Part shown: positions 1-64,000 of the stretch, in pieces
How the letters are laid out: each line of letters starts with the position of its first letter
Numbering within the stretch: the first letter of the stretch is position 1
Virus record (IMG/VR): IMGVR_UViG_3300013099_000002
Span: 1 to 64,000 of that record
Length of the DNA: 64,000 bases
Source of the DNA: a virus
Direction: 5' to 3' (one strand)
The notes under the pieces: model-generated
Told to the model about the DNA's origin: nothing
What the model saw: the letters and a program-made list of their open reading frames with translations, nothing else
The model's database searches: none
Translations under genes and position numbers: made by a program

Positions 1-231
1 AAATAAATATTTAATTTATTTTAATTGTTCTGAACCAGTTTTATACATCAATGTTACGCGGTCATAAGTATTCAACAAATTAGCTTCATCAGTTTTTGAC
101 CATTTATTTCTTCTTGAATCAACAAAAACCGCACCATTATCCCATTCAGCTTTTACGTCAATGGTTCCCATGTTTAAAAATAAGACAATTGTTTTCATAA
201 TGATTTAATCCGTTTTGGTAAGTGTAGGTCT

Positions 232-259
232 ATTATACCGTTATAATTTCAATTGTCAA
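232..259 (-). promoter_or_regulatory. conserved early promoter
   Basis: TTGACA-16-TATAAT. Confidence 0.85.
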
Positions 260-266
260 ATCTTAT

Positions 267-563
267 TTAATATAGTCCTTCGCTATACAGTTCTTTTATT
301 TCACCACCATTCCTTTCTACATCCAATGATTGCTTATTACCAAGCACAATTTCCATAGCCTCAAATCTATCCATGAAGGTTCCAAACTGGTCAATAAATC
401 CTTGTATTTCTTTATCCGGTGGTAATTGGTCTTTGTTTATAAATCTCAAAATCTTATGCATTCGCTTATCGTAATGCCTTGCACTACAGATAATTAATTC
501 ACCGTACTTAATAGCGGCACAAACCACCACCCGTTTTCTACCATTTTCAGTTAATCGCACCAT
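267..563 (-). CDS. conserved phage hypothetical protein
   Basis: 98 aa; VVCAAI...RH...QGF...ELYSE motif pattern typical of a widespread phage family; overlaps the polA stop. Confidence 0.6.
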   Translation of the reverse strand: MVRLTENGRKRVVVCAAIKYGELIICSARHYDKRMHKILRFINKDQLPPDKEIQGFIDQFGTFMDRFEAMEIVLGNKQSLDVERNGGEIKELYSEGLY

Positions 564-2971
564 TCTGTATTCTCCAATTCAAGTTCTTCTAATTCAGCCA
601 TGTTATTTATACCTATTTCTATATCTACAGAAAAGGGTATTTGGTGGTTCCACCCGAACACCTTTTTAAGTGGCAAGTTTTCCATAGTATCCTTCATCCT
701 GTGTGCCCATAATTGAACTTCATCTTTAGGAACATAAGCAGTTATAGAATCATGGGTAAATCCATTAACCCAAAGTTCAGGGTATTTTTTGCTTAATTTA
801 GCAATCGCATATAAACCAATATCAGATAAAGTTGATTGCACCGGTGCATTGATAGCTTGACGTTCCTGCTTTGCCACAACAGACCTGTCGTATGAGTTTA
901 TTAAGGGTAGGTGCCTAATGCGCCCCAGTGGGCTTCTAACAAACCCATTCGCATGTGCATAAGCTATGTATTCCTCATGGTACATTAATATTCGTGGGTT
1001 TTGCTCAAAGAAAGTATCCCGAAACTTAACCGCTTCTTTTAAGGTTAAATCAACACCATAAGTTTTCTTGGCATAGATAACAAACCCCTCTGCAGACATT
1101 CCATAAATAAGTCCAAAGTTTCCAGCTTTGCCACCTTGTCGAATCATCTTTATGTCAGGATGTTTTTCTGCTTTCATTGCCAATGCTTCTTCCAGCTCAA
1201 TACCGTAAACTGAAGCACCGGTTATTAAATGCATATCTATACCTTTACGGTAAGCATTCAACATATTTTCTTCATTAGATATACAAGCCATTACCCTAAG
1301 TTCACCTTGAGAGTAATCGCCATTTAATATCACCATATCTTTAGGCGGTGTATAAACCGTTCTAAGAGGTTTTGCCCATATTGTATGTTTTGGTATTGTT
1401 TGATAGGCAGGGTCTTTTGCAGATGTTCTTCCGGTTACTGTACCGGCATCATCCCCTGAATCACCGTACTCACCTTTATGAAGCATATAAGTTGGATGAA
1501 ACTTACCATCTGTACGAAGATGTTTTAGAAACCCAACAATATAAGTAGACATTGTTTTAGAAGCAGAATTGTAGGCTGATAATAATTCCACCAATTCCTT
1601 AACCTTCTCATATTTTTTTCCTTTCTTATGCGAAAGTTGAATAATATGCTCCATTGCAGTTGAAGGCTTACCGGTTTTTTCCGTCACCATAATAGGTGTA
1701 AGCTTCAACCCATGGTGGTTATTAAATAGATAGTCCTTTATCATTGAGGGGCCTATAGGACTTTTTGTTTTGCTATGTTTTACCCTAAGTTGCATCGGCA
1801 TAAATGCTTTAGCCGTGTTGCTTGTTCGTGTAATTTCTTCTTGGACTTGATGACGTAGTACCTCGTATTGAGCAACGTCAACAACCATACCCCTTTGCTC
1901 CATAATTTGAATAGCTTTTGTTGCTGGATGTAAAAGCTTAATATAGAAGTTACGCAAAGCGGTATCTTTTCCCAATAATTTTTTAAGTGATTTACCAACT
2001 TGTAAACCAGCATCAGTATCGCCACCAGCATAATTAAGCAAATCGGTATCATTAACCAAATCCATTCGAGACTTGTCAATTTTGGCGTTGAATTCGTCAT
2101 CATAACCTCCAATCCTAGTGTATATTTTAGCGTGGTTGTTTAAACTATTTGAGCGGTTTTCATCCAACAATGAACCTACCAAAGTGGTATCCATTTTAAA
2201 AGAACTAAATTTAGTTATACCCCAGTGGTTCTGCATCCAGTTCATATCAAATTTAAAATTAGCACCCTTTAAGTTTATTATCTTTGAATCAACCAACCAT
2301 TTTATCTGCTTCAATAACATTACATTTATAGGCTGTATATTGGGTTCTAAGGTGTCGTAAAATTTACCTGCCGGTTGTTTATCATCATTAGCAGAATCGA
2401 AGCGTATAAGGTGCGCCTGACCGTTTTTAAAAGTAACTGATATGGAAACAATAAACACCCCATCTGTCCAAGGGTCTAAACCAACGGTTTCTAAATCTAT
2501 TGATATTTCTACAGGATGTTTAGTTTCTTTATTTATTCTTTTTATTTCTGATATGGTTTCAGTAAAATCATCCACCCATTTATACTCACCAAGAACCGGT
2601 TGTAGTTTTCCGGTTAATGCTTTCCTAATACATAATTTAACATCCCAAAGAAGTTCAGGCTTCTTACCATAATCCACCTCAATTATTGAAGGTGAATAAG
2701 TAAAGAACATTGAGCATTTACCAGAATGCAGTTTTAATTCTTTGCCACGCATGGAGCCGATTTTTCTACCCTTTGGAAGAAGCGAAGCCTTCTGTATAAT
2801 TTCCAAAGCTTGTTGCCCCATACCTAGTACAACATCCCCGTGTTGCATCTTCGGTAAGGTGTTTCCAATTGGAACCTGAATAAACTCCATTCCACAGTTA
2901 TAAAGTGCGGTTCCAATTGCTTGTTTAAGTGTTGCTGGGTGTGCTGAACTCCAAAGTAATAATCTAGGCAT
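551..2971 (-). CDS. polA: DNA polymerase family A with 3'-5' exonuclease and a degenerate N-terminal UDG-like domain
   Basis: ExoI DLET, ExoII NFKFD, ExoIII YAGGD; motif A DYSQGELR, motif B RQGGKAGNFGLIYG, motif C THDS. Confidence 0.95.
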   Translation of the reverse strand: MPRLLLWSSAHPATLKQAIGTALYNCGMEFIQVPIGNTLPKMQHGDVVLGMGQQALEIIQKASLLPKGRKIGSMRGKELKLHSGKCSMFFTYSPSIIEVDYGKKPELLWDVKLCIRKALTGKLQPVLGEYKWVDDFTETISEIKRINKETKHPVEISIDLETVGLDPWTDGVFIVSISVTFKNGQAHLIRFDSANDDKQPAGKFYDTLEPNIQPINVMLLKQIKWLVDSKIINLKGANFKFDMNWMQNHWGITKFSSFKMDTTLVGSLLDENRSNSLNNHAKIYTRIGGYDDEFNAKIDKSRMDLVNDTDLLNYAGGDTDAGLQVGKSLKKLLGKDTALRNFYIKLLHPATKAIQIMEQRGMVVDVAQYEVLRHQVQEEITRTSNTAKAFMPMQLRVKHSKTKSPIGPSMIKDYLFNNHHGLKLTPIMVTEKTGKPSTAMEHIIQLSHKKGKKYEKVKELVELLSAYNSASKTMSTYIVGFLKHLRTDGKFHPTYMLHKGEYGDSGDDAGTVTGRTSAKDPAYQTIPKHTIWAKPLRTVYTPPKDMVILNGDYSQGELRVMACISNEENMLNAYRKGIDMHLITGASVYGIELEEALAMKAEKHPDIKMIRQGGKAGNFGLIYGMSAEGFVIYAKKTYGVDLTLKEAVKFRDTFFEQNPRILMYHEEYIAYAHANGFVRSPLGRIRHLPLINSYDRSVVAKQERQAINAPVQSTLSDIGLYAIAKLSKKYPELWVNGFTHDSITAYVPKDEVQLWAHRMKDTMENLPLKKVFGWNHQIPFSVDIEIGINNMAELEELELENTEWCD

Positions 2972-2982
2972 TTATGTTTTCC

Positions 2983-3411
2983 TCATGGTAGTCTTAGTTT
3001 TTTCCAGTCATCTATATTGGTATGCTTTTTTACTTCCGTTGCCCACATTTTTATTATGCCATGGCTTAGTTTATCTGAGCATTCCCTTATTGATAAACAC
3101 CTTCGTAGAAAGTTTAATTTTTTGTCGATAGTGAACCCGACTAATGAGCCATCAATTAACCAGTTGCTTATGTTATCGGTAGAACCATTATACATCGTTG
3201 CAAGATACAAGTTCCCCTTAATATGAGTAACAATTCCTGCTTGTTGTCGTGAGTCATTATAGAAAGATGCAATTATCTCAGTTTTTAAATGGAGTTTTGA
3301 TTTTCCTTTAAGTGTAATTGATTTAGTTTCTTTTCCAGATGCAACGTGTTTTTTAACTTTTAAATTAAGACTTATGCAATCCGCAATAGGATAGAACTGA
3401 TTCGCGCTCAT
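2983..3411 (-). CDS. hypothetical protein
   Basis: 142-aa ORF in operon, ATGA overlap with upstream gene. Confidence 0.6.
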   Translation of the reverse strand: MSANQFYPIADCISLNLKVKKHVASGKETKSITLKGKSKLHLKTEIIASFYNDSRQQAGIVTHIKGNLYLATMYNGSTDNISNWLIDGSLVGFTIDKKLNFLRRCLSIRECSDKLSHGIIKMWATEVKKHTNIDDWKKLRLP

Positions 3412-3632
3412 GGTTTTATCTCCTTAATCAGTACGGTGGTTTGCTTGGCATTTAGATGCATACGAAAGTCACACAACCAAACCCCGAAGAAGGATAAAGA
3501 AAAAATAAGACCATCCTTATTAGCTTCGGTGCATTGCCATAATACTTTTTCAAGTGATAGGCCTTTAAATAAAGTACATAGCTCAAAGACATCACCAACT
3601 TTCATAGCGTAATATTGTTTTAAAGTAATCAT
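3408..3632 (-). CDS. hypothetical protein
   Basis: 74 aa, ATGA-coupled on both sides. Confidence 0.55.
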   Translation of the reverse strand: MITLKQYYAMKVGDVFELCTLFKGLSLEKVLWQCTEANKDGLIFSLSFFGVWLCDFRMHLNAKQTTVLIKEIKP

Positions 3633-4387
3633 GCGCCTTTACCGCAAATTAAGGATAAGTCCGGCATAGGTGTTTCAAGTTTGGGTATCCCCGAAAGAAT
3701 AGCCCCCAGTGTCCGTTTAGCCATAACAGTTGTACCTACATCCAAGTGTATTGAAACATAGCCATTTTCCGCAGGGTCAACATTCAACCCAGCTATCTTT
3801 AATTCAGAAATAAATTTCAACACATTCCCCTCAACCCGAACAGATAATGTAGTGTTCTTATACCGTGCCGCTACCTTTAGGTCTGTAGATAACCCAACCA
3901 CATGATATACCGAAGAACCTGTGGTTGAAGATACAGGTTGATACATGGTTGTAGCATTAGATAAAGCTATCTTTTTATCTTTCATGTGAGCGGCAAAATC
4001 GACACCTGCAACCAAAGGTTTATTTTTTATTAAACCCCCTTCCGACATTGGTAGTACTGAAGGTGCTTTAGGTAATTTTGATGGTGATGTAAATTTTACA
4101 GAACCATTTTGCTTAACATAGGTTAATGCTTCAGCAAGTGCCTTTTTTATCTTATAACTTAATGCCTCCTTAGATGCTGAACCCAAGGTGCCAGATGTTG
4201 CCATGGATAAGGCACCAGCTTTAACAGGTACGGTTTGAATCACTATACCATCAAATAAGAACTGGATAGTATTGGTGGTTGTTTTTAAAGTACCGCCACA
4301 TTTAAGCAGTTCTTCGTATATGGCTTCCGAACAATTGAAAGCCTGTATTAGTTTAATTGGATTTTTTTGTTTCACGATAATAGCCAT
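3629..4387 (-). CDS. hypothetical protein
   Basis: 252 aa; first gene after promoter 4431-4458; SD within CCACGGAGG. Confidence 0.7.
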   Translation of the reverse strand: MAIIVKQKNPIKLIQAFNCSEAIYEELLKCGGTLKTTTNTIQFLFDGIVIQTVPVKAGALSMATSGTLGSASKEALSYKIKKALAEALTYVKQNGSVKFTSPSKLPKAPSVLPMSEGGLIKNKPLVAGVDFAAHMKDKKIALSNATTMYQPVSSTTGSSVYHVVGLSTDLKVAARYKNTTLSVRVEGNVLKFISELKIAGLNVDPAENGYVSIHLDVGTTVMAKRTLGAILSGIPKLETPMPDLSLICGKGA

Positions 4388-4430
4388 TAGTTTTTCCTCC
4401 GTGGTATAAAATAATTAGATAACAGTTTTT

Positions 4431-4458
4431 ATTGTACGCATATAATTTTAATTGTCAA
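4431..4458 (-). promoter_or_regulatory. conserved early promoter
   Basis: TTGACA-16-TACAAT. Confidence 0.85.
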
Positions 4459-4464
4459 ATTTAT

Positions 4465-5094
4465 TTACCAGATAGATAAAGAGGATTGCATACAGTCAAC
4501 TTCAAAGGTTGAGCTGAATTGCTTGGTTGGAATTGCTGATACATTATTTTTTCCAAAATCAGAATCATAGAAAGAATAATCCTTTGTTGCCTTTACTTTG
4601 TTTATGCCGAATTCTTCATGCAGGTATTCAATCTGTTTTTGTGACTCTACAGCCTTCTTACAGTAGTTATCCCGAACGTAAGTAACTGCCTCCTTATCAT
4701 TGGTTACGTTTTTATATAAAGCGGCTAATACAAGCCCTGTTCGACCATGCCCACCTATACAACCTATATGTATTTTCTGATTTGCAATCAATTGCACTGA
4801 GAGCCATTCAATTAACTTTTTAAATTCAACTGTATCTTTAGGGGTTCCCATATCCTGAATGAAGAATCCTATTTCGTGTCCAGCACTCCAAGGGTATTCC
4901 TTTTCAGTTAATTTCATGGAGGTGTCAAGACCTACATAAATATCAGCGTCAAGGTGTATTGGTTTGGAACACGAACCACCATAGACAAAGTAATTTTTAC
5001 CTTCAATAGTGATAGGTAGTGCTGGGTGTGATTCACAACACCGTTTGTGGGTAGAGGTGAAACCTATAGAGGTTGCCGGTTTTTTATAACTCAT
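4465..5094 (-). CDS. Cys-based (PTP/dual-specificity) phosphatase
   Basis: CX5R P-loop IGCIGGHGRTG; downstream AVESQKQ Q-loop. Confidence 0.85.
   Translation of the reverse strand: MSYKKPATSIGFTSTHKRCCESHPALPITIEGKNYFVYGGSCSKPIHLDADIYVGLDTSMKLTEKEYPWSAGHEIGFFIQDMGTPKDTVEFKKLIEWLSVQLIANQKIHIGCIGGHGRTGLVLAALYKNVTNDKEAVTYVRDNYCKKAVESQKQIEYLHEEFGINKVKATKDYSFYDSDFGKNNVSAIPTKQFSSTFEVDCMQSSLSIW
4783..4796. repeat. 14-bp inverted repeat, copy 1 (in PTP CDS)
   Basis: TGCAATCAATTGCA. Confidence 0.9.
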
Positions 5095-5096
5095 AG

Positions 5097-6158
5097 TTAT
5101 GCCCTTATCATTTTTACTTTTTTAACTTTCTCAATTGGTGTGACTTGGAACCAAGTTTTGTTTTCTTCGTTCAAGGCCAAATCAGCTTGAAGTTGTTTTA
5201 TTTCTTGTGCCTTTTTAATAGTGGCAAGTTTATCGGCATGGTTTTTAGGTACCCCATATTTTTTAACTTGTTCCTTTTGTAGAGAAACATAATTTTGAAC
5301 CGCCCCTAATTGTTCAACCATAAACCAATCCACGTAGCCGGAAACAGATTCGCCTAATATGGCTTGTGCCTGTAATCGGAAGTCTCGGTGTGTATTATTT
5401 ATAAAGGGGGATTCATTACCATCAATTAATTGAGGTATCTGCCCAGCACGTTGTACATCTAAAATCTTTACAATCTCATAAGAATCGTAAGATGAGAACA
5501 ACATTCCTTTATTAAATATAGGCCCGTTATTGTGACAAAGAGTGAAGGCGGTATCCATCATCATTTCAGCAGAATAAACCCCTGTAACGAAGTTGTGGAG
5601 GCATTGAGTCACCTCCCCCCATGCCTTACCACCATACCCACCGGAAAAACTACCTTCATTAAATAAATCCAATAAGTGTCCGGTGTATCTCCCAAGTATA
5701 AATAAGTGGGTAGTTTCTCTAAATCGTTTTACGGCACCGGTGGAGGATTCATGGCTTATTGATTTAGTAAATTGAATAGGGTCATCACCATGTTTTTTAG
5801 CCGCCCCTGACCAGTCGTAGTCATCGTAAACATGCCTTGATTCCCGTGTACAAATCAAAAGTAAATAATAGAACATACGAACCGCTGATTTAGATAATTC
5901 CTCTTGGTAACGCATAACCAGAATTAACTTATCTCCTAGTGGTTCGTGTTTTCCTGTGGAGGCCATCACTTCAGATAAAATATGATTAGTTAAATAAAAA
6001 TTTATTGCCTCTTCTTCTGGCACAGCATATTTAGATTGATTATCCATGTAATCATTCATAGCAGTTACAAGCCCATCAACCGGCACCATGCTTTTATCTA
6101 AGTGTTGAGTCATTGGCCTATTCATTTGCATTGCCAATGTATCTTGTTCAAGTTTCAT
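5097..6158 (-). CDS. hypothetical 353-aa, probably helical protein
   Basis: Own promoter and CACGGAGG SD; conserved-looking motifs CTRESRH, GGYGGKAW, CHNNG. Confidence 0.75.
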   Translation of the reverse strand: MKLEQDTLAMQMNRPMTQHLDKSMVPVDGLVTAMNDYMDNQSKYAVPEEEAINFYLTNHILSEVMASTGKHEPLGDKLILVMRYQEELSKSAVRMFYYLLLICTRESRHVYDDYDWSGAAKKHGDDPIQFTKSISHESSTGAVKRFRETTHLFILGRYTGHLLDLFNEGSFSGGYGGKAWGEVTQCLHNFVTGVYSAEMMMDTAFTLCHNNGPIFNKGMLFSSYDSYEIVKILDVQRAGQIPQLIDGNESPFINNTHRDFRLQAQAILGESVSGYVDWFMVEQLGAVQNYVSLQKEQVKKYGVPKNHADKLATIKKAQEIKQLQADLALNEENKTWFQVTPIEKVKKVKMIRA

Positions 6159-6190
6159 TTAGACCTCCGTGAATTGCATATCTAAGACTT

Positions 6191-6218
6191 ATTGTACTGA
6201 TATAATTTTAATTGTCAA
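6191..6218 (-). promoter_or_regulatory. conserved early promoter
   Basis: TTGACA-16-TACAAT. Confidence 0.85.
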
Positions 6219-6225
6219 ATTTAAT

Positions 6226-6714
6226 TTACATTAGCCTAACAAGGTCTCTAATATCATCCACATTTAGTTTTTCTACATAATCCATTTGCTGTTTAGTTTC
6301 AACTGCGTGTGATAGGTATTCAAGTCGGGTAAATTGTACCGGTTCTAAATGAGGATACATCACCTTAACCAAACAGGCTATAAATAATCCAGTTCTACCA
6401 ATTCCACCCAGGCAACCAACATAAATAGCTTCACCTTTATGCATAGCTACCATTGTTTTTATTAACCCACGCCTTAACTGCTCAACATTAGGAACCGAAT
6501 AATCTTCAGTCGGAACACTAACATCAAAAGGTAGGTTTATTTCTTCTGCCATTTTCACACCAAACTTATCAGATGGTCTTGCCATATAGGGGCCTCCAAA
6601 TACGAATGCCGCCCTACCACTTGGTAATTGAAAGACAATATACCCGTTATGCCCACCTTGGATATAATCACCCTCATAGGGGTACAAAGTGTTAAATGCT
6701 TCTAATAGTGCCAT
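6226..6714 (-). CDS. second Cys-based (PTP/DSP) phosphatase
   Basis: VGCLGGIGRTG P-loop; AVETKQQ Q-loop. Confidence 0.85.
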   Translation of the reverse strand: MALLEAFNTLYPYEGDYIQGGHNGYIVFQLPSGRAAFVFGGPYMARPSDKFGVKMAEEINLPFDVSVPTEDYSVPNVEQLRRGLIKTMVAMHKGEAIYVGCLGGIGRTGLFIACLVKVMYPHLEPVQFTRLEYLSHAVETKQQMDYVEKLNVDDIRDLVRLM

Positions 6715-6805
6715 TGGTTTTTTCCTCAGTTGTTTTATATGAATACGTTGCTGGGTACAAATTGGTAAAGCTTTGCGCCATCATTTACTCCGTTTAGTAT
6801 TTCTA

Positions 6806-6833
6806 ATTGTACTTGAATAATTTTAATTGTCAA
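6806..6833 (-). promoter_or_regulatory. conserved early promoter
   Basis: TTGACA-16-TACAAT. Confidence 0.85.
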
Positions 6834-7244
6834 TTATCGTTTAGCTGAACAATCTGGACAAGGTATCATACCTCGCACATCCCCCTTACCATTACAGCGT
6901 TTGCATCCATCCCCATAACAAACAGGGCATTCTTCATAAACCGTTATTCTTTTGGAATCATCACACGAATTACATTTTATTAAATGTAAGCCTATTAGAG
7001 TGCGTCTCTTGACTAAAAAAACCCAATCCTTATATCGCATATTGCCGTGGAAGTGTTTGGTCTTTACAGCCAACCACAAGGCTTCTCGTAATTGAATCAA
7101 AGTATCTTTTGAACAATCACCAAAACCTAGTAAGGTTGCCTTGTGTAAAACGTCATCAGTAATGTTCAAGTCAGATAACCTGTCAACTTCATTCCGCTTC
7201 TGCATTCGCTTTTTCCTTTTCGGCTTCACGCCATAATTTACCAC
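6834..7244 (-). CDS. protein with C-terminal DnaJ-type CxxCxGxG zinc finger
   Basis: CNSC..CPVCYGDG-CKRCNGKG..CPDC; true start may be the internal MQKRN. Confidence 0.65.
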   Translation of the reverse strand: MVNYGVKPKRKKRMQKRNEVDRLSDLNITDDVLHKATLLGFGDCSKDTLIQLREALWLAVKTKHFHGNMRYKDWVFLVKRRTLIGLHLIKCNSCDDSKRITVYEECPVCYGDGCKRCNGKGDVRGMIPCPDCSAKR

Positions 7245-7503
7245 GTAGAATTTTCAGTGTAAGTGGTGCATCAATTACCGCCTTAACCACCTCCTTTGTA
7301 ATATCCACATTATCACCAGCAGAAACTCTCACATTAGGTAAAATTTCTGTTTGATTCCTGTCAGTAATTTCGTAGATTTTATCAATACTTTTTCCAATTA
7401 CTTTAAGCTTATATCGTTTGCTGTGGTAAATCCGTTCAACCTTTACCTGAATATCATTAATATAAAAATCTGAAGTTGAGTATAAAGATATTGCTAAGGC
7501 CAT
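7189..7503 (-). CDS. CsrA/RsmA-like RNA-binding protein (apparently two CsrA-like halves)
   Basis: C-terminal VKAVIDAPLTLKILRGKLW aligns by eye with CsrA VRIGVNAPKEVSVHREEIY (A-P and the R44 equivalent kept); N-terminus resembles CsrA strands 1-3. Confidence 0.55.
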   Translation of the reverse strand: MALAISLYSTSDFYINDIQVKVERIYHSKRYKLKVIGKSIDKIYEITDRNQTEILPNVRVSAGDNVDITKEVVKAVIDAPLTLKILRGKLWREAEKEKANAEAE

Positions 7504-7504
7504 G

Positions 7505-7954
7505 TTATGCTCCCAATTTTAATAAAGTTACTGCTATGTTGGTTAGCTTCCAAGTGGAACCACCAACCTTCCCCTTAGCACTTTCAACTTTTTCAATCAA
7601 ACCTTTGTGTTGAAGTACCATCATTTTGCTTGCAGTCAAACTGCTTTTTTCTTTTACTTGACCAGCCACGGTTCCCGTTAAAATATCTTCAGGGTATCTT
7701 GATGCAATTACCCCTAAATAGATTGATAAGTTGCTACCTTTTTCCGGCAATACAACCTTAGTTCTTGGTACAGTGTGCATGATAATACCGTTAGCGGTTT
7801 CTTCATACACAACCCGTAAATACCCACATATACATTTAAGGGTTAAAGTTTGTTGTGATTCCTGCTCATACCAAGCTTGATTAGCACGGCAATGAGGGCA
7901 TGTTTCAAAGCTCATAATTTTACCTAATTTAGTGTTTGACTCCATTAAGTTCAT
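7505..7954 (-). CDS. Zn-ribbon plus winged-HTH protein
   Basis: CPHC..CICG; C-terminal TGTVAGQV..LTASKMMVLQHKGLIEK wHTH pattern. Confidence 0.55.
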   Translation of the reverse strand: MNLMESNTKLGKIMSFETCPHCRANQAWYEQESQQTLTLKCICGYLRVVYEETANGIIMHTVPRTKVVLPEKGSNLSIYLGVIASRYPEDILTGTVAGQVKEKSSLTASKMMVLQHKGLIEKVESAKGKVGGSTWKLTNIAVTLLKLGA

Positions 7955-7972
7955 TATACCAGTCCTTGCCGG

Positions 7973-10105
7973 TTATCCCAGCGTTTTGTGAATGAGTGCA
8001 TGGTTACTTATTGATGTAGGAACCGTGTTAAATTCCTTACCGGATTTTGCCGCCATAGATAAAAGTTTAATTGTTAGCTCCGAAGAACCAATGTTTTTTT
8101 CAAGTTCAGGTGTTTGTTCTATGTACCCATCTGCATCAAGAACATCCCCCAAAGTTGTTAGTTGTTGTGCCACCTCCCAACCCTCTGTAACCAAAGAATC
8201 CAATAAATCCTTATCGGTTTCGGCAGGTAGTAGCAAACAATAGTCTTTTTTGGATGATGAGACATGCGTGTTAAGGGTTTCTATTTTTTTACGCATAACC
8301 TCATAGGGAGAATCAAAAACATCCCCAAACGCGCCCATAAAGGCTTTATCAGAATCAGACAAGTAGGAGTGTTTGAGGGTCATATCCAAAAACACCTTGA
8401 CACCTTCCCCTATCGTAAGGTTTAAAAGTAATGATTGTATCCCGTCATCACCAGATAAATTGAAAGTATCAATGTAAGTATCTTCAGTTAAGGAAAGTGC
8501 TTCTCCATTATAATCAGTTATTCGGTTAATAGTTCCTTTTTGTTTAGTTATGCAATTCAATAATGATTTAGCTTCATTTGATAATTCCCCCATCGTAATA
8601 GGAACCTCAATACCAAACCAAACATTGCCAGTTTTTCCATCAATAGTAATTAAATCACCTTCTTTAACCGCACATTTACCAAGCTTCCAAGCCCCGTAGC
8701 CAAGTTCGTGTAGTTCGGTGCAACCAACCACACAAGACTTATTTAAACCCCTTGCCACAACAGCGGCATGTGAAGTTGCTCCACCGGTTTGAGTTAATAT
8801 GCCAACGCAAGCCTCCATTGCCTCAATATCATCCGGTGTAGTTTCCTTTGCAATTAAGATTGCATCCCCAGTGCAATTGATTGCAAACTCAGCAGATAAG
8901 GCAACGATACCGGAAACAACTGAACCCGAAGCAGGTATTCCTGTGCCGGTAGGTTTCACTTTAAATGAAGGATTAATGTTTGCCTGTTGCAGTAATTCAA
9001 ACTCTTTATAGGATACCCGTTTAAGTGCTTCTGTTTTAGTTATTATCTTTTCAGAATACAGGTCATAAGCAATTTTAAATGCAGCTTGGGCAGACCGTTT
9101 ACCGTTTCTGGTTTGAAGGATATAAACCTTCCCATTTTCTATAGTAAATTCAATGTCCTGCATATCTTTATTGTAAGCTTCCAATCGTTGTGCAATTTCC
9201 AACAATTCCAGCTCCACCGTTTCATTCCATTCAGCCATTTTATATAGTGGGTCAGGTGTTCGGATACCGGCAACAACATCTTCGCCTTGTGCATTAACCA
9301 AGTATTCTCCAACCGTCCCAATATCGCCCGTATTAGCACACCTAGTAAACAATACACCTGAACATGAATTATCATTCAAGTTACCAAAAACCATGGCTTG
9401 TATCGTTACAGCGGTACCCCATTCATCTGAATAGCCATGCATTTTACGATAATGTTTGGCGCGTGGATTATTCCAGCTATCCCAAACCGCCACAATAGAA
9501 TCACGTAGCTGGTCATAAAGTGGAACCTCAAAGCAAGAATCCACCTGAAAATGATTACCATAAATTGCTTCATAATCAGTAACCACCTTAGTTAAATCAT
9601 CTTCGGTCAAATCCGAATCTTCAAGAACCCCTTTTGTCTTGGATAGTGCATCTTCAAACAGTTCAGAATCAATACCGTAAGCGGTGGTTCCCATCATTTG
9701 CATTAGTCTACGTTTAGAATCCAACATAGCCCTGCGCCCCAAGCGTTCCTCCCAAAATGGTTCCGATTCCTCAGTAAGCCCAACATTCAATATAGTGTCC
9801 ATCATGCCAGGCATTGATACCCTTGCCCCAGACCGAACGGACAATAAAGGATGGAACCCATATAATTCTTTTAGCCAAGTTATCTGCTCAATAACATGGG
9901 TCATAGTTTCATTAATTATTTCTGCTTTTTTAAATTTAGGTGCATTCAAATAGTGCATACAGGCGGTAGTTGGAATAATGAATCCTGCCGGTACCGGTAT
10001 TTTTAGGTTTGCAATTTCACATAAACCAGCACCCTTTCCACCCAATGTATTGATTTGAGCTTTGGTACCAGATGCGCCATTTTTACTAAAGTTAAATATT
10101 TTCAT
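7973..10105 (-). CDS. ppdK: pyruvate phosphate dikinase-like protein lacking the PEP/pyruvate-binding barrel
   Basis: LGGKGAGL, LLSVRSGARVSMPGMMDTILNVG, QGEDVVAGIRTP, DIEFTIE..LQTR; phospho-His motif GGATSHAAVVARG; last ~205 aa unrelated to the PPDK C-domain. Confidence 0.85.
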   Translation of the reverse strand: MKIFNFSKNGASGTKAQINTLGGKGAGLCEIANLKIPVPAGFIIPTTACMHYLNAPKFKKAEIINETMTHVIEQITWLKELYGFHPLLSVRSGARVSMPGMMDTILNVGLTEESEPFWEERLGRRAMLDSKRRLMQMMGTTAYGIDSELFEDALSKTKGVLEDSDLTEDDLTKVVTDYEAIYGNHFQVDSCFEVPLYDQLRDSIVAVWDSWNNPRAKHYRKMHGYSDEWGTAVTIQAMVFGNLNDNSCSGVLFTRCANTGDIGTVGEYLVNAQGEDVVAGIRTPDPLYKMAEWNETVELELLEIAQRLEAYNKDMQDIEFTIENGKVYILQTRNGKRSAQAAFKIAYDLYSEKIITKTEALKRVSYKEFELLQQANINPSFKVKPTGTGIPASGSVVSGIVALSAEFAINCTGDAILIAKETTPDDIEAMEACVGILTQTGGATSHAAVVARGLNKSCVVGCTELHELGYGAWKLGKCAVKEGDLITIDGKTGNVWFGIEVPITMGELSNEAKSLLNCITKQKGTINRITDYNGEALSLTEDTYIDTFNLSGDDGIQSLLLNLTIGEGVKVFLDMTLKHSYLSDSDKAFMGAFGDVFDSPYEVMRKKIETLNTHVSSSKKDYCLLLPAETDKDLLDSLVTEGWEVAQQLTTLGDVLDADGYIEQTPELEKNIGSSELTIKLLSMAAKSGKEFNTVPTSISNHALIHKTLG
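8872..8885. repeat. 14-bp inverted repeat, copy 2 (in PPDK CDS)
   Basis: TGCAATTGATTGCA. Confidence 0.9.
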
Positions 10106-10134
10106 GTTTCCTCCGTGGTGTTAATGTAGGTCTA

Positions 10135-10162
10135 ATTATACTTACATAATTTTAATTGTCAA
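10135..10162 (-). promoter_or_regulatory. conserved early promoter
   Basis: TTGACA-16-TATAAT. Confidence 0.85.
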
Positions 10163-10550
10163 ATTTATTTAATGCATCAGGGCTGGGGGGCAATATACAC
10201 CCCAATTCATGTATAGCCTTAACCAGCCCTTGATTAATCAATCTCGTTTGATTTAGACGACTTCGCCCAAGGTGAAAAAACTAATAGCAGAAGTTACCGT
10301 TTATGCTACCGAGGTAAAATACCCTGTCTCCGTTGCTACCAGTTATATGCCCCACTGATTAGCTAGGGTTGTGAAAAAATTTTAATGTCCTACGCAGTCC
10401 TCAATAGCACCACCTAAACTGAATACAAAGTCCACCGAAGATTGACTATCATTTAAAACATAGCTTCGTAGGTGTACCCCGTTTTCCCCTCTATCCTCAT
10501 AGTCAGTTTGGTTGTAATTATCCTCCATAAAGGATACAAATATTTGCTGA

Positions 10551-11153
10551 TTAGTTCCCGAAGGAAATGTTACCAAAGCCATTTTCAGTTATCTCCAAAT
10601 ATAGATTACTTACCTTAACAGCCAATTCATCTAAATTAGGGCTGTCATTTATAAAACGAATATCCCCCTGCATTTCCCCATTACCATTCCAGAAACGCAC
10701 CCCATTCTCCGAAGCATGTTGATTGCTCTCTATTTCTTCAGAATCCGGTCTTTCAATATGGACTATAACACCACCAAGCTTACGAATCCATGAAGCCTCA
10801 TTATTGAATCTAACATCTGTTATCACCATAGTAAATTCGGTGTCACATTTCAATTGAGTTAAATGTAATTCTGCACGTCTAATCCAAAAATCATTTCTAA
10901 ATACATTCCTTGCACATTCAGTACCAAGCAATTGTAGCATTTCTCTTCGACTGAAACCCCAGTAGGTTACTTCTTCTTCTCGGTCAGGAAACGCCCCATA
11001 AAATTCCTCAACAGGTAGACCAAACATTTCAGAAGCCGCCCTTCTTAACGGGTCTGCAAAACCATAGCATCCGGTGTTTTTAAATTCCTGTAAGGTCATA
11101 TTAATAGTATCTTTTCCAGCTCTTGCTTTACCAGCCAAACCAATCAATCTCAT
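10551..11153 (-). CDS. deoxynucleoside monophosphate kinase
   Basis: IGLAGKARAGKDT P-loop, FADPLR, REMLQLLGTE, ITDVRFNNEA, HASE. Confidence 0.9.
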   Translation of the reverse strand: MRLIGLAGKARAGKDTINMTLQEFKNTGCYGFADPLRRAASEMFGLPVEEFYGAFPDREEEVTYWGFSRREMLQLLGTECARNVFRNDFWIRRAELHLTQLKCDTEFTMVITDVRFNNEASWIRKLGGVIVHIERPDSEEIESNQHASENGVRFWNGNGEMQGDIRFINDSPNLDELAVKVSNLYLEITENGFGNISFGN

Positions 11154-12657
11154 TATAGTTCCCTTAGTTGTTTTAATATAGATTTAATAAAGCCACAAAA
11201 TGCATAAGTTACCCATATAGGCCATAAAACCACAACAATAACCCCATCTACCCAATCAGGTTTAGGGTACCCAGACCTTTTATTTTCGTAACAATGTCGC
11301 TTGTTTAATAAGATGGCAACAATACACCCTATAAATAAATAATGAATTATCATAGTTCTACCTTTTTAGCTTTAACAAATAAATTATTTTCAAAAATAAG
11401 TTCGTAGTTCGGTACTGCATCACCTTCAATTAGTTGTTCAAATAAATCACTTATGCCAGTGTATTCGATACCACCATAAGCAAACATGTATTCAGCCCGA
11501 ACTACAACCACATTACTGAATACACTCAAACATAATTCTGGGTTTGTTTTTATCTCCTTATCCTTAATAGTAAACATCCCAACTCTTTTACTCCATTGCT
11601 CGGCATCCTTGCCTTTTGCAATGAGTTTAATATCAGCTACCGTTATCGCCATCGGATTTTTCAACAACTTCGTCAACTTTATTTGCTTCAGCTAATGCCT
11701 TTTGTTCGTTACGTGCCTTTTCAAATTCATGTTCAGTCGAAGCCACAATCATTACAGCACTGGCTGTATTTAAAAATCTACCTTCTGCTATTTGCACAAC
11801 ACCGAAGCGTTTAAATTCTCTACAAGCCGCCTGTTTGGTGTAAGCAGATACCATGTGATTAACGGTAAAGCTTTTTATTCCATCCTCTAACGCCATCGCT
11901 GGAAATATACCAGTTACCACAAATTCCTGCATGTCCTTTTTTACTTTATTTTTACTCACGTTCTTAGCCTCGCTATTTCGATTAAAAAGTTTAATTCATC
12001 TAAAAGTTTTTTGTTTCCACCCATTGACCTATCGACACAACTTAACCCTCGGATGAAAGAAGGTAAATTGTGACCACCATTAGCCCAAGCATGTTGAACA
12101 AGTATAGCTAGTGGTGGGTATTTTTCTATTTCAGATGCATACCTATCAGTGAGTCGTTTTTTCTTTAGAATCCGTACTGCCACATTGACCTCCACAGTGA
12201 GGAAGAATCATATTACCCTTTGAACAACCCTCATGTTCATATCCTACGGGGTCAGGTGCCATGATACCAGATTCTTTACGTACATCTTTAGCAAGTTCAT
12301 TTTCGGGTCGTAAAGCACCCTGTAAGCCACATTCTGCACATCGTAAAAACACGCCCCCAGCTTCAACAACTTCACTGATAGCTATTATCTCTTCTTGACA
12401 AGATTTACAGGGTTGTGAAGCTGGTACCTTCTCACATTCCAATACTGGTTGCCATGGGCTTATATGCCCCTTATACCCCTGCTTTATTACAGACCTTTCT
12501 GCCCTTTTGACTTCACCTCGGTTAGCGTAAAGCCATTGCCCATTATCAAGTTGTGCTTTTTTTAATACACCTATAGTCAACTCATCACCATCACCGCCAC
12601 AACGTAGACAGAAAGTTAAGTGAGGCTCAAGGCCTCCTTCTTTACTAATTGGAATGT

Positions 12658-12828
12658 TCATTTTATACCCCTAATATAAGCCATCACCACCCCCTGTTCA
12701 GGTCTCCAAGTTAAGTAACATCCTGCTTCTTTAGCAATAATTGCCGCTTCGGATAATAACATAACCCCAAGGGTTTTAAAGTCCTGAAGCACCACTTCAT
12801 CTTCACATTGTTTATTTACACGTACCAT
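12658..12828 (-). CDS. 56-aa hypothetical protein (below ORF-track cut-off)
   Basis: ACGGAG SD; MVRVNKQCEDE...; stop overlaps the next start (ATGA). Confidence 0.55.
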   Translation of the reverse strand: MVRVNKQCEDEVVLQDFKTLGVMLLSEAAIIAKEAGCYLTWRPEQGVVMAYIRGIK

Positions 12829-12845
12829 TTTTTATCTCCGTAAAA

Positions 12846-12857
12846 GCCATCCATGGC
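12846..12857 (-). promoter_or_regulatory. CsrA/RsmA-type stem-loop GCC-AUGGAU-GGC
   Basis: Matches CANGGANG with hexaloop, 4 nt upstream of an ACGGAG SD. Confidence 0.6.
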
Positions 12858-12867
12858 ATTGTTATAA

Positions 12868-13002
12868 TTAATAGAAACCGTATCCTTGGGCATCTATATC
12901 AGATTGTATGGAAGCCCATTCATCGTTGCGAGCTTCGATAGCTTCTTCAACTAATTGGTCACAATCAAAACCATCTTCCTCATCACATTCAAAATCATCC
13001 AT
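12868..13002 (-). CDS. 44-aa highly acidic microprotein
   Basis: MDDFECDEEDGFDCDQLVEEAIEARNDEWASIQSDIDAQGYGFY; GAGG SD upstream. Confidence 0.6.
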   Translation of the reverse strand: MDDFECDEEDGFDCDQLVEEAIEARNDEWASIQSDIDAQGYGFY

Positions 13003-13025
13003 CACAGTACCTCTCAAAGTGTTAA

Positions 13026-13037
13026 GCCATCCGTGGC
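13026..13037 (-). promoter_or_regulatory. CsrA/RsmA-type stem-loop GCC-ACGGAU-GGC
   Basis: CACGGAUG core in a hairpin upstream of an RBS. Confidence 0.6.
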
Positions 13038-13300
13038 GGTTATTCCATGTTACCCACGGGCATAATGAACAGGTCTTTCATACATGCCGTTATTATTACG
13101 AAAGATTGTAATATAATGTCCGTATTTTGTGCCGTCATCATGGGTAGTTGAAGCCGATTCCCCGTACCCGATATTCAAGCCAAATTCCCAAGAATCAACC
13201 AACCCTTCTGAATCCAAAGATTGATTTAATGTTTCAAACCAGTTTTGTTTAATTTGAGTAGCCATGATATTTAATCCGTTTTGTTGTTGAGTGTGAGTTA

Positions 13301-13328
13301 ATTATACATGAATAATTTTAATTGTCAA
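13301..13328 (-). promoter_or_regulatory. conserved early promoter
   Basis: TTGACA-16-TATAAT. Confidence 0.85.
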
Positions 13329-13335
13329 ATTTAAT

Positions 13336-13349
13336 TGCAATCAATTGCA
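13336..13349. repeat. 14-bp inverted repeat, copy 3
   Basis: TGCAATCAATTGCA. Confidence 0.9.
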
Positions 13350-14285
13350 CTACATAATCTGACGGTATTGAGTCCACCCCTTGAAATTGCCTGACCACCA
13401 GTTACCCTCAAGGTCTCTATGAGTCGCCCCTATTGGTGGTACGTCTGGGTCATTATTAAGCATAAGTTTGGCTACATGCTCAAAAGGGCTCATGTGCCTT
13501 ACTGCCGCCAAATCATCATGCAGTTTAATATCTGATAAGTAATCCGGTTGTGACTTATCATGGTTTAAATAAGAAACTCTCGCACATCTACCGGATGAAA
13601 CAGCACAAAGCTGGTCAAGTGTAACGTCCCCATTGTAGTATCTTTCATAATCAGCATCCTGTAAGTAAGGTAAGTGGGTATAAGGGTCTGAATTGTTCTT
13701 GTTCATCATTCCATTAACAGGCCTTTCAGGTGTACTGAAATTCATAGCTGAACGCATACAGTTTGCCAGTTCTTGAATTTCAGGTTGAGCATCCGGTGCT
13801 ATTCGTAACCCGAAGAAGTTATCCCATTCTGTTGCAGTAACCACAACTTTAATAAATTGATGAGATTCTGTTAATCTGTTTACAACTTGTTTATGGTACC
13901 CAGCTTTATTGAATGCATCAGCAAATATAGCTTTATCTTTTCCGGCAAGTTCCCACGCTTCTTGTGGAGAATACTCCTTCCCCATAATAAACACCGGTGT
14001 ATCTTGTTCACCATCTGCTTCCATACCGGCTTTATTTTTTCCCCAATGAACAGGTGTAGCTGGTTCGTTATTTATATTATCAAGTACCCGTTTCACTGGA
14101 ACCGCTCTACTGCTTGAAGCATTACGGCTAAATACTCTATGGGTCATAAATTCCGCATGGATATATCTATGATATTTTAATTCCAAGGTAAATAGCTCTG
14201 GTATATCTGGATAAAGTGGATTGCTTGAATGTTCAACCACTTTTGCATAGATACCGCCCTCACCTTCAACTGTCGTTTTGTACAT
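13350..14285 (-). CDS. thyX: flavin-dependent thymidylate synthase
   Basis: EFMTHRVFSRNASSSRA signature; LRIAPDAQPEI; HMSPFEH. Confidence 0.9.
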   Translation of the reverse strand: MYKTTVEGEGGIYAKVVEHSSNPLYPDIPELFTLELKYHRYIHAEFMTHRVFSRNASSSRAVPVKRVLDNINNEPATPVHWGKNKAGMEADGEQDTPVFIMGKEYSPQEAWELAGKDKAIFADAFNKAGYHKQVVNRLTESHQFIKVVVTATEWDNFFGLRIAPDAQPEIQELANCMRSAMNFSTPERPVNGMMNKNNSDPYTHLPYLQDADYERYYNGDVTLDQLCAVSSGRCARVSYLNHDKSQPDYLSDIKLHDDLAAVRHMSPFEHVAKLMLNNDPDVPPIGATHRDLEGNWWSGNFKGWTQYRQIM

Positions 14286-14767
14286 TTGTTTCCTCTTCTT
14301 TTTTGTAAGTAGAAATAGTTAATCTGTCTGAACTATCATTCAGCCCAGAATAAATTATAATGCCATCATCAAACTTTGTAGCGTAACAATATTGAGCATC
14401 ATTATTGCTAATTCTACCTATGGCTAATACCTGCCCAACGTGGGTAAGTAATTCAGCCATAGGTATATTAGTTCGATTTTCAAGAATCAACTTCTCAATC
14501 ATTGAAAAGGACTCCCATCTTTTACCGCTTGTTTTACCGTTATAACTATTTGATTTTGCATTCTTTCAACAGAATAATCGGAACTTATTACCGCTATAAT
14601 TTTCTGTGCAAGTGCTTCTCTCATTTGTTTTTCGGCATCCTTTAAGGCTTGTTGAATTATTGGTTCAGCCGCCTCCAACATTTCTTTATTCAATACATCG
14701 AACATGGCTTTTCTAAAACCATCAGTATTCAACATATTGGTATCTGATAGTGCCATACTGCCTCCAG

Positions 14768-14781
14768 TGCAATTGATTGCA
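14768..14781. repeat. 14-bp inverted repeat, copy 4
   Basis: TGCAATTGATTGCA. Confidence 0.9.
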
Positions 14782-15521
14782 ACTAACTTACAATAGTTAA
14801 TAAATATTGATACATTAATAATTCTTCAACCTTCGGTGCTTTTGGCGCGTTCGGGTCGATATAAATATAAGGGTCTGCTGGTGTTGCTTCAGGATATTTT
14901 GTAGCTAATACCGTGTTTATTGATTCCCTTACCCGTTCTATTCGCGCTTCATATACTGCACAAGTTTTACCCACCTCATTAGCTTCACTTACTGCATCAC
15001 GAACTTTTCGCTCAAGGTCTTTTATGGTTTGTTCAAGTTTGGCTTTTTCCCCAATAACATCAGATACCAAGGTATCCTTTTCTTCAATTATTTTTTCTAA
15101 ATCTGCTTTAGTAGCCATACGCTTCTCCAAGTGGTTTGTGTTCTACAGCACACCAGCACCTTACTTTATGACTTGTGGAGGTAATGTCTGGAATGTATGT
15201 ATTGTTTGTATAAATACCAGAAATAATCATGTCGTTAGTCAACATAAATAAGCAATTAGTGTCCTGTTTTGGGTGGGTAGATTCCTGCGTCCATTCTATT
15301 AATACATTACTCATTAGATTCACTCCATGCATTACCTTCAAAATGAGTAACAACTATTCGGTCTTTTAATTCCGCAAAGTCGTTACCTCGTATTAGGCCT
15401 TCAATAACATGTTCATCTTCGTGAGGCTCCAATTCAATGTACCCCCCTTCTGTTATTGATACGCCTATTCTTTTTTTACCAGTTGCCATCATTTACTCCG
15501 TTGTTATTTAATGGTAGCCTT

Positions 15522-15550
15522 ATATTAACTGATATAATTTATATTGTCAA
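15522..15550 (-). promoter_or_regulatory. conserved early promoter (variant)
   Basis: TTGACA-17-TAATAT. Confidence 0.75.
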
Positions 15551-17377
15551 ATCACATCCGCTGTACACGTTCAAAGCAACGCCAAAACTCTTGACTGCTT
15601 TGAAGCAAACAACGTATTGCAGACTTTCTGAAGTCGATTACAGAGCCAACACCGCCTTCCTTGAATGAATCCATGAAATCATCATTTAAAGCCGGTAGTT
15701 CGTCCCTACGTTCGGATAACAAGAACAATAAAGCCCTATCGGTATTATCCCCACGCTCAAATGCGGAAGTATGTAATAACTCCAGTAATTTTGCTATCTG
15801 TTCATTGTGGCTCATCACTACCTCTACGCTTTAACATGTTTCTGCTTGTCTTAATACCGAAGGCCACCTTCATAAATCTGGAAGCACCATCATTGCATAC
15901 GTCTATCATGCATCGTTGCCCAGCGTTACTGGTTTCGGCATCCAAGAAACTCATTGCCAAATTACAATGCCACCCATGAGCATAATCAGGGGCTTTCTCA
16001 AAGGCATCCTTGAGGATTCCCATAGCCATACTTATCAATGTCTCAGTTTTTGGTTTTGCTTCTGGTATGAAGTCTTGAGAATCGAATTCACGTAACCCTT
16101 TACTTCGTGCTTCATGTATCTGCATTTCATAAAAATTAACTTCTGATTTTACAGCTAAATAATAATTAGTTTTTGATTCCAATTCACGCCTTAATGTTTC
16201 TAGATTAAGTTCCCTATTGTGTAGTTGGTCTTTATGTTGCTGAAGTAGTTTTTTCATACCGCACCTGTTTAGTATTTTTTATTAAAGTAATCACAAAATC
16301 ATCCATTTGAGATATGGTAGCTTTTGCCATGGTTTCAAACATTTTCTTTTGGTAACCATTAGCTTTATAGCTTGCCATTTTAAATATTGTACGCCAGTCT
16401 CCATCATATTCAAAGACCGTAGCCGCATCTAAAAAAATACAGTGAACTTTCATTCTATGTTGGACTGGTTGTTTTCTAAAAGTGGATGTAGATTTAAGTG
16501 TTGTAGTCATTATTTGAATTCCTGTACAGTGAAGTTATGAGCTAATAGTAGCCCGTCAATATAGTTCTGAATACTACTGTGAACATTCCGTAAAGGTTCT
16601 AACGCCATAACATTACCTTCTGTAGTCTCATAAAGGTCAGGTCTGTCGTTCTGTGTAAGGGGTATTAGTCCGTGTTTTAATGGATTACCAAGGTATGTGG
16701 TTATTTGCACTCTAGGTACGTTCTCAAGCTCTTCATCGGCTTGAATTAAAGCATCCTGTAAATTGGATGCAATCATTTGCAGCATTACTGCTGTTTGTTC
16801 ATTAGTCATTAAGTTTCCTTAGAATAATTCGATACCTGCGAAGTCGCAGATGCTTCTGTGTTTAAAGTTTCCGGTTTTAATCATATTTAATGCATGTTCA
16901 ATATGCTTAATCTGCCCACGAAGAATATGAAGGTGCCTTCTTTTTCTTGCAAGAAAACAATCCATGGCTTCTGGTTCAGTTTCGGAAGCGTATTGCTTAA
17001 CGGCATTTAGATTAACGAAACGCTCCCTATACAAACCATTGACCGCCACAACTCTTATCCAAGCACCACAAGGCGTTCTACGGATTATATTGAAGTGTTC
17101 TGTGTTAATGTAATCACCGGATATTGATACCCTAAATAGGGTTCCTAGTTGTTCTGGCATCTTGTATGGCATCCTTTGTATTTTAAGTAATCCATCATTA
17201 TTGAATCGAAGTCGAAGTAACAAGATAAAAATGGAAACGTCCTTCCATTCTGCATGTCATTATAAGCTTCCGTGGCATCATGGCAAGCCGCCATCCATTT
17301 CTCAGTGCTTTCATCTTCTGCCCATTCAACCTGTGCATCTATATAAAGAAATACGTCAAGTTGTTCGGTCTCAGTCA

Positions 17378-17605
17378 TTAGTCTAACCTTTTGTATCGGT
17401 CAATAAATATTATAAGAGGTCTTGACCATAGCTTAAGGTCTTGGTCAATATAAAATACATGAGGCACGAAGTCTGTTCGGTCATCATCTGCTTCAAGGTT
17501 TGATATTCCCAACACGCGGTAGATTGTTCCTTTCTTCATGTGCTGGTATCTACGTCCTACTAAAATTTCACCCACGTTGGTTCTCCGGTACAAGTATACA
17601 TTCAA
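17378..17605 (-). CDS. DUF1653-like protein
   Basis: GRRYQHMKKGTIYRV...LWSRPL..F pattern. Confidence 0.6.
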   Translation of the reverse strand: MNVYLYRRTNVGEILVGRRYQHMKKGTIYRVLGISNLEADDDRTDFVPHVFYIDQDLKLWSRPLIIFIDRYKRLD

Positions 17606-19223
17606 GTTCTAACATTACCCCAAATACATCATCTTGTATTGCAGGTGGAGCAATTTGATTTAAGCTGTTAGCAATTGTAACCATCGCTTGATACATTGCT
17701 TTGTTTTGTTTTTCGAGTACAAGTATTCTCTCTTGTATTCCCGATACCTCATTATCCATATTAGTTCCCCCTCTTCTAAAGTTACGTCCGTTGGTGGTTT
17801 AATGCGTGGCTCAGCACCATTACGCTTCCTTCGGATATGCTTCTTTATCAATATACAAGATTCCGTCCAAACACCGCCATATTCAATTACCGCAATCTTT
17901 ACAGCATCATCTGTAAAAAACCAAAACTCAGGGTCTCCTATATCTTTTATTGATTCCCGTAAAGTTCGATACTCATTACTGTAAAGTACCGGCTTATCTC
18001 TTGCAAGTAATACCTCCCCATCACTATCAACAACCATGTACTTATTATTTTTTATTTCCTCCTTGGTTAGTAAAAATGTAAGACCATAAACATCAATCGC
18101 CACATAAGGCTTTTTTCGTTCCTCAATTTTAACGCCTATATTATTCATGCCCCCTCCCATTACACTCACCACATTCACCACTGCCTCCACAGTATTCACA
18201 GGAAACATCCTCATCAGGGTCAGGGTCAGGGTTTTCTCCAGAGCCATCACAATACAGGCAAGTACTTGCCCCATTACAATAACCACATACAGGTTTCTCG
18301 TTGCACATTAGCTCACCTCTAGCTCAGTGTAGTTGTGTTTGAAATCACTTTTACCTATAAATACTGTTTCGGGTTTCGATAAAGCAATGCTACATTGTTG
18401 CTTGTTTCCGGTAACTGTTGCATAAGTTCTGAACGTCCCGTAAGGTATCTTCATTAACTCTGCCGCCCGTCTTTGGGTATACGTTGCCACCACCAGTTCA
18501 TTCATGCCATCAAAGCACCCAGAAAACACTTTTAAATTTTTCATAATAACCTTAGTTTTCAATTTCAATTCCAAGTCTGCTTAACAAATTAAACACACCC
18601 CTGCCTTGTAAACCAGTTCGGAACTTCCATCTTCCGGTGCCAGCCCAAAAATCAATTACCTGATTCCCGTAAGAAACAATAAAGTGTGCCTCCCCATTAT
18701 GAGAAGTGAAGGGTACCCCATACCGCTCCAATATCTCCTTTGAAGATTGCCTATTATGTGCCCGTTTCTGCTTGCTATGTTCATTCAGTTCTTTGAACCC
18801 TTCAGCCCTATCGCCCATTACATTTTCCTCTTAGATTTAGTGGGGTTTATCATCCGTTCTACCATAGATTTTCTGATAAGGTGTATTCGCCACGCAAAAA
18901 ACAATTGAAGCATTCCCAATATAGTGGAAACCGTATAAAAAAACAGAAAGATTGTAGCCGCCCATAAAAACCACATAGGCACCACAAGATGTATTGATTC
19001 CATCATACCATTAGACCTTTTTCCAATATTAAATGCTCACAAGCCATTAACCACTCCTTCCCCGATAGTTTGTCTTTCGCCTCATCACATTGAGCAATAA
19101 GAAACCCGACACCTTTTGAAGTTGGATGGTTTACCTTAATTTCTTCGCGCCTAACAATAAGATTGATGTACGCAGTTTGTAATTCGTTCATTTTGATAAT
19201 CCGTTTTGGTAAAGTGTAGGTCT

Positions 19224-19251
19224 ATTGTACTTGAATAATTTTAATTGTCAA
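19224..19251 (-). promoter_or_regulatory. conserved early promoter
   Basis: TTGACA-16-TACAAT. Confidence 0.85.
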
Positions 19252-19342
19252 ATTTATTTTCATTAGCAAATTTAATCTCATTGCCAGCCAAGCGTTCACT
19301 CAATGCAGATTGTATCTTTATAAGTTCCACATCCAAACTTTG

Positions 19343-19356
19343 TGCAATCAATTGCA
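19343..19356. repeat. 14-bp inverted repeat, copy 5
   Basis: TGCAATCAATTGCA. Confidence 0.9.
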
Positions 19357-19455
19357 ATTCACAACGCCTACCTGTAATACGTTCATGCTTTGCCCAGAAT
19401 ATTTTAGCCCACTCATAATTAGTTTCGATTATTCCTGAATCTTTCCCGTTCACTA

Positions 19456-19851
19456 TTACCTTGTATTGCATTTCCCTTCCCCACTTATACCCATAAGAAA
19501 ATTGGACTTACTTACCACCCAACCATCAGAAGGTAAATGGTACCCAGTGCTTCCATCCCAATCAGCAAACCACTCATCGTAGTAATCCCAATCAGTACCA
19601 TAATCCTTTTGTACCTCCACCAACTCATCAGCCCATTGTTGCCACAAGGTATCCGGTACAAGTTGATTATCTAATTTATAATACAGATATGAGTGAATCA
19701 GCATATTGCGCCTTAGACGCAGTATAAACTCCTTTATTGTTGGTTTCCAGTTCGGGTACCGAGCCGCCAATTCACCTACAAGCTTTCCGCTGGTATCCTT
19801 CTTTGGTTTGGTATCAACAATTTTCTTTCTTCGTTTGATTATAACTGGCAT
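19456..19851 (-). CDS. stand-alone NAD-dependent DNA ligase subdomain Ia-like protein
   Basis: LRRNMLIHSYLYYKLDNQLVPDTLW..WADEL resembles LigA N-terminal H..YY..D.P..SD.EYD; no adenylation domain. Confidence 0.55.
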   Translation of the reverse strand: MPVIIKRRKKIVDTKPKKDTSGKLVGELAARYPNWKPTIKEFILRLRRNMLIHSYLYYKLDNQLVPDTLWQQWADELVEVQKDYGTDWDYYDEWFADWDGSTGYHLPSDGWVVSKSNFLMGISGEGKCNTR

Positions 19852-20905
19852 AGCTCATTTCCGTTTTTCAAATAGGTCATTAAGTTCAGCGATTGATATT
19901 TCTACCAAGTCCCACTCCCAAGGCCCCACTGCTCGGTTCATTCCATTAGGTTTCCAAATCTCATAGCGTGGGTTAATATGCCGCCCTTTATGCCTTTTGA
20001 ATATGGAACCCTTAACAGAAAATGTACCTTTCCCGTTATAGTTGTGAATCAAGACTGGAAACCCGTTCACAGTCTTGTAATGTTTGCCTTCAGTGATTAT
20101 CATTTACCATGCTCCATATAAACTTTATCTATTAAGTCAGGTTCCCCTTTTGCATACATAGGTTTCCACCGTTTAAGTATTTTCTTTCTATCCCCATCAA
20201 ATAAGTTTCTTAATGTTTCCCCAAATTCAATACCAGTATTTTCTTTTTGAGTAAAGTCTGTGCCGGTATCTGGTTTTTCTTTGGTGCCGTAATTCACAGA
20301 AAAATAACTTAGTTCAAAAGTCATCATAAAACAACAGGCTTCTTTATTAGTTAATTTCAAAATCTCTACTGTGTGAGGGTCAATAGATTCATCTATGTTA
20401 GCATCTATATCCTTTTTATTACCGGCAACAACACCGCAATAATCAGTTGCAGGGTTTCTCCATAGCCAAATATTCATATCATTTACTCCGTTTAGTATTT
20501 TTGGTTCATTCGATACCAAGGCTGTTCAGCTTTGATTTGAGGTACCGTTACTTCAGGTATTGATTCCCTGATAGTAGTTAAGGCTACCACTAATTCATCT
20601 GTTTGTTTGGCAGTTCGGGAGAATGCTTGTTCAAGTGCGAGTAATGCCGCACATGCCTGTTTAGATTGTTTCATTTGTTACTTCAACCTGTTTAGTTTCA
20701 ACCCAACCAAACCCTGACCGCACCATCCAGCCGTCAGCAGGGTCTCCATGAGCGGTTTGGGTTTTGATTATTTCATGGAAATGAACACTTACCGCTTTTT
20801 CAGCTTCTTCCCGTGATGCATAAACAGGTGAATAGAATTTGAATTTATCTGTAGTTCTTGATAAGGCCAACATTGTTTTAATCCGTTTTGTTATTCGTGA
20901 GCTTC

Positions 20906-20933
20906 ATTATACTTGAATAATTTTAATTGTCAA
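20906..20933 (-). promoter_or_regulatory. conserved early promoter
   Basis: TTGACA-16-TATAAT. Confidence 0.85.
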
Positions 20934-21116
20934 ATTTATTTACCGCCTCTTCCCAGTTCCATCAATAAACCATTAACATTTATAGGTGTCAAAGTTTCAC
21001 CTGTAGGGCTTTTCCAAGGCATTGCTTCATTATCCCTTTTAATTAGCCCTATAAATCTTTCTTGTAAATAAACATACAAATAATCACCATCACATACGAT
21101 ACGGTACCCAAGTCCT

Positions 21117-21689
21117 TCAATTATCTTTTTCACCTAACACCTTATTGCAATCAATTGCACTTGCAAGCCGCAAATACTTTTCCTCATCAACTTCAAGTAT
21201 ATCATAGAGCCATGTTTTAAAATAATAGTCCAGCTCTTGTGAGCGTGGATGTTTACCTTTGTGGTAGGTAAGAAAATCCTTCCGGTTCTGAACTTTATCT
21301 GCTATTGCCATTGGTCGCAAATAAGGTGTTTTGCTCATCACATCATTAAGATTCTTAATAAGCAATTGCCTTCGTGGATTAATTACAGTTTGGGAGGAAA
21401 ATCTATTGAGTTGTTGCCGGTATTCCATGGCTATGATTATTGAAGCTGGATTACATTCTGCTAATAAATTAGGATGATAAGCTAACATCCTATGTAATTC
21501 TTCATCTAATTGAACCACCGGATGTAAACAATAGCCCTGTTTGCTTATTAAAGGGGCTGAGAGCGTATCTAAGACCACTAACCCCTCATCAATATGCGTT
21601 ATATAAGGTACATCGGTTCTTTTGGCTTTACGGCCTTTATACAGGTTCTTGATTATCTGGTAATGAACATCCTGATTAAATGGTGTCAT
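21117..21689 (-). CDS. degenerate HD-domain (RelA/SpoT hydrolase-like) protein
   Basis: R..VPYITH, CLHP (normally LHD), IADKVQN. Confidence 0.45.
   Translation of the reverse strand: MTPFNQDVHYQIIKNLYKGRKAKRTDVPYITHIDEGLVVLDTLSAPLISKQGYCLHPVVQLDEELHRMLAYHPNLLAECNPASIIIAMEYRQQLNRFSSQTVINPRRQLLIKNLNDVMSKTPYLRPMAIADKVQNRKDFLTYHKGKHPRSQELDYYFKTWLYDILEVDEEKYLRLASAIDCNKVLGEKDN
21146..21159. repeat. 14-bp inverted repeat, copy 6
   Basis: TGCAATCAATTGCA. Confidence 0.9.
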
Positions 21690-23379
21690 TAGCCGCCCAC
21701 CCTGCTAAGTAAAATTGGTTCATTGGTGCTTCGGTTATTAACCACTTACCTATATTTTCTAAATACATTTTAGTTCTATCTAGTTCCGGTTGTCTATTAG
21801 TGGAGTGATAATCTGCTTGTTCGGTATAAGTAACCAAACATCCTAATTTAAAAGTGAGCATCCTACATAAAACATCCTTTGCATGTTTCGGGTCATTGGC
21901 AAAGAAAACTACATCCATATCGAAGGTAGTATTCAATCCACTATCATGGGGAGAAAAATGATAAAGCTTTGAACCCCCTTCATACTCGAAAGATAATTCT
22001 TGATTACCATTTACAAAAAACTTAGCTGGATTACAAATCATAGTTTCTCTCCTGTTCTTATATCAGTTGCTTCAATATTACAGGCATCCCAATTACAGCC
22101 GCGATTACCTATATAAGTTTTTACCTTCACATGTTGGTAAGGAAAACTATCAGTTATTTTAGATACTCTTCCCAACCCATCAGAGCAAATAACTTCTTGC
22201 CCTATTACCAATTTACTTAGATTTTCTGCTTTCATCTTCTCGCACCAGTTTAAATAACATCTTTCCTCGTTCCTCAAAAAACATATTGAGTTCTTGATGC
22301 AAACCTTCAGTTAATTCAATCGCTATATCTTCAGGTGAATCTGAAAAGGTTTGCATTAAATGCATAGTGGCTACCGCACCGGCATAAAATCCTTGTTCGG
22401 TTTCCATTAATTGAGTTTTTCCGGCATCAGGGCTTATAACTGTGTCTCGGTAAGATTCCCACTGTTCTTGTAAAGTATTCATTTTTTCTCCATTAGTAAT
22501 TATCGAAGTCTTTAGGTCTCACTTCGTTATGTTGGTAAGTAAAGCTCAATCTTTCCATCTTTGAAGATATGTCATTGGCTTTTGATATTAGTTGCAAGAG
22601 TTCATCCATTTTCTTTTCAAATTCTGCTTCCATTTGTGGAGTCGATACTTCCAACTCATCCGAGTCTTGTAATAGTTGCCTATCAATACCGTGTATGCTT
22701 TCTTTACAACCATTAGGACAATAACAGTTTGCCCCATACTCAGTAAGTTCAGCCACGTTATCATTTGTTAGTTCTTCATCCGTGAAGAAACATATACAAG
22801 CTGGGCAATAGTTCCCAGTATTAATCATACGAAAGGAAGAACCACCTCAATTTCAGCGGCCTTGTTACACCATTCACGAGAACCCTCATTACGAAGGTCT
22901 ACCGAAGCATACCGCCCATAATCCGTTGCGGCCTCATTAACAGTGCGCCAGAATGTTTGTTGAATTGTCCGGTGTTCCTTTTGAACAGTGTCGGAAATTA
23001 CCTTCCCAACATCTGCTTCACGGATACCCATATAATTAAGGTGTTTCAAAATAACCGCCATGGCTTCTTGAATTTCTTGTTGTGATTCTGGTTTTAAGTT
23101 TGACATTTGATTTAATCCGTTTGAAAAAATTATTAAAGGTTCAAGTTATCGGTAAAAGCGATTGCATAATCTTCCACCTCATTGATTTTGTCATCACATA
23201 CATCTGTATCTTCTTTTGGATTTACAGATATTAAAAACAACGCACCTTCTTGTTCAATATCAACATGCAGGTGTCTATGGTATTTTTGGAACAATTCATT
23301 ATAAAGAGGTTTTGCAGCTCTTGATGATAATAAGAAAGTAACCATTTTTTAATCCGTTGTTTTCGTAAAGTGTAGGTCT

Positions 23380-23407
23380 ATTATACCGTTATAATTTCAA
23401 TTGTCAA
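23380..23407 (-). promoter_or_regulatory. conserved early promoter
   Basis: TTGACA-16-TATAAT; 23368-23409 identical to 220-261. Confidence 0.85.
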
Positions 23408-23784
23408 ATATTATTTAAGGGTTTTGGAGTATAAAGTAAATCATGGTGCTGAACAAATCGCATCCAGTCCATACTATTATTAGATAAATCTTTCTTTACG
23501 GCATTTCTTATGCGGTTCAAATCAGGGTCTCTTGGGGCAATACAGCTTTTTGCCATGCATTCCATAAAGCCACGGCATAACGGTAACTCACCAGCCTTCA
23601 CAGCCCTCATGCATTCATCGTTATCTGTATCCTGTTTAACATGCTTATGGCAAATAAAGTAAACACTATTATTTAAGTAGTAACGTATCTGCTCAATAGT
23701 ATAAGTTGCCAAGAACCCCCTTATTGAGTTTTTTGAAAAAGGACAATCATTGCACATAGCCCCACATAATTTTATAGTATTCAT
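23404..23784 (-). CDS. Cys/His zinc-binding protein, paralog of 54748..55047
   Basis: CNDCPF...FICHK...LCRG. Confidence 0.55.
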   Translation of the reverse strand: MNTIKLCGAMCNDCPFSKNSIRGFLATYTIEQIRYYLNNSVYFICHKHVKQDTDNDECMRAVKAGELPLCRGFMECMAKSCIAPRDPDLNRIRNAVKKDLSNNSMDWMRFVQHHDLLYTPKPLNNI

Positions 23785-23786
23785 TA

Positions 23787-24257
23787 TTACCCTCTCAGTG
23801 CAATTGATTGCAATTGTTCTTCACGTTCTTTACAGTGTTTGATTACCACCTTACATTGGTCTATTGACATTGAGCCAATATGACAGGCATGGTGGTCAAG
23901 TCCGGTTTTGCTACGCAACCATGCATAAGCTTTACCTCTGGATAGTTGTTTTTTCTTCCAAATATTATCGAAGAATGAGTGTGCCTGCATTCGCCATTGC
24001 CTTAGTTCTACATTGGCAAGATTCCCTAATGGTTCCTCAGTATTAGGATGACATCCTACACGGGCATCACATGGCTCACAGACAAAAAATATCTTTGTCC
24101 ACAAATCCTTACGGTGGGGGTAAACATCCTTACCTGTGGCTCTCACAGCAGAATTACCGCAATAGTTGCACGTTACTTCGCCTACTTTTGGCTCCTTTAC
24201 ACCTGCATCCAACATAGCTTGTCTTAAATTATTCATATTAGTCTCTATAAAATCCAA
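23787..24257 (-). CDS. DUF3268-like zinc-finger protein
   Basis: CNYCG..VYPHR..CEPCDARVGCH..PLG.LAN.ELR..R..AH..FD.IW..CHIG. Confidence 0.75.
   Translation of the reverse strand: MDFIETNMNNLRQAMLDAGVKEPKVGEVTCNYCGNSAVRATGKDVYPHRKDLWTKIFFVCEPCDARVGCHPNTEEPLGNLANVELRQWRMQAHSFFDNIWKKKQLSRGKAYAWLRSKTGLDHHACHIGSMSIDQCKVVIKHCKEREEQLQSIALRG
23799..23812. repeat. 14-bp inverted repeat, copy 7
   Basis: TGCAATTGATTGCA. Confidence 0.9.
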
Positions 24258-25727
24258 ATCTGTTAAGAGCGTTTAGCATCCCACCATGGTAAGTTTCGGC
24301 TCTTATGTTTTTTAATTCTTTTTGTTGTCCGGCAAGAAATACCGATTTTAATAGCAATGCAGATTCTTCATCTGCGGTAAAGAGAATCATAGTTTTCTTG
24401 CCATACATTAATAAGTGTTCAGCTACAATCTCAACCGTTGTGAAGTTTACTTCTTTTGGTGATGTACTGGCATAAGGTGCCACATTAATTGATTCAAATA
24501 CTGGGAGGGTTACGCGGTTATTTTCTACTAAGTTTTTTACCGCAAAAGGTTCAAGTCTTAGTACAGTTATTGGTTCAAGGTCGATGCTGGAGTAAAGTAC
24601 CGCTCTCATTTGATTACCACATCACTTTTAAGATGAGCCTCCTTGATAATCAACCCCACCACTTTATCTCCATACATTAGCGGTGGTAGTTCTTCAAACT
24701 TCGGCAATAAGTCCGGCCTTTCAGTATTGTTTTCTTCCGACTGCCGTTTACGCCTATGTTGGTAGGTTATATAGCCATTTAATTCTGCTATTGATTCATT
24801 ACCGAGGTGGGCTTCTGTAGGGTTATAAGTATGGCAGTTTTGGAATTCACGCTTCTTTACTGCTATGGCGGTGAGTGGATTGTATCTGGTCATTACAGTA
24901 CCTTTAGGATAGTTTGTGAGATTGCACGTTGGTAATCAATTACCTTTAGTTTTTGCATGAATCTATTTAGCCTACCATCAAATCCGAAGCTACTAATCGG
25001 CATTACATTATGCCCCTTTTGAGTATGCCATAAGCTTTCATCTGATACCCGAAGAAACCAATCCCCTTTATCTTCATCAAAGAACACCTCGGTTATTTCA
25101 ACTTCATGGTAGGATGCCGCAAATTTAGAAGAACCTTCATCAGAATAAATAATAAGGTTATCGTATTTTCCCACCAATGGAAGGTAGTAAACAACACCGG
25201 CCTCCCAATTAAATAATTGCTTCAAGTAAATAACATTAACTATGTTTGCTGGGTTAGCCATTATCCTTCACTCCCATCAAACCAAGTTTCATCATCCTCA
25301 ACAACTTCAATCAGATTGAGGTACAAAGAATTAGCTTCATCAGAAGTCCACCATTCAGATGTTTCCCCCTCATCCATTACATAAGCAGGAATACCAGCAT
25401 TATTAGCCATCAGTTGCTCATATTCAGGTGTTTCTTTGATATGGTCAAGCAATGCTGGTATCGCTGTGTGTAGGTCGATAGAATCGCACATTTATATTTT
25501 CTCCAGTAAGTGTCTTTGAATATTCAAACCGTAATAGGTGAGGTCGTGAATGAGAGCGTGTTGAGGGGTTCCATCTTCATGCGGTGGTACCCATGCAAAG
25601 GTTGATATGAAATTGTAGTCCTCATCGACTCCACAGGCGGTTTGGTGGGTGGTTGGGGTACCTTTCGGTATAGTAACCTCCCCATACACCATGAATTTTT
25701 GCTTAATATCTGCTTTAGTCACCAACA

Positions 25728-26036
25728 TTACAATTTACCTTCGTTATAAGTGTCGAATGCCACGCTTCTATCCCGTTCCACCTTCAGACCAAAGGGGCCT
25801 CGTATATCCTTGAGTTGAGAAAGATTGAAATAGCCCATTTCATTTTCCTGACCGTGAATCATACCGAAGAACTCCCAATCCCCATCAGCCAATTCCCGAC
25901 CTTCAAAAACAAACCAAGTATAATTGCTCCATGGTGTAAAGAATTTAACTGCCACCTGTTTGTTGCATAATTCAATCTTATCAGTTGAATATAAAGCTGG
26001 TATGGTTTTTTTGATTGCTTTCGTTAATAACATCAT
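25728..26036 (-). CDS. DUF2958-like protein
   Basis: VKFFTPWSNYTW..E..FFG..E.GYF.L.L...VERD. Confidence 0.7.
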   Translation of the reverse strand: MMLLTKAIKKTIPALYSTDKIELCNKQVAVKFFTPWSNYTWFVFEGRELADGDWEFFGMIHGQENEMGYFNLSQLKDIRGPFGLKVERDRSVAFDTYNEGKL

Positions 26037-26402
26037 TTCAATTTACTCCGTTAAGTACCGTTTATGCTTCTGTGTTAGATAAAGATTTTAATACACGGTT
26101 CATTGTATTAGCTTCAGATAATGAAGCCGCAACACGCGCACCTGTTTCCAAACCACGTACCGATTGTTGAGTCTCATTAGTTACCCAAGAAACATAATCA
26201 GTTTTCTGTGCCAAGGTAGAATCACCATTCATCATTTCTTGGTATTTTTTCATTTCACGAAGCTGACGTTCAGCATTATCAACCATTGATTGCATCCAAT
26301 CAGAAGCATCAGATACCGCATGTTTAGTTAAGTATTTTGCTTCAAGTTGTACATCGTTTAAGTTTGACATTTTATTTAATCCGTTTGGTTAGTGTGAGTT
26401 CC

Positions 26403-26430
26403 ATTATACATTGATAATTTTAATTGTCAA
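26403..26430 (-). promoter_or_regulatory. conserved early promoter
   Basis: TTGACA-16-TATAAT. Confidence 0.85.
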
Positions 26431-27049
26431 ATCTTTTTCCATTTAATTTTTTTAGCTTATCAAATCGGTTATGAATTGCTTCAGCTATTCTATGGTAATA
26501 GGAATCTGCGAGGTATTCAGGATTATTCAGGACTTCATTCAATAATACCCACTCATCCATGTTAGCTATTAAGTAAAGATAATCCTCCGGTGTATCTGCA
26601 CCCATATTAGGCTCCCAGTATTTTTACGTTGCGGTCAATTACTGATTCAGCTTTCGCCACCAACTTCTTAGCGTGAGCATTCAAATCACCTTCCAACATT
26701 TTAATCAATTCCAACCCAACTTTAGACAGGTACATTTTCGCACGGTTGCGTTCCTTATCAGTTACGCAGGGCATTACATTACCTTGCGCCTGTTTAACTT
26801 GGTCGATTTTATCATTAAGTGTTGCCATTGATATTTTAGCCATTTCTATTCCCCTTAATCAGTTAAGCCAACGTGTTTCATTGCCGCAAATCCTTGTGAT
26901 TTTGCAATAGGACTGTAGTTTTTCCAGTCCCCAGATTTACGTGCCTTTTTAGATTTATACGCCAACAATGTTATTTGAGTAGAAGTTAATGAAGATAATA
27001 AAGTTGAAGTAGTCATGTTATTTAATCCGTTTTCGTAAAGTGTAGGTTA

Positions 27050-27077
27050 ATTATACATGAATAATTTTAATTGTCAA
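27050..27077 (-). promoter_or_regulatory. conserved early promoter
   Basis: TTGACA-16-TATAAT. Confidence 0.85.
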
Positions 27078-27549
27078 ATTTAATTAACTTGCCGTGATAA
27101 TTGGGCACATTGAATAAGAGCCGCAAGGTTTTATTCTTTCAACACCATCATAAATACTAACCCTGTAGGTTTTTAATTCACCGTGGAATAATGCCTTAAT
27201 AGTTTTGGCGGTTCGAGAAACAACTTTTATTTCAAAGATGCAATTATGGTCACAAATTGACCGCGTAGAATATTTTGTTGCTGGTTTAAACATTGACATT
27301 TTATTCTCCTTGGAAATCAGAAGCCCAATCAACAAAGCGTTGAACTTCACCCCTTGATTCATCCGTATCAAATACCGACCAAACCGAAAAGGTAGACCAG
27401 AAATCACCCGATTCAACTTCCCAGTCTACGTTTTGAAACAATTGCATCCCCAATGCATCAACAGATTCAGCTTCACCGTTTGCAACCGATACGTTCATTT
27501 GAGTTTGAGTAGTCATGTTATTTAATCCGTTTCGTTTATGTTGAGTTCA

Positions 27550-27577
27550 ATTATACATGATAATTTTAAATTGTCAA
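27550..27577 (-). promoter_or_regulatory. conserved early promoter
   Basis: TTGACA-16-TATAAT. Confidence 0.85.
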
Positions 27578-27597
27578 ACTTATTTCACTTCTAAGTT

Positions 27598-27611
27598 TGC
27601 AATTGATTGCA
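27598..27611. repeat. 14-bp inverted repeat, copy 8
   Basis: TGCAATTGATTGCA. Confidence 0.9.
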
Positions 27612-27776
27612 CTGGGATTCTATACTCACTGTAATACTCTTCTGGGTATACTTCATACCCACCTAATTCATTGAGCTTGTTAAGTATGGCTTCGTTGTTA
27701 TGGTACCGCATACCCAATATCAGTTTTAGGTCTACACAAGCATAACACCGATTCTTATAAACAAGCTCATCTTGCA

Positions 27777-29669
27777 TTATTGCCCCCCTTTCATGTTATC
27801 TGCCGCAGCTTGTGATTCCAACGCGCCTACAACCGACTGAGGTACCTTATTGAATGAAATACCATGCTTAAACCAAAGTTCTTTACGGGTCGTTAATCCA
27901 TACACTACCCCACCTAATGAATCTGATACATCTTTTGTAGATGTACTGGGGTGGTCAATCTTCCCCTTCTTCTGGTCAATCTCCAAAGACAATAATTCAT
28001 GCTTCAGTTTAGGATGTTCCGGTGTAGTTAATCTGCCATCATAAATACAAGTCTTGAGAATATTATAGGGCATCGTGGTTCTGTCTAATGAGATTAAACC
28101 CGTTTTATATCCCTTCACACGAAGTATCTGTAAAAAATCTGACGACTGAAAACTATCCAAGCTTACCCATTTAATGATTACCCCATATTCCGATAGCTTA
28201 TAGATTAGAGACCGCAACTTATGGAACTGAATCTCATCCCCTTTCGGTGGTTCAATCTCCAAGGTGAAGTCCATCTTTATGTTCGGTAATATTTCGTTTT
28301 CTAGCTCCCCACGTTTTATAGATTTAAAGTTCTTTATGTAGCCCATACTTATACCGGCACTATCTCCGGTCAATGCCAAATCTAAATGCACCCAGCGCGG
28401 TTCTTGTAAATCCCGAAAGCGGTCAGGATAAATAGCTAATTGAGTATCCTTGAAATCAACCAACTCCCTTGATAAGATGGATAAATGATTAGGTTGGAAT
28501 GCTTCCGCAACTTTCTCAGTATTCACCATGAAAGGATGTTTCGCCAAGGTACTGACACCAGCAATTTCCCTCAATGAGTTCATTATATCGGTCTCGAATT
28601 CCGTTCTGTATTCCACCGGCACAGATATTACTAATTCAAGTTCATCTTTGTGTCGTTTCAAGTCCTTTTCATTTTTAAGTATATAAGGCTTCTTGGATTC
28701 ATCCCCAATAAATACATTGAATCTGCCACCTAAAAATCTATCAGGCGGTATAACATCCCACGAACGCTTATCATAAACATAAATGGTAGTTTTGCCGTCT
28801 CTCTCAATCTCGGTTTCTGCTTCATCCATCTTAATATCCGTAAACTGACCAGGATACCGTTTTGAAGAAACCAAACACAATACTCCAGGCAATGAGCCCT
28901 TGCTCATAAACCTAGATTTTCTTCTTCGTGCCAATGAGTTGTACAGGGCTACCGCTTGGTCGTATGTACCTCCATCTACACTGTTTTTAGACCGCTCAGT
29001 AACCGCCATGTAGTTTAATTCATCAATCACACCGCCTATTACATTTTGCCCTATAGCGGCTGTCTCTTGCCCCGATACAGGTATCACTTCTATTCTGTTT
29101 GGAAACTTTAATTTCGATTCAAGATTCTTATCGAACATAAAATGCTTAGTGAAATATTCACTGTTTTCAACCATGGCTTTAAATCGTGCAAAGTCAACCT
29201 GCTTGGCTAACCCTGCATTTATTGATTGGAAGATGAATATTATCTCTGATGCTGGGTCAAGCCCGAACTGTTCGTGGGGGGTTCTTAGGCATGATAATAA
29301 ATATAATTGATAAGCGGTAGTATACAAGGCTAACGTGGTCTTACCACAACCAATAGAGCCTGTAAGTACCGCTTCAGTATACTTACCGTTATTCAGTTCC
29401 AGCATACATTTCATTATTTCTGGATACAGAGCGTTTGGGGTTCCTAACAAGGTATCTTCCGCAATAAACACGTTTGCTGGTACCGGTAAGCGTTTATATT
29501 TCTTTTCTATTTCGGATACTATACCGTGGTGCCTTGCCTTCAATATCTCCAAGAAAAATTCTTTATGATATGGAGGTATTTCGGTATCAATTATCTGATT
29601 AATTCTATCATTTTTAATTTGCTGGTTCGACTTCTTCAAAGACACCACTATCTCCTTGTATAACTTCAA
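27777..29669 (-). CDS. terL: terminase large subunit
   Basis: Walker A GSIGCGKT, Walker B GGVIDE; RNase H-like HLDLALTGD...KDVSDS. Confidence 0.85.
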   Translation of the reverse strand: MKLYKEIVVSLKKSNQQIKNDRINQIIDTEIPPYHKEFFLEILKARHHGIVSEIEKKYKRLPVPANVFIAEDTLLGTPNALYPEIMKCMLELNNGKYTEAVLTGSIGCGKTTLALYTTAYQLYLLSCLRTPHEQFGLDPASEIIFIFQSINAGLAKQVDFARFKAMVENSEYFTKHFMFDKNLESKLKFPNRIEVIPVSGQETAAIGQNVIGGVIDELNYMAVTERSKNSVDGGTYDQAVALYNSLARRRKSRFMSKGSLPGVLCLVSSKRYPGQFTDIKMDEAETEIERDGKTTIYVYDKRSWDVIPPDRFLGGRFNVFIGDESKKPYILKNEKDLKRHKDELELVISVPVEYRTEFETDIMNSLREIAGVSTLAKHPFMVNTEKVAEAFQPNHLSILSRELVDFKDTQLAIYPDRFRDLQEPRWVHLDLALTGDSAGISMGYIKNFKSIKRGELENEILPNIKMDFTLEIEPPKGDEIQFHKLRSLIYKLSEYGVIIKWVSLDSFQSSDFLQILRVKGYKTGLISLDRTTMPYNILKTCIYDGRLTTPEHPKLKHELLSLEIDQKKGKIDHPSTSTKDVSDSLGGVVYGLTTRKELWFKHGISFNKVPQSVVGALESQAAADNMKGGQ

Positions 29670-30225
29670 TTAAACTACCAATAACCGAATCGACCTTCCC
29701 GTAAGTTAGTTCAACTTTATTGTTTACTGGTTCCTGTAGTATTAACGTGGCATCATCCACCATACCTAGAGCCTTACGCTCATTCTCAACACCGAACCGC
29801 ATAAAATCTAACGCTTCCCTAACAGATAATTTATCTGGGTCTACCTTATCAATCTTAGCCATTGCCTTCATCATAACTTTACGAGACAAAGCTAAATGCC
29901 GTTGCCGTACTGCAAGCTCATCATTGATATTTTTTGCTTGTAGTTTCGCTATTGCCTTCTTCTTATTCCCAAGCAGTAAAGCTTCATCCACCGCATCTTG
30001 TCCTTCGGCAAACATCCCATTTAATTCTTCATACCATTTTTCTTTTGCCGCCCGATTCTGCAAAGTACCAATGTTTAGCTTATGTTTAGCCGCCAACTTC
30101 AAAAAGGTCATGCTGTTTTTCTTTTCAAGATTGCATTTAAAGAAATCAGCTTTTATATCATCCCATGGTATCTTTGCAGTATAGGCATTTTTTACCCTAT
30201 TTTTTTTGATTATCTTTATAGGCAT
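29614..30225 (-). CDS. terS: terminase small subunit (putative)
   Basis: N-terminal HTH (LAAKHKLNIGTLQNRAAKEKW), helical remainder, directly upstream of TerL. Confidence 0.65.
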   Translation of the reverse strand: MPIKIIKKNRVKNAYTAKIPWDDIKADFFKCNLEKKNSMTFLKLAAKHKLNIGTLQNRAAKEKWYEELNGMFAEGQDAVDEALLLGNKKKAIAKLQAKNINDELAVRQRHLALSRKVMMKAMAKIDKVDPDKLSVREALDFMRFGVENERKALGMVDDATLILQEPVNNKVELTYGKVDSVIGSLIEVIQGDSGVFEEVEPAN

Positions 30226-30235
30226 ATTATCCCCG

Positions 30236-30865
30236 TTAAGCGTTTTTGTCTTTTCTTAATCTAGTAATGGTTTTCTCTAATCTGGCTCGGTTCAGCTCAT
30301 TACCAACGAAAGACATATTATTATCTATACACGCTTGAGCCGTGTATCCCATACCACAACATAAGTCCATACCTAGCCCTCCATCAGCCGGTCTAAGCAA
30401 CTTAAATACTTCTCTTGTACATTTGTACCCTTTCAAGTGATAAATGGGCGTAGCATCCAATGGCATCTTCCCTTCGGTATGGAAGAATATAATCTCCATT
30501 GGTAAGTTTTGCCCAGAATATACGGTTTCAATCTGAGTACAATAAGTCAATCCTGCCTCTTCAGCAAAATCAATTACTTTTTGAATCCACCGCTTACCAT
30601 ATTCGATAACCACCCAACCTTCGGTTTTATCTGCGGCATGAGACAACACTGTTTTAAGGAATACATCCACATCGAAATTACCAGTTGAAGTGTCTATATT
30701 GTTCATCTTCTTATTCATGGTGTCCCAGTATTTTAAGTTACCAGAACCCCACGGAGGGTCTGAGTAATAAATATCTGCTTTACGGTTCCCGACAAGTGTA
30801 GCTATACCCTTCTCATCGTGAATATCTCCGTGTCGTATTCTGTGCTTGCCTATATTTTTAATCAT
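30236..30865 (-). CDS. compact N6A/N4C DNA methyltransferase (beta-like motif order)
   Basis: Catalytic SDPPW precedes SAM-binding DLCCGMGYT; FVGNELN; little room for a target recognition domain. Confidence 0.8.
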   Translation of the reverse strand: MIKNIGKHRIRHGDIHDEKGIATLVGNRKADIYYSDPPWGSGNLKYWDTMNKKMNNIDTSTGNFDVDVFLKTVLSHAADKTEGWVVIEYGKRWIQKVIDFAEEAGLTYCTQIETVYSGQNLPMEIIFFHTEGKMPLDATPIYHLKGYKCTREVFKLLRPADGGLGMDLCCGMGYTAQACIDNNMSFVGNELNRARLEKTITRLRKDKNA

Positions 30866-31590
30866 ACCTTTTTGCCTTTACGTTTAATAGTTACACCTTT
30901 AGAATTCTTCGGTGCAATTGATTGCAATTTTTCTGCTTCATTAAAGTTCTTTTTAATCTGCAGTTGTTTTTTGGTTTCCCACGCTTTTGCATAGTCAGTA
31001 TCCTCAAACAATTTGGAGAAACCGGTTACATGTTTAAGCTTTAATAGTTCTTCGGGTTCCATGCCCAACTCATTACAAATTTGAGCATCCTCCCAACCAT
31101 TATCAAGCATTTCAAATACCATGCTGGACATACCGTTTACAGAATGCTTCCCCCGTGCCCTATTATGGCGAACTGTTGAGGCCATTCTGTCATTGATGTT
31201 TGAGTTGATTACCACCACCGGTAACTTACCCAAATTCATTTCAGTAATATCCTTATTATTAAGCATAGTGAAGTATCTGTGAAACCCATCAACAATCACA
31301 TAGGTATCAGTTTCTTCATCGTGTATGGTCACTACAGGCTGTGTATAACCATCATGCTTGATAGATGTATGCAATAATTTTAATTCAACGGAAGCAACGC
31401 TATTAGGGTTGTAATCGTTTGGCTTAACTTTCGCAATATCCACCCACCGAATTAAATCTACCGGCTGATGTTTTCGTGGAGAAATACTGTTATGCAAATA
31501 TTCACGCAACTCATAAAGAAATGCATCTTTATCTTTTGCTGAATCGTAAGCCTCTTTTATTTCTTCTTTTAAGTGTTTTTTTATGCTCAT
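30862..31590 (-). CDS. ibrB: IbrB-like ParB/Srx-domain protein
   Basis: PNDYNPNSVA..ELKLL..SI..DGYTQPVV..IVDGFHR..RMASTVRHNRARGKH. Confidence 0.85.
   Translation of the reverse strand: MSIKKHLKEEIKEAYDSAKDKDAFLYELREYLHNSISPRKHQPVDLIRWVDIAKVKPNDYNPNSVASVELKLLHTSIKHDGYTQPVVTIHDEETDTYVIVDGFHRYFTMLNNKDITEMNLGKLPVVVINSNINDRMASTVRHNRARGKHSVNGMSSMVFEMLDNGWEDAQICNELGMEPEELLKLKHVTGFSKLFEDTDYAKAWETKKQLQIKKNFNEAEKLQSIAPKNSKGVTIKRKGKKV
30913..30926. repeat. 14-bp inverted repeat, copy 9
   Basis: TGCAATTGATTGCA. Confidence 0.9.
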
Positions 31591-32746
31591 ATTCTTTTAA
31601 ATCCAAGATGTATTTATTGTTTACGTTATTAGGTCTTTCAACCCCACGAATGAAAGCTCTATATTCACGAACATCAGATATAGTTTCAAAATTACCCAAC
31701 TTTGCCCCTGTATCATTAGTCATTACTGCAACTATATTAGAGCGCAAATACAGGTCTCTAATTAATGGAGACTGATAGTATTTATCATGCCCCTCAAAAT
31801 ATTTTTTAAACTTCCCACGCACCTCAGAATCAGTAACTAAATGCTTAACCAAATAGTCTCGGTATTCCATCCAATCCTTAAACATATAAGGTAATTGTTT
31901 AGGTGGAGAAATGCTTTCCTTCTGTAAATGACCTGCGGTATTTATCCCTTGCAATCGCTTGGTTAGTTTTTCCCAAACCTTCGGGTCAATCTCTTGTAGG
32001 ATATAAAGATTCTGTATAGCAGTTTCATGGTGTAAATTAGAAACCCTCATATTATTTACTGTAATACCATATTGATACATCCTATCGTACAGCTCACAAT
32101 ACTCCCACTTATTATCATGTATAGCCTTCCAAACATCTTTATATCCCCAATCGTAAATAGGGTAAAAAGTGAAATGGTTTAGCTTCTTGGTTAGTATCTT
32201 TCCCCATGTAATAAATTTATAAGTAACCGCACCAGTTAAGCCTAAGTAGCGTGCTGGTGATTCTTGGGTTCTTACACCCCCCAAATTAGCCGTAGATTGC
32301 CCTTTAAATTCTTTTCGGATAATGGCATCAAATAATTCATAAAACCTGTCTGTGCCGTAAGTATTCTCTTTAATACTTATAGGGTCTTTTGGATGCACCC
32401 AGTTTTCTTCTTCACCTTCCTTCCAACAATACAACCAAGGGTCAGTTGTTGAAGTCGAATTAGTTATCTTTATCGGCATCTGGAACCAATAAGGTTTTAT
32501 CCTTGGGTCATGCATTACCTTTTTCATATAGGTTTGCACAAAGCTCCATTCCGCTTCTTGGTCTATAAATATTACATTTAGTGGTAATCGTTTTCTTTCT
32601 TCGGCAACAATTAAGGCCAACTGTAAACAAATTGTGCTATCTTTTCCCCCCGAAAAACTTACTGTTATGTTTTCAAATTCATCATACAAGTATCGAATTC
32701 TATCTAATGCCGCCTCGTATACACTCTTATTAGTAAAAATTTTCAT
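31529..32746 (-). CDS. ibrA: IbrA-like PAPS-reductase-family (PP-loop) protein
   Basis: SFSGGKDS PP-loop; FIDQEAE; GVRTQES..R; YPIYDW...DVW; MRVS. Confidence 0.85.
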   Translation of the reverse strand: MKIFTNKSVYEAALDRIRYLYDEFENITVSFSGGKDSTICLQLALIVAEERKRLPLNVIFIDQEAEWSFVQTYMKKVMHDPRIKPYWFQMPIKITNSTSTTDPWLYCWKEGEEENWVHPKDPISIKENTYGTDRFYELFDAIIRKEFKGQSTANLGGVRTQESPARYLGLTGAVTYKFITWGKILTKKLNHFTFYPIYDWGYKDVWKAIHDNKWEYCELYDRMYQYGITVNNMRVSNLHHETAIQNLYILQEIDPKVWEKLTKRLQGINTAGHLQKESISPPKQLPYMFKDWMEYRDYLVKHLVTDSEVRGKFKKYFEGHDKYYQSPLIRDLYLRSNIVAVMTNDTGAKLGNFETISDVREYRAFIRGVERPNNVNNKYILDLKEYEHKKTLKRRNKRGLRFSKR

Positions 32747-33125
32747 ACACTACCTTGGTATTTTTATTCTTATACATCGCTATTATTTTTGCCCCTGCTT
32801 TCAAGTGTGAGTTTAATGCCATTGGTGTTACGCTTGAATAAATAGTATCAATCGAATTATCCGCAGCAAAAGACTTTATCCTTATTAATGTTTTTGCTAA
32901 GGCACCCCGACCTCTATATCTTGTTGTGACAAAATTATGCATGATATTTCCAGTGGTATTTGAATAAGAAAAACAACAAACACCAACCAAAGTATTGCTA
33001 CTGAATACCCCAAGCCATAAATCCCTTTTCCTGTATTGGAATGTTTGAGGCATCCCTACGAAAACAGAATATTTTTCAGCCTCATCAATAGTAATACTTT
33101 TTATCCGTAAATACCCCCGTTTCAT
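32730..33125 (-). CDS. GNAT acetyltransferase
   Basis: FVTTRYRGRGAL..LI acetyl-CoA-binding motif A. Confidence 0.65.
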   Translation of the reverse strand: MKRGYLRIKSITIDEAEKYSVFVGMPQTFQYRKRDLWLGVFSSNTLVGVCCFSYSNTTGNIMHNFVTTRYRGRGALAKTLIRIKSFAADNSIDTIYSSVTPMALNSHLKAGAKIIAMYKNKNTKVVYENFY

Positions 33126-33412
33126 TTCTCCTTAGCCTTATTTATAAGTCGGGTATATGGTGAGCCATCGGGTCTATTAAGTGGGCAGCCCATAGTCCAG
33201 TAACGGTACCCATCTATAATAAGTATAATATACTGGGTTTTGCCAAACATTACCTTTTTACCATTCTTTCTTATGTACATCACCACGGCACAAAATAAGG
33301 CATCATCCTCCCAATTTTTTCTTAAAGTATAATAGTGAGGATTCTTTGGCATAGACTTAGCGAACGTCCATTTTAATTTTTCAAATATTGCACCAACCTC
33401 TGGATTATCCAT
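33122..33412 (-). CDS. conserved phage protein
   Basis: WTFAKSMPKNPHYY...DGYRYWTMG...LINK. Confidence 0.65.
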   Translation of the reverse strand: MDNPEVGAIFEKLKWTFAKSMPKNPHYYTLRKNWEDDALFCAVVMYIRKNGKKVMFGKTQYIILIIDGYRYWTMGCPLNRPDGSPYTRLINKAKEK

Positions 33413-34017
33413 TAAACCCTCACATCGAAAGTTTCAGCGCAATGAGGGCAAATCACTTCTAAAGTTTCTTCCGTGTTATCTTTGAATTTATCATCCAACT
33501 CTTTAGCCGTTTTATCCATATCACCATCCTCAACTTCTGAGTAATTTTTTGAGGTAGGATTTATCTCCGGTGTAAAACCCGAACCATCCAATTCTGCGGC
33601 CTCAGATAGAGCTAATAATTCTTCTTCAATATCTGCCATGTCTTGTTCACCAAAACCCATTATATTGAAATCAATTTCATCAGATTCTTGTAGTGCAACC
33701 AGCTCCGCATTTAAGGCTTCAACATCCCATTCAGAATTCATAGCTAATTTATTATCAGCTAACATATAAGCACGTTTTTGGATGTCAGATAATCCTTCAA
33801 TTATCACCACCCGTACCTTAGTTTTTTTCAGTAAAGTAAGGGCCTCAAATCGACAATGCCCTGCCAAAATCCCAAAGTTTTCATCCACTACGATAGGGTT
33901 TGTATATCCGAATTCTTCAATGCTCGCAATCACTTCATTCACCTGTTCTTCGGTGTGAATTCGCACGTTATTTTCAGAAGGAATTAGTTGTTTTAGGGGT
34001 ATAATTTTTGTTTTCAT
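33412..34017 (-). CDS. ParB N-terminal-domain protein with acidic linker and C-terminal Zn knuckle
   Basis: NNVRIH..SIEEFGYTNPIVVD..ILAGHCR..AYMLADNK..SEWD; CPHC. Confidence 0.85.
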   Translation of the reverse strand: MKTKIIPLKQLIPSENNVRIHTEEQVNEVIASIEEFGYTNPIVVDENFGILAGHCRFEALTLLKKTKVRVVIIEGLSDIQKRAYMLADNKLAMNSEWDVEALNAELVALQESDEIDFNIMGFGEQDMADIEEELLALSEAAELDGSGFTPEINPTSKNYSEVEDGDMDKTAKELDDKFKDNTEETLEVICPHCAETFDVRV

Positions 34018-34280
34018 AAGGGTCTAATTGTTTTTAATAAAATATTATTAACGCTACACACCGCATATACTGTGGTATACAGCATAACGTCTACAAATTA
34101 ACGTAGAAATGTATCATTATTAGGGCTGTTTTTTATTCACATATTGAAATTATGATTATACACAATATTGATTAACATAGTTATTAAGATGTTCTCTCTA
34201 TACTCTCTATAGTATTCTCTTTAGTTGTTACTTAGTATTCAGAGCTTTTTCCCAACTTTTGAGAATTGGATAATGTTAAG

Positions 34281-34311
34281 AGCCGCCCCCCCGAATGTGA
34301 AGGCGGTTTTT
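34281..34311. terminator. GC hairpin with T-tract on the + strand
   Basis: AGCCGCC...GGCGGTTTTT. Confidence 0.45.
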
Positions 34312-34314
34312 CAG

Positions 34315-34328
34315 TGCAATTGATTGCA
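34315..34328. repeat. 14-bp inverted repeat, copy 10
   Basis: TGCAATTGATTGCA. Confidence 0.9.
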
Positions 34329-34518
34329 AACTACCGTTGTTTTAATCTTTGGTAAGCATTATGTTTTGTTACTTTATCATCAGATAGTATCTTCCCATTA
34401 TTGGAAGGTTTCATTCTTACTTTCGGGTCGTGGCATACATGGCACCAATAACCTATATAACGATAAAGTTTTTCATTATCACCACCGGTAACTCCACACT
34501 CAGGGCAACAGTATTGCA

Positions 34519-34872
34519 TTACCTTTTCCCACCATAATAAGGCATGGCTAAATTCAAATCCAACATTTGCTCATTGAGATTTACATGGTCTACCATAAGG
34601 GTACCCAACAATCGACCATACTTACCAGAATCATCCTTTTCAGTTAGCAGTTCAAAATAACCACTACCATCAACTTTGATTCTGTTTTCCAACCATTCCT
34701 TTGATTCAATACCGTGTACTTTTTCTTCTTTATCCCGTGTACGAGTCTCGGGCGCGTCTATGCCCATTAATCGTATCCGCTTATGGATTGTAAGTTTAAA
34801 TCCTAAATCAATAAAAGCATCCACGGTGTCCCCGTCAACAACCCTATCTAGTTTACATTGATAATGATACAT
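34519..34872 (-). CDS. thermonuclease (SNase-like)
   Basis: RVVDGDT..RIRLMGIDAPE..GKYGRLL. Confidence 0.9.
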   Translation of the reverse strand: MYHYQCKLDRVVDGDTVDAFIDLGFKLTIHKRIRLMGIDAPETRTRDKEEKVHGIESKEWLENRIKVDGSGYFELLTEKDDSGKYGRLLGTLMVDHVNLNEQMLDLNLAMPYYGGKR

Positions 34873-35467
34873 TTTTTAATCCACCTCGTAAAAAGTCATA
34901 AATAACCCAACCCCAAAAAAATTAAAGCAACGTCTACCTATCACCCCTGTGTATACCGTGTCTCTTGTTATATCTTTTTCTAAGCACACGGTAGTTACTT
35001 GAGTAATGCTTGTTCTATTTATAGCTATACGTTCATCAACAAATCTGGGAATAATTATATCCAACAATAATAGTATTGTCTTTTTCATTAGCCTTCTAAA
35101 GTTACGGTAGTGTCAACCACATCTGAATAATCAGCTTCAGTTATCCGTTCTACTTTTATTGGAAACCCTGACCGACCATCCTTAAAAAAATGGATAGGTT
35201 CTTGTGGTACAGGGAAGGTAGCGGCTTCAGATATTTCTGCCACCATTGCACCCGAATATTGCTCTAATACAGTAATTCTATATTTATTCATTAGTTCCTC
35301 TTATTTTTAATCACAAATTACATCACCTGTATAAATTACTTTAGGTTGTTTTGGTTTCGACACCTCCGATTTTATTAATAAAGCCCCCAATAGCATCCCA
35401 GTAGTAATAAGAACCAAGCTAATGCATACCCACCAACCTAACTCTTGTTTTCTGAAAGCAAGGCACA

Positions 35468-35944
35468 TTAAAAATCACCATCAACAATAGTGGTAGAAAT
35501 CCCAGCATCATGGAATACACGTTTAGCTAATTGAGTGCTTTCTTTCCACCGGTCAATAAACTGCGGTTCAGGATGAATCCAAACCACCCGACTAATACCA
35601 GTTTGGGCAACCATAGCGGCACAACCAGCACAAGTAGGATGAGTAGAATAAATCGTAAAGCCGGTTAAATTTACATTAGCAAATAGTATTGCATTGGCTT
35701 CTGCATGAATAGTTAAAGGGTATTTTACGTTCCTATCCCCTAAAGATTCTTCATCATCAATAACCCCCCGTGGAAACCCGTTATAGCCGGTAGCAACAAT
35801 TCTTTGATTAGTGTCAACAATTACCGCCCCAACTTTTGTTGAGGGGTCTTTGCTCCAAGTGCCAATAAGTTGAGCCATCATCAAAAATCGCTTGTCCCAC
35901 TTATCAATCACCCTAGTATCTCTTTCATTCATAGAATCACCCAC
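35468..35944 (-). CDS. dCMP deaminase
   Basis: SKDPSTKVGAVIV, GYNGFPRG, HAEANA, PTCAGC. Confidence 0.9.
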   Translation of the reverse strand: MGDSMNERDTRVIDKWDKRFLMMAQLIGTWSKDPSTKVGAVIVDTNQRIVATGYNGFPRGVIDDEESLGDRNVKYPLTIHAEANAILFANVNLTGFTIYSTHPTCAGCAAMVAQTGISRVVWIHPEPQFIDRWKESTQLAKRVFHDAGISTTIVDGDF

Positions 35945-36518
35945 ATTTGCTTTCTGTTAAAGCCCGTTCTAAAGGCCAACCTCTTTTTATTCTTGATTGT
36001 AGCCTCCCATAAGGCATGTTATATAATTCTGCTAAAGCTTTAATAGTGTATGTGCGTCCTGCGTGTTGTATATTAGTGCTTTTGTTTGAGGCTTGTTCTG
36101 CCGAAGTAGACCATTTGCAATTGGATACCTCGTAGTTACCTTCATTATCAATCCTATCTAAAGTGGTACCTTCTGGCCTAACCCCCATATCATCAAAAAA
36201 CTTTTCAAAAGAATCACGCCAATCAGAACAAATAGTAATACCTCTACCACCATAATTAGAATAGCGGTCATTGTTTTTATTAAAGCACCGTTGCTTCATA
36301 CTATCCCAAGAATTATATTCTCGTTTATGAAAAAAACAACCACTCCTTTTAGACATACCATAACAGTATTTACATTTAGTTGAATTACCTTTCACTAAAT
36401 GAGTAATAATTACAAATTTTTCTAAACCACAACTACATTTAGCTAACCATCTTTTTTTATCAGGATAGTAATCTAATAGAGTCCACTGATTAAAAGTATC
36501 ACCTTTTTTATATTTCAT
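35937..36518 (-). mobile_element. HNH homing endonuclease
   Basis: W.SMKQRC..YGGRGITIC..W..F..F..DMG.RP..TLDRIDNEGNY..NCKW. Confidence 0.85.
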
Positions 36519-36549
36519 AAGTAATCATAACAACATTTAGATTCCTATG

Positions 36550-37272
36550 TCAATTGCAATGGGACTCACCGCAACTTAAACAAGTTTGGCACCCATCCAT
36601 AAGGATAACAGCCTTAACGCTACACTTTGGGCATACAGTGGACTGTGGGGGGTATTCTGCTGTGTTATTATCGTCTGGGTTAGCTTTTTTGTACTCTTCA
36701 CGCTTCTGAGCAATAAATTCTTCCGTGGCTTTATCTTTTTGAACTTCTATAATCCCAATAGCAATTAAATGTTTTTCAAGTATATGCCCAACTTCAGCAA
36801 TTATAGAGGGCATAAATACCCCCCCTTTTTTGAAGTAACCACCGGCAGGGTCAAATACGCTTTTTAGTTCATCTGCTAAAAAGACAACATCGCCACCTTT
36901 TCTAAATACTGCAGATATTACTCTGGTCAAAGCAAATACCCATTGTGCGCTCTCAGGGTCTTTACAGTTGATAAAAATTTCATACGGGTACAGATTACCG
37001 TTTATTTCTTTATCGTTCAAAGTAACGTAATAAGCGAAGTCTTTAACAGGATGTTTGAACTTGTATGTTCGTCCGTTTAGAATCTCATCCCGTTCTATTT
37101 CTTCATGCATCCCTGTTTGTTCACAAATCAACCCTTCTACTTCTTCAGGTTCATCTGTTAATACTTTAAAGCCAACAATTTTCTTGTCAATAACTGTAGG
37201 TGGTGGTTTCTTCTCTTCTTCAGCCATTATTATCTCCGGTGCCGGTAGAAATAGTAATGTTCCCCCGTTCAT
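36550..37272 (-). CDS. nrdJb: class II ribonucleotide reductase small subunit (TSCPD domain)
   Basis: IDKKIVG; PYEIFINCK; ALTRVISAVFRKGGDVVFL..ELKSVFDP.GGYFK; CPKC..MDGC.TCLSCG.S.C. Confidence 0.85.
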   Translation of the reverse strand: MNGGTLLFLPAPEIIMAEEEKKPPPTVIDKKIVGFKVLTDEPEEVEGLICEQTGMHEEIERDEILNGRTYKFKHPVKDFAYYVTLNDKEINGNLYPYEIFINCKDPESAQWVFALTRVISAVFRKGGDVVFLADELKSVFDPAGGYFKKGGVFMPSIIAEVGHILEKHLIAIGIIEVQKDKATEEFIAQKREEYKKANPDDNNTAEYPPQSTVCPKCSVKAVILMDGCQTCLSCGESHCN

Positions 37273-37846
37273 TTAAAAAAGCAATAATGTTTCTTATGCA
37301 TACCAGCTCAATATCATGCACTTCAATATTGAAAGTCAGTTCTGCATCTTTTGGAAATTCGTATGAAGAACTAATGCCTGTAAAATCTTTTAATTTCCCA
37401 GACCGTGCCTTTGCATAATTTCCTTTTGCATCCACGCTTTCACAATATTCTAAAGATGCATTCATGTGAATTTCTATGAATTGGTTTTCTTCCACCGAAT
37501 CCCTAACCATAGCCCTATCAATAAGAATAGGTGAAACCAAAGACACCACTGCAAACATACCAGCGTCTACCAATAATTTTGCCACCTCCCCCACACGCGC
37601 CACATTTTCTGACCGGTCTTTTAAAGAAAAACCTAAATCAGAACAAATACCTTTTCTTAATTCATCACCATCAAGGTTACATGCACCGTAACCCCTCACA
37701 CGAAGTTCATCCACAATCTTTGTAGCCAACATTGACTTACCAGAACCACATAATCCAGTAAGCCAAATAATAGCTGGTTTAGGCTGTGTAATACTCCCAA
37801 TCTGTTTTTCGCCTTCCAACACTTCTCTCCAATCGTTCGGCTTCAT
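37220..37846 (-). CDS. cysC: adenylyl-sulfate (APS) kinase
   Basis: WLTGLCGSGKS, LDGDELR..DLGFS..DRSEN, SP, KG.Y.KAR.G.LKDFTGI.S.YE.P. Confidence 0.9.
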   Translation of the reverse strand: MKPNDWREVLEGEKQIGSITQPKPAIIWLTGLCGSGKSMLATKIVDELRVRGYGACNLDGDELRKGICSDLGFSLKDRSENVARVGEVAKLLVDAGMFAVVSLVSPILIDRAMVRDSVEENQFIEIHMNASLEYCESVDAKGNYAKARSGKLKDFTGISSSYEFPKDAELTFNIEVHDIELVCIRNIIAFLNERGNITISTGTGDNNG

Positions 37847-38045
37847 CCAGTTTGCTTTTTTCTACATACCACAAAATAACAGTAAAAGTAGCACCGGCAT
37901 AAAACCCCAAATAAATAAAACTAAGAACTATCGTTATCATTTCAATAAGAAACCGGATAGCATTACCCACGCCTACAAACAAGGGGGCTATATGTTGTGT
38001 TCGCCCCCTCCTATCTACAAGGCCGGTTCTTCTATTAACCTGCAT
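37779..38045 (-). CDS. small membrane protein
   Basis: Hydrophobic core flanked by RR/DRR motifs. Confidence 0.5.
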   Translation of the reverse strand: MQVNRRTGLVDRRGRTQHIAPLFVGVGNAIRFLIEMITIVLSFIYLGFYAGATFTVILWYVEKSKLDEAERLERSVGRRKTDWEYYTA

Positions 38046-38598
38046 CTTCCATTGCCTTTCGTTCAGCTTCGGTATCCCGATTCAAAGCATCTTCTGTATT
38101 GAATTTTTCTGGGTACCGCGCCAGCAATTTATTGATATTTTTATCCATGCATTCCTCAATAGATACACCAGCATCACGAAGTAAAATAGCATCGTACCAA
38201 AAGCCGTCCCCAACTTCTTCGATAGTATTTTTTACATCATAGTTTTGTTTGTCTGAAGAAACAAAGGCAAATACATTTTCCATCACTTCCCCAGCTTCGG
38301 TTAATTTACCTAGTGCCGCGTGAAGCAAATCAACTTCCCGTGAATCAAACTTTTGCAAAGCTTCAAGTTCATCCGGTTCTAAGGCCATGGTATCGGCATC
38401 AGATAAAATTACCGCGCCATCAACCATAGGCTTACCGTAGTAAATATTCTTTTTTAATGCATCTAATTGCTGGCAAACATCAATAGCTTGTTTAATCACA
38501 TTACCTAAAGATTTTGCTGTGTCACTTGATAGCCCTAAACCATCAGGAAATTTTGATAAGGTGCGTTCCGAATCAACTAAATATTGTTCTGGTGTCAT
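38035..38598 (-). CDS. MazG-like NTP pyrophosphohydrolase
   Basis: LLHAALG..TEAGE..EEVGD..WY..NINKL.ARYPEKF. Confidence 0.8.
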   Translation of the reverse strand: MTPEQYLVDSERTLSKFPDGLGLSSDTAKSLGNVIKQAIDVCQQLDALKKNIYYGKPMVDGAVILSDADTMALEPDELEALQKFDSREVDLLHAALGKLTEAGEVMENVFAFVSSDKQNYDVKNTIEEVGDGFWYDAILLRDAGVSIEECMDKNINKLLARYPEKFNTEDALNRDTEAERKAMEDAG

Positions 38599-38624
38599 AC
38601 GTTGTACTCCTAGTTAAGTTAAAA

Positions 38625-38972
38625 TTAAAACCGGTTTGATTCCATAGGCATATCTTTACAGCCCCCAGTATGTCTTACTTCCTTTACTACTTTTGGTTTT
38701 AGCAGTTTTAGACGTGGCTCATCGAACTGCTGTCTTTCTTTTGGCTTACCATGAGGGTCTAATCCAGACGGTAATACCCCGTAAGCGTTGCAATTAGTTA
38801 GCCATTGCATACGGTATTCTATTACACCTTTAAAGCCGGTAATGTCATCTTTGACCTCATCACCAAGATTAAATTTAAAATCTGTATCGGTATTCGCATC
38901 TTTAACTACTTGTAGTTCAGCTATATCAGTTTTTGCCTTATTACCGAAGATATTTTTTATTGATTCAAACAT
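38625..38972 (-). CDS. conserved phage protein
   Basis: LGDEVKD.ITGFKGV....WLT.C...V.P....FDE.RL. Confidence 0.6.
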   Translation of the reverse strand: MFESIKNIFGNKAKTDIAELQVVKDANTDTDFKFNLGDEVKDDITGFKGVIEYRMQWLTNCNAYGVLPSGLDPHGKPKERQQFDEPRLKLLKPKVVKEVRHTGGCKDMPMESNRF

Positions 38973-38992
38973 TTTGCTTTGTCCATTGGTTT

Positions 38993-39023
38993 AAAAAAAA
39001 TGGTGAGGTTTTTACACCCCACC
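38993..39023 (-). terminator. rho-independent terminator
   Basis: GGUGGGG/CCUCACC stem followed by a U-tract, downstream of the 39043 gene. Confidence 0.75.
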
Positions 39024-39042
39024 GAGTTACCACAGCGCTTGG

Positions 39043-39903
39043 TTAATCCACTTCTGCAGTTAAGGAAACATCAGGCCATAATTCTTCAAATATTTCTAGT
39101 ACCTCTTCCCATGAAGAGCCTTTCATTGTATCTTTTAATGATTTAGGTTTAGGTGCCTTCTTAGGTTTGTTACCAGACAAATATGCCAAACAAATAGATT
39201 CCATTGCCACGTTAGCAAATTCCGTGTCAGCATCATTTTTAGCCTTATCCACGGCATCATTGATGACCTCTTTTTGGTCATCATGCACCTTAAAGGTTAA
39301 GGTTGATAATTTAGTTGATTCTTCCATTGCATCTGGAGCATCTTCATCATCCTCGTCATCAGAGGCAGTCGAACCTTTTTGTTGTTCTTTGATGTAGGCT
39401 TGTAATTGAATCACGGTTAGCTCGGAAGCAATTTCCACCCATTCATCAACATTTTCTTCATTGATAATATCGCACAGTTCTTTCAGTTTAGACCAACCCA
39501 AACCTTCAACCTTTTCCCATGGAATATTAGCTTCAACCAAGCCGTTATAAATCCCAACCATATACATTGCTTTACGATAACCAAGCCCATATTCTTCTTC
39601 AACAAAAGATTTGAAATTATCAAAACCCTCATCAGTGTACCAACCATTTGATTGAATAACCGATAGAACCCCACCCAACTGAAAATATGAAAAGTCAATA
39701 TCTTGAGCCAATTTTGAAACCATGGCATAAGCTTTCACCTTGGTTAAATTTTCAAGTTTGTGAGCGGTATCGACAATTAAATCAGATTTTGCTTTGGTAG
39801 CAGTTTTTGGTTTTACTGCTGTGGTAGTTTTTGGTTTCGCAGTTGTTGTTTTTTTACCTGCCGCAACTTTCGCAGCAGTTGTTGTTTTTTTAGCTTCAGC
39901 CAT
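39043..39903 (-). CDS. putative DNA-binding protein with K/A/T-rich N-terminal tail
   Basis: Start taken at MAEAKK (GGAG SD); helical core F..FVEEEYGLGYRKA; followed by a terminator. Confidence 0.65.
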   Translation of the reverse strand: MAEAKKTTTAAKVAAGKKTTTAKPKTTTAVKPKTATKAKSDLIVDTAHKLENLTKVKAYAMVSKLAQDIDFSYFQLGGVLSVIQSNGWYTDEGFDNFKSFVEEEYGLGYRKAMYMVGIYNGLVEANIPWEKVEGLGWSKLKELCDIINEENVDEWVEIASELTVIQLQAYIKEQQKGSTASDDEDDEDAPDAMEESTKLSTLTFKVHDDQKEVINDAVDKAKNDADTEFANVAMESICLAYLSGNKPKKAPKPKSLKDTMKGSSWEEVLEIFEELWPDVSLTAEVD

Positions 39904-39928
39904 TTTTGTATCTCCAATAATAAAATAA

Positions 39929-39940
39929 ACCATCCATGGT
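39929..39940 (-). promoter_or_regulatory. CsrA/RsmA-type stem-loop ACC-AUGGAU-GGU
   Basis: CANGGANG hairpin upstream of a GGAG SD. Confidence 0.6.
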
Positions 39941-39951
39941 ATAAAGTTTTC

Positions 39952-40080
39952 CTAGTACCCAGTAATTTCAAACACCCAACTGCCGTTTAATTTGTGGCAA
40001 TTAAAAGCCGCCCCTTTTTCAGTTAAGGACATTGCAATTTCAGTCATTTCCAATAAATCGTCAGTTGTGATAGTTTTCAT
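39952..40080 (-). CDS. 42-aa hypothetical protein
   Basis: MKTITTDDLLEM...; directly after a promoter and AACGGATTAAA leader. Confidence 0.55.
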   Translation of the reverse strand: MKTITTDDLLEMTEIAMSLTEKGAAFNCHKLNGSWVFEITGY

Positions 40081-40112
40081 TTTTTTAATCCGTTTCGTTT
40101 AATGTGAGCTTC

Positions 40113-40140
40113 ATTATACGCATATAATTTTAATTGTCAA
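40113..40140 (-). promoter_or_regulatory. conserved early promoter
   Basis: TTGACA-16-TATAAT. Confidence 0.85.
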
Positions 40141-40152
40141 ATTTAATTTTAA

Positions 40153-40728
40153 TCATATTTCACTATTTGCAATCAATTGCAATTTTTCTATATCTTTAGG
40201 ATGTTTCTTAGCCCACTCTGTTAAAGCGGTTGCATTAACTTTAGGGACTTTTACATACCCCAATAAACCCAAACCAAATTGAGCTAAACAAAAAGCATCG
40301 ACCTCATTATCAGTCCCTTCTAGGTGCCAACGCTTGTAAGTTTCCAACATCATAACATCTTTCTTTACATTACCTTTACCAGAAACGAACTTTTTTAATG
40401 AAGTTGGGGGTATATCTAAAATAAGCACTCGGTATAAATGCAACGTGTATTTAATCACTGTACCCACTTCAACCAGCGTTACCAGTGTGTGCTTATTAGC
40501 GAACCCGTAGCCCTCAATTATGCAAACATCAGGCTCATACTTATCCAGTAATTCATAAAGCCTGTCTGCGAATGCTTTTAATCGTGGCATCCCTTTTAGT
40601 GTTGGAAAGTTCCATTCCTGCTTATACAGTAAATTTATTTTTTCTTCCCCGTGTTTCAATTCCAAGATAACCACGCCTGTTTTAGTTGAAGTATCCAACC
40701 CTAAAACAATCATGTTAAGTACTTCCAT
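40153..40728 (-). CDS. ruvC: RuvC-like Holliday junction resolvase
   Basis: LGLDTSTKTG, IIEGY, PTSLKKFVSGKGN..K, DNEVDA. Confidence 0.9.
   Translation of the reverse strand: MEVLNMIVLGLDTSTKTGVVILELKHGEEKINLLYKQEWNFPTLKGMPRLKAFADRLYELLDKYEPDVCIIEGYGFANKHTLVTLVEVGTVIKYTLHLYRVLILDIPPTSLKKFVSGKGNVKKDVMMLETYKRWHLEGTDNEVDAFCLAQFGLGLLGYVKVPKVNATALTEWAKKHPKDIEKLQLIANSEI
40168..40181. repeat. 14-bp inverted repeat, copy 11
   Basis: TGCAATCAATTGCA. Confidence 0.9.
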
Positions 40729-41180
40729 TTAGTGATATGTTCTGCTTCCACAAAATCACCCCCACCAATAATGGCATTAGTATAAAATCCAAATTCATGC
40801 TCATCATGGTTAAATACTCCAAGATAAACACAATCCCCATATTGAAATAGTACAGGTCTTTCTGAGTCCGGCAAATTAACCAGCCTACCTTCAACACTAT
40901 CAACCAGTGCCCATTCAGATTGCTCAGTAATATACCCCTCTTCAAAAGATTCTGCTGGTGAAAAGGATTTATACCCACCCTCATAAACAACATAATACCC
41001 ACCGGCTTCAGGTTTATGTTTATTTACATAATCCATGCTTAGTTGTATCGGTGTAAATCTGTCATCGGTGGCCTTAAAAAATACAGCATCACCTTCATGG
41101 AATATTTCTTTTATTTTCAAAGCCCACACTTTTTTAATGCATTGGTACTTTGGTAGTTCGCACATTGAGCCATCAGTCAT
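40710..41180 (-). CDS. conserved phage protein
   Basis: KKVWALKI...GGYYVVYEGGYKSFSPAESFEEGY motif. Confidence 0.6.
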   Translation of the reverse strand: MTDGSMCELPKYQCIKKVWALKIKEIFHEGDAVFFKATDDRFTPIQLSMDYVNKHKPEAGGYYVVYEGGYKSFSPAESFEEGYITEQSEWALVDSVEGRLVNLPDSERPVLFQYGDCVYLGVFNHDEHEFGFYTNAIIGGGDFVEAEHITKWKYLT

Positions 41181-41191
41181 ATTAAGTCCTC

Positions 41192-42118
41192 TTATGTTTC
41201 TTTTTTATTCCACGTTATTTGAGCTGGGTATTTTCCAGAAAAACACTCAGATACAACTGGGCAGGTTTTTGCCCGTTTACAAAATGAAGTATTACATACA
41301 CCATCAGGCATCTTGCCGTTACCCCGAAACTTTTTAATCAGCTTCGCCTTCCGTGTAAATATTAAGGTAGTTGAATCATCCCTATGAACAGTGAATTCTT
41401 TGAAAGGTGAAAAGGCCGCATCTTTCAACCCCATCAGTTTTAATGATTCATCTTTACAACCAAACCCTTTACACACGTAAAGAATATTAGCCACCTCAGT
41501 ATTTACCCTATCGTGAAGCTCTGTGGTGTCCTCAGCGACTAAACGCATATAAAGGTTTGTCCTTATCCGATGTTCGGCTAAAGGGGCTACTAACGCTTTA
41601 AATGCATCCGAAGCCATGGTCTTAATTTCATAGATTCGATATTTAGGTTCTCCGGTAATAATCAAGGCATCAATGCCGCCTGATATTCCAGATATTTTTG
41701 ATAAGGGTCTTGGTTCCTCATACTGCCAATTATGGTCAATACCAGATTTAGTAAAGCAATGGCCTTTTGTTGGTTTCCTACATAACTGCTTTATTTCACC
41801 ACAATTTCTGCATACCCAATTACCCACCATAATATCTTCAAGATAAACCTCATTGATTCGTCTTTGTAAATCCTCCCCATGGTGGAATGTGGTTCTAAGT
41901 GAAGTCCCAATAAATTCATCCCTTCGTTTTTTGCCGGTAATATCTACTAAGCAATATTCCCTTGGGCAAAATTCCTTATCCCCTTTAGTCACATCAGAAG
42001 CGTGAATATTATGCATAGGTCTTGCTTCTTGAACACCTGCAATTTTTTCATGCAAAATCTTCTTTAAACTAAATGCATTTTTGTTTTTTAGTTTCTTAGT
42101 TATTTTTAATGGCATCAA
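41192..42118 (-). CDS. Cas4-like PD-(D/E)XK exonuclease
   Basis: HASD..CPR; GGIDAL..YEIKT; C-terminal C...C....CP. Confidence 0.75.
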   Translation of the reverse strand: MMPLKITKKLKNKNAFSLKKILHEKIAGVQEARPMHNIHASDVTKGDKEFCPREYCLVDITGKKRRDEFIGTSLRTTFHHGEDLQRRINEVYLEDIMVGNWVCRNCGEIKQLCRKPTKGHCFTKSGIDHNWQYEEPRPLSKISGISGGIDALIITGEPKYRIYEIKTMASDAFKALVAPLAEHRIRTNLYMRLVAEDTTELHDRVNTEVANILYVCKGFGCKDESLKLMGLKDAAFSPFKEFTVHRDDSTTLIFTRKAKLIKKFRGNGKMPDGVCNTSFCKRAKTCPVVSECFSGKYPAQITWNKKET

Positions 42119-42131
42119 TCCTCCAACCGGC

Positions 42132-42383
42132 CTAATTGCCGTGATAGTTCCATATACTTTTCAACCTTGATTTTCTTTTCTTTTCTTCCATAATATCAAA
42201 TAAATTTAAAAGACAAGGTATTGTTTCATCTTGTGTAAGCATTTTGCTAACCGCCATGGCTTCGGCAAATTCCTGTGCAATATCACCTACTTTAGTTCTT
42301 TTAGCCAAGGCTATCAATCTAACAAAAACACCGGTTTTTGAATCATAATGCAAATGTTTTTTTAGTTTATCTTGAGTAATCAT
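42132..42383 (-). pseudogene. remnant of an HNH endonuclease N-terminus
   Basis: MITQDKLKKHLHYDSKTGVF..KVGDIA resembles the start of 60793..61254; no HNH core follows. Confidence 0.5.
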
Positions 42384-42778
42384 AAATCCCCTATGTTTAT
42401 ATTTTCTATTAGTTGAGAAAAAACATCTTCAGGAACCATTACCCATCGACCTCTTTTTAAGGAAGTGCCTTGAGAATCCACAAATTGAATAGATAAGGCA
42501 GGTGTTTTTCCAACTTCAAGAGCTTCTTGTGATACCTTAAGCAACCAATCCAAATCCAGTTTCATACTTCTATGAATAGTCGCTTTGTTTTCAATCTTGA
42601 ATTCCTTTACAGTAAAATCTGCTTTTACCCCCATGTTGCCACTACCAGCATGAAGTTTACCCCCCATCCTTCTAGCGGCCTTAACTTCTGCTTTTCGCCC
42701 GTGGTCGTTTTTCTTCCCTGTATGTTTTTTCATCCACGGGTTATCACTCACGCCAACCCCTCCTTTGTAGCAAACCAT
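42380..42778 (-). CDS. PD-(D/E)XK resolvase-like nuclease
   Basis: E..AA..GG..HAGSG..KAD..IENK. Confidence 0.6.
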   Translation of the reverse strand: MVCYKGGVGVSDNPWMKKHTGKKNDHGRKAEVKAARRMGGKLHAGSGNMGVKADFTVKEFKIENKATIHRSMKLDLDWLLKVSQEALEVGKTPALSIQFVDSQGTSLKRGRWVMVPEDVFSQLIENINIGDL

Positions 42779-42935
42779 AATGATACTTCTATGGTAGCTT
42801 CTTCTCCTTCACCATATTCTTCAGCATCAGTAATCTGGGATTTAGGTATCCAATGTTCTTCCCCATCATCTACCAAAAAAGCCTTTGGTGTTTCTCGTAT
42901 AACAACAACACTCATTTCTATAGTTTCGCTCATAA

Positions 42936-43991
42936 CTATTCCTCTGTTTCGGCATCCTCATTATCCTCTTCATCATCACCTAACGCAGTTTCAAATACCA
43001 ATTCACGTAAGGCTAAATTAAGAGACTCATCTTCATCAATATGCTTTCTTATTGATGAAATAGTTTTAAATTCCTGCTCCCCCAAAAACCAACTACCGGC
43101 TTTTTCTCCTTTTCTGATTATCCCAAAATCCTGCATATACTTCTTAAAAGTATTCCAATCATCCACATCACCGATAGCAAAACCAGTATTTTTGTTGATT
43201 GACATTCTGAACTCAAAGGACTTTGAAAAAATCGGTATCTTATATTTCTTTACGATACCGGAACATATTTTCCATGAAGGTAAGGTAGCATTTATTTTCT
43301 TATCAATTTCATCTTTACCATAAAGACGAAGAATCAAAGCCGCACCGTACCTAAAAGCATTTCCTCCAGGCATTGTTTCAGGGTCGCCATACATAACCCC
43401 AATTTTAAAACGTATCTGATTAATACATATCAAAGTCGGGTATCTTTCTTTTCTAATAGCGGTTGATATAGCCATAACAGCTTTACGGTAAAATCGCCCG
43501 ATAACCAAACCGGAACCACCCACCACGGCCTTCTCAGCACTACTGTTTAGCTCATTTGCCGTTACCATTGCCGCTAATGAATCAACTACAACCACTCCGC
43601 AATCATCAGCGTATAAAATCCCTTCAATCAAATCTACTGCCATTTCAGCATAAGTGGGTCGCAATAACTTTAATTTTTCAGTTTGCACCCCTAACTTTAT
43701 TGCCCAGTCTTTATCATAACTAGCTTCAATATCCACAAACACACAAGTCTTGTCTGGATTAGTTCGTTGGTACTGAGCAATAGCTTTTAATGCCACCGTT
43801 GTTTTAAGGCTAGACTCAGGCCCGTATATTATGCTCATTTTACCGACTGGAAAACCCCCACCTATTGCTAAATCAATAGGAAACATCCCTGTGTCAGCTC
43901 TGGTATATTCTGGTTGGTCGTGCCCATTACCTACAACAGCATCACCATACTGCTTATCCATTTCTTTTAATAGTTCATCAACAGAACTCAT
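42936..43991 (-). CDS. recA: RecA/UvsX recombinase
   Basis: TG...DLAIGGGFP.G; YGPESSLKTT; VVVDSLAA; INQIR.KIGVMYGDPET.PGG. Confidence 0.95.
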   Translation of the reverse strand: MSSVDELLKEMDKQYGDAVVGNGHDQPEYTRADTGMFPIDLAIGGGFPVGKMSIIYGPESSLKTTVALKAIAQYQRTNPDKTCVFVDIEASYDKDWAIKLGVQTEKLKLLRPTYAEMAVDLIEGILYADDCGVVVVDSLAAMVTANELNSSAEKAVVGGSGLVIGRFYRKAVMAISTAIRKERYPTLICINQIRFKIGVMYGDPETMPGGNAFRYGAALILRLYGKDEIDKKINATLPSWKICSGIVKKYKIPIFSKSFEFRMSINKNTGFAIGDVDDWNTFKKYMQDFGIIRKGEKAGSWFLGEQEFKTISSIRKHIDEDESLNLALRELVFETALGDDEEDNEDAETEE

Positions 43992-44005
43992 TACCTATCC
44001 CCCAT

Positions 44006-44019
44006 TGCAATTGATTGCA
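44006..44019. repeat. 14-bp inverted repeat, copy 12
   Basis: TGCAATTGATTGCA. Confidence 0.9.
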
Positions 44020-44020
44020 C

Positions 44021-44497
44021 TTATTCTTTGTGAGTTGATATTTCTGATTGTAGCTCTTCAATCTTGTCATCCACCCACGTTTTTGCAAATTCGTAAGTAT
44101 CTTCAATTTCCTCATGTGAGCAAGGTACATGAAGCGATACTTGCGCCTTTACATTTTCATAATTGCCGATATTAACGGTAAGCCCCAAACTTATACCCAC
44201 ATTTACTGTAGGCCCTACATAGTTTGAGGCATTGGCTAATTTAATCTGAATATTCTTCGTGGTGCCATCTGGATACTCAAGACTTACATTCCCAGTTGGT
44301 TCCTTCATGTTGAATATTTCGCCATCAGAAACTTCATCACCATCAACCAACAATTTAGTTTCCTTAGATTGTTTAGCAATATCTTTGGTTTCTGGTTTCT
44401 TTGCAACGGTTTTTTTCGCTACAGGTTTTTGTTTTGCTTTTTTCGGTGCTTCTTCTTCTTCCGTGGCGGTACTTTTCTTTTTTATTTTTACTGGCAT
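44021..44497 (-). CDS. conserved phage protein with basic N-terminus
   Basis: GLTVNIGNYENVK motif. Confidence 0.6.
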   Translation of the reverse strand: MPVKIKKKSTATEEEEAPKKAKQKPVAKKTVAKKPETKDIAKQSKETKLLVDGDEVSDGEIFNMKEPTGNVSLEYPDGTTKNIQIKLANASNYVGPTVNVGISLGLTVNIGNYENVKAQVSLHVPCSHEEIEDTYEFAKTWVDDKIEELQSEISTHKE

Positions 44498-44983
44498 TTA
44501 TTTCTCCCAATTATGGAACACAATTTTTGAGGCTTCTTTTAAATCCTGCTCGGCATCTAATTTAGCCCCACTCAATCCTCTCCTAATATCGGCAAAGGTA
44601 CATAATAATTTTACTTGATTAACAGTGTAGTATTTATTCCGTTTATCATCTTGAATAAAACCGGTAGGAATATCTTTATTTTTTATCCACAACCGGATAG
44701 TTTGTAGACCTCTACCAATTAAAGTACAGGCATCTTTTATGGAATAACATTCAAGGGTTTTTCTGCCGTGTAAATTTAATGTCACCACTTCAAAAGAATC
44801 AAACGGTTTTCTTGGTTTGGGTTTCCGTTTTGACTTCTTGGCATTTTCAAGGCGTACCTTTTCCCTATAATTTGGGTCGTTTTTATATCGTTCCCTTCGT
44901 TGCTCATTGAAATCCGCTTTATTGTCATCGTACCACTTTTTAAAGGGTTTCTTTTTTGGTCGTTTCTTAATTTTAACTGGCAT
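44498..44983 (-). CDS. MerR-like HTH DNA-binding protein
   Basis: YSIKDACTLIGRGLQTIRLW...IP.....KYYT..QV. Confidence 0.65.
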   Translation of the reverse strand: MPVKIKKRPKKKPFKKWYDDNKADFNEQRRERYKNDPNYREKVRLENAKKSKRKPKPRKPFDSFEVVTLNLHGRKTLECYSIKDACTLIGRGLQTIRLWIKNKDIPTGFIQDDKRNKYYTVNQVKLLCTFADIRRGLSGAKLDAEQDLKEASKIVFHNWEK

Positions 44984-45017
44984 TGTTTATCTCCTTAACC
45001 TTATTTCAGTTTTGACA

Positions 45018-45046
45018 ATTATAATTTATTTAAGGCTAGAAGTCAA
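45018..45046 (-). promoter_or_regulatory. sigma70 promoter of the HTH gene, overlapped by an inverted TTTGACAATT box
   Basis: TTGACT-17-TATAAT on minus; TTTGACAATT on plus at 45011-45020. Confidence 0.7.
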
Positions 45047-46386
45047 TTCTTTATCTTCACGGTGCAACCAATATCAGCATACCATTTTCTCCGGTTGTTA
45101 TAGTATCCTGTTAGTACGTTGCTACACCTGTCAACTACATCAAAGACTATCGGCTCTTTTTTGTCTGGGTATTCCCGTAAAATTCTCCCGACTATTTGAA
45201 CCACATCTGACCGAGGTGTTCCCAAAACTGCCGTATCCAACCATGGAATATCTGTGGCCTCTGAAGTCATGGCATAAGTTGCAAAAATCACTGGTTTTAC
45301 TTTCGCCCGTTCTCTATCCTTTTTTGATAAACCCCCCACGTAGAAAGACATATCTTTCTGAGGAATAGCATTCATCACACAAATCTCATAAAGCCTATCA
45401 AGATGCGCTTTCATATCTGAAAATACAATAATATTTCGACCTTTGGAATAAGCAGTTTTTATGAAGGTGCCTATCATTTTGTTTCTGGCAACGCTTTTGA
45501 TTAAATATTTATTTACCCCTTGGATTCGCCCTGGAGTATGCGGTAATGGAACCTGTTTAAATCGACCATTTACTTTTCTAGGTACCATTGGAAGCTTGAA
45601 CGTGGAATTAACTACCAGTATCTTTGGTATCATTTTCATTTGTTCGGTAGCAACTCTTACTTTACCGATATGAGCCGCTATAACAACGTCCTTACCGTCT
45701 TTTCGTTCTGGGGTTGCCGATAACCCCATTCTTAATTTTGCAGGCAATAGCCATGCGCTATTGCTGAAATGGTCAGCCGCCACCCTATGCACTTCATCCC
45801 AAATAACAAAACCAAAATCAGCCCATGTACTAGGTGCGTATTTTCCGGCCTTCGATAAAGATTGAATCATACCTATGCAGAACTTCTTGCCTTTGGTATT
45901 GCATGAATCACCTTGGATAATTCCAATTTCAGAATTTTTTAGTCCAAGTATCATTTTTGCGGCATCTATCCACTGGTCACGTATATCTTCTTTGGTCACA
46001 ACTATTAAGGTTTTACGCCCAACATTGTGAATCATCTGCATAGCACAAATTGTTTTTCCGAAACCAGTTGGAGCCCTAACAACAAAAGACTGTCCATCCA
46101 ACAATAAAGTTGAAGCTTCATTTACCACTCTTGCTTGTTCATCACTTCTGGGTTCAAATATTGAAGTAAATTTTACCGGTACCCCAGAAACTCTTTTATC
46201 GACACCCATAGGGCATACTTGTCTGGGTAGTAAAATTCGGTGTTGAGTGCCTTCTCCTATTTCCCTGAAAAGGGTTATCGGTTCTTCATACCGACTCATT
46301 AAGGAAAACTTCTTTTTTAGTAAAGGGGAGTATGGGTATACAGCCGCCTCTTTTGTAATCAATGGAACTTTATTAGTCCAAGTCAT
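45043..46386 (-). CDS. superfamily 2 helicase (UvsW-like)
   Basis: APTGFGKT, DEVH, GLSATPER, QIVGRILR. Confidence 0.9.
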   Translation of the reverse strand: MTWTNKVPLITKEAAVYPYSPLLKKKFSLMSRYEEPITLFREIGEGTQHRILLPRQVCPMGVDKRVSGVPVKFTSIFEPRSDEQARVVNEASTLLLDGQSFVVRAPTGFGKTICAMQMIHNVGRKTLIVVTKEDIRDQWIDAAKMILGLKNSEIGIIQGDSCNTKGKKFCIGMIQSLSKAGKYAPSTWADFGFVIWDEVHRVAADHFSNSAWLLPAKLRMGLSATPERKDGKDVVIAAHIGKVRVATEQMKMIPKILVVNSTFKLPMVPRKVNGRFKQVPLPHTPGRIQGVNKYLIKSVARNKMIGTFIKTAYSKGRNIIVFSDMKAHLDRLYEICVMNAIPQKDMSFYVGGLSKKDRERAKVKPVIFATYAMTSEATDIPWLDTAVLGTPRSDVVQIVGRILREYPDKKEPIVFDVVDRCSNVLTGYYNNRRKWYADIGCTVKIKN

Positions 46387-46477
46387 TTCTATCTCCGTAA
46401 AATGATTAGGGAACCCTCAATACCTGCAAAGGTGTGATGAGCTAATACCAAGAATCCCCAAATCAAAACCTTAAAGC

Positions 46478-47164
46478 TTATACGTCATCATCATATTGAG
46501 CTTCTTCATCATCATCATCAACATCCGGCTCCGCGCCAACAGTTAAGGAACCAAAGCCCTCATCACGAAGTTCTTGGGCTGTTTTGTAAGTCAAAATTTC
46601 TTGGTAATCATAAGGCATAGCTTCCTTATATTTTTTACCCAAAACAGATAATGTTTTCTTCTGTACGAAGTCGAACATATCGCCAACACTTGCCGCTTTT
46701 TCACCGATACGCGAAACTTCAAAAGTACAACCAAGTAAACCTTTACGCTTGGTAGCAATTTTTTGAAGCTGTTTCAGTGTTTGACGTTTGGCTACAAAAA
46801 GTCGTCTTTCGTCTTTATGTACTGAGCCGTCTTTTTTGGAAGTCCATTCTGAGTGGTCAATAACCGTAAATACGCCAACTAATGAAGGTGTATCTCCACC
46901 CTCACAAATAGGGCAAGGTTCATCCTCACTGGTACATGCATACCAATTTTGCCACGAACCGTTTAGATTTAATTGATGTTCCAGAAATGTAGTGTTGTCT
47001 AGCAGTCCATCTGGTAATAATTTACCGTCAAGAAATGTGATAGTTGTTTCAGCATCTTTTGGCATCCAGAATCTACGAATAAACCCCTCTTCCATTTGTT
47101 TTGCTTTTTCATCCGCAGCCGCCATTTGTTTTTGACTGGCCTTGCCTTTCTTCAAAAAACCCAT
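46478..47164 (-). CDS. single-stranded DNA-binding protein (gp32-like)
   Basis: H..C...CPIC Zn site, acidic tail; start moved to MGFLKK because the ORF-track start lies in the promoter -10. Confidence 0.7.
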   Translation of the reverse strand: MGFLKKGKASQKQMAAADEKAKQMEEGFIRRFWMPKDAETTITFLDGKLLPDGLLDNTTFLEHQLNLNGSWQNWYACTSEDEPCPICEGGDTPSLVGVFTVIDHSEWTSKKDGSVHKDERRLFVAKRQTLKQLQKIATKRKGLLGCTFEVSRIGEKAASVGDMFDFVQKKTLSVLGKKYKEAMPYDYQEILTYKTAQELRDEGFGSLTVGAEPDVDDDDEEAQYDDDV

Positions 47165-47235
47165 TGTACTTCTCCTAATATTACACCTGACCGGTGTTTG
47201 ATTAAATAAAGCTAAACTTATCGTTAGCTCATACA

Positions 47236-47263
47236 ATTATACATATAAATTATCTATTGTCAA
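47236..47263 (-). promoter_or_regulatory. conserved early promoter (SSB)
   Basis: TTGACA-16-TATAAT. Confidence 0.8.
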
Positions 47264-47497
47264 ATTAGTTCATTACGTGCTGTTCTATCTGTATGCCTGT
47301 GTAAAGTTTGTTGGAAAAAATATCATGCTCAGTACAAAGGTTGACAATTAAATGGCCTACAAGGTCTGTTGCAGAACCACCATCAACTTTTAAGGTTACT
47401 AATTGCTCCGGTTCAATTTGTGCAAGAAACCAAATCAACCGATTTAATCTAATTCCTTCAGTCACGTTCAAAGTGCTGAAAGGTTCTTCTTGTTCGC

Positions 47498-48472
47498 TCA
47501 TTTCTCATCCAGTGTTAAGTAGGGTTCAAGTGCTTCGTATATTTCCAGCTCGGTCATGTTTCCGGCATCATCCTGTTCTTCTGTTGGTATTAAGTGAATT
47601 ATTGCAGAGTTCTTTAAAAACTTATCTAAGCCCTCTCTTGCCATGTTTCCTCCTTTACCATAGTCGTACAAGGTAATAACATCTAACGCGCCTCTAATAC
47701 GCTCTATTTTCTGCTTACCCATACCGCAGGATAAACTGCACATCACATTTTTATAGACTTTTCGTATCTGAATAAAATCGAATACCGACTCACATAAAAC
47801 TACGGTCATTTCGAGGTCTACCCATTCTTCTCCAAGCCACGGTAATTTATTCCAATGATTATTGTATTTATAGGCATTATACGAAGGCGTGGTGCCTTTT
47901 AAGATTGCTCGCCCATGCAATCCCATCAACTTCCCATCAAAGTCTCTTAAAGGTATGCATACGCGCTTATATTTTGAATCGAACCTGAAATCAAGTTCGT
48001 GTATTTCTAGTGGTGTTAATCCACGGCTTTCTAGGTATAACAAACCATCCTTGAAGAACTTTGCTTTCTTAAAGGACTCCAAGAATGATTCGGCAAATAT
48101 CTTGGTTACAACTTTAGGTTTCACAGTCCCATTCTCATAGTCTGGAATATCAAGTTCGGCATTTTCATTTTCGTCAGCAATCAGTTGCAAAGCCGTAGAA
48201 AAATCATAACCCTCATCTGAGGTTGCCCCTTCATGTTTTAAGTCGATAACCATATCCATTAAATCACCATGGGAGTTACAGCTAAAACAGTAAAATCTTG
48301 ATTGTTCATTAGGTTTCTTTTCCACCCCGAATGAAGGGTGGTTGTCTACACCGCCTTCATGGAACCAAGGTGCAAAAACACAAGTGGCTAACACCCAATC
48401 ATCCCTGTTTTGATTTTCGCATGGCTCAGAGCCTAATGCTTTTAAAAATTTATGTATACGTTGCTCATCCAT
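47498..48472 (-). CDS. DNA primase
   Basis: Zn-binding region C..H..CFSC; TOPRIM CESVFD, YDY, DAG. Confidence 0.85.
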   Translation of the reverse strand: MDEQRIHKFLKALGSEPCENQNRDDWVLATCVFAPWFHEGGVDNHPSFGVEKKPNEQSRFYCFSCNSHGDLMDMVIDLKHEGATSDEGYDFSTALQLIADENENAELDIPDYENGTVKPKVVTKIFAESFLESFKKAKFFKDGLLYLESRGLTPLEIHELDFRFDSKYKRVCIPLRDFDGKLMGLHGRAILKGTTPSYNAYKYNNHWNKLPWLGEEWVDLEMTVVLCESVFDFIQIRKVYKNVMCSLSCGMGKQKIERIRGALDVITLYDYGKGGNMAREGLDKFLKNSAIIHLIPTEEQDDAGNMTELEIYEALEPYLTLDEK

Positions 48473-48890
48473 AACCGTTAGATATTCTCCATACAGTTGT
48501 TTTTCCTACACCTAATTTAGATGCAATAGCTCTAGTGGTTTTTCCCTCCTCTAATAATTTTTTTACTTCTGATTTTATTTTAGAAGTTTTGTATTTAGTT
48601 CTGGTGTAAGGTCTACGATTGTATGTTTGCTGACTAGGTGTAGCCCAGCGACAATTATCTTTTGAGTAGCCCTTACTGTTATCCCGTCTATCAAGAGATA
48701 ACCCTTTTGGGCAGGTACCCATATCTTCAAAGTAATTGGAAAAAATCAACCACCTATTGCAGACAGCTATACCTCGCCCACCATAATCTTTATCATTTTT
48801 ATCAGCACACCTAGCTTTCATTTTTTGCCATCTTGAATATTCAGGGTTACGTTTACCATTTAACCTTGACATACCGTGTGTTTTTTTCAT
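48465..48890 (-). mobile_element. HNH homing endonuclease with C-terminal HTH
   Basis: W.KMKARC..YGGRGI.VC.RW..SLDRRDNSKGYSKDNCRW; start at MKKTHGMS (GGAG SD). Confidence 0.85.
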
Positions 48891-49003
48891 AATAACTCCA
48901 AAAAAAAAGGACAAGTTGCCAGTACCCACTCATCCCGATTCTGAACATCACACGGTTCAGAACCGAGAGCTTGCAGGAATTTTACAATCCGTTGTTCATC
49001 CAT
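48887..49003 (-). pseudogene. orphan duplicate of the primase 5' end (38 aa)
   Basis: MDEQRIVKFLQALGSEPCDVQNRDEWVLATCPF versus primase MDEQRIHKFLKALGSEPCENQNRDDWVLATCVF. Confidence 0.9.
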
Positions 49004-49479
49004 TATGCAAGGGCATTAACCTTCACAGTTCTGGCATTAAGTCGCTCAATTTGTGTGACTGCTTTTATTTCATTTGGTGTCAGGTATTGTTTTAATTCAG
49101 TCAATTTAAAAGAAATCAGTTTGAGTACCAATGCTTCATCAATATTATCCAGCAAATCAATAATTCTTGACTTATCAGTAATCGTGGTTTTATTTCCCTT
49201 CATCCCAATATCAGCTAAATAATCATCAGTGGTTATCACCGCTTTTTTATCAGCATCATATTGCTCATCAGCCAACACCAATAATTCTGCCTTAGCAGTT
49301 GAATAAGTTTCCTGTAATGGCATTAAGGCTTGAGCGTGGCGTTCCATTGCTTTTTGAGTTACGCCCATCACATCCACCAATTCTTTGATAGCATCAGATT
49401 GTATTGCCGCTTTTGCTTTTGAAGCAAGTTTCTTTTTAGATGTGGTTTTTGTTTTCTTCTTATTAATTGTTACTGGCAT
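49003..49479 (-). CDS. hypothetical protein
   Basis: 158 aa; first gene after promoter 49538-49565. Confidence 0.65.
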   Translation of the reverse strand: MPVTINKKKTKTTSKKKLASKAKAAIQSDAIKELVDVMGVTQKAMERHAQALMPLQETYSTAKAELLVLADEQYDADKKAVITTDDYLADIGMKGNKTTITDKSRIIDLLDNIDEALVLKLISFKLTELKQYLTPNEIKAVTQIERLNARTVKVNALA

Positions 49480-49537
49480 TTTTGTTACCCCATTGGTTTA
49501 AGCCTCATTCCCGAAGTAGGAATGATAGCGTAGGTTA

Positions 49538-49565
49538 ATTATACATACATAATTTTAATTGTCAA
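49538..49565 (-). promoter_or_regulatory. conserved early promoter
   Basis: TTGACA-16-TATAAT. Confidence 0.85.
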
Positions 49566-49577
49566 ATAATTATTTAT

Positions 49578-49591
49578 TGCAATCAATTGCA
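49578..49591. repeat. 14-bp inverted repeat, copy 13
   Basis: TGCAATCAATTGCA. Confidence 0.9.
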
Positions 49592-50938
49592 TTAATATTG
49601 CAAGTCCTCCACGTTTTCTTCCATTTGCGGTAGCTCTTCTTCATCACCAAAATCCATTTCAGCGTGTCCGGCCTTATCGTCCTTGTCGTGGTATTTTTCT
49701 GTATTGAGTTCCGAGAAATCCATATAAGGCCATGTAGAAAATTTCCAGTTAATTTTAAATGAACCGGTTTCTCCGTTCCGACCTTTCAATACTTCAATTA
49801 TTTTTACGTGGTCATGGAAGGATGGAAGGGAGGGGTCATTTTCGCCCGATACCCCCAGTACTACCGAAGCAATCTGACCAATGGCATCTGAGCCACCAAT
49901 ATGCTGAACTCCAGTTTTGCCTTTTTCTGCCGCCTTGGTTTGTTCCCGATTGAACTGGTAACTTGCCACAACAGGAATATCTAAAGTACCGGCTATTTTT
50001 TCTTTTAGCCCTTGTATTGAATCTGCTATCTGTTCGTGTTTTGCAAATCCCGATTCTGACTTCAACATATACGCCCCATCAACATAAACACAATCTGGTT
50101 TTAATTGATGACAAAGTAATGCAATATCATTTACTGAAGCTGTTAAGTTTCCATCCACAATCCAGAAAGGAGGTTTCCCTTCATCTTCGGCATTTTCGGA
50201 TAGTACATTGAATACTTTATCTTTGAACTTGGGAGGAATATCCCCAGTTTTAATGTAGTTTGCTGGTACATTTGCTTGCATTGCCGCAATACGTTGTGAC
50301 AGTGCTAGTGGGTTCATTTCCATAGACACCACAAGCGGTACTTTACCTTGTAGCCATGGATGCATTGCCATGTGCAAAAGGTTGTAGGTTTTGCCGGTTC
50401 CTGGCCTTCCGACAATAACCAGAACATCCCCACCCAATAAACCACCCGTTAAGCGGTCTAAATAAGGCCAACCAACGTGAATACCATCTTCCCCCAGCCA
50501 TTGTTGCATATAATTATCTTTAATCAACTTATAGGCTTCTGTAGTGTAATTCACCATTTTTTGTCGGTTACGTTTTAAGGTTAAATTAACCACCTCATCT
50601 TGTAACAGTTCTAAGGCCGCTTTCGGTTGTTTCTTTTTTAACGAACCTTGAGCTTCCAACATTATTTTCTTTAACCGTTGTTGGAAGTACCGGTTTTCAA
50701 AATGCTCCAGATAATAGGTTGCCGGTTCCGTCACCGTAGGCAATTCCACATCTATCTGTTCTTCTATTGTATCGGCATGAGGGAACACCCCATGAGCTTG
50801 TACGTGGTCATCCACGAAAGTAAATAGGTCATCTTCAATACCTAAGAACAATTCTTTGCTTAACCCCATTTGTAAATAGTCTGATAATTCCCCCTCAATT
50901 ATTAGACTTGATATAAGTTTCGCACCAACTGACTGCAT
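49592..50938 (-). CDS. dnaB: DnaB-like replicative helicase
   Basis: GRPGTGKT, SMEM, YVDGAY, QFNR, SDAIGQ, KGRNGE. Confidence 0.9.
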   Translation of the reverse strand: MQSVGAKLISSLIIEGELSDYLQMGLSKELFLGIEDDLFTFVDDHVQAHGVFPHADTIEEQIDVELPTVTEPATYYLEHFENRYFQQRLKKIMLEAQGSLKKKQPKAALELLQDEVVNLTLKRNRQKMVNYTTEAYKLIKDNYMQQWLGEDGIHVGWPYLDRLTGGLLGGDVLVIVGRPGTGKTYNLLHMAMHPWLQGKVPLVVSMEMNPLALSQRIAAMQANVPANYIKTGDIPPKFKDKVFNVLSENAEDEGKPPFWIVDGNLTASVNDIALLCHQLKPDCVYVDGAYMLKSESGFAKHEQIADSIQGLKEKIAGTLDIPVVASYQFNREQTKAAEKGKTGVQHIGGSDAIGQIASVVLGVSGENDPSLPSFHDHVKIIEVLKGRNGETGSFKINWKFSTWPYMDFSELNTEKYHDKDDKAGHAEMDFGDEEELPQMEENVEDLQY

Positions 50939-51002
50939 AGACTACTCCATATTTTTGAGACAAAGATACCCCCACCGGTCTCAGTTCCGGCTAAGGTGTC
51001 TT

Positions 51003-51572
51003 TTATAAAAAAGTGTAATGACTGTTTAAATGGTCATACATTGCCTTACCGTAGGCTAATTTCAACTGCTCCATATCCTCAACATAAAGTATGGTTAAAT
51101 TGCTGGAACATAGGCGTTTAATTAACAAGCCTTGAAGGTTATTAATCTGCCAGTCAGGTACGGTAATACCTTTCTTTGGAATAAAGAAGTTTGGAATAAG
51201 TAAAACATCTGACTCATCTTTATCCCCATCCTTCATTTCATCCAATAAATCTTGAACAATAACAAGCCTCGCATCAATAAAGTTACGAATCAACTTACCA
51301 GCCATCAACATCATTTTTGCTTCAGGTGAATGAAGCTGTGTTGAGTTGTTTGTGATAACCAGCCCAGCACTACCCTCAAACCGGTATTTCCTGCATTGAA
51401 TAATGTATTTCCATTCTTTACGAGAACAGACTTGGTTATCATCCTCAGACCAAATAAATTTTTTAGGCACACCTGTAGCCAGTGAAATCTTATCTAAATT
51501 TTTCACTAAGCTCATGTGAATATCTTTATGAAGCACGTTCGATTTAAAGGCTTCTTCTACCATAGTGGTCAT
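51003..51572 (-). CDS. degenerate DnaC-like helicase loader
   Basis: Position between initiator and DnaB; ..DLLDEMK..SDVLLI..LL.KR....LTI pattern; no intact Walker A. Confidence 0.5.
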   Translation of the reverse strand: MTTMVEEAFKSNVLHKDIHMSLVKNLDKISLATGVPKKFIWSEDDNQVCSRKEWKYIIQCRKYRFEGSAGLVITNNSTQLHSPEAKMMLMAGKLIRNFIDARLVIVQDLLDEMKDGDKDESDVLLIPNFFIPKKGITVPDWQINNLQGLLIKRLCSSNLTILYVEDMEQLKLAYGKAMYDHLNSHYTFL

Positions 51573-51641
51573 AATTACTCCCCCTATCTCCTGTATGTTT
51601 TTTATAAATGGTATTACTACCGGCTTATTATTGCAACTTAG

Positions 51642-52628
51642 TTATTCATCATCCTCTTCCCAGTCAAACTTCTTACCATAGTTCTTGTTAGTTGCAATGG
51701 TTTCTTCCGTCACCGAAAAGCTTGGAATTGCCATCTTAAATTTAAGTAAGTATGGAATCATCGGAGTAACAGGTGAATTGAAGGCTGCAAAGCCGTTCTC
51801 GCAGTGCTGAGTGAATTCATACCATTTTCCGATAAGGATACCAAGGGTCTTGTATTTATCCTCTTCTATCGTCACCATAAGCGTATCCAGCATTTTCTTT
51901 TCAACACCTATTACAGTCGGCACCGTTTTTAACTTATCCTTGTAGCATACGGTCATGCATTTTCTCCAATAATCAGAAACCCTTTTCGGGTTATATTCTG
52001 TTTCGGAAAATTCTTCAATCAGTTGGTCAATAGTATAATCTTCGGATGAATCAACAAAGTCTTTATATAATTCATTAACCGTATAATTGCTTTTAGGTTT
52101 TACTATTGTTTTAGTTTCTTTTATTTTTCCTTTATTTAGTTTATTTCCCGAATCAGCTTTAATTTTCGGAAATGTCTTTAATTGATTCTCCGAAGGTGAA
52201 TCCATGTTTATCTTATCTGTTTTCTTATTTGTAGTTATAACTGGTATAGGTTGTTGCGTTTCAACTTTTGCATTGTTGCTTTTGCCACTATCCATTGTTG
52301 CATTTCCAACAATGGTGAATTCCGTGTAATAGGTATCTGAAAACGAGTACCAAAGTGTCCGGTCATAAGTGTGTTTGTTGTAGTTTCCGGTTATCAATAC
52401 CTCTTGTTTTTTTAAGCTGGCTAGTATCCTCTTAACCTGTTCATACGTCCAAAAGTGATACAGTACCGCATAGTATTTTTTTGAGTTATATGTCCAAGCT
52501 TTCCCTTCATGTATATTCTTATTATCTGCTTTATTTTTTATTATCCAGAATTTAAAGTTTTCCAACATGATAGCTTCATTAACCCCGAATCTTGCCGCAA
52601 GGTCTGTATTAAACAATAAGCAATCCAT
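51642..52628 (-). CDS. phage replication initiator (wHTH)
   Basis: LAARFGVNEAIML..F.FWI..N......GKAWTYNS....FW...QVKRIL.SL....L.TGNYNK..YDRTLWY. Confidence 0.75.
   Translation of the reverse strand: MDCLLFNTDLAARFGVNEAIMLENFKFWIIKNKADNKNIHEGKAWTYNSKKYYAVLYHFWTYEQVKRILASLKKQEVLITGNYNKHTYDRTLWYSFSDTYYTEFTIVGNATMDSGKSNNAKVETQQPIPVITTNKKTDKINMDSPSENQLKTFPKIKADSGNKLNKGKIKETKTIVKPKSNYTVNELYKDFVDSSEDYTIDQLIEEFSETEYNPKRVSDYWRKCMTVCYKDKLKTVPTVIGVEKKMLDTLMVTIEEDKYKTLGILIGKWYEFTQHCENGFAAFNSPVTPMIPYLLKFKMAIPSFSVTEETIATNKNYGKKFDWEEDDE
52251..52305. repeat. three iterons TTGTTGCNTTT at 22-bp period (putative origin)
   Basis: Copies start at 52251, 52273 and 52295, inside the initiator gene and next to an AT-rich tract. 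Confidence 0.65.
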
Positions 52629-53176
52629 TAAGTATCCTCTTCAATATAGTCAATATCAGTCGGGTTTAATTTCTCCTTATAGTCACCCAAGCTGACCACC
52701 GAATTAGTAGCATTAAGTTTCGGTAGCGGCATTGGTTTTATATACTCCTTATTTAGTTTCAATAAATAAAAATCTTTAAGCAATTTACGGTTATCAAAAG
52801 GGTCAAGAAAAAACATATCTTTAACCTTATCCAGTAATACATTAACTATGTTTTTTTCCCGAAACCATTTGTGTAAAGCTTCTGGGTGGTTGTAAGGAAT
52901 ATTAACCACGCATCCACCCACCAACGAAAGCCGTGTATCATTTTTTTGTTGCCAAGGTATATGAGGAAAATAAGAAAGCATTTGTTCTTTTGGTTTGAAT
53001 GCCAACACACTTGTTTCATGGTTTTTAGGTACCAGTCGAATCCGCATACCCACAAAAGTTTGAGGCCCCTGAGAATCAAACAAAGGTTTCAATCCTATTT
53101 GATAATCCTCAGATTCCAACACCACCGCATAATCAAAATTTTTACCAGTGCCTTGCATCTTCTTTAATTCTTGCAT
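52628..53176 (-). CDS. hypothetical protein
   Basis: First gene after promoter 53206-53234. Confidence 0.65.
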   Translation of the reverse strand: MQELKKMQGTGKNFDYAVVLESEDYQIGLKPLFDSQGPQTFVGMRIRLVPKNHETSVLAFKPKEQMLSYFPHIPWQQKNDTRLSLVGGCVVNIPYNHPEALHKWFREKNIVNVLLDKVKDMFFLDPFDNRKLLKDFYLLKLNKEYIKPMPLPKLNATNSVVSLGDYKEKLNPTDIDYIEEDT

Positions 53177-53205
53177 TGTATTACTCCGTTTTGGTTTGAG
53201 TGCTT

Positions 53206-53234
53206 ATATTACCGTATAATCTTTAAATTGTCAA
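53206..53234 (-). promoter_or_regulatory. conserved early promoter (variant)
   Basis: TTGACA-17-TAATAT. Confidence 0.75.
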
Positions 53235-54484
53235 ATTGTTACTAGATATTGTTTCACCGCTTTATAAACCATACTTGTCAGGTCAGCATGGCTTACGGCA
53301 GGATAATAAACTGTTAGCTCTTCATCGGTTTCTGTTTTCGGGAACTTATCCAACTCAATAATATTCTCCCAAATAACATCAAAAGGTTTTCCTTCAATGC
53401 AATCAATTTCATATTCCACATAACCGAAGTTTTCAAGTATACCTACCATTAACTCATTAGCAGATTCACAGCTTGTTATTCCATTAAAATCAAATATGTC
53501 ATCAATCCTTCCAGCCCTGTACAGCTCTTTAGGGAGTATTTCGGCATCATTGGTGGTCATTATGGTAAGAACTCTTGAATCACGTTCCTGAAGCCACCAC
53601 AGGACTGCAGATAGCATTCGTGAACTAACCCCCGAATCATCCCCAGCTTTAATTGATTTTTCAATCTCATCAAACAACAATACGCATGGCTGGCAGTTAT
53701 CGACAATAGCTAATGCATTGGCAAGGTTTTCTTCTGATTCACCTACATATTTTCCCATCAATGCCCCAAGGTCAATTCTGTAAAGTGGAACACCTAATTG
53801 ATTAGCCAAATATTTAGCTCCCAAAGTTTTACCAGCTCCAGGAATACCATCAAATAATAAGCCTTTTGGAACCAGTACCGGCTCAACACCATAATCAACA
53901 AATATTTTTCCTTCAATTGCCAACCATTTCTTTAAAAATGAAGGTGGTTTGTAATAATCGTACTTAGTTGAAACTTGTTGTATACCTTGCAATCGCCCAA
54001 CGTAAATTCTACGGGTTTCCATTATCGCCCGTGGAGTCAATTCCTTAAATTTAGTTTGGGCTAACCGGCATATTTCCCCAACATCTTTTAAACACAATCC
54101 GCTTAGTGTTGCCGCCAAGGGTTGTACAGTTTCCTCATCAGTTAAATTAGATAAAAAATCAAGTAACATACCTTGAGGTAGTTGCACCACACCGGCATCA
54201 AACATTAAGGGGCTAGAATCGCTTGGATTGATTACTATGAGGGTTTTTTCTGAGTCAACCATACATTCATAAGCCATATAGTAATTTACGTTCTCAGGAT
54301 GCAATAAATAGAAATACTGGGTTTCGGGTTCAAAGTCCTCTTGTTTGATTTTTTTAATATGGTTTTCGTCAATAAGCATAACCGATTCATCTACAATGTA
54401 AGATAAAACATCCCCTACATTTACAGTGTCATCGGTTGTTACCTTGATAAGTGGAAGTCCTGATTTTAATGATAGTTCAAGCAT
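53231..54484 (-). CDS. AAA+ ATPase (Ycf46-like)
   Basis: GIPGAGKT, GKYVGESE, LLFDEIEK, TTN, RAGRID. Confidence 0.85.
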   Translation of the reverse strand: MLELSLKSGLPLIKVTTDDTVNVGDVLSYIVDESVMLIDENHIKKIKQEDFEPETQYFYLLHPENVNYYMAYECMVDSEKTLIVINPSDSSPLMFDAGVVQLPQGMLLDFLSNLTDEETVQPLAATLSGLCLKDVGEICRLAQTKFKELTPRAIMETRRIYVGRLQGIQQVSTKYDYYKPPSFLKKWLAIEGKIFVDYGVEPVLVPKGLLFDGIPGAGKTLGAKYLANQLGVPLYRIDLGALMGKYVGESEENLANALAIVDNCQPCVLLFDEIEKSIKAGDDSGVSSRMLSAVLWWLQERDSRVLTIMTTNDAEILPKELYRAGRIDDIFDFNGITSCESANELMVGILENFGYVEYEIDCIEGKPFDVIWENIIELDKFPKTETDEELTVYYPAVSHADLTSMVYKAVKQYLVTI

Positions 54485-54747
54485 AAATTATCCAGTTGTT
54501 TATATTCTTTCAGTTATAGGCAATAAAGCATAATGAGTAACCCTATGCTTATTTAGTATTGGAAATTTCCAGAAAATTCTCCAGTCATAAGAAACCAATA
54601 ATTCATTTGCACCAACATACTTATCAGTATATTTAGTTATAAGTTGGTATTTAGTTTCATCGAATACAGGCTGGGTTCCTTTATTCATTACCCACACAGG
54701 GTTGTATTTTTTATTTATTTCAGATAGCAGTCGTATACTCATTATTA

Positions 54748-55047
54748 TCACTCCTTTAGTTTGTGGTGGTTTATACAGTCGGTTTGATTATCGAACACTA
54801 ATTCCCGACCAGATAAATTAAGTGGTATCCCCATTCGATTAGCTAAATTAACGAAATCATTTTGATGCCCCATTAAAAGCATGTGACCGGCACATTGAAG
54901 CGTGGTTTCTTTGTGGCATACAAAACTACCAGCCATTAAAATTTCAATCATACGTTCTTTACCAAGCCACCCAAGTAAACTGTCTTTACGAAAAGGACAA
55001 GCACCACAAGGTTTCTTTACGTTAGGTAATTTCATTGGTTTTTGCAA
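54748..55047 (-). CDS. Cys/His zinc-binding protein, paralog of 23404..23784
   Basis: KPCGACPFRKDS..FVCHK..QCAG. Confidence 0.6.
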   Translation of the reverse strand: MQKPMKLPNVKKPCGACPFRKDSLLGWLGKERMIEILMAGSFVCHKETTLQCAGHMLLMGHQNDFVNLANRMGIPLNLSGRELVFDNQTDCINHHKLKE

Positions 55048-55056
55048 TTGATTGCA
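55043..55056. repeat. 14-bp inverted repeat, copy 14
   Basis: TGCAATTGATTGCA. Confidence 0.9.
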
Positions 55057-55086
55057 CCGCTATTTAATCCGTTTATTTGAGTCCTA

Positions 55087-55114
55087 ATTATACATAATAA
55101 TTTAGAATTGTCAA
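55087..55114 (-). promoter_or_regulatory. conserved early promoter
   Basis: TTGACA-16-TATAAT. Confidence 0.85.
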
Positions 55115-55133
55115 ATTTATTTCCACTAGGCAT

Positions 55134-55181
55134 AAAAAAACCCCCAACTTACGATAATACCTGAGCGGTAAGTTAAGGGTT
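55134..55181 (-). terminator. rho-independent terminator at end of late/lysis operon
   Basis: AACCCUUAACUUAC/GUAAGUUGGGGGUU stem plus U-tract. Confidence 0.8.
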
Positions 55182-55234
55182 CTCTAATTTTCGTACCAAA
55201 CCAATGGAGTAACTTAGCAAAGCAACCAAGTTGA
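55134..55234 (-). ncRNA. candidate ~100-nt small RNA
   Basis: Own TTTACA-17-TAAACT promoter and terminator, no ORF; contains UUACUCC. Confidence 0.4.
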
Positions 55235-55239
55235 ACTAA

Positions 55240-55268
55240 AGTTTACATTACCCCATCGGCTATGTAAA
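55240..55268 (-). promoter_or_regulatory. sigma70-like promoter of the candidate sRNA
   Basis: TTTACA-17-TAAACT. Confidence 0.45.
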
Positions 55269-55280
55269 GCACTATTTCTA

Positions 55281-55655
55281 TCACTTAGTAAGAATATTGA
55301 ACATCTGTCCAGCTTTGGAAGGTAGATTGTTTGCTTTCAAATCTTCTAAAGTTGCGTGGTCTTGCATATTCTGTAAATGTATACTTCGGGTTTTCAATAC
55401 TCTATTAGATTCTTTCAAATCATTAATAGTTACTGAATCCCTCTTAGTCACAGGTACCCTTAATTCTCTCCGTAAATCATTACGAATCTGAATTTGTTGC
55501 ATGTAATTAAGACTTTGCTCAATAGACCAGTTTTGTATTTGCGATTTAGTTTTAACCCGTTGTAAATCTTGAGCATGAGCGAAGTACGAATCCATAAAAA
55601 ACCAAGATGAGAATAATAGTGAAACAACGGTTAAAGTAGTTTTACTTATATTCAT
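55281..55655 (-). CDS. membrane-anchored helical protein (possible lysis accessory)
   Basis: N-terminal hydrophobic segment; start at MNISK overlapping the amidase stop. Confidence 0.5.
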   Translation of the reverse strand: MNISKTTLTVVSLLFSSWFFMDSYFAHAQDLQRVKTKSQIQNWSIEQSLNYMQQIQIRNDLRRELRVPVTKRDSVTINDLKESNRVLKTRSIHLQNMQDHATLEDLKANNLPSKAGQMFNILTK

Positions 55656-56230
55656 GTAGCCTCCAAGTATTGTTTTACTCCTTCGGCAATGGCAACACAA
55701 GCACTATCTTCATATTTCCAGATATTATTTAATTGAGAAATAAATTCCGGTTCCAGTATCAATGCAGGGCAAGCTGTTTTCCGAAGAAAATAATCAGCTA
55801 TTTCATCCCCCTCTTTGTCTCCAGGGTAATCTTCAAAGTCAGGTCTATCCATTTTATACCAACCTTCCTTGATACCACGGTCTTTACAATGCATTTCTGG
55901 GGCATATAAAGCGTGTACAGTGGTCGCAAAAGCTTTACCCTTTACCGAATTGGGACAATAAAGCGTTTCCACTCCTGATACGTTTCTTGAGGCCGCACCA
56001 TTAAAATGAATTTCTATAGCAACATCAGAATCATGCTCATTAACGTAGTTCACTTTATTGCGTAAACCCCCGATAGGTGCAATTGCTACACTGATTCCCA
56101 ATAACTCCAATTGATTACGAAGATTCTTAGTCCAAACTTCTGAAACTTCATGCTCATGTATGCCATTAAAGCCAGCACCTGATTTTGCAGGAAAATGTGC
56201 AATACTTAATGTAACTATTTTTCTATTCAT
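55652..56230 (-). CDS. endolysin, N-acetylmuramoyl-L-alanine amidase (Amidase_3)
   Basis: SIAH..GA..E..AIEIHFNG..GVET..YFLRKT.CPALILEPEFI; start taken at MNRKIV (GGAG SD). Confidence 0.85.
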   Translation of the reverse strand: MNRKIVTLSIAHFPAKSGAGFNGIHEHEVSEVWTKNLRNQLELLGISVAIAPIGGLRNKVNYVNEHDSDVAIEIHFNGAASRNVSGVETLYCPNSVKGKAFATTVHALYAPEMHCKDRGIKEGWYKMDRPDFEDYPGDKEGDEIADYFLRKTACPALILEPEFISQLNNIWKYEDSACVAIAEGVKQYLEAT

Positions 56231-56540
56231 TTTGTTGGACTCCTTCAGTATCTCCTCCATCACTATTGGGTTCTGCGGCTGCGACTGCTGCGGCTCCAAG
56301 TTCGGTACAGATTCCTTCGGCTGGGTAGTAAGGGAGGTCTTTTCTAATGGCTGCGATTGCCAAGTCTTTAGCCAAGCTATCAGTTGTTTTATCACAATAC
56401 GTCCTCCGGTGTTCAGCCAAGGTGGTGATAGTTTCGCACCCTGTAATAAATGTAATCAGTGCTAAAAACAATACCAGAATTAGTGCTGGTACCGCATGGA
56501 TTAAACCAGTAATAGGTTTCTTGTATGTTGTTGCCACCAT
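56223..56540 (-). CDS. putative lipoprotein (lysis cassette)
   Basis: Hydrophobic signal ending ITGC (lipobox-like). Confidence 0.55.
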   Translation of the reverse strand: MVATTYKKPITGLIHAVPALILVLFLALITFITGCETITTLAEHRRTYCDKTTDSLAKDLAIAAIRKDLPYYPAEGICTELGAAAVAAAEPNSDGGDTEGVQQNE

Positions 56541-56570
56541 AGTTTACTCCTAAGTCATTCCTAATAGTAG

Positions 56571-56584
56571 TGCAATCAATTGCA
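56571..56584. repeat. 14-bp inverted repeat, copy 15
   Basis: TGCAATCAATTGCA. Confidence 0.9.
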
Positions 56585-56585
56585 A

Positions 56586-57008
56586 TTATTTTAATTTTAC
56601 TGCAGTTGAACCGTGAATAATGAATTCATCTTTTGGCAATAGTTCCATATTACCTTTCTCAATAGAAAAGAATGCATCGTCACCTAATTCATGTACAGCA
56701 TCATAATAAGTTACAGCTCTATATCTTCGTGGTACCGCCAACCAACCACCATTAAAGTTAATAAATCTAATAAGGTTAATAAGCATTGAAATATCAGCCC
56801 TACATTTATCTTCATAGGTTCTACCTACATGATAAGCATAATCGTGTAAATCAAATACTTGAGTACAATCCAACCCCCATAAAGTATTAGGAATTAAAGC
56901 ACTTCTCCAATCACTAGATGCACCAGCACCGTTACAAATTTTAGCTTTCTCTTCAGGCGTTAATTCATTAAATCCTGCTTCTGCTATCAGTTCGTGGTTA
57001 TGCTTCAT
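56586..57008 (-). CDS. conserved phage protein, phospholipase A2-like/DUF1353-like
   Basis: ICNGAG....HDYAY..G.....K.RAD..M..N......A..YY.AV..LG...F. Confidence 0.55.
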   Translation of the reverse strand: MKHNHELIAEAGFNELTPEEKAKICNGAGASSDWRSALIPNTLWGLDCTQVFDLHDYAYHVGRTYEDKCRADISMLINLIRFINFNGGWLAVPRRYRAVTYYDAVHELGDDAFFSIEKGNMELLPKDEFIIHGSTAVKLK

Positions 57009-57504
57009 CGGTATCCTCCACTTTTGGTTTTATTGTATAGGCAGGACAGGACTGACCATCTATTCTTTCCAGACAATCCCGTACTCGTCTTGAATCTTCC
57101 GTGTTTTGTGTTACAACTACTACCAGCTGTTCGATAGACTTCTGCAAAGAAATCATATTTTTACTAACAAAACTTTTAAACTCTACCCCTTCCGAAATAG
57201 AACTCTGTAATGTTATTTGCTGGTTTAAAAGTACAGACTTATGTTCTTGTAGTGTAACTTGTACGTGTGCTTCAATCATAGGTTCTAACTCCAAAAATAT
57301 CCTCTTACTTCGTTCATTTTCCCTACTCTTAAAAAAAGCATCAATATTATCAACCATGGGTTTTATACAAGTTCGGTAAATAATATTTTTAGCCTTTATA
57401 AAGGCAAACCACAATGAAACTATTGCGGCTAGTATCCCGAAGATTGCATTCCATATTGGTAAGTCAGATGCTATTAGTTCGTCTATCATGGTGCCTCCGT
57501 TCAC
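56998..57504 (-). CDS. single-TM membrane protein (holin/antiholin candidate)
   Basis: IWNAIFGILAAIVSLWFAFI TM segment followed by a helical domain. Confidence 0.5.
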   Translation of the reverse strand: MNGGTMIDELIASDLPIWNAIFGILAAIVSLWFAFIKAKNIIYRTCIKPMVDNIDAFFKSRENERSKRIFLELEPMIEAHVQVTLQEHKSVLLNQQITLQSSISEGVEFKSFVSKNMISLQKSIEQLVVVVTQNTEDSRRVRDCLERIDGQSCPAYTIKPKVEDTDEA

Positions 57505-57970
57505 TTGCTTGCCTGCCCTCAGACTTATCTCTAAATCTCCAAACAGGTTGTGGTTGATGAAGCCAGATATTAACCACCTGATTCATCATAATGTCGTACT
57601 CCTTTGCAGTTCTAGGTTTCACTAGATAAGCATTAACTCCAAGCCTATACAGCTTCGTAATAAGCCCCCCACTCCCTAAACACGCGCCTAAAACTACCAC
57701 CGGTACAGGTGGGTAATTTTTGTACAATTCCTCAGCAACCGTAAGTCCATTTACCGCACCTAAAAGAAAGTCCAAAATGATAACCGAAGGTACCGTTTTG
57801 GTTTCTAATAGCCTATCAAAAGTATTATATAATTCATCTGGTGTTTCGGATTCATAAATAGCTATATTAGCATTAGAATTAGACACTAAAGATTTAGTAA
57901 TAAACTTGCGCTCAAATCTACTATCATCAGTAACCAATACAATGTGCTTTTGTTCTAATTCTGGAATCAT
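57464..57970 (-). CDS. stand-alone response regulator receiver (CheY-like) protein
   Basis: VLVTDD, PSVIILDF phospho-acceptor, NGL, PVVVL, GVNAYLVKP. Confidence 0.8.
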   Translation of the reverse strand: MIPELEQKHIVLVTDDSRFERKFITKSLVSNSNANIAIYESETPDELYNTFDRLLETKTVPSVIILDFLLGAVNGLTVAEELYKNYPPVPVVVLGACLGSGGLITKLYRLGVNAYLVKPRTAKEYDIMMNQVVNIWLHQPQPVWRFRDKSEGRQASERRHHDRRTNSI

Positions 57971-58569
57971 ATCGCCTCCAACAGCGTTACAGACACGAAA
58001 CGAAATTTGCTTGACGTTGAACCGTTCTTATCGGCTTCAAGGCGTATAGTGGATTCTCCGACTCTTGGAAGGGCTGAATTATACAAAGTAAACTTCTCCC
58101 AAGCACCCTCGGTATCATCACATATAAAAGGGGCTGGTGTAAGCATGGAAGCAACACCATCTTGCTCTTCCATAACCTTTAGTTTTGCACCACCACCTGT
58201 ACAATAATATTCGCCAACAACTTTAGCAACAATCCTTGTTAAATCTTCTACAAAAAAACTCATATTGGTTATCACGCCCCCAATAAGCTCCCATTCCCCA
58301 CCGGCAAGCGTTATTTCAACTTCACCCTCAATCATTTTTGATGAAGCATGATACTTATACTCTTGAATAACATCACCACTATGAGCATTAATAACATTAG
58401 CTAAATCAATATCATCAGGCTCCGAAGAAAAATCAATAGATAAATTACCTTTATTTTCCATACTACCTGTAACCGGTATTGATTGCGCCTCAAGCTCCAA
58501 CCATAAAGTATCCAAATTAACTTTACCTGAAGGAATATCAGTGGAGACTGTATACGTTTTTGTTACCAT
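57967..58569 (-). CDS. virion/tail-associated protein
   Basis: Late-operon context, beta-rich composition. Confidence 0.5.
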   Translation of the reverse strand: MVTKTYTVSTDIPSGKVNLDTLWLELEAQSIPVTGSMENKGNLSIDFSSEPDDIDLANVINAHSGDVIQEYKYHASSKMIEGEVEITLAGGEWELIGGVITNMSFFVEDLTRIVAKVVGEYYCTGGGAKLKVMEEQDGVASMLTPAPFICDDTEGAWEKFTLYNSALPRVGESTIRLEADKNGSTSSKFRFVSVTLLEAI

Positions 58570-59159
58570 TACTGAATCCTTCTTAAATCAATTAAAGCTG
58601 AAAACATACTTGCCGTTTTACCAGCTTTCGTTGACCTAAAATTCAAATCAATCGTCAATACCCCAGAATGATTTTCCAACAAAAAAGCTCTTGATAGAAA
58701 ATGAGTATCTGTAGAATCAGTTGGTTTTTGGCTATGTACTTCTTGGCTAACACCATCCAACACTACTTCACTTTCAAAAGAAAACGAAGTGTTAGAAAAT
58801 TGCCAACCATACTGAATTTGAATCCGATAATTAGCCGCTGTTAAATCAGATGAAACTAATTGCAACTTCGATATAAAGGTACTACTGTTTGTTGAAGTTA
58901 CAGTTTGGTCTTGTATAAATTCATAAAGTGGGTTAAATGTTGCGCCTTGTTCCCAATCTCCAGCCAATGAACCATTACCGCCACCAGCATTAGTTAATCT
59001 GTAGACCTCTCCAGTACTCCGATAATACATGGAATACATAGGGGCATCAGGCACCGCTATATGAGGCAAAACCCCACCGGAAAAAATCCCGATAAGGTTA
59101 GGCTCAGAGCCTACGATAAGTGATTCCACTTCGTAGGCGTTTTCCACATCAGTAGACAT
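58569..59159 (-). CDS. virion/tail-associated protein
   Basis: Late-operon context, S/T-rich beta domain. Confidence 0.5.
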   Translation of the reverse strand: MSTDVENAYEVESLIVGSEPNLIGIFSGGVLPHIAVPDAPMYSMYYRSTGEVYRLTNAGGGNGSLAGDWEQGATFNPLYEFIQDQTVTSTNSSTFISKLQLVSSDLTAANYRIQIQYGWQFSNTSFSFESEVVLDGVSQEVHSQKPTDSTDTHFLSRAFLLENHSGVLTIDLNFRSTKAGKTASMFSALIDLRRIQ

Positions 59160-60592
59160 TAGACTATTGATAACCTTGAGCTAGAAGATACAACCGCACT
59201 TGTGGCCTCAACAGTAAGTTCCATTGTTTGCGCTCCGGCAGAACCTTGGATTCTTACATTGATAACAATGCCAACAATATTGCCGTTCATTTTCAAACGA
59301 GCATACTTAGTGAAATCAGTTGCAGTTGCATCACTTGATGGAGTGCCATCATGCGTTGCATCAATCTCATAAGTAATTACTTTCGTACCTTGTTGAGCAT
59401 GTACTAACCAACGAACAGCCTTCACATCATCAACTAATACTGAATCAACAACCTGTAAAGTCGTAATACCAGAAATAGCTACAGGGTGGTTAGTTTGGTC
59501 TGCAAAAGCATCCAATTTACCAATCGCAACTTCAAGATTATCATTATCTGCAACTACATTGTTTGTAGTGTAATCCGGTAATTCAGCACCGGTTGCAGAT
59601 TTACCCATGAACAGATTTTGGTCTGTATCATCGTTAGATATTAAACCAATAGCATCGGCATTGGCTTTAATCTGAGTATCTAAATCAGTTAAATCTTCTG
59701 ATACTGAACCATTACTATCAATGTAGTTTGTGGTACTGAAAGCAACATAATCACCATTACCATCAATAACCGCACCCATGGCAGTTTCAATCGCATCAAC
59801 TTCAGTTTGAACATTGCCAATTGAAGTAGCATTGGTACCAATATCAGTATCATTGCTACCAACAGCCGCATCCAATTTACCTAAAGCAACTTCCAAAGTA
59901 TCGTTATTAGCGATATGGTTTGTTGAAGTGTATCCTGGGAGTTCAGAACCAGCCGCATCTTTTCCAATAAAGGCGCGTAAAAATCCAAGCTCATCTAGGC
60001 TTGTTTGATTAGAACGCACCCATGAATCTGAAGTAGCATTATAATTAAATTGATTACCGGCAAAAGAACCATCATCAATAATTATTGCATCATTATTAGT
60101 TTCAGCATTAACATCTTCAACTAAGGTTGCACCGGCTCCAGGGGTTCCAGTAACTATAAATACGTTTTTAGCTTCACCAGTGATTGCCGTAAGTAAAATA
60201 CGGTCATTTTCTGATAGTGCAACACCGTCAATGGTACCTGTATTAACAGCAACTTCAGCCGCAGCCAAGTTTGCATAAACCGTGTCATCTTTTACAAGTG
60301 CAGGTTCTCTCCAAGACTCAGTTCCACTTGATGCAGTAATATCATCAGCATCAGCTAAACGTACCCACTTATCCGTACCTGAACCAGCAGTCTTTTTGCG
60401 GTACTCAAAACCACTTGTTGAATCCAATGCTTTAGAGCCAACAGGTGCATTATTGGATAATGTTTGTTCTGCGGCTGGTAAGCCCCCGTCTCCAGGTAAT
60501 CCTGTGGTTACAAATTGCTCATATACTGGAGAACCAGTTGTTTCGTTTTCGATTGCAAAGCCTAAACTCGCACCGAATAATTGTTCTGACAT
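59159..60592 (-). CDS. tail-fibre-like protein with internal repeats
   Basis: TIDGVALSENDRILL motif; repeats FIGKDAAGSELPGYTSTN..LEVALGKLDA and FMGKSATGAELPDYTTNN..LEVAIGKLDA. Confidence 0.65.
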   Translation of the reverse strand: MSEQLFGASLGFAIENETTGSPVYEQFVTTGLPGDGGLPAAEQTLSNNAPVGSKALDSTSGFEYRKKTAGSGTDKWVRLADADDITASSGTESWREPALVKDDTVYANLAAAEVAVNTGTIDGVALSENDRILLTAITGEAKNVFIVTGTPGAGATLVEDVNAETNNDAIIIDDGSFAGNQFNYNATSDSWVRSNQTSLDELGFLRAFIGKDAAGSELPGYTSTNHIANNDTLEVALGKLDAAVGSNDTDIGTNATSIGNVQTEVDAIETAMGAVIDGNGDYVAFSTTNYIDSNGSVSEDLTDLDTQIKANADAIGLISNDDTDQNLFMGKSATGAELPDYTTNNVVADNDNLEVAIGKLDAFADQTNHPVAISGITTLQVVDSVLVDDVKAVRWLVHAQQGTKVITYEIDATHDGTPSSDATATDFTKYARLKMNGNIVGIVINVRIQGSAGAQTMELTVEATSAVVSSSSRLSIV

Positions 60593-60601
60593 ATCAGACT
60601 C

Positions 60602-60796
60602 CTATCTAATTAGTTTTCGTAAATTAATTAATTCCGTGTCGTGTCTATGACAGCACGAATTCAAATATTCAACTTCCCATTCTGATTCTGTTTTTTCAGA
60701 GTCAAATGCGAACTTCCCAGAAGCCACTTCAATTAACTTGCCATTGTTCATTTTAATAAAAGCCGCTAACCCTAATTTTCTTGTTTCAATTCTCAT
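60602..60796 (-). CDS. small conserved hypothetical protein
   Basis: TRKLGLAAFIKM..KL...KFAF pattern. Confidence 0.55.
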   Translation of the reverse strand: MRIETRKLGLAAFIKMNNGKLIEVASGKFAFDSEKTESEWEVEYLNSCCHRHDTELINLRKLIR

Positions 60797-61254
60797 ATCA
60801 CTCTACTCTCTATTTTGTGGTACTTAACTTTGCCTGCCAAGTAAGCACTTGAGGCTAATTTTTCTGAATTATAACAACCCAAACTAATACGTTTACCATG
60901 CAACACAATTCTAGCTTCAAAGGAACCATTATTAACCATAGAATAACCTTTTACATTACTACGGTTAAATTGTTGCTCACTATGAGTAAGTAAACGTAAA
61001 TTAGAAATATCATTACTATTTCTAATTCTATTAAAATGGTCTACTTCAAACCCTTCCGGTATAGCACCATAATGATATACCCAAATAAGATTATGCGCCT
61101 TGTGCTGGATACCATCAACCCGTACACAAACATAGCCATAAGAATTAACACCAGTTACGGCATCGCCTAATCTAGCTCTACCTTTATCAACTAGCCAGAA
61201 TAAAGTACCATCTTTGTATGTAAATAAAGATTTTATTTCCTCAACAGTAATCAT
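60793..61254 (-). mobile_element. HNH homing endonuclease with AP2-like C-terminus
   Basis: AHNLIW..HYG.IP...EVDHFNR.RNSN.ISNLR; ARI...GKRISLG. Confidence 0.85.
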
Positions 61255-61796
61255 ATTACTGTACTCAATCTCAACACTTTGAGGTCTAAAACCTCAGAGT
61301 GATTATTAGTTAATTCCAATTGGAAAAAAAGCCCACCCGAAATAAATACATCTATTGAGTATGGAACTAAATCACCAGTTATTCCGTAATGAGTATGTTT
61401 TGCTACAGTACCATTATGGATTGCTACAACTTCACTAATTCTTCGTTTATTGCCCACTGCATCAAGAGCCGTAATTATCCACTTTGAAGATGGATTTAAG
61501 GCCACTGACAGACTATCAACAATAACACTTGCACCAACACCAACAGAAGCATTTATTTGCTGTGCCGCTGTCCCATCGTTACCTTTAGGCCCTATTGCAC
61601 CTTGAGTACAGGATTCTAAAATTTCAGTAACATTGGCTACAGATAATATTTCAGTCTCTTCCACCGATTCAATAATTTCAGTAACATCTGCCACATCATC
61701 AATGTAGGTAATGTTATCAACAGATAATAATTCTGTAACTTGGTCTTGTGTAACCAACTCACAAACTGTTTCTGTTTCTGTAATTATAGAAGTCAT
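61251..61796 (-). CDS. virion fibre protein with collagen-like triplets
   Basis: GAIGPKGNDG; C-terminal domain similar to that of 59159..60592. Confidence 0.55.
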   Translation of the reverse strand: MTSIITETETVCELVTQDQVTELLSVDNITYIDDVADVTEIIESVEETEILSVANVTEILESCTQGAIGPKGNDGTAAQQINASVGVGASVIVDSLSVALNPSSKWIITALDAVGNKRRISEVVAIHNGTVAKHTHYGITGDLVPYSIDVFISGGLFFQLELTNNHSEVLDLKVLRLSTVI

Positions 61797-62158
61797 GGTC
61801 TTGTTACTTCAGGGTCAACAGTGAAACCACCCTTAACAATACGAATAACATTTTCTGGGTCTGCGGTTTCTACAAGTTCTAAATCGTAAACACCCGATAC
61901 CCAAACCATTGCTTCAGTATCCGTTGCCCCAACATATAAATCTATACGTCCAGTTTCCGAACCAGCTTCAATAGTTATTCTACCGTTAGCAGTTGTGAAT
62001 TCCTCCAATACTGTATCAGAATCAATAGATTCACGAATCTGCATTCTAGCTTCATAACCGGCTAAAGAAATCGCCACCTTATCAGCGTCACGCCTAAAAA
62101 ACGTGTGCCTAAACGTAGCCCCTTGTTCTATCAATAAGTCTTTTTCGACTGCCGCCAT
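61793..62158 (-). CDS. tail/baseplate-associated Ig-like protein
   Basis: DLLIEQGATF....L.GY.ARMQIR....GVYDLEL......R...G...V.PEVT. Confidence 0.65.
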   Translation of the reverse strand: MAAVEKDLLIEQGATFRHTFFRRDADKVAISLAGYEARMQIRESIDSDTVLEEFTTANGRITIEAGSETGRIDLYVGATDTEAMVWVSGVYDLELVETADPENVIRIVKGGFTVDPEVTRP

Positions 62159-62175
62159 AATTCACCTCCACTCGT

Positions 62176-62189
62176 TGCAATCAATTGCA
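62176..62189. repeat. 14-bp inverted repeat, copy 16
   Basis: TGCAATCAATTGCA. Confidence 0.9.
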
Positions 62190-62193
62190 AAAA

Positions 62194-64000
62194 TTAAGTT
62201 TGAGCAAATGCTTTAATATCTTGGGCACCAGTTCGGACTAACTTAACGAAATTCCAACGTGGGTCAAATACATGAAACTGGTCAGGGTTTGTTGCCCCAT
62301 CAAGATTCACAATTTCCTGAAAAGTTGAAGTTGGGTCAACTGCTACTTGAATTGAGATAGTGGTTCCAGCCGCCATGTTTTCAACCGTAATAATCCTTGG
62401 TACTCTGGATATTTTTGATTCATTGGCATTGGCACCTTGAATTGAGTTAGCTGGGTCGTAAATTAAACTAACTGGGAAGTGCGGTGCAACCGCTACTGTT
62501 ATGTTTGGCATCGTTCGTAGCCTCTTAATTTATTTAATATAAAAATCATACAACCTCTACTACACAAAGTATACAGGTATTGTTTCTTCACTTGATACTT
62601 TGCCTAATAAATTGTTGCCATCTAATACAACCTTATCACCAACCAAAAATTGAACATCAGTTTGGTTCTCAATAACCTTTAATCCAGATGGAGAAGATAC
62701 AGATACAACTACCCCATCTACTTTAGCCACCACACCTGTAACTTCACCCTTACCTTTAAAAAGTAATTTTCTTAATTGAACTAAACCTTGACTCATGTTG
62801 GTCTCCGTAAAGTAAGAGTAGTAAGTAATGTGCCGTTTCGGGCTACATGGTTAATGCCTATAATTTTGCCAACCCAAGAAACACCTTGTAAAGAATCATG
62901 TACTTCAGTTAATTGGCCTAATAATACCCCTGACCTAAATACGGTGGTCATGGTTACTTGTTGTAAGTTTTCGCCATTCTCATCAATTTCTGCTTGGCCT
63001 CTTGATAGTCCAACAGGCACAGAATTTATCAAAGGGTCGATAATATCCACCCCTTGTTTATCCCCTGACCCTCGTTGAACAATCATAGAAAATGACATTA
63101 GATAATCCCGATTAAAACTACTAATATTCTAAAATCAGCTTCACCGTTTATTGTAGTTGGTGCTGTTAATTTATAAATAGTGTAATTAGTGGTGTATGTT
63201 ATTTTAGCAACCGCTGTACCTGAAATAGCCGCACGAACCTTACCCCCACCCAAATAAGCAACCGCACCTAAATCAGTACCAAACCATTGAATTGATAACC
63301 CCCCTGCCGGTGGAAATTGTAATGCAGCTTCATCAATATTAACGAAGTCTACAAATTCCTCTATTGTTCTGGTGCCGGAACCTGTGGATACTAAAGTACC
63401 TGCGGAAACTAAACTTTGAATACTAGCTAAACCTTCTTGGTAAGCTAAAATAAATACCGAGTCACCGCCTATAAAAGAAGTGGAAGTATTTAATCCACCC
63501 TCGGACTCTTCCCTTGAATCTACCTCAGCTACTAACTGAGCGTTGCTTTCAGAATCCAGTCCTTTGAATTCCACAACTATTGAAGCTGAAATAGCCATTA
63601 TGCTGTCTCCATTAAAAATTGAATTTGTCTATCACTTATCGCGTATTGGGCCTCGTAATTTATGCTTTTAGTTTCATAAACTATTTCAAGTAACCCAAAT
63701 CTATCTACCAAGCTTGTTGATTTTACCTGCTTACCGGAAAATGTGATTCCACCTAAATTAGTATCAAGCCAAGATATTGATACCACGGACTCTATAGGAT
63801 ACTTAACCGAACCACTACCATCAAATATCTCTATTATCTCAGTTTCGGTTCTGGTTATCTCACCTAGTTTAGATAACAACACCCCTACAGGCCCCGTATG
63901 AGTGATATTAATATCTCTGAATGGGCTTGGGTACGCCTTTAAAATTCCGGCTGTAGAATCATCTTCCTTAACTATAAATTCTATAGTATCGGCATCCGTT
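62194..64000 (-). other. further tail/baseplate genes (62194..62511, 62560..62796, 62793..63098, 63098..63598, and 63598..>64000 partial)
   Basis: Coupled ORFs with structural-protein composition. Confidence 0.55.

Follow-up and report, generated by a model that had tools for sequence, protein, structure and literature searches.

Pyruvate phosphate dikinase (PPDK; EC 2.7.9.1; TIGR01828), known from the C. symbiosum structures 1KBL, 1DIK and 9PZL, converts pyruvate, ATP and Pi reversibly into PEP, AMP and PPi. It combines an ATP-grasp domain, a swivel domain that carries the phospho-histidine, and, as a C-terminal third domain of about 340 aa, a TIM barrel that binds PEP/pyruvate through conserved catalytic and Mg-binding residues. 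The same ATP-grasp and histidine-swivel engine is reused in other PEP utilizers whose acceptor domains have been swapped, among them rifampin phosphotransferase (RPH). In RPH the domain order is ATP-grasp, rifampin-binding domain and C-terminal His domain. In the starch phosphorylation cycle, phosphate is added to and removed from a non-protein polymer by dikinases and phosphatases working as a pair: glucan water dikinase and phosphoglucan water dikinase, both of the His-swivel type, are paired with two DSP-fold Cys phosphatases, SEX4 and LSF2. Truncated PPDKs are also known. VadK of M. tuberculosis (Rv1127c) consists of two domains (~490 aa) and autophosphorylates on His422 (PMC13400623). Finally, thymidine hypermodification employs a 5-hmdU DNA kinase together with an amino-acid:DNA transferase/aGPT-Pplase (PMC8989533).

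Here, we analyze a phage locus in which a PPDK-like gene lies with two phosphatase genes in a replication block, whereas the PPDK gene belongs to central metabolism. The window is a stretch of 64,000 nucleotides from the viral record IMGVR_UViG_3300013099_000002. We tentatively propose, with a chance somewhat short of even, that the locus encodes a conserved phage phosphate-transfer module that is built on a PPDK chassis and lies next to DNA polymerase I.

A PPDK-like enzyme with a conserved front and a divergent tail

The PPDK-like gene encodes a protein of 710 aa.

7973 to 10105, minus strand: PPDK-derived phospho-histidine enzyme, 710 aa, with an ATP-grasp domain, a swivel His domain and an apparently decayed barrel
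7976 to 8617, minus strand: tail of this enzyme (residues 497-710), modeled as a small TIM-barrel-like domain, net charge -15

Residues 13-498 align with residues 11-508 of C. symbiosum PPDK (9PZL/1KBL) at E 1.8e-116. The only Pfam domains are PF01326 (PPDK_N, ATP-grasp; E 7e-47) and PF00391 (PEP-utilizers mobile domain, swivel phospho-His; E 1.5e-22); PEP-utilizers_C (PF02896) is absent. The swivel domain is central (residues 386-498) and holds its histidine, H446, within GGATSHAAVVARG. When the protein was aligned with 61 others from related loci (n=62), 126 of the 496 columns of the front part were conserved in at least 90% of sequences, including K24, R91, D317/E319, Q331/R333, and T444 and H446 of the G-G-x-T-S-H motif. 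The phage protein shares with PPDK all known nucleotide-site residues, the TSH motif, the domain order and a linker-attached third domain of the barrel type. Judged from these residues, the ATP-grasp site is intact and so is the catalytic histidine of the swivel domain, and the preliminary description of this locus was right that both PPDK domains are retained.

Family profiles separate the protein from its named relatives. TIGR01828, the PPDK equivalog, scores 520.2 bits against a cut-off of 843.45, and the match covers profile positions 4-525 of 865 only. The short 'PPDK' family of VadK type (NF004531/PRK05878) scores 394.1 bits, below its cut-off of 456, so that by score the phage protein stands closer to true PPDK than to this short family. 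Rifampin phosphotransferase (NF041857) scores 42.4 bits, with a cut-off of 999. Unlike RPH, the phage protein keeps the PPDK order and has no new acceptor domain.

The tail was first described as an unrelated, acidic stretch of ~205 aa. Acidic it is, but not unrelated. The AlphaFold2 model of its 214 residues (pLDDT 92.9) is TIM-barrel-like, and PEP synthases top both structure searches. The best match is the PEP-binding domain 9dae_A (Z 9.1, 192 residues aligned), which is tied with other barrels; the PEP-binding domain 8a8e_A follows at Z 9.0 (187 aligned), and Enzyme I, pyruvate kinase and maize PPDK (Z 6.9, 196 aligned) also match. At the sequence level, one of the 214 columns reaches 90% conservation in the same 62 proteins, identity to relatives is 17% versus 48% in the front, and in some relatives the tail is merely 132-165 aa long. 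Comparison with a true PPDK barrel by hhalign gave a probability of 0.4%, with no detectable sequence similarity. Because one of 214 columns is conserved, compared to 126 of 496 in the front, we interpret the tail as a decayed barrel with no predicted pyruvate site. Thus, the tail has a barrel-like fold but does not look like a functional pyruvate barrel, and the earlier suggestion that it is a new acceptor domain does not hold up in the structure searches. With the barrel shrunk to 214 aa and its conserved residues lost, PEP production is not to be expected. These differences from PPDK (the shorter third domain, the missing PF02896 match and the sub-threshold family score) agree with the earlier view that the gene is no plain metabolic PPDK.

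VadK and the phage protein have much in common. Both derive from PPDK, have lost the pyruvate/PEP chemistry of their ancestor and keep ATP-dependent charging of the histidine, which for the phage protein is predicted from its residues, and partner proteins are implicated in both. However, the VadK-type architecture ends at ~490-534 aa, whereas the phage protein adds a folded 214-aa barrel remnant, and the neighboring genes differ. The two probably arose independently.

Two phosphatases flank a strongly constrained protein

Downstream lie two phosphatase genes with a third gene between them.

6226 to 6714, minus strand: phosphatase 1, 162 aa, DSP/PTP fold, GCLGGIGRTG
5097 to 6158, minus strand: enzyme-like protein of 353 aa (PHROG 20946) between the phosphatases, with TRESRH, GGYGGKAW and CHNNG
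4465 to 5094, minus strand: phosphatase 2, 209 aa, DSP/PTP fold, GCIGGHGRTG

Both phosphatases show the hallmarks of the DSP/PTP fold, namely a C-x5-R P-loop, a general-acid Asp ~30 residues upstream and an E/Q motif after the P-loop. For phosphatase 1, 65-68 of 68 aligned sequences (the window's protein and 67 orthologs) retain D71..P75, C101-x5-R107-T-G and E139..Q143. The corresponding D81..P85, C112-x5-R118-T-G and E150..Q154 of phosphatase 2 are invariant in 65 (the window's protein and 64 orthologs), and this protein has further conserved residues that are particular to it, C19, H23 and C145. C-x5-R-[ST] is present in 66/67 orthologs of phosphatase 1 and 64/64 of phosphatase 2. Both enzymes therefore keep the complete set of catalytic residues, in line with the initial report of two intact Cys phosphatases around the 353-aa frame. 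Their Pfam matches (Tc-R-P, PTP-SAK, PTP-NADK) are weak, with bit scores of 22-32 that lie near or below the 27-bit cut-off. In the PDB, the closest relatives are Tk-PTP/ShufPTP (E 1e-5 to 2e-4), then KAP and PRL. Since these nearest relatives are small protein phosphatases (archaeal PTPs, KAP, PRL), a protein target would fit equally well.

The phosphatase 2 gene begins 2 nt past the 353-aa gene. The H/R motifs that had caught attention in the 353-aa protein are present, and they belong to a family of 1817 clusters with ~45 invariant residues, including H59, R105-E106-x-R108-H109, E198, D202, H209-N-N-G-P, K217, D234 and R237. The structural model is confident (pLDDT 92) and all-helical. It has no fold match in the PDB, and the searches did not reveal a ligase, nucleotidyltransferase or kinase fold. 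The protein has no Pfam family; among 39 members, no family was matched by more than one. Taken from its alignment and model, this is a strongly constrained, enzyme-like protein with a predicted new fold.

The arrangement resembles thymidine hypermodification, in which a kinase is accompanied by an all-helical enzyme whose Cys..Glu motif is conserved, phage DNA resists restriction, and (pyro)phosphate is the leaving group on DNA. That kinase is a P-loop enzyme, unlike the phage dikinase. Compared by hhalign, the 353-aa family gave probabilities of 0.5% and 0.1% against M6 gp51 and gp55, and 0.7% against a profile of 35 gp51 relatives. A short motif likeness to aGPT-Pplase (ERRH/RESRH and HMNG/HNNG) is not significant.

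The gene block is conserved next to DNA polymerase I

The remaining genes and the promoters of the block are as follows.

10551 to 11153, minus strand: dNMP kinase, just upstream of the dikinase gene
10135 to 10162, minus strand: promoter P1, TTGACA-16-TATAAT, 12/12, before the PPDK-like gene, with conserved spacer ATTAAAATTAT
7505 to 7954, minus strand: 149-aa protein with a Cys-rich N-terminal stretch (read from the sequence), starting 18 nt after the PPDK-like gene
7189 to 7503, minus strand: 104-aa protein with a CsrA-like C-terminus
6834 to 7244, minus strand: 136-aa protein with a CxxC-rich, DnaJ-type zinc-finger-like C-terminus
6806 to 6833, minus strand: promoter P2, 11/12 matched, before phosphatase 1
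6191 to 6218, minus strand: promoter P3, 11/12 matched, before the 353-aa gene
4431 to 4458, minus strand: promoter P4, 11/12 matched, before the 252-aa gene
3629 to 4387, minus strand: 252-aa protein (PHROG 25950) with a conserved C-terminal half
551 to 2971, minus strand: DNA polymerase I with 3'-5' exonuclease and family A polymerase domains, the fixed downstream neighbor of the module

The order PPDK-like gene, phosphatase, 353-aa gene, phosphatase, 252-aa gene, DNA polymerase I is found in essentially all of 82 phage loci. The 353-aa gene and both phosphatases are present in all 82, the dikinase in 76, DNA polymerase I in 77 and the 252-aa gene in 69, with the missing genes mostly in loci that end at a contig end. 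The same order occurs in 7/9 loci of bacterial assemblies and in cultured Stenotrophomonas, Rhizobium, Rhodobacter and Vibrio phages. It holds at 28-61% protein identity and in hosts from several proteobacterial classes and Acidobacteriota. Thus, the proposed association of the phosphatases and the 353-aa gene with the PPDK-like gene is seen in nearly every related locus. The dNMP kinase is just upstream of the dikinase in 9/12 loci where a homolog was found. The 149-aa, 104-aa and 136-aa proteins are not core, because they occur in 29/82, 38/82 and 20/82 loci.

All of these loci come from a single phage clade, with genomes of 80-110 kb and a common polymerase. Gene order kept within one phage lineage can mean shared descent and not a shared function. 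A rearranged chromosomal remnant retains the His domain and tail, a phosphatase and the 353-aa gene together. In one complete genome (G001) the dikinase is truncated to 233 aa, and in an 87%-complete genome (G002) it is broken by stop codons; in both, the phosphatase/353-aa/phosphatase/252-aa/polymerase genes are intact. Because these two genomes lost the dikinase and kept the rest, the phosphatase/353-aa core has no strict need for it.

The 252-aa protein has invariant Y161, R175, R184, S212, H214 and G228 in its C-terminal half. Its gene overlaps the next one, and the gene run goes on to DNA polymerase I. P1-P4 match TTGACA-16-TA[TC]AAT at 11-12/12, on the coding strand and in gaps; the window holds 16 such promoters, compared to 0.07 expected by chance. 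The four promoters initially reported for the cluster are therefore found, and they may act early, as was suggested. A consensus promoter of its own before each unit supports a module.

How might the module work?

We suggest that the dikinase would charge its own histidine from ATP, like PPDK and the barrel-less mycobacterial VadK. The His domain, tethered between two folded domains, would then swing to a second site, one that what is left of the barrel no longer provides. This site would most likely come from a partner protein that holds the real acceptor. The 353-aa protein, whose invariant residues are rich in Arg, His and Asn, is the best candidate partner, and it may serve as an acceptor domain in trans; a search for a fused dikinase/353-aa protein found none. 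The two paralogous DSP-type phosphatases could take phosphate off two different positions or intermediates, much as SEX4 and LSF2 reverse the action of glucan water dikinases on starch. Here, as there, a His-swivel dikinase is paired with two DSP-fold Cys phosphatases. Unlike in the starch system, Pfam detects no carbohydrate-binding module on any of the proteins, its domain matches being limited to PPDK_N, PEP-utilizers and DSP-type domains, the acceptor site would lie outside the dikinase, and the context is DNA replication, so the analogy is one of logic only.

What is the acceptor? Because the module sits within a block of replication and nucleotide genes, phage DNA or a nucleotide precursor would be a more likely acceptor than a central metabolite. 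The proposal of a phosphate-transfer module also draws on DLP3, a relative with the same cassette, whose DNA resists 15/15 restriction enzymes tested (PMC7326821). A bolder and rather doubtful extension is that, as phage DNA replicates, phosphate or pyrophosphate groups are put on and taken off this DNA or a nucleotide precursor by the module. The PPDK-derived enzyme would be the donor, the new-fold 353-aa enzyme would hold the substrate or carry out follow-up chemistry, and the phosphatases would trim intermediates. If true, nucleic acids would have their own equivalent of the starch phosphorylation cycle, and this pathway would underlie the restriction resistance of DLP3. A separate ParB-linked island near the terminase genes could be an alternative source of resistance in DLP3. 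Queries for a 5-hmU DNA kinase or ThyA-type hydroxymethylase (M6 gp54 and gp58) had no match in the complete 89,837-bp genome to which the window belongs, an empty result that weighs little.

Alternative explanations

The dikinase may instead be a regulator in the manner of VadK, autophosphorylating and then docking on or regulating host or phage proteins, with the phosphatases as ordinary protein phosphatases in host takeover. We hold this to be unlikely. VadK, likewise a shortened PPDK, autophosphorylates and also binds enzymes of metabolism (PMC13400623), the phage protein does match NF004531, the nearest solved relatives of the phosphatases are protein phosphatases (Tk-PTP/ShufPTP, then KAP and PRL), and a tail without a conserved pocket suits a scaffold or docking role. 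However, the NF004531 match falls under its cut-off and the protein is nearer to true PPDK. Moreover, regulation of this kind explains neither why the protein of 353 aa between the phosphatases is invariant and enzyme-like nor why the position by DNA polymerase I and the dNMP kinase is fixed.

Are these genes a unit at all? The PPDK relic could be decaying or acting alone (e.g., in ATP/AMP/PPi turnover) and the phosphatase/353-aa/phosphatase genes could be separate, with their order reflecting descent in one lineage. The loss of the dikinase from G001 and G002 with the rest intact, the restriction of all loci to one clade with one polymerase, the four separate promoters and the joining of the 252-aa gene to the polymerase operon all fit this possibility. 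Nevertheless, the conserved front columns argue that the gene is not decaying in most genomes, the order survives considerable divergence and a wide range of hosts, and even the rearranged chromosomal remnant still groups three of the components. We therefore consider independent genes improbable.

A third explanation is the healing of nucleic-acid ends, in which the dikinase would phosphorylate 5'-OH groups, the phosphatases would strip 3'- or cyclic phosphates, and the 353-aa protein would process or seal ends, countering host nucleases that cut tRNA or DNA. The phosphatases match PTP-SAK, a family described in RNA-repair gene neighborhoods, and Tc-R-P; the module is located in a replication block, and in DLP5 a DNA ligase gene lies ~2.6 kb upstream of the dikinase. 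These Pfam matches are the weak ones noted above, the 353-aa protein matches no ligase, nucleotidyltransferase or kinase fold, and we know of no PPDK-type enzyme that acts on polynucleotide ends. End healing thus has a distinctly low probability.

Least credible by far is an auxiliary PPDK with a real metabolic role, converting pyruvate to PEP and back, for which there are a published annotation and docking study of vB_VneS_J26 (PMC12038007), the same label in other phage papers and a barrel-like tail that best matches a PEP synthase barrel, but against which stand the shortened, almost unconserved tail (down to 132 aa in relatives), its lack of a PF02896 match, its hhalign result against the true barrel and a TIGR01828 score far under the cut-off. 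Phage papers still label the gene as a metabolic PPDK.

A conserved gene block between dNMP kinase and DNA polymerase I

The minus strand carries every gene across positions 551-11153 of the window. In order of transcription, the genes are:

10551-11153, minus strand: dNMP kinase, first in transcription order
7973-10105, minus strand: PPDK-like protein (the dikinase), 710 aa
between the PPDK-like gene and phosphatase 1, minus strand: three small proteins of 149, 104 and 136 aa
6226-6714, minus strand: phosphatase 1, 162 aa
5097-6158, minus strand: 353-aa protein
4465-5094, minus strand: phosphatase 2, 209 aa, starting 2 nt past the 353-aa gene
3629-4387, minus strand: 252-aa protein; its gene overlaps the following one and belongs to a run, with 74-aa and 142-aa genes, that leads up to DNA polymerase I
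551-2971, minus strand: DNA polymerase I, last in transcription order

About 138 N-terminal residues of the DNA polymerase I (551-2971) precede its 3'-5' exonuclease domain and have no Pfam match.

The preliminary description had pointed to a remodelled PPDK accompanied by two CX5R phosphatases and a 353-aa protein. That observation is real, and every motif it quoted is present in the window's proteins. It also had four promoters driving the cluster, and we found TTGACA-16-TA[TC]AAT promoters, matched at 11-12 of 12 positions, in the gaps upstream of the dikinase, phosphatase 1, 353-aa and 252-aa genes. The block therefore forms four transcription units with host-type promoters, for which we infer early timing. 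Across the window, 16 exact TTGACA-N16-TAYAAT sites occur, all on the coding (minus) strand, versus 0.07 expected by chance; they span 232 to 55114, and four fall in the 6.5-kb block. Most of the 16 share the spacer ATTAAAATTAT, and the resulting phage-specific promoter family, with its conserved spacer, is TTGACAATTAAAATTAT-N-GTA[TC]AAT.

How widely is this arrangement shared? We compared 82 loci, consisting of 80 IMG/VR loci fetched via the 353-aa protein and two cultured phages. Every one of the 82 contains the 353-aa protein and both phosphatases; DNA polymerase I occurs in 77, the dikinase in 76 and the 252-aa protein in 69. Thus, phosphatases, 353-aa gene and dikinase, whose failure to co-occur would have spoken against a joint system, are together in nearly all loci. 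Gene order and strand are constant, and the missing module genes mostly belong to loci that end at a contig edge. The three small genes are variable (20-38 of 82 loci); since they come and go, they lie outside the core. The same order is found in the annotated genomes of Stenotrophomonas phage DLP5 and Rhizobium phage RHph_Y1_11, and the 353-aa gene also occurs in nine bacterial-assembly loci, seven of which, within the limits of their contigs, have the full order. Carriers include phages of Vibrio, Stenotrophomonas, Rhizobium and Rhodobacter and many uncultured phages. Contigs carrying the stretch itself come from sediment and marine metagenomes only, with no RNA dataset listed among its carriers, and a megablast search of the phage collection with this region gave no match. 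All loci belong to a single broad lineage of phages, so shared descent may account for some of the synteny.

The dikinase retains the ATP-grasp and phospho-histidine part of PPDK

Residues 13-498 of the dikinase align with residues 11-508 of Clostridium symbiosum PPDK (E 1.8e-116). Pfam matches PPDK_N and the PEP-utilizers mobile domain, and the C-terminal PEP-utilizers barrel is absent from its matches. Scores for whole-protein families fall short: 520 bits against a cut-off of 843 for the NCBIfam PPDK equivalog, covering profile positions 4-525 of 865 only, and 394 bits against 456 for the short 'PPDK' family NF004531. When the window dikinase is aligned with 61 distinct dikinases from related phage loci, mean identity to these relatives is 48% over residues 1-496, where 126 columns are conserved at ≥90%, among them the nucleotide-site residues and T444/H446, the latter being the catalytic swivel histidine. 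The relatives are all 598-774 aa long; none has the length of PPDK.

The last 214 residues behave differently in the same alignment. Their mean identity is 17%, their only conserved column is a proline in the linker, and tail length in the relatives ranges from 132 to 235 aa. Sequence comparison gave no lead: hhalign of the tail against the true PPDK barrel returned a probability of 0.4%, with no sequence signal left, and a search of the tail alone against 5.8 billion proteins matched only itself. A model built from a 59-sequence alignment is confident (pLDDT 92.9) and predicts an alpha/beta domain. Foldseek with this model gave weak matches only, almost all of them TIM barrels. The top match of an exhaustive structural search was the PEP-binding domain of PEP synthase (9dae_A, Z 9.1, 192/214 residues aligned), which shared its rank with further barrels, including those of dehydroquinase and the enolase superfamily; Enzyme I came next (Z 7.4-7.5). 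A second structural search was again headed by the C-terminal domain of a PEP synthase (8a8e_A, Z 9.0), and its list also included Enzyme I, pyruvate kinases and maize PPDK (Z 6.9, 196 aligned).

The tail had previously been described as unrelated to PPDK, a view at odds with a TIM-barrel-like model whose best structural match is the PEP synthase barrel. The simplest reading of the model is that the tail would be the ancestral barrel, shrunken, its active site lost, and retained as a folded scaffold. The barrel domain of PPDK and Enzyme I also forms the dimer. Reading the tail as a barrel remnant conflicts with a published account (PMC12038007) in which a related phage protein is credited with a functional PEP-binding domain.

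In at least six phage genome papers, and in database annotations, this gene is labelled an auxiliary metabolic PPDK, with a boost to the host's glycolysis as its role. The evidence says that this label is wrong and that the gene is mis-annotated in the literature. PPDK matches in 'Listeria' and 'Enterococcus phage' records are unverified contigs and were set aside; the one record inspected, Enterococcus Efs 1-1-1, lies outside the phage dikinase family because its PPDK is full-length (881 aa).

Two phosphatases and a 353-aa partner

Both phosphatases match DSP-type Pfam families and small solved PTPs. In ortholog alignments of 68 (phosphatase 1) and 65 (phosphatase 2) sequences, the window's own proteins included, the general-acid Asp, the C-x5-R-T-G loop and a later E..Q motif are conserved in both; phosphatase 2 alone has its own conserved C19, H23 and C145. 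Judged by these residues, they are two distinct, catalytically intact paralogues. Phosphatase 2 is labelled 'thymidylate synthase ThyX' in DLP5 (locus L001, 11607-12395, DLP05_143) and DLP3, and PHROG 17568 bears the same label; because the sequence is that of a C-x5-R phosphatase, this looks like a spread annotation error.

The 353-aa protein falls in PHROG 20946. Pfam assigns it to no family, and scanning all 39 family members against Pfam brought up none in common. One search returned 663 relatives; another, clustered at 50% identity, gave 1817 clusters. Invariant positions number about 45, mostly polar, including N58, H59, R94, R105, E106, R108, H109, E198, D202, H209, N210, N211, N216, K217, D234, Q236 and R237. 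Structure prediction had been proposed earlier for both the tail and this protein; the tail modelled confidently as a TIM-barrel-like domain, and the 353-aa model, itself confident (pLDDT 92.3) and all helical, had no PDB match (best Foldseek E 0.58, TM scores <0.2). A wide VIA search produced nothing convincing (best Z 4.7), the viral structure library BFVD returned its own family only, and ESM Atlas, a PDB profile search, NCBIfam and PADLOC yielded no usable match. We found no longer relatives made by fusion, including fusion to a dikinase, which is weak evidence; one relative, P0201 (599 aa), has an N-terminal extension without a Pfam domain. The protein looks like an enzyme with a putative anion-binding site and a fold unsolved so far. 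A diiron site, HD domain, HEPN and Fic motif, considered from its invariant E/H/D residues, found no fold or profile support and were dropped. A link to aGPT-Pplase, examined in three ways that included profile comparison, is not supported. The 252-aa protein is conserved in its C-terminal half and has no PDB, Pfam or Atlas relative.

The core can persist without the dikinase

In G001, a complete phage genome with terminal repeats (89,218 bp), the dikinase is a 233-aa N-terminal stump without the His domain (L011, 7857-8558). The 104-aa gene follows directly, and after it the genes for a phosphatase, the 353-aa protein, the other phosphatase, the 252-aa protein and the polymerase, all intact. 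In a second phage genome, G002 (L008), TAA and TAG stops split the dikinase. So the phosphatase/353-aa/phosphatase core can persist without it.

A rearranged chromosomal copy of the module lies on the 5-Mb chromosome of a Thalassobaculaceae MAG (L095, 4735-10451). There, the His-swivel domain and tail share a single 629-aa ORF with a truncated FAD_binding_3 monooxygenase domain. Next come, in order, a CsrA-like gene, one phosphatase, the 353-aa gene and a phage integrase; the second phosphatase and the 252-aa gene are missing. This is probably a decaying prophage junction. The window's 104-aa protein (7189-7503) scores 17.7 bits, under the Pfam CsrA cut-off. Since its L095 homologue (6545-6907) passes that cut-off (28.5 bits against 27), a CsrA-like C-terminus gains some support.

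Known systems and the possible target

The conserved block is probably a phosphate-transfer module, and its chassis and logic are already known. PPDK and PEP synthase use the same engine. In the plant starch cycle, the His-swivel dikinases GWD/PWD work with the DSP phosphatases SEX4/LSF2, a parallel pairing of dikinase and two phosphatases that may serve as an analogy only. For the loss of pyruvate chemistry, the parallel is VadK (PMC13400623), a truncated PPDK of mycobacteria which phosphorylates itself on His422 and binds metabolic enzymes. The block belongs to none of these families. Its parts are a histidine-swivel phosphate donor, two erasers and a protein whose fold has no PDB match, and it is widespread (~1800 clusters for the 353-aa partner). 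Finding its target would define a new use of the dikinase engine, might reveal a new nucleic-acid or nucleotide modification, and would give a function to a large protein family in phages under development for aquaculture and clinical use.

What could that target be? DNA or nucleotides are favoured because the module lies between dNMP kinase and DNA polymerase I. The DNA of DLP3, a cassette carrier, resisted 15/15 restriction enzymes tried (PMC7326821), which also favours such a target. However, these phages also have variable ParB-linked islands near terminase genes that could modify DNA, the window's genome encodes a ThyX-like enzyme with an HRxxS...SxR motif, and a profile comparison between the 353-aa family and the thymidine-hypermodification amino-acid:DNA transferases was negative. 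No 5-hmU DNA kinase or ThyA-type hydroxymethylase is detectable in the window's genome, which likewise counts against a simple DNA link. In the literature searched, no paper connected a dikinase with hypermodification of phage DNA, and the T-dioxygenase/ParB paper does not mention the dikinase-phosphatase module. A protein target agrees equally well with the phosphatases' nearest relatives and with VadK.

The ThyX-like protein (311 aa, 13350-14285) is longer than usual and scores under family cut-offs (TIGR02170, 49 bits against 88); it retains the T-H-R-x-x-S...S-x-R motif. A ParB-N protein, a PAPS-reductase-like/DUF3440 protein and an APS kinase are encoded at 27777-34017 and 37220-37846 of the window, and in relatives other genes (aminotransferase, glycosyltransferase) adjoin ParB and terminase. 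These ParB-linked genes may form a variable island for DNA modification, distinct from the dikinase block.

Follow-up and report, generated by a model that had tools for sequence, protein, structure and literature searches.

A 14-bp palindrome recurs at even intervals along the genome of the phage studied here and is retained, with invariant arms, in a clade of divergent relatives. The window analysed is the whole 64,000-nucleotide stretch at positions 1 to 64,000 of the virus record IMGVR_UViG_3300013099_000002. We conclude that the 14-mers probably constitute a double-stranded DNA array bound by a protein. The fuller explanation, in which this array serves a dimeric phage DNA-binding protein, likeliest the product of the gene at 39043-39933, is the one that we favour, with moderate confidence.

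The window contains 16 exact copies of TGCAATCAATTGCA, eight per orientation (Table 1), and all positions listed in the earlier note were verified. As that note had observed, the spacer between the TGCAAT and ATTGCA arms is exclusively CA/TG in the window. Counting with zero or one mismatch was extended, as had been proposed, to the full genome and its relatives. The full genome (G000; 89,837 bp with a terminal repeat of 123 bp and all genes on the minus strand) holds 21 exact copies, 11 in one orientation and 10 in the other. Dinucleotide-preserving shuffles yielded 0.00 copies. Decayed copies are nearly absent, with only two one-mismatch copies in the window, three in G000 and two in the relative G002, and longer flanks are not conserved.

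Table 1. Positions of the 14-bp sites and of the genes considered as encoding their reader
Feature	Position	Strand	Context
Exact site	4783..4796		within phosphatase-like gene 4465-5094, read as VQLIA
Exact site	8872..8885		within PPDK-like gene 7973-10105, read as AINC
Exact site	13336..13349		immediately past stop of gene 13350-14285; 7 nt upstream of consensus promoter TTGACA-16-TATAAT
Exact site	14768..14781		gene junction, in the order stop / 1 nt / site / ctGGAGG / ATG
One-mismatch copy TGCAATCATTTGCA	16768..16781		
Exact site	19343..19356		within small gene 19241-19471
Exact site	21146..21159		29 nt ahead of stop of gene 21117-21689
Exact site	23799..23812		12 nt ahead of stop of gene 23787-24257; the next gene's SD and ATG come after the site
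Exact site	27598..27611		3' end of gene 27580-27777; consensus promoter 20 nt downstream of site
Exact site	30913..30926		close to 3' end of IbrB-like ParB gene 30862-31590
ParB_N-only protein	33412..34017	-	core; 201 aa, GxxR motif
Exact site	34315..34328		2 nt past stop of gene 34331-34519, then terminator-like hairpin
Candidate reader gene	39043..39933	-	likely start ATG at 39903
Exact site	40168..40181		3' end of RuvC gene; 27 nt upstream of promoter with -35 box at 40135-40140
Exact site	44006..44019		junction of gene 44021-44497 and RecA/UvsX gene 42936-43991
Rival reader, MerR/Xis-type HTH_17 protein	44498..44983	-	core; 161 aa, phrog_19880 'transcriptional regulator'
Exact site	49578..49591		immediately past stop of DnaB-like helicase gene; 12 nt upstream of consensus promoter
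One-mismatch copy TGCAATCAATTTCA	53398..53411		
Exact site	55043..55056		5' leader, about 30 nt downstream of -10 box; promoter at 55114
Exact site	56571..56584		1 nt past stop of gene 56586-57008
Exact site	62176..62189		junction, in the order stop / 4 nt / site / GGAGG / ATG

The earlier description of a genome-wide lattice, as opposed to a local operator, held for the full 89.8-kb genome and was borne out statistically. The coefficient of variation (CV) of the gaps in G000 was 0.43, compared to 0.94 under random placement (P<0.0002), and spacing was also more even than under a null that draws gene junctions at random. Across genomes the CV ranged from 0.43 to 0.56, compared to about 0.95 by chance, with six of the eight genomes reaching P<=0.001. 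Even spacing occurs in the cultured phages PG28 (CV 0.37) and DLP5 (CV 0.49) as well. Throughout the clade, copies follow each other at about 2-4 kb along the whole genome.

Conservation of the motif far exceeds what could be seen from one window. The 14-mer is the top k-mer in G000-G004, G007, G009 and G010 with 21-50 copies each, and thus in at least seven complete or near-complete relatives (22-50 copies each) besides G000. The clade includes cultured phages of Vibrio, Stenotrophomonas and Pseudomonas, and its G+C content spans 38% to 62% although the 14-mer is AT-rich; the lattice genomes detectably share no more than about 35 of 150 proteins, at 25-55% identity. Because the 14-mer is kept across such divergent G+C contents and proteins, a phage-borne reader would account for its conservation better than a host factor. 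The common core is TGCAA-N4-TTGCA with invariant arms, a central step that is always pyrimidine-purine (CA/TG, TA or CG, depending on the lineage), and a base pair at position +/-8 that tends toward symmetry and differs between lineages (C..G, G..C or T..A). In Pseudomonas phage SM1 the inner bases differ, giving TGCAA[AG]CGCTTGCA. Orientation is 1:1 in G000 and G003 and strongly biased in G004 (29 of 30) and G010 (21 of 22); a purely symmetric reader would not predict such a bias.

With respect to genes, 12 of the 21 G000 copies are intergenic, while intergenic DNA makes up approximately 5.5% of the genome (binomial P=1e-10), and four more lie within 30 nt of a stop codon, in agreement with the earlier remark that many copies sit at gene 3' ends or junctions. 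Intergenic G000 copies usually either follow a stop codon by 0-4 nt or come shortly before a -35 box; four G000 sites precede consensus promoters by 7-27 nt. In G009, G002 and PG28, many sites precede a TTGAC -35 box by 5-11 nt, often directly after a terminator. About one third of sites lie deep within genes. These intragenic copies number 11-34 per genome, compared to 0.3-0.6 expected in synonymous-codon shuffles, a 20- to 100-fold excess, and they use all three reading frames (QSIA/QLIA and AINC/AIDC, with CNQL in relatives). Both results uphold the earlier view that the constraint is on the nucleic acid and not on the protein; an equal frequency in codon-preserving shuffles had been named as evidence against it. 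In the PPDK-like, phosphatase, ParB_N and 146-aa families, intragenic sites occupy homologous columns in three to four distant genomes, one of them in a different frame and some in flipped orientation. The site at 4783 has counterparts at the homologous column in G001, G004 and G010, read in another frame (CNQLQ), and that at 8872 (alignment column 444) in G001, G002 (flipped, AIDC) and G007. A second, imperfect palindrome, TGCAAT-N4-ATTGCA, is present near the latter site at 8849-8864.

The binder named first in the earlier note, 39043..39903, emerged as the favoured candidate: it is encoded by a core gene, its predicted fold resembles ParB/KorB DNA-binding domains (Z 6.8-7.8), and a site lies upstream of its gene. 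We therefore tentatively regard the product of 39043-39933 as the likeliest reader. The check for genes co-occurring with the motif that the note had suggested showed this family, which matches phrog_17202, in all complete lattice genomes; it also occurs in Vibrio cousins. The protein comprises a Lys/Thr/Ala-rich tail, an all-helical ParB/KorB-DBD-like domain and a ribbon-helix-helix (RHH)-like segment. No Pfam or PDB sequence family match backs the ParB/KorB assignment. In a structural search with an AF2 model (pLDDT 86.8), the top eight matches consisted only of Raf1 alpha-domains and ParB-family DNA-binding domains, the latter being ParB-parS (Z 7.8), Spo0J (7.1), KorB-OB (6.8) and KorB (5.9); all remaining matches scored 5.1 or less. 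The model thus suggests a ParB/KorB-like fold, with Z values that are middling for an all-helical domain and equally high for the non-DNA protein Raf1. The C-terminal segment matched RHH proteins with Z 4.2-4.4. The N-terminal CTPase domain of ParB is absent from the candidate, and a KorB-like sliding clamp is therefore unsupported for this protein alone.

The site upstream of the reader-family gene occurs in seven of nine genomes, at a distance of 54-235 nt in most relatives, and in DLP5 as well. In the window, the adjacent promoter with its -35 box at 40135-40140 drives a small ORF and the candidate gene. Among further IMG/VR loci, a site lay 54-110 nt upstream of 12 of 24 reader genes compared to 75 of 590 other genes (Fisher P=2e-5, an optimistic value because these loci are phylogenetically related). 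In SM1, whose inner motif bases deviate, Gln replaces the otherwise invariant Tyr in the putative recognition helix (RKAxYL) of the homologue. Two observations count against this reader: G000 and Vibrio phage PG28 have nearly the same putative recognition helix, yet their central bases differ, and G013, G011 and G015 harbor the gene yet have only one, three and five sites, respectively.

We consider it rather doubtful that the same array is read instead by the HTH_17 protein at 44498-44983 or by a different small conserved protein, whether by itself or together with the ParB_N protein. The HTH_17 protein, also proposed in the earlier note, did prove to be a core protein, occurring in every complete lattice genome as well as in KarBoss and annotated in PHROGs as a transcriptional regulator; however, no genome has a site upstream of its gene, and its HTH is just moderately conserved. 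All five complete genomes tested encode ParB_N proteins, and in SM1 a ParB_N gene directly follows the reader-family gene, but no recognisable HTH or other DNA-reading domain was found in the G000 protein (33412..34017), which may be the reader's partner but not the reader. The second G000 ParB, which is IbrB-like, shows no clade-wide conservation. As a whole, the ParB/IbrA-IbrB modification module (29.6-33.4 kb) has no counterpart in other lattice-bearing genomes and is therefore an unlikely reader. In keeping with the earlier note, which had envisaged parS/matS/Noc-type sites or stoperators and a dimeric protein, the reader would be best matched by a dimeric DNA binder of the parS/Noc/KorB or stoperator kind. 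The role that the note offered to ParB/IbrAB as reader or client was not sustained. Its further candidate, 7505..7954, likewise received no support, having no DNA-binding signature and being missing from several lattice genomes.

An RNA-level element is improbable. According to this explanation, the transcribed palindrome folds into a small hairpin (stem of 5-7 bp, loop of 4 nt) past stops and upstream of ribosome-binding sites, where a phage RNA-binding protein or nuclease processes, stabilises or translationally couples cistrons. As all genes lie on one strand, every site is transcribed in some message, and both orientations yield an identical stem. Among 127 intergenic sites, 47 begin 0-11 nt past a stop codon, 34 of these within 0-4 nt and often with an SD sequence 2-10 nt further on, which could also indicate such a role, and the orientation bias in G004 and G010 would fit RNA. 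However, the hairpin is weak (-2.5 kcal/mol, z -1.2), and the arms are identical clade-wide without compensatory change, fitting base-specific recognition of a duplex rather than a stem. Many sites in PG28, G002 and G010 are flanked by an intrinsic terminator on one side and the next -35 box on the other, about a third of sites occupy conserved positions deep within genes, and the even spacing lacks an obvious RNA rationale.

Equally improbable are sites of enzymatic DNA transactions, that is, T5-like site-specific nicks, localised modification, or hotspots or entry sites for recombination-dependent replication by RecA, exonuclease and RuvC. Such a function would agree with the regular spacing, with the core recombination module adjoining the candidate reader gene, with the one-strand bias in G004 and G010, which resembles strand-specific nicks, and with the heavy modification reported for DLP5 DNA (PMC5834331). 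On the other hand, neither a conserved nickase nor a conserved site-specific methyltransferase co-occurs with the lattice, the HNH gene falls outside the core set, orientation is balanced in G000 and G003, and for anti-restriction modification a target of 14 bp occurs much too seldom. Selfish or historical repeats without function for the phage would be short boundary sequences, either residues of modular recombination or elements that foster it, comparable to the PeSL cassettes of T4-type phages. They would explain why many sites coincide precisely with gene boundaries in a mosaic set of accessory genes, but are hardly credible, as the perfect conservation of the 14-mer over the whole G+C range, the positional conservation in core genes, the non-conserved longer flanks and the significantly even spacing make them unlikely.

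The closest published parallels to a protein-binding array are KorB with its OB sites, which number a dozen or so on RK2, and the 17-bp repeats of Cluster O mycobacteriophages. On the IncP-1 plasmid RK2, one short palindrome is likewise spread over a replicon of roughly 60-100 kb, with proximal OB sites 4-10 bp upstream of promoters and distal ones up to >1 kb away (PMC11790492). As in the phage, some copies abut -35 boxes and others are promoter-distant or intragenic. KorB reads them with a ParB-family HTH domain, for which the phage candidate shows a fold resemblance to the KorB DBD-OB complex over 107 of 114 residues, and the regulatory role does not need ParA. In contrast to KorB, the candidate lacks the CTPase/clamp domain, has an RHH-like tail in place of the KorB C-terminal domain and has no identified KorA-like partner, and its phage-borne replicon carries 21-50 statistically evenly spaced sites. 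Cluster O phages such as Corndog (PMC4351075) share >30 palindrome copies per genome with invariant arms, part of them intergenic and about one third intragenic, inconsistently oriented and mostly not tied to promoters. They also encode ParB-like domain proteins, and a dimeric DNA-binding protein was likewise predicted for their dyad-symmetric repeats (PMC4351075). However, their repeat (TGTTCGG-N3-CCGAACA), phages and hosts are unrelated, and their array becomes denser toward one end of the genome. The present lattice has even spacing, persists in hosts whose G+C differs widely, and has a candidate reader whose gene is preceded by a site. Cluster A stoperators, to which a phage protein binds and thereby silences the genome (L5 gp71; PMC9283540), also comprise >20 copies of a single 13-14 bp site, found at promoters and in short gaps between genes, and DLP5 is temperate, too. 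Unlike the present palindromic arms, they are asymmetric, monomer-bound and strictly oriented with transcription, whereas orientation is 10:11 in G000 (but 29:1 in G004) and about a third of the sites are deeply intragenic. ParB-parS and Noc-NBS systems resemble the lattice in using 14-16 bp palindromes for ParB-type HTH dimers, with Noc sites dispersed over the chromosome; parS sites, however, cluster near one locus and function with ParA, and no ParA (PF13614) was found in G000, G001, G002, G004 or DLP5. In arm sequence and spacing, the site also has a likeness to the octamer repeats of CytR, and its central pyrimidine-purine step is reminiscent of the kinked CG step found in LacI-family operators. 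Both are resemblances only: there is no LacI-family protein among the proteins scanned, and the lattice hosts span lineages not known to have CytR.

In the mechanism that we propose, the 14-mers would be bound with high affinity by a phage-encoded protein acting as a symmetric dimer, and selection would keep them at roughly regular 2-4 kb intervals over the whole chromosome. The 39043-39933 product would combine a ParB/KorB-type HTH DNA-binding domain with the RHH-like tail as a probable dimerisation element; its two HTH units would contact the invariant TGCAA/TTGCA arms, and the central pyrimidine-purine step would supply the deformability needed by the complex. A role as KorB-like regulator or organiser is possible, and we put it forward with reserve. 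Genome organisation, protection or self-marking, which the earlier note had suggested, would likewise be hypothetical roles. Sites abutting -35 boxes, the reader's own included, may be operators like the promoter-proximal OB sites, and evenly spaced junction and intragenic sites may anchor the protein genome-wide, possibly joined by the conserved ParB_N-only protein. Anchored in this way, the protein could keep the phage chromosome silent, organised or shielded, for instance in a plasmid-prophage state such as that reported for the relative DLP5.

An exact count of the 14-mer TGCAATCAATTGCA in the window yielded 16 copies, eight in each orientation and all at the positions where the earlier note had placed them, and no copy occurred in dinucleotide-preserving shuffles of the window. 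The arms form a perfect inverted repeat, with the asymmetry confined to the central CA/TG. A search of the window with a free spacer (TGCAAT-NN-ATTGCA) returned the identical 16 sites and, thus, the spacer is always CA/TG, as had been noticed; only two copies with one mismatch were found. Reading the 14-mer as a 10-bp palindrome plus a 4-bp duplication (TGCAATTGCA + CAAT) was discarded as numerology, with zero copies of the 10-mer, and a 'CTG' extension 3' of the CA form in this genome turned out to be the context of the downstream Shine-Dalgarno sequence, outside the motif. The window covers the opening 64 kb of an IMG/VR phage genome, G000. The complete genome comprises 89,837 bp with a 123-bp terminal repeat, carries essentially every gene on the minus strand and harbors 21 exact copies of the site (11 and 10 in the two orientations).

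The gaps between the sites were more even than expected by chance, with a coefficient of variation (CV) of 0.43 in G000 and 0.49–0.56 in five relatives compared to an expected value of approximately 0.95 (P≤0.001). They were also more even than under a null model in which gene junctions are drawn at random. Based on these two comparisons, we concluded that the regular lattice described in the earlier note is real. Its claim that the constraint acts on the DNA held as well: intragenic copies are read in all three frames and occur 20–100 times more often than in synonymous-codon shuffles.

An exact-match scan of IMG/VR identified the 14-mer many times over in contigs of 90–100 kb. It is the top k-mer in seven complete or near-complete relatives, with whole-record counts of 39 (G001), 50 (G002), 22 (G003), 30 (G004), 47 (G007), 23 (G009), and 22 (G010). 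A single palindromic, operator-like site is, accordingly, dispersed over the replicon in 21 exact copies in G000 and in 22–50 in the relatives. The G+C content of the lattice genomes ranges from 38% to 62%, and the relatives share with G000 only about 35 of 150 proteins, at 25–55% identity; megablast of 12 kb of the window against cultured phages gave no match. Variants of the site occur throughout the clade. The outer pair is C..G, G..C or T..A in different lineages, the centre is CG (GCAATCGATTGC) in some lineages and TA (TGCAATTAA[T/C/G]TGCA) in the Vibrio phages PG28 and KarBoss and several uncultured lineages, and Pseudomonas phage SM1 carries TGCAA[AG]CGCTTGCA. The constant part is TGCAA-N4-TTGCA, and the central step was pyrimidine-purine (YR) in every variant seen, with inner tetramers of the types TCAA, TTAA, TCGA and RCGC. 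The cultured phages PG28, KarBoss, DLP5, DLP3 and SM1 each have their own version of the motif, with 28 sites in Stenotrophomonas phage DLP5 (CV 0.49, P=0.0002) and 31 in PG28 (CV 0.37).

Positions of the lattice sites and of the features discussed in the text
Feature	Genome	Position	Strand
Exact 14-bp sites (starts)	window	4783, 8872, 13336, 14768, 19343, 21146, 23799, 27598, 30913, 34315, 40168, 44006, 49578, 55043, 56571, 62176	
Sigma70-type promoters (approximately 18)	window	259-55114; examples 13328, 20933, 27077, 40140, 49565	minus
Module with PPDK-like protein	window	3629-10105	
Imperfect palindrome TGCAATTAAGATTGCA, 4-nt spacer	window	8849-8864	
Rejected reader candidates	window	6834-7244, 7189-7503, 7505-7954	
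ParB_N-only protein	window	33412-34017	
Staphylococcal-nuclease-like protein (PF00565)	window	34519-34872	
APS kinase (PF01583, E=5e-52)	window	37220-37846	
Candidate reader, phrog_17202 family	window	39043-39933	minus
HTH_17 protein	window	44498-44983	
Portal gene with upstream lattice site	G000, window numbering	87425-89251 equivalents; G000:C1:89263	
Reader-family gp050 and ParB_N-type gp051	SM1 (L211, NC_041877.1)	44202-46335	
Long ORF with two lattice sites	G010 (L135-L136)	~17.2-34.8 kb	

Twelve of the 21 sites in G000 are located in the roughly 5.5% of the genome that is intergenic (binomial P=1e-10), and for another four a stop codon is no more than 30 nt away, in line with the placement at gene 3' ends and junctions noticed earlier. 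Usually, a stop codon is followed after 0–4 nt by the site and, 2–25 nt further, by a Shine-Dalgarno sequence and the ATG. In eight genomes pooled, 47 of 127 intergenic sites begin 0–11 nt past the stop. This sharp adjacency to stop codons keeps an RNA-level role of the sites alive; however, it may merely reflect the packing of a 14-bp site into minimal spacers. In addition, the predicted hairpin is weak (MFE -2.5 kcal/mol, z -1.2), and the arms never vary or covary across the clade. Since they are invariant, no compensatory changes back a stem, and the sites show neither the stable stem nor the compensatory changes of REP- or boxB-like hairpins.

With regard to promoters, four sites in G000 are positioned 7–27 nt upstream of consensus TTGACA-16-TATAAT promoters, and sites in G009, G002 and PG28 occur 5–11 nt upstream of TTGAC. 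Other sites are separated from the nearest consensus promoter by over 1 kb. An obligatory promoter element was rejected because only 5–6 of the approximately 18 consensus sigma70-type promoters of G000 have a site nearby. These promoters are strong and nearly identical (aaataaatTTGACAattaaaattat...gTATAAT, 16-nt spacer), and downstream of each one runs a conserved leader with aaacGGAttaaa-N-ATG at its end. The promoters cluster in the half of the genome that holds the early and replication genes, with none in the structural half. Flank logos revealed no second conserved motif beside the sites of the kind expected for the operator of a KorA-like co-repressor.

Several sites are old and constrained in their position. 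A site occupies the homologous alignment column in the genes for a PPDK-like protein (G000, G001, G002, and G007), a 146-aa protein (four genomes), the ParB_N-only protein (three to four) and a phosphatase-like protein (four). In the phosphatase column, the reading frame differs in G000 (VQLIA vs CNQLQ), and in the PPDK column the site is flipped in G002 (AIDC vs AINC). Such a flip takes two substitutions, and its single-step intermediates, TA or CG centres, are exactly the variants present elsewhere. Taken together, the homologous columns, the change of frame and the flips argue for selection that acts on the duplex sequence at particular positions and is largely indifferent to orientation. 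The orientation relative to the coding strand was unbiased in G000 (10/21) and G003 (11/22). In G004 (29/30, P=6e-8) and G010 (21/22, P=1e-5), by contrast, it was strongly biased (loci L129-L139), and G009 displayed a reversed bias (5/23); such biases are not expected from a purely symmetric reader. The long ORF of G010, of ~5,846 aa according to crude ORF calling, is a single one. Inside the PPDK-like gene of the window, a gap of 7 nt separates the imperfect palindrome from the exact site that starts at 8872, and the two possibly form a double site.

Iterated profile searches identified a core set that every complete lattice genome shares with the Vibrio cousins, consisting of replication/recombination proteins, the ParB_N-only protein, the HTH_17 protein and the candidate reader. 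Some relatives that retain the candidate reader gene have few sites. The ParB/IbrAB (ParB/PAPS-reductase/GNAT) module, which the earlier note had suggested as binder, has no counterpart in other lattice genomes and was dropped, as was its candidate 7505-7954, which, like two neighboring proteins, belongs to no DNA-binding family and is patchily distributed.

The candidate reader has 296 aa and matches no Pfam family; its homologues include gp066 of DLP5, the PG28 gene at 6373-7353 and gp050 of SM1. Its model, based on a 30-sequence alignment, has a pLDDT of 86.8, and its best eight structural matches were only Raf1 alpha-domains (Z 8.8) and ParB-family DNA-binding domains (ParB-parS 7.8, Spo0J 7.1, KorB-OB 6.8 over 107/114 residues, KorB 5.9); rows outside these two groups scored at most 5.1, and SopB, P1 ParB and VirB appeared further down. 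Residues ~207–255 resemble ribbon-helix-helix (RHH) proteins (Z 4.2–4.4). Since Z values of this size are middling among helical folds, we regard the modeled ParB-family DNA-binding fold as supportive, not proven. Sequence-profile searches against PDB and Pfam, started from alignments of 6 and of 30 members, gave nothing significant, and Foldseek against PDB gave no match at E≤0.001, with ParB, Noc and Spo0J as weak rows. In place of a ParB_N domain the protein has a disordered tail, and ParB_N is found solely on separate proteins.

Independent of the fold, the candidate reader gene carries an autoregulation-like signature. In 7 of 9 genomes, a site is located 68–235 nt upstream of the gene, often abutting the -35 box, and in DLP5 the distance from site end to gene start is 66 nt. 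In further IMG/VR loci, a site 54–110 nt upstream was observed for 12 of 24 family genes compared to 75 of 590 other genes, with a Fisher P of 2e-5 that is optimistic because the loci are related. This signature is absent from every other DNA-binding candidate in the genomes compared. The only other gene with a positionally conserved upstream site is the portal gene, for which the distance is 12–240 nt in 7 of 10 genomes. In SM1, inner motif bases differ, and the Tyr of RKAxYL, invariant elsewhere, is Gln. The SM1 gene for gp050 (449 aa) is directly followed by that for gp051, and this adjacency hints that the two families may act together.

Most likely, judging from sequence comparison and the structural model, the candidate reader docks on the sites as a symmetric dimer. 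The dimer would read the arms and require the deformable YR centre. Promoter-proximal copies would be operators, and the evenly spaced remaining sites would serve a process that reaches over 1–2 kb, for example spreading, bridging or roadblocking. Perhaps with the ParB_N protein as a partner, this process might extend to the entire chromosome. A far-reaching version, which we consider rather unlikely, is a virus-encoded 'chromatin' system in widespread 80–120 kb phages of Proteobacteria. There, TGCAA-N4-TTGCA sites, evenly placed every 2–4 kb, would recruit a split ParB-like machine composed of an HTH-RHH reader of the 39043 family and a separate ParB_N nucleotide-binding protein. The machine would spread or bridge from each site and coat the viral chromosome, thereby organising, silencing or shielding it in plasmid-like carriage or replication, and the spreading range would set the spacing.

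Neither a ParA-type ATPase (PF13614) nor a tyrosine integrase was found in G000, G001, G002, G004 and DLP5. Nevertheless, DLP5 is temperate and is kept as a phagemid, with heavily modified DNA (PMC5834331), and it is therefore reasonable to propose, for some members of the clade at least, that the lattice serves to silence or organise the whole genome in a plasmid-like state. DLP5 shares a module that is core across the clade except G003 and encodes a PPDK-like protein from which the customary C-terminal barrel is missing, a pair of DSP-phosphatase-like proteins (phrog_17568) and uncharacterised proteins of 252 and 353 aa. An APS kinase and a staphylococcal-nuclease-like protein are also encoded in the window.

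Among known systems, KorB/OB of RK2 also combines a dispersed short palindrome with promoter-proximal and distal copies, the former 4–10 bp upstream of promoters and the latter up to >1 kb away (PMC11790492). However, KorB has an N-terminal ParB CTPase domain and forms a sliding clamp; the candidate reader lacks this domain. The KorB DNA-binding domain resembles the model at Z 6.8, which is middling for a helical fold and above the unrelated rows, with no sequence-profile match. Cluster O mycobacteriophages carry 34 copies of 17-bp palindromes that likewise have invariant arms and are partly intragenic; their function is unexplained, and a dimeric protein is predicted to bind (PMC4351075), as proposed here. 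Stoperators of Cluster A phages are asymmetric, monomer-bound and oriented with transcription (PMC9283540), whereas the two arms of a lattice site form a perfect inverted repeat, and orientation ranges from unbiased to oppositely biased between genomes. Stoperators occupy short intergenic spaces of temperate phages; the G000 sites are likewise enriched between genes, in a genome with no integrase or ParA found. ParABS systems comprise ParA and clustered parS, in contrast to the dispersed, even lattice and five genomes with no PF13614 match. Full-text literature searches for the motif strings returned unrelated primers only, and the DLP5 and DLP3 genome papers do not mention the repeat. On sequence grounds, we concluded that the lattice is real and strongly selected and belongs with dispersed operator or parS-like arrays.

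Should this view of the sites be correct, they represent a genome-wide cis-code under strong selection, which is exact over hosts of 38% to 62% G+C, set at regular intervals and, inside genes, kept at conserved positions. Some phages of the clade are candidates for therapy against Vibrio, Stenotrophomonas and Pseudomonas. Because the cultured phages carry versions of the motif, both reader and phenotype are directly testable, and the even spacing raises the concrete question of which process has a range of ~1–2 kb on phage DNA. If true, the proposed reading would mean that phages, too, have whole-replicon DNA reading of the KorB or Noc type, and would provide a testable handle on long-unexplained phage palindrome arrays such as those of Cluster O.

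Follow-up and report, generated by a model that had tools for sequence, protein, structure and literature searches.

The intertwined CsrA homodimer, in which two sites bridge paired GGA motifs, serves as a model of how proteins recognize RNA. Within a 64,000-nucleotide stretch of viral DNA (here called the window), a first-pass annotation had singled out one gene as encoding a CsrA/RsmA-like protein, apparently with two CsrA-like halves. At 104 aa, the product is longer than CsrA (~60-75 aa), which raises the question of whether it is a member of this family and, if so, how a single chain with more than one CsrA unit would engage RNA.

The gene lies at 7189..7503 on the minus strand, with an ATG start and a TGA stop at 7189-7191, according to the ORF list and the sequence. 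The TAA of the upstream gene ends 1 nt ahead of its ATG, which has a GGGAG Shine-Dalgarno sequence in front of it; the 104-aa ORF is real. The sequencing runs containing the phage DNA are sediment metagenomes, and no RNA dataset with phage sequence was present among the runs listed.

Sequence comparison places the protein in the CsrA/RsmA superfamily

The window protein aligned to the CsrA family PF02599 over residues 66-94 (PF02599 positions 23-51) with 17.7 bits and an E value of 0.0034, below the gathering threshold of 27 bits. Scores against the NCBIfam CsrA equivalogs TIGR00202 and NF002469 (13.9 and 12.8 bits) were also below the respective cut-offs of 70.1 and 73. A single-sequence phmmer search of the PDB returned chance matches only, tblastn with E. 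coli CsrA did not find the protein, PHROGs held no informative family for it, and PADLOC gave no match. When a family profile of 135 relatives was compared to the PDB, all 11 matches were CsrA, RsmA, RsmE, RsmN, or RsmF chains (best E value, 4.7e-5), and 116 of the 135 relatives matched PF02599 at an E value of ≤0.01 (best, 1.7e-9). Since both the family profile and these relatives point to CsrA, the PF02599 similarity of the window protein is not due to chance. Two relatives exceeded the PF02599 cut-off, i.e., the fusion protein P0049 (37.6 bits) and another one with 28.1 bits, and some carry an automatic CsrA annotation from JGI. Aligned to the canonical CsrA profile with hhalign, the C-terminal half gave a probability of 93% (E value of 2.6e-7), while residues 1-38 gave 54% (E value of 1.3e-4), with residues 2-38 colinear with CsrA 1-37. 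Based on these comparisons, the window protein belongs to the CsrA/RsmA superfamily but has diverged strongly. The kinship originally proposed is thus confirmed, and the likeness of the N terminus to CsrA strands is weaker but measurable.

The family comprises ~140 clusters at 50% identity, with members in phages of Rhodobacter and Rhizobium, and is widespread in a lineage of tailed phages that carry a pyruvate phosphate dikinase (PPDK) gene. No relatives were found in bacterial genomes, and hence no prophage copies were seen. The complete reading frames recovered for canonical phage CsrAs measured 57-72 aa, in agreement with the initial remark that the window protein is longer.

A predicted single-chain pseudo-dimer with unequal halves

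The AlphaFold2 model of the monomer was compact (pLDDT, 94.3; pTM, 0.82), with nine strands and a C-terminal helix. The presence of two CsrA-like halves was supported by profiles, structure prediction, and covariation, but the halves turned out to be unequal, with a β1-β4 unit followed by a complete unit. The N-half (residues 1-38; 7390..7503, minus strand) corresponds to a truncated CsrA unit without β5 and without the helix; DSSP on the model assigned its strands to residues 2-8, 12-15, 18-27, and 30-36, with no helix before residue 88. The C-half (residues 39-104; 7192..7389, minus strand) corresponds to a complete CsrA protomer, with β1′-β5′ and the C-terminal helix, and carries A79, P80, and R87. 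Residues 39-104 of the predicted model matched the CsrA protomer fold. In VIA-align, the whole RsmA protomer 1vpz_A overlaid model residues 39-98 (57/57 residues; rmsd, 2.1 Å; Z, 4.4), and CsrA 5dmb_D overlaid residues 42-104 (60 residues; rmsd, 2.0 Å). RsmN/RsmF (PDB 4kji and 4k59) spanned model residues 1-91, with 50-51 residues overlaid at 2.3 Å (Z, 4.0-4.2). Foldseek with the model found nothing significant in the PDB (RsmF at rank 50), as expected because CsrA protomers alone are not globular. The top VIA-align matches, a class II fusion-protein domain I and a CcsBA domain (Z, 5-8.7), were discarded as generic β-sandwich resemblance and not kinship. The two halves had no detectable match to each other in hhalign (probability, 1%).

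The strand pairing was derived from alignment ranges and from a covariation analysis (DCA) that was underpowered, with 155 sequences for 104 columns. The strongest residue pair was Y14-W91, and β2 × β5′ and β4 × β1′ formed the two best ladders among 36 strand pairs. Such contacts would be predicted for an N-half that stands in for the partner subunit. The predicted β1 × β4′ ladder was not seen.

We propose that the truncated unit (β1-β4, residues 1-38) is joined via a short turn to the complete unit (β1′-β5′ and helix, residues 39-104) and would sit where the partner subunit sits in the CsrA homodimer, so that one chain would build the two-sheet CsrA sandwich. Because the N-half is without β5, one of the two symmetric RNA-binding faces would be lost and the other retained, and each molecule would bind a single GGA-type RNA site. 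According to the model, the protein is probably a pseudo-dimer within a single chain, in which one RNA-binding face is intact.

Compared to CsrA, RsmA, and RsmE (PF02599, COG1551), the window protein shares the β1-β5 plus helix protomer, the A-P pair, the key Arg, the hydrophobic pattern of β5, and a β1 starting from residue 2. It differs by the extra truncated unit, which would let a single chain complement itself and give a monomer with one RNA face, whereas CsrA is a symmetric homodimer with two. RsmN/RsmF from Pseudomonas aeruginosa, matched by the family profile with an E value of 0.02, are likewise a naturally rewired CsrA fold that keeps the RNA-binding Arg. However, they carry a helix inserted between β2 and β3 and are still homodimers, while the window protein has no internal helix and contains a partial tandem repeat. 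Mercante and colleagues reportedly engineered a single-site CsrA heterodimer in 2009. That construct resembles the window protein as predicted here, i.e., a CsrA body with one functional RNA-binding surface, but it is a two-chain laboratory product, whereas the window protein would have arisen naturally, as a single chain that lost its second site when β5 was deleted. If this is true, partial tandem duplication and β5 loss would be a new evolutionary route, and the family would provide both a natural test of what binding through one site can achieve and a compact monomeric GGA-binding module.

The putative RNA-binding face is conserved

Across the 135 sequences, the most conserved positions included L3 (100%), A79 (99%), P80 (98%), R87 (97%), I/V85 (96%), and L/I5 (91%). 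In the register given by the family-profile and hhalign alignments, R87 is the equivalent of CsrA R44. The RNA-contact set of CsrA is kept, i.e., the Leu pair of β1, the A-P pair, the hydrophobic residues of β5, and the R44-equivalent Arg. The C-terminal stretch quoted in the first-pass annotation is the one that PF02599 recognizes. The β1 arginines of CsrA are replaced by L7 and Y8 in the window protein. The RNA face would be composed of the N-terminal β1 (M1, L3, and I5) and the C-terminal β4′/β5′ (K74, A79, P80, L83, I85, R87, and L90), and no other part of the family is as well conserved as this predicted face.

The gene belongs to an early operon that recurs in distant phages

The CsrA-like gene is part of an early operon of four genes on the minus strand. 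A promoter scan located a sigma-70-type consensus promoter at 10135..10162 (12/12 hexamer matches), one of 14 TTGACAATTAAAATTAT copies, which drives the operon. The first gene (7973..10105) encodes a 710-aa PPDK-like protein matching annotated phage pyruvate phosphate dikinases. It is followed by a 149-aa gene (7505..7954) whose product appears to be a Zn-ribbon and winged-helix-like protein; Pfam hints for the copy in the window were weak, and the gene is syntenic in three IMG/VR contigs (L004-L006). In the phage protein P0089, its homologue is fused N-terminally to the CsrA-like domain and matches HTH_IclR/MarR. The CsrA-like gene comes next, and its 3′ end is overlapped in the +1 frame by the last gene (6834..7205), probably of 123 aa (ATG at 7205; 136 aa if GTG at 7244). 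Another TTGACAATTAAAATTAT-type promoter (6806..6833, minus strand) marks the end of the operon. No strong terminator-like site was found on the minus strand up to this promoter, the only candidate being a weak 5-bp site within the PPDK gene (8924-8936). The order PPDK-like, Zn-ribbon/winged-helix, CsrA-like, and Zn-finger gene recurs in distant phages, namely in the three contigs and in Rhodobacter phage RcZahn. In comparison with CsrA, this phage operon and the fusion partners are features of the window protein.

The CsrA-like protein would be synthesized early, from a consensus host-type promoter, together with the PPDK-like, Zn-ribbon/winged-helix, and maybe RelE-like Zn-finger proteins. 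Given the fusions to winged-helix and Zn-finger proteins in other phages, it most likely works with both and regulates expression post-transcriptionally, at ribosome-binding regions. These fusions, the Zn-finger partner being maybe RelE-like, would point to an unexplored phage system of post-transcriptional control.

Candidate RNA targets

The first-pass annotation had also suggested that the phage might encode a Csr regulon or antagonize the CsrA of its host. ACGGA was found at 20 of the 142 ribosome-binding regions, compared to 1.7 expected, and a single AC-GGA occurs in 13 of the 14 leaders downstream of consensus promoters. The early-leader motif AACGGATTAAA, exemplified at 13270..13280 (minus strand), places GGA at the Shine-Dalgarno position and is present in 16 copies in the window; the AACGGAUUAAA early leader is a GGA-containing candidate target RNA. 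In addition, CCANGGATGG occurs three times in the window, compared to 0.29 expected, and three CCAYGGATGG hairpins, all on the minus strand, are enriched there. The first, GCCA-UGGA-UGGC (12847..12856), precedes an ACGGAG Shine-Dalgarno sequence by 11 nt, and the other two, GCCA-CGGA-UGGC (13027..13036) and ACCA-UGGA-UGGU (39930..39939), are intergenic. The ACGGA leaders and CCANGGATGG are real and over-represented. GGA-loop hairpins showed no general excess on the coding strand of the window, Rfam detected no family in the window and no CsrB/RsmY-like sponge RNA, and neither the leader motif nor the hairpin motif recurs in its exact form at related phage loci. The leader motif is contained in a promoter cassette that occurs repeatedly, and it also serves as a Shine-Dalgarno sequence; its enrichment hence needs no CsrA-like binder. 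We also considered CA-N-GGA as a shared motif, but it fails in the window phage; only the generic A-N-GGA is common to it and the related phages. A-N-GGA is also present in a Vibrio phage with a degenerate CsrA-like protein. Judged from these sequence patterns, a phage "Csr regulon" is unproven.

The best candidate targets would nevertheless be the phage's own single-GGA early leaders, with ACGGA at the Shine-Dalgarno position, and the three CCAYGGAUGG hairpins; which target the protein selects, and whether it would repress, activate, or promote decay, is only inferred. As a whole, the reading that a truncated and a complete CsrA unit form one RNA-binding face and act as an early post-transcriptional regulator is our best explanation, which we favor with moderate confidence.

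The downstream protein and RNA cleavage

Alternatively, the CsrA-like protein could be a subunit that recognizes RNA for its downstream neighbor, possibly of RelE fold, or a partner that restrains this neighbor, and the two would together cut or silence mRNAs at GGA Shine-Dalgarno regions. Domains of both types are naturally fused in five proteins (P0134, P0167, P0086, P0127, and P0049), and the same +1 frame overlap of the two ORFs was observed in four phages. The neighbor possibly combines a RelE/ParE-like N-terminal domain with a CXXCXGXG zinc finger of the DnaJ/anti-TRAP type (Pfam DnaJ_CXXCXGXG, E value of 0.004; NCBIfam anti-TRAP, E value of 0.0012; both below cut-off). It has a conserved His-Gly-Asn-x-Arg-Tyr motif with invariant N55 and R57, and the structure lead from the ESM Atlas was DUF4258. 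VIA-align matches of its AlphaFold2 model, itself poor (pLDDT, 60), were dominated by MqsR (Z, 5.9), RelE (Z, 4.0), YoeB, HigB, ParE (Z, 4.5), colicin E5 (Z, 4.5), colicin D, and CdiA toxins. However, Z scores from this model ranged only from 3 to 7, Foldseek gave no significant match (all E values of >1), no RNase sequence family matched the neighbor, and the ParE-type members of this fold are not RNases. The arrangement would resemble, by functional analogy, that of phage T4, in which early mRNAs are cut at GGAG by RegB, a RelE-fold RNase whose cofactor is the RNA-binding protein S1 (PMC3014915). RegA and RegB/S1 are likewise early phage factors whose site of action is the ribosome-binding region of early mRNAs, but RegA has no sequence or fold relationship to the window protein, and the RelE-like nature of the neighbor is a lead only. 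We consider this partnership unlikely.

A broader version would be a three-part early-to-middle switch, in which the one-site CsrA reads the ACGGA leaders, the RelE-fold/anti-TRAP zinc-finger protein is guided to or kept off mRNAs, and the Zn-ribbon/winged-helix protein may act on TGCAATCAATTGCA, 18 palindromes of which are present in the window phage. Such a switch, including its likeness to a RegB/S1-type GGA-directed inactivation of mRNA, seems unlikely to us.

Host Csr/Rsm functions, domain swapping, and loss of RNA binding

The protein could also manipulate the Csr/Rsm system of the host, either by occupying mRNA sites in competition with host CsrA or by soaking up or resisting sponges of the CsrB/RsmY type. 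The conserved RNA-binding signature is consistent with this, and a one-site protein should be poorly titrated by multi-site sponges. Phages commonly carry canonical CsrA genes (88 records), and host manipulation has been proposed for them (PMC8450108, PMC7366521). Those canonical copies, however, are 45-100% identical to E. coli CsrA, whereas the present family is very far from host-like CsrAs and its gene is confined to an operon specific to phages, with fusion partners. To our knowledge, many Alphaproteobacteria are without chromosomal csrA, which would also weigh against this scenario for phages of Rhodobacter and Rhizobium. Antagonism through heterodimerization with host CsrA is argued against by the self-complemented fold predicted for the single chain. 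Overall, we regard manipulation of the host system as distinctly unlikely.

The single-chain pseudo-dimer was further weighed against a conventional CsrA dimer whose subunits are extended at the N terminus, in which two chains would swap halves to form a larger assembly with at least two RNA-binding faces. CsrA proteins are obligate intertwined dimers, and covariation is blind to the difference between intra-chain contacts and those of a swapped homodimer. Nonetheless, the compact monomer was predicted with confidence, and β4 is connected to β1′ by a turn of 4-5 residues with covariation in hairpin register (i+j=77), which ties the N-half to the β1′ of its own chain. A swapped dimer is quite improbable.

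Finally, a CsrA fold that has lost RNA binding and serves as a protein-protein adaptor in a PPDK/phosphatase module would accommodate both the syntenic protein of Vibrio phage vB_VhaS-MS03, which is retained despite the loss of A-P and Arg, and the family-specific E-I-L-P-x-V-x-V-S-A-G motif conserved away from the canonical RNA face, but it is very improbable, since near-invariant RNA-contact positions over 135 diverged sequences are hard to explain without RNA binding. Another Vibrio phage, vB_VneS_J26, has a gene with a CsrA annotation at the equivalent position, flanked by the PPDK and phosphatase genes (PMC12038007).

Membership in the CsrA superfamily

The virus record is 89,837 bp long, with direct terminal repeats and a G+C content of 37.9%, and the window is its first 64 kb. 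All 143 ORFs called over the whole 89.8-kb genome are carried by the minus strand, and DNA of this phage is contained in sediment-metagenome sequencing runs. The 104-aa ORF described in the first-pass annotation is real: it extends from ATG to TGA at 7189-7503 on the minus strand; its ATG comes one base past the TAA that ends the upstream gene and has a GGGAG Shine-Dalgarno sequence ahead. The sole relevant Pfam match was CsrA (PF02599), residues 66 to 94 aligning with profile positions 23 to 51 (E value, 0.0034; 17.7 bits, below the cut-off of 27 bits). This sub-threshold match of a single sequence agrees with the CsrA resemblance originally read by eye. Against the NCBIfam CsrA equivalog models, the protein scored 13 to 14 bits, compared to cut-offs of at least 70.

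When 1.84 billion cluster representatives were searched exhaustively with phmmer, 143 relatives were retrieved, nearly all of 90 to 105 aa; of these, 135 were aligned (alignment A1). PF02599 was matched by 116 of these 135 at an E value of ≤0.01 (best, 1.7e-9), and two longer relatives passed the Pfam cut-off (37.6 and 28.1 bits). When the A1 profile was compared with all PDB sequences, all 11 matches were CsrA, RsmA, RsmE, RsmN, or RsmF (best E value, 4.7e-5). Some family members had already been named “sRNA-binding carbon storage regulator CsrA” by JGI, and ORF99 of Vibrio phage vB_VneS_J26, located between PPDK ORF98 and phosphatase ORF100, was annotated as CsrA with no further analysis (PMC12038007). 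Canonical phage CsrAs are already known (PMC7366521, PMC8450108), while a tandem or single-chain CsrA is absent from these two reviews and was not found by literature searches. Using tblastn with E. coli CsrA, canonical CsrAs sharing 45 to 100% identity with the query were detected in 88 phage records, whereas the family described here escapes the same search, with none of its members among the 88. Judging by these sequence comparisons, the CsrA-like protein belongs to a separate branch of the CsrA superfamily that has diverged very far, and we are highly confident that it adopts the corresponding fold. No relative of the gene was found in the 185,579 bacterial and archaeal genomes searched, a result in keeping with a strictly lytic lineage.

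Predicted fold and RNA-binding face

AlphaFold2 supplied with A1 produced a confident monomer (pLDDT, 94.3; pTM, 0.82) with strands at residues 2-8, 12-15, 18-27, 30-36, 42-47, 52-55, 58-62, 72-78, and 85-87 and a helix at the C-terminal end (88-103). Foldseek returned no significant match for this model, as expected since a CsrA protomer is not globular alone. In an exhaustive VIA-align search, residues 39-98 of the model overlaid the whole chain of RsmA (1vpz_A, 57 of 57 residues; rmsd, 2.1 Å) and residues 42-104 overlaid CsrA 5dmb_D (60 residues; 2.0 Å). On the basis of these overlays, the C-terminal half (residues 39 to 104) is, in the predicted model, an entire CsrA protomer, extended in the manner normally confined to dimers. 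RsmN/RsmF overlaid model residues 1-91 (50 to 51 residues; 2.3 Å).

The strands of the N-terminal half (residues 1 to 38) occupy nearly identical residue numbers to CsrA β1 to β4 in the model. When compared by hhalign to a profile built from a few canonical CsrAs (that of E. coli and seven from phages), residues 2-38 aligned to CsrA 1-37, interrupted by one gap of a single residue (E value, 1.3e-4; probability, 54%), and the C-terminal half matched the same profile with a probability of 93% (E value, 2.6e-7). The N-terminal half thus resembles CsrA, but the two halves show no detectable mutual match by hhalign; it likely arose by duplication, an origin that these alignments leave unproven.

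The packing of the two halves was tested by mean-field DCA on 155 family sequences, which is underpowered for 104 columns. At this depth, the top coupling was Y14-W91, twofold above the rest, and the best antiparallel ladders among 36 strand pairs were β2 × β5' (i+j=100) and β4 × β1' (i+j=77), where primes denote the C-terminal half. In the CsrA dimer, β5 of one chain lies on β2 of the other and β1 of one on β4 of the other. Both ladders, inter-subunit in that dimer, would therefore form within one chain here. The third expected ladder, β1 × β4', was not seen in the 155 sequences; β1 is nearly invariant and hence unable to covary. In the proposed arrangement, β4 would turn directly into β1' through a loop of 4 to 5 residues, the first unit having lost β5 and its helix. 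The two CsrA-like halves noted at first are hence supported by overlays, hhalign, and DCA and sharpened into a truncated unit followed by a complete protomer, and a single-chain pseudo-dimer with one site is the probable architecture.

The RNA face of CsrA is made of β1 of one subunit and β5 of the other. According to the model, only β1 and β5' could form such a face, as the partner strand for β1' is missing. The residue register to CsrA was taken from the PDB matches of the A1 profile and from hhalign, and conservation fits this single face: M1 (94%), L3 (100%), L/I5 (91%), K/R74 (91%), A79 (99%; CsrA A36), P80 (98%; CsrA P37), I/V85 (96%; CsrA V42), and R87 (97%; CsrA R44). Moreover, β1' has a conserved acidic D48 where canonical β1 carries arginine. 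From the lone face, its conservation, and D48, we infer one GGA-type site per molecule. Engineered CsrA heterodimers with one site keep RNA binding but forfeit the avidity gained by bridging two sites; a natural one-site protein should then favor single sites, and multi-site sponge RNAs should titrate it poorly. Whether the protein acts as a GGA-binding post-transcriptional regulator is, in our estimate, evenly balanced.

Operon and conserved gene order

A sigma-70-type promoter matching 12 of 12 consensus positions (10162-10135, minus strand) precedes the PPDK-like gene (7973-10105, minus), which is followed on the same strand by a 149-aa gene (7505-7954), the CsrA-like gene, and a Zn-finger gene of 123 or 136 aa (6834-7205/7244; likely start, ATG 7205, with AAGGA ahead). 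The window contains 14 copies of TTGACAATTAAAATTAT versus 1.9 expected, and this promoter is one of them. No strong terminator-like site was found on the minus strand between this promoter and the next copy at 6833, the sole candidate being a weak 5-bp site within the PPDK gene (8924-8936). Given the consensus promoter and the lack of a strong terminator, we infer that the CsrA-like protein is an early product of the host RNA polymerase. The 14 minus-strand sites form a highly conserved cassette of TTGACAATTAAAATTAT, 5 further spacer bases, and TATAAT/TACAAT (e.g., 10146-10162, 6817-6833, 13312-13328, and 40124-40140). A G-poor leader of 25 to 35 nt comes next, with ACGGA(T/G) at its end, and a small ORF often follows.

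The gene order, namely, PPDK, 149-aa, CsrA-like, Zn-finger, phosphatase, 353-aa, second phosphatase, two genes, and an 806-aa protein, recurs in three IMG/VR contigs, where the CsrA-like protein shares only 39 to 44% identity with that of the window, and most of it is present in Rhodobacter phage RcZahn. The block at 3629-10162, with the PPDK-like gene, two CX5R-type phosphatases (6226-6714 and 4465-5094), and an unknown 353-aa protein (5097-6158), is syntenic across distant phages. In Vibrio phage vB_VhaS-MS03 (OR102881.1), a degenerate 162-aa member lies between the PPDK and phosphatase genes (locus L002, 4300-4788); it was recognized with an E value of 7e-5 against a small set. In this protein, G-S stands in place of A-P and Asn in place of the key Arg, and this Vibrio-phage branch may have lost RNA binding.

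Natural fusions link the CsrA-like protein to both neighbors: in P0089, a homologue of the 149-aa protein precedes the CsrA-like domain, and in P0134, P0167, P0086, P0127, and P0049, that domain precedes a homologue of the downstream protein. The downstream ORF, read in the +1 frame, also shares sequence with the 3' end of the CsrA-like gene in 4 of the 4 phages examined. The downstream protein has a conserved His-Gly-Asn-x-Arg-Tyr motif in its core (N55 and R57 invariant) and a C-terminal CXXCXGXG zinc finger, with sub-cut-off matches to the DnaJ central domain (E value, 0.004) and anti-TRAP (0.0012). Its AlphaFold2 model is poor (pLDDT, 60), and toxins of the RelE/ParE superfamily dominate the match list of an exhaustive structural search with it (MqsR, Z 5.9; also ParE, colicins E5 and D, BrnT, RelE, YoeB, HigB, YafQ, and CdiA-CT). 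Foldseek ranked the same families first with E values of >1, and the ESM Atlas gave DUF4258 as a structure lead. A RelE/ParE-like fold is a lead, not a finding. T4 RegB, an early-expressed RNase of the RelE/YoeB fold, cuts GGAG in Shine-Dalgarno regions of early mRNAs and requires the RNA-binding protein S1 (PMC3014915), a pairing that a putative RelE-like protein beside a CsrA-like one would recall.

Candidate RNA targets

The three GGA hairpins cited in the first-pass annotation exist (12847, 13027, and 39930), all intergenic and on the coding strand, and CCANGGATGG occurs 3 times versus 0.29 expected. High-affinity CsrA ligands share the core CA-N-GGA-UG with GGA in the loop, which the three hairpins match. 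GGA-loop hairpins in general are not in excess on the coding strand, and an Rfam scan of the window revealed no Csr-type sponge-like RNA. A fourth such hairpin, GGCA-AGGA-TGCC (11604-11615, minus), lies within the coding region of ORF 11350-11676.

The ACGGA leaders are likewise real and over-represented, with ACGGA at -20 to -4 of 20 of the 142 ORFs (1.7 expected) and 16 copies of AACGGA(T/G)TAAA (2.6 expected). A single AC-GGA occupies the Shine-Dalgarno position in 13 of 14 consensus-promoter leaders, which are G-poor, and leaders with one GGA each would fit a protein that binds a single site. A serious caveat is that the leader motif belongs to the repeated promoter cassette and doubles as a ribosome-binding site. 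A-N-GGA was the only motif common to related phages: those with an intact protein carry CACGGAGG, CATGGAGG, and CAAGGAGG, and the Vibrio phage whose protein is degenerate has it too, in TAAGGATC. That the phage's own leaders and hairpins are targets of the CsrA-like protein is possible but rather doubtful, and given the caveats on both, the phage “Csr regulon” proposed earlier is a reasonable hypothesis, not a result.

Elsewhere in the window, the near-palindrome TGCAATCAATTGCA is present in 18 copies with at most one mismatch (0.06 expected), e.g., at 13336-13349, 14768-14781, 23799-23812, 40168-40181, 44006-44019, 49578-49591, and 62176-62189. Its copies lie in either orientation, mostly a short distance ahead of genes, and at three consensus promoters it immediately precedes the -35 box. 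The repeat is a candidate for an operator or for an element of middle promoters. The 149-aa protein (7505-7954) shows a weak resemblance to a Zn-ribbon joined to a winged helix, a reading based on HTH_IclR/MarR matches in its fused form P0089, and is a candidate for binding TGCAATCAATTGCA.
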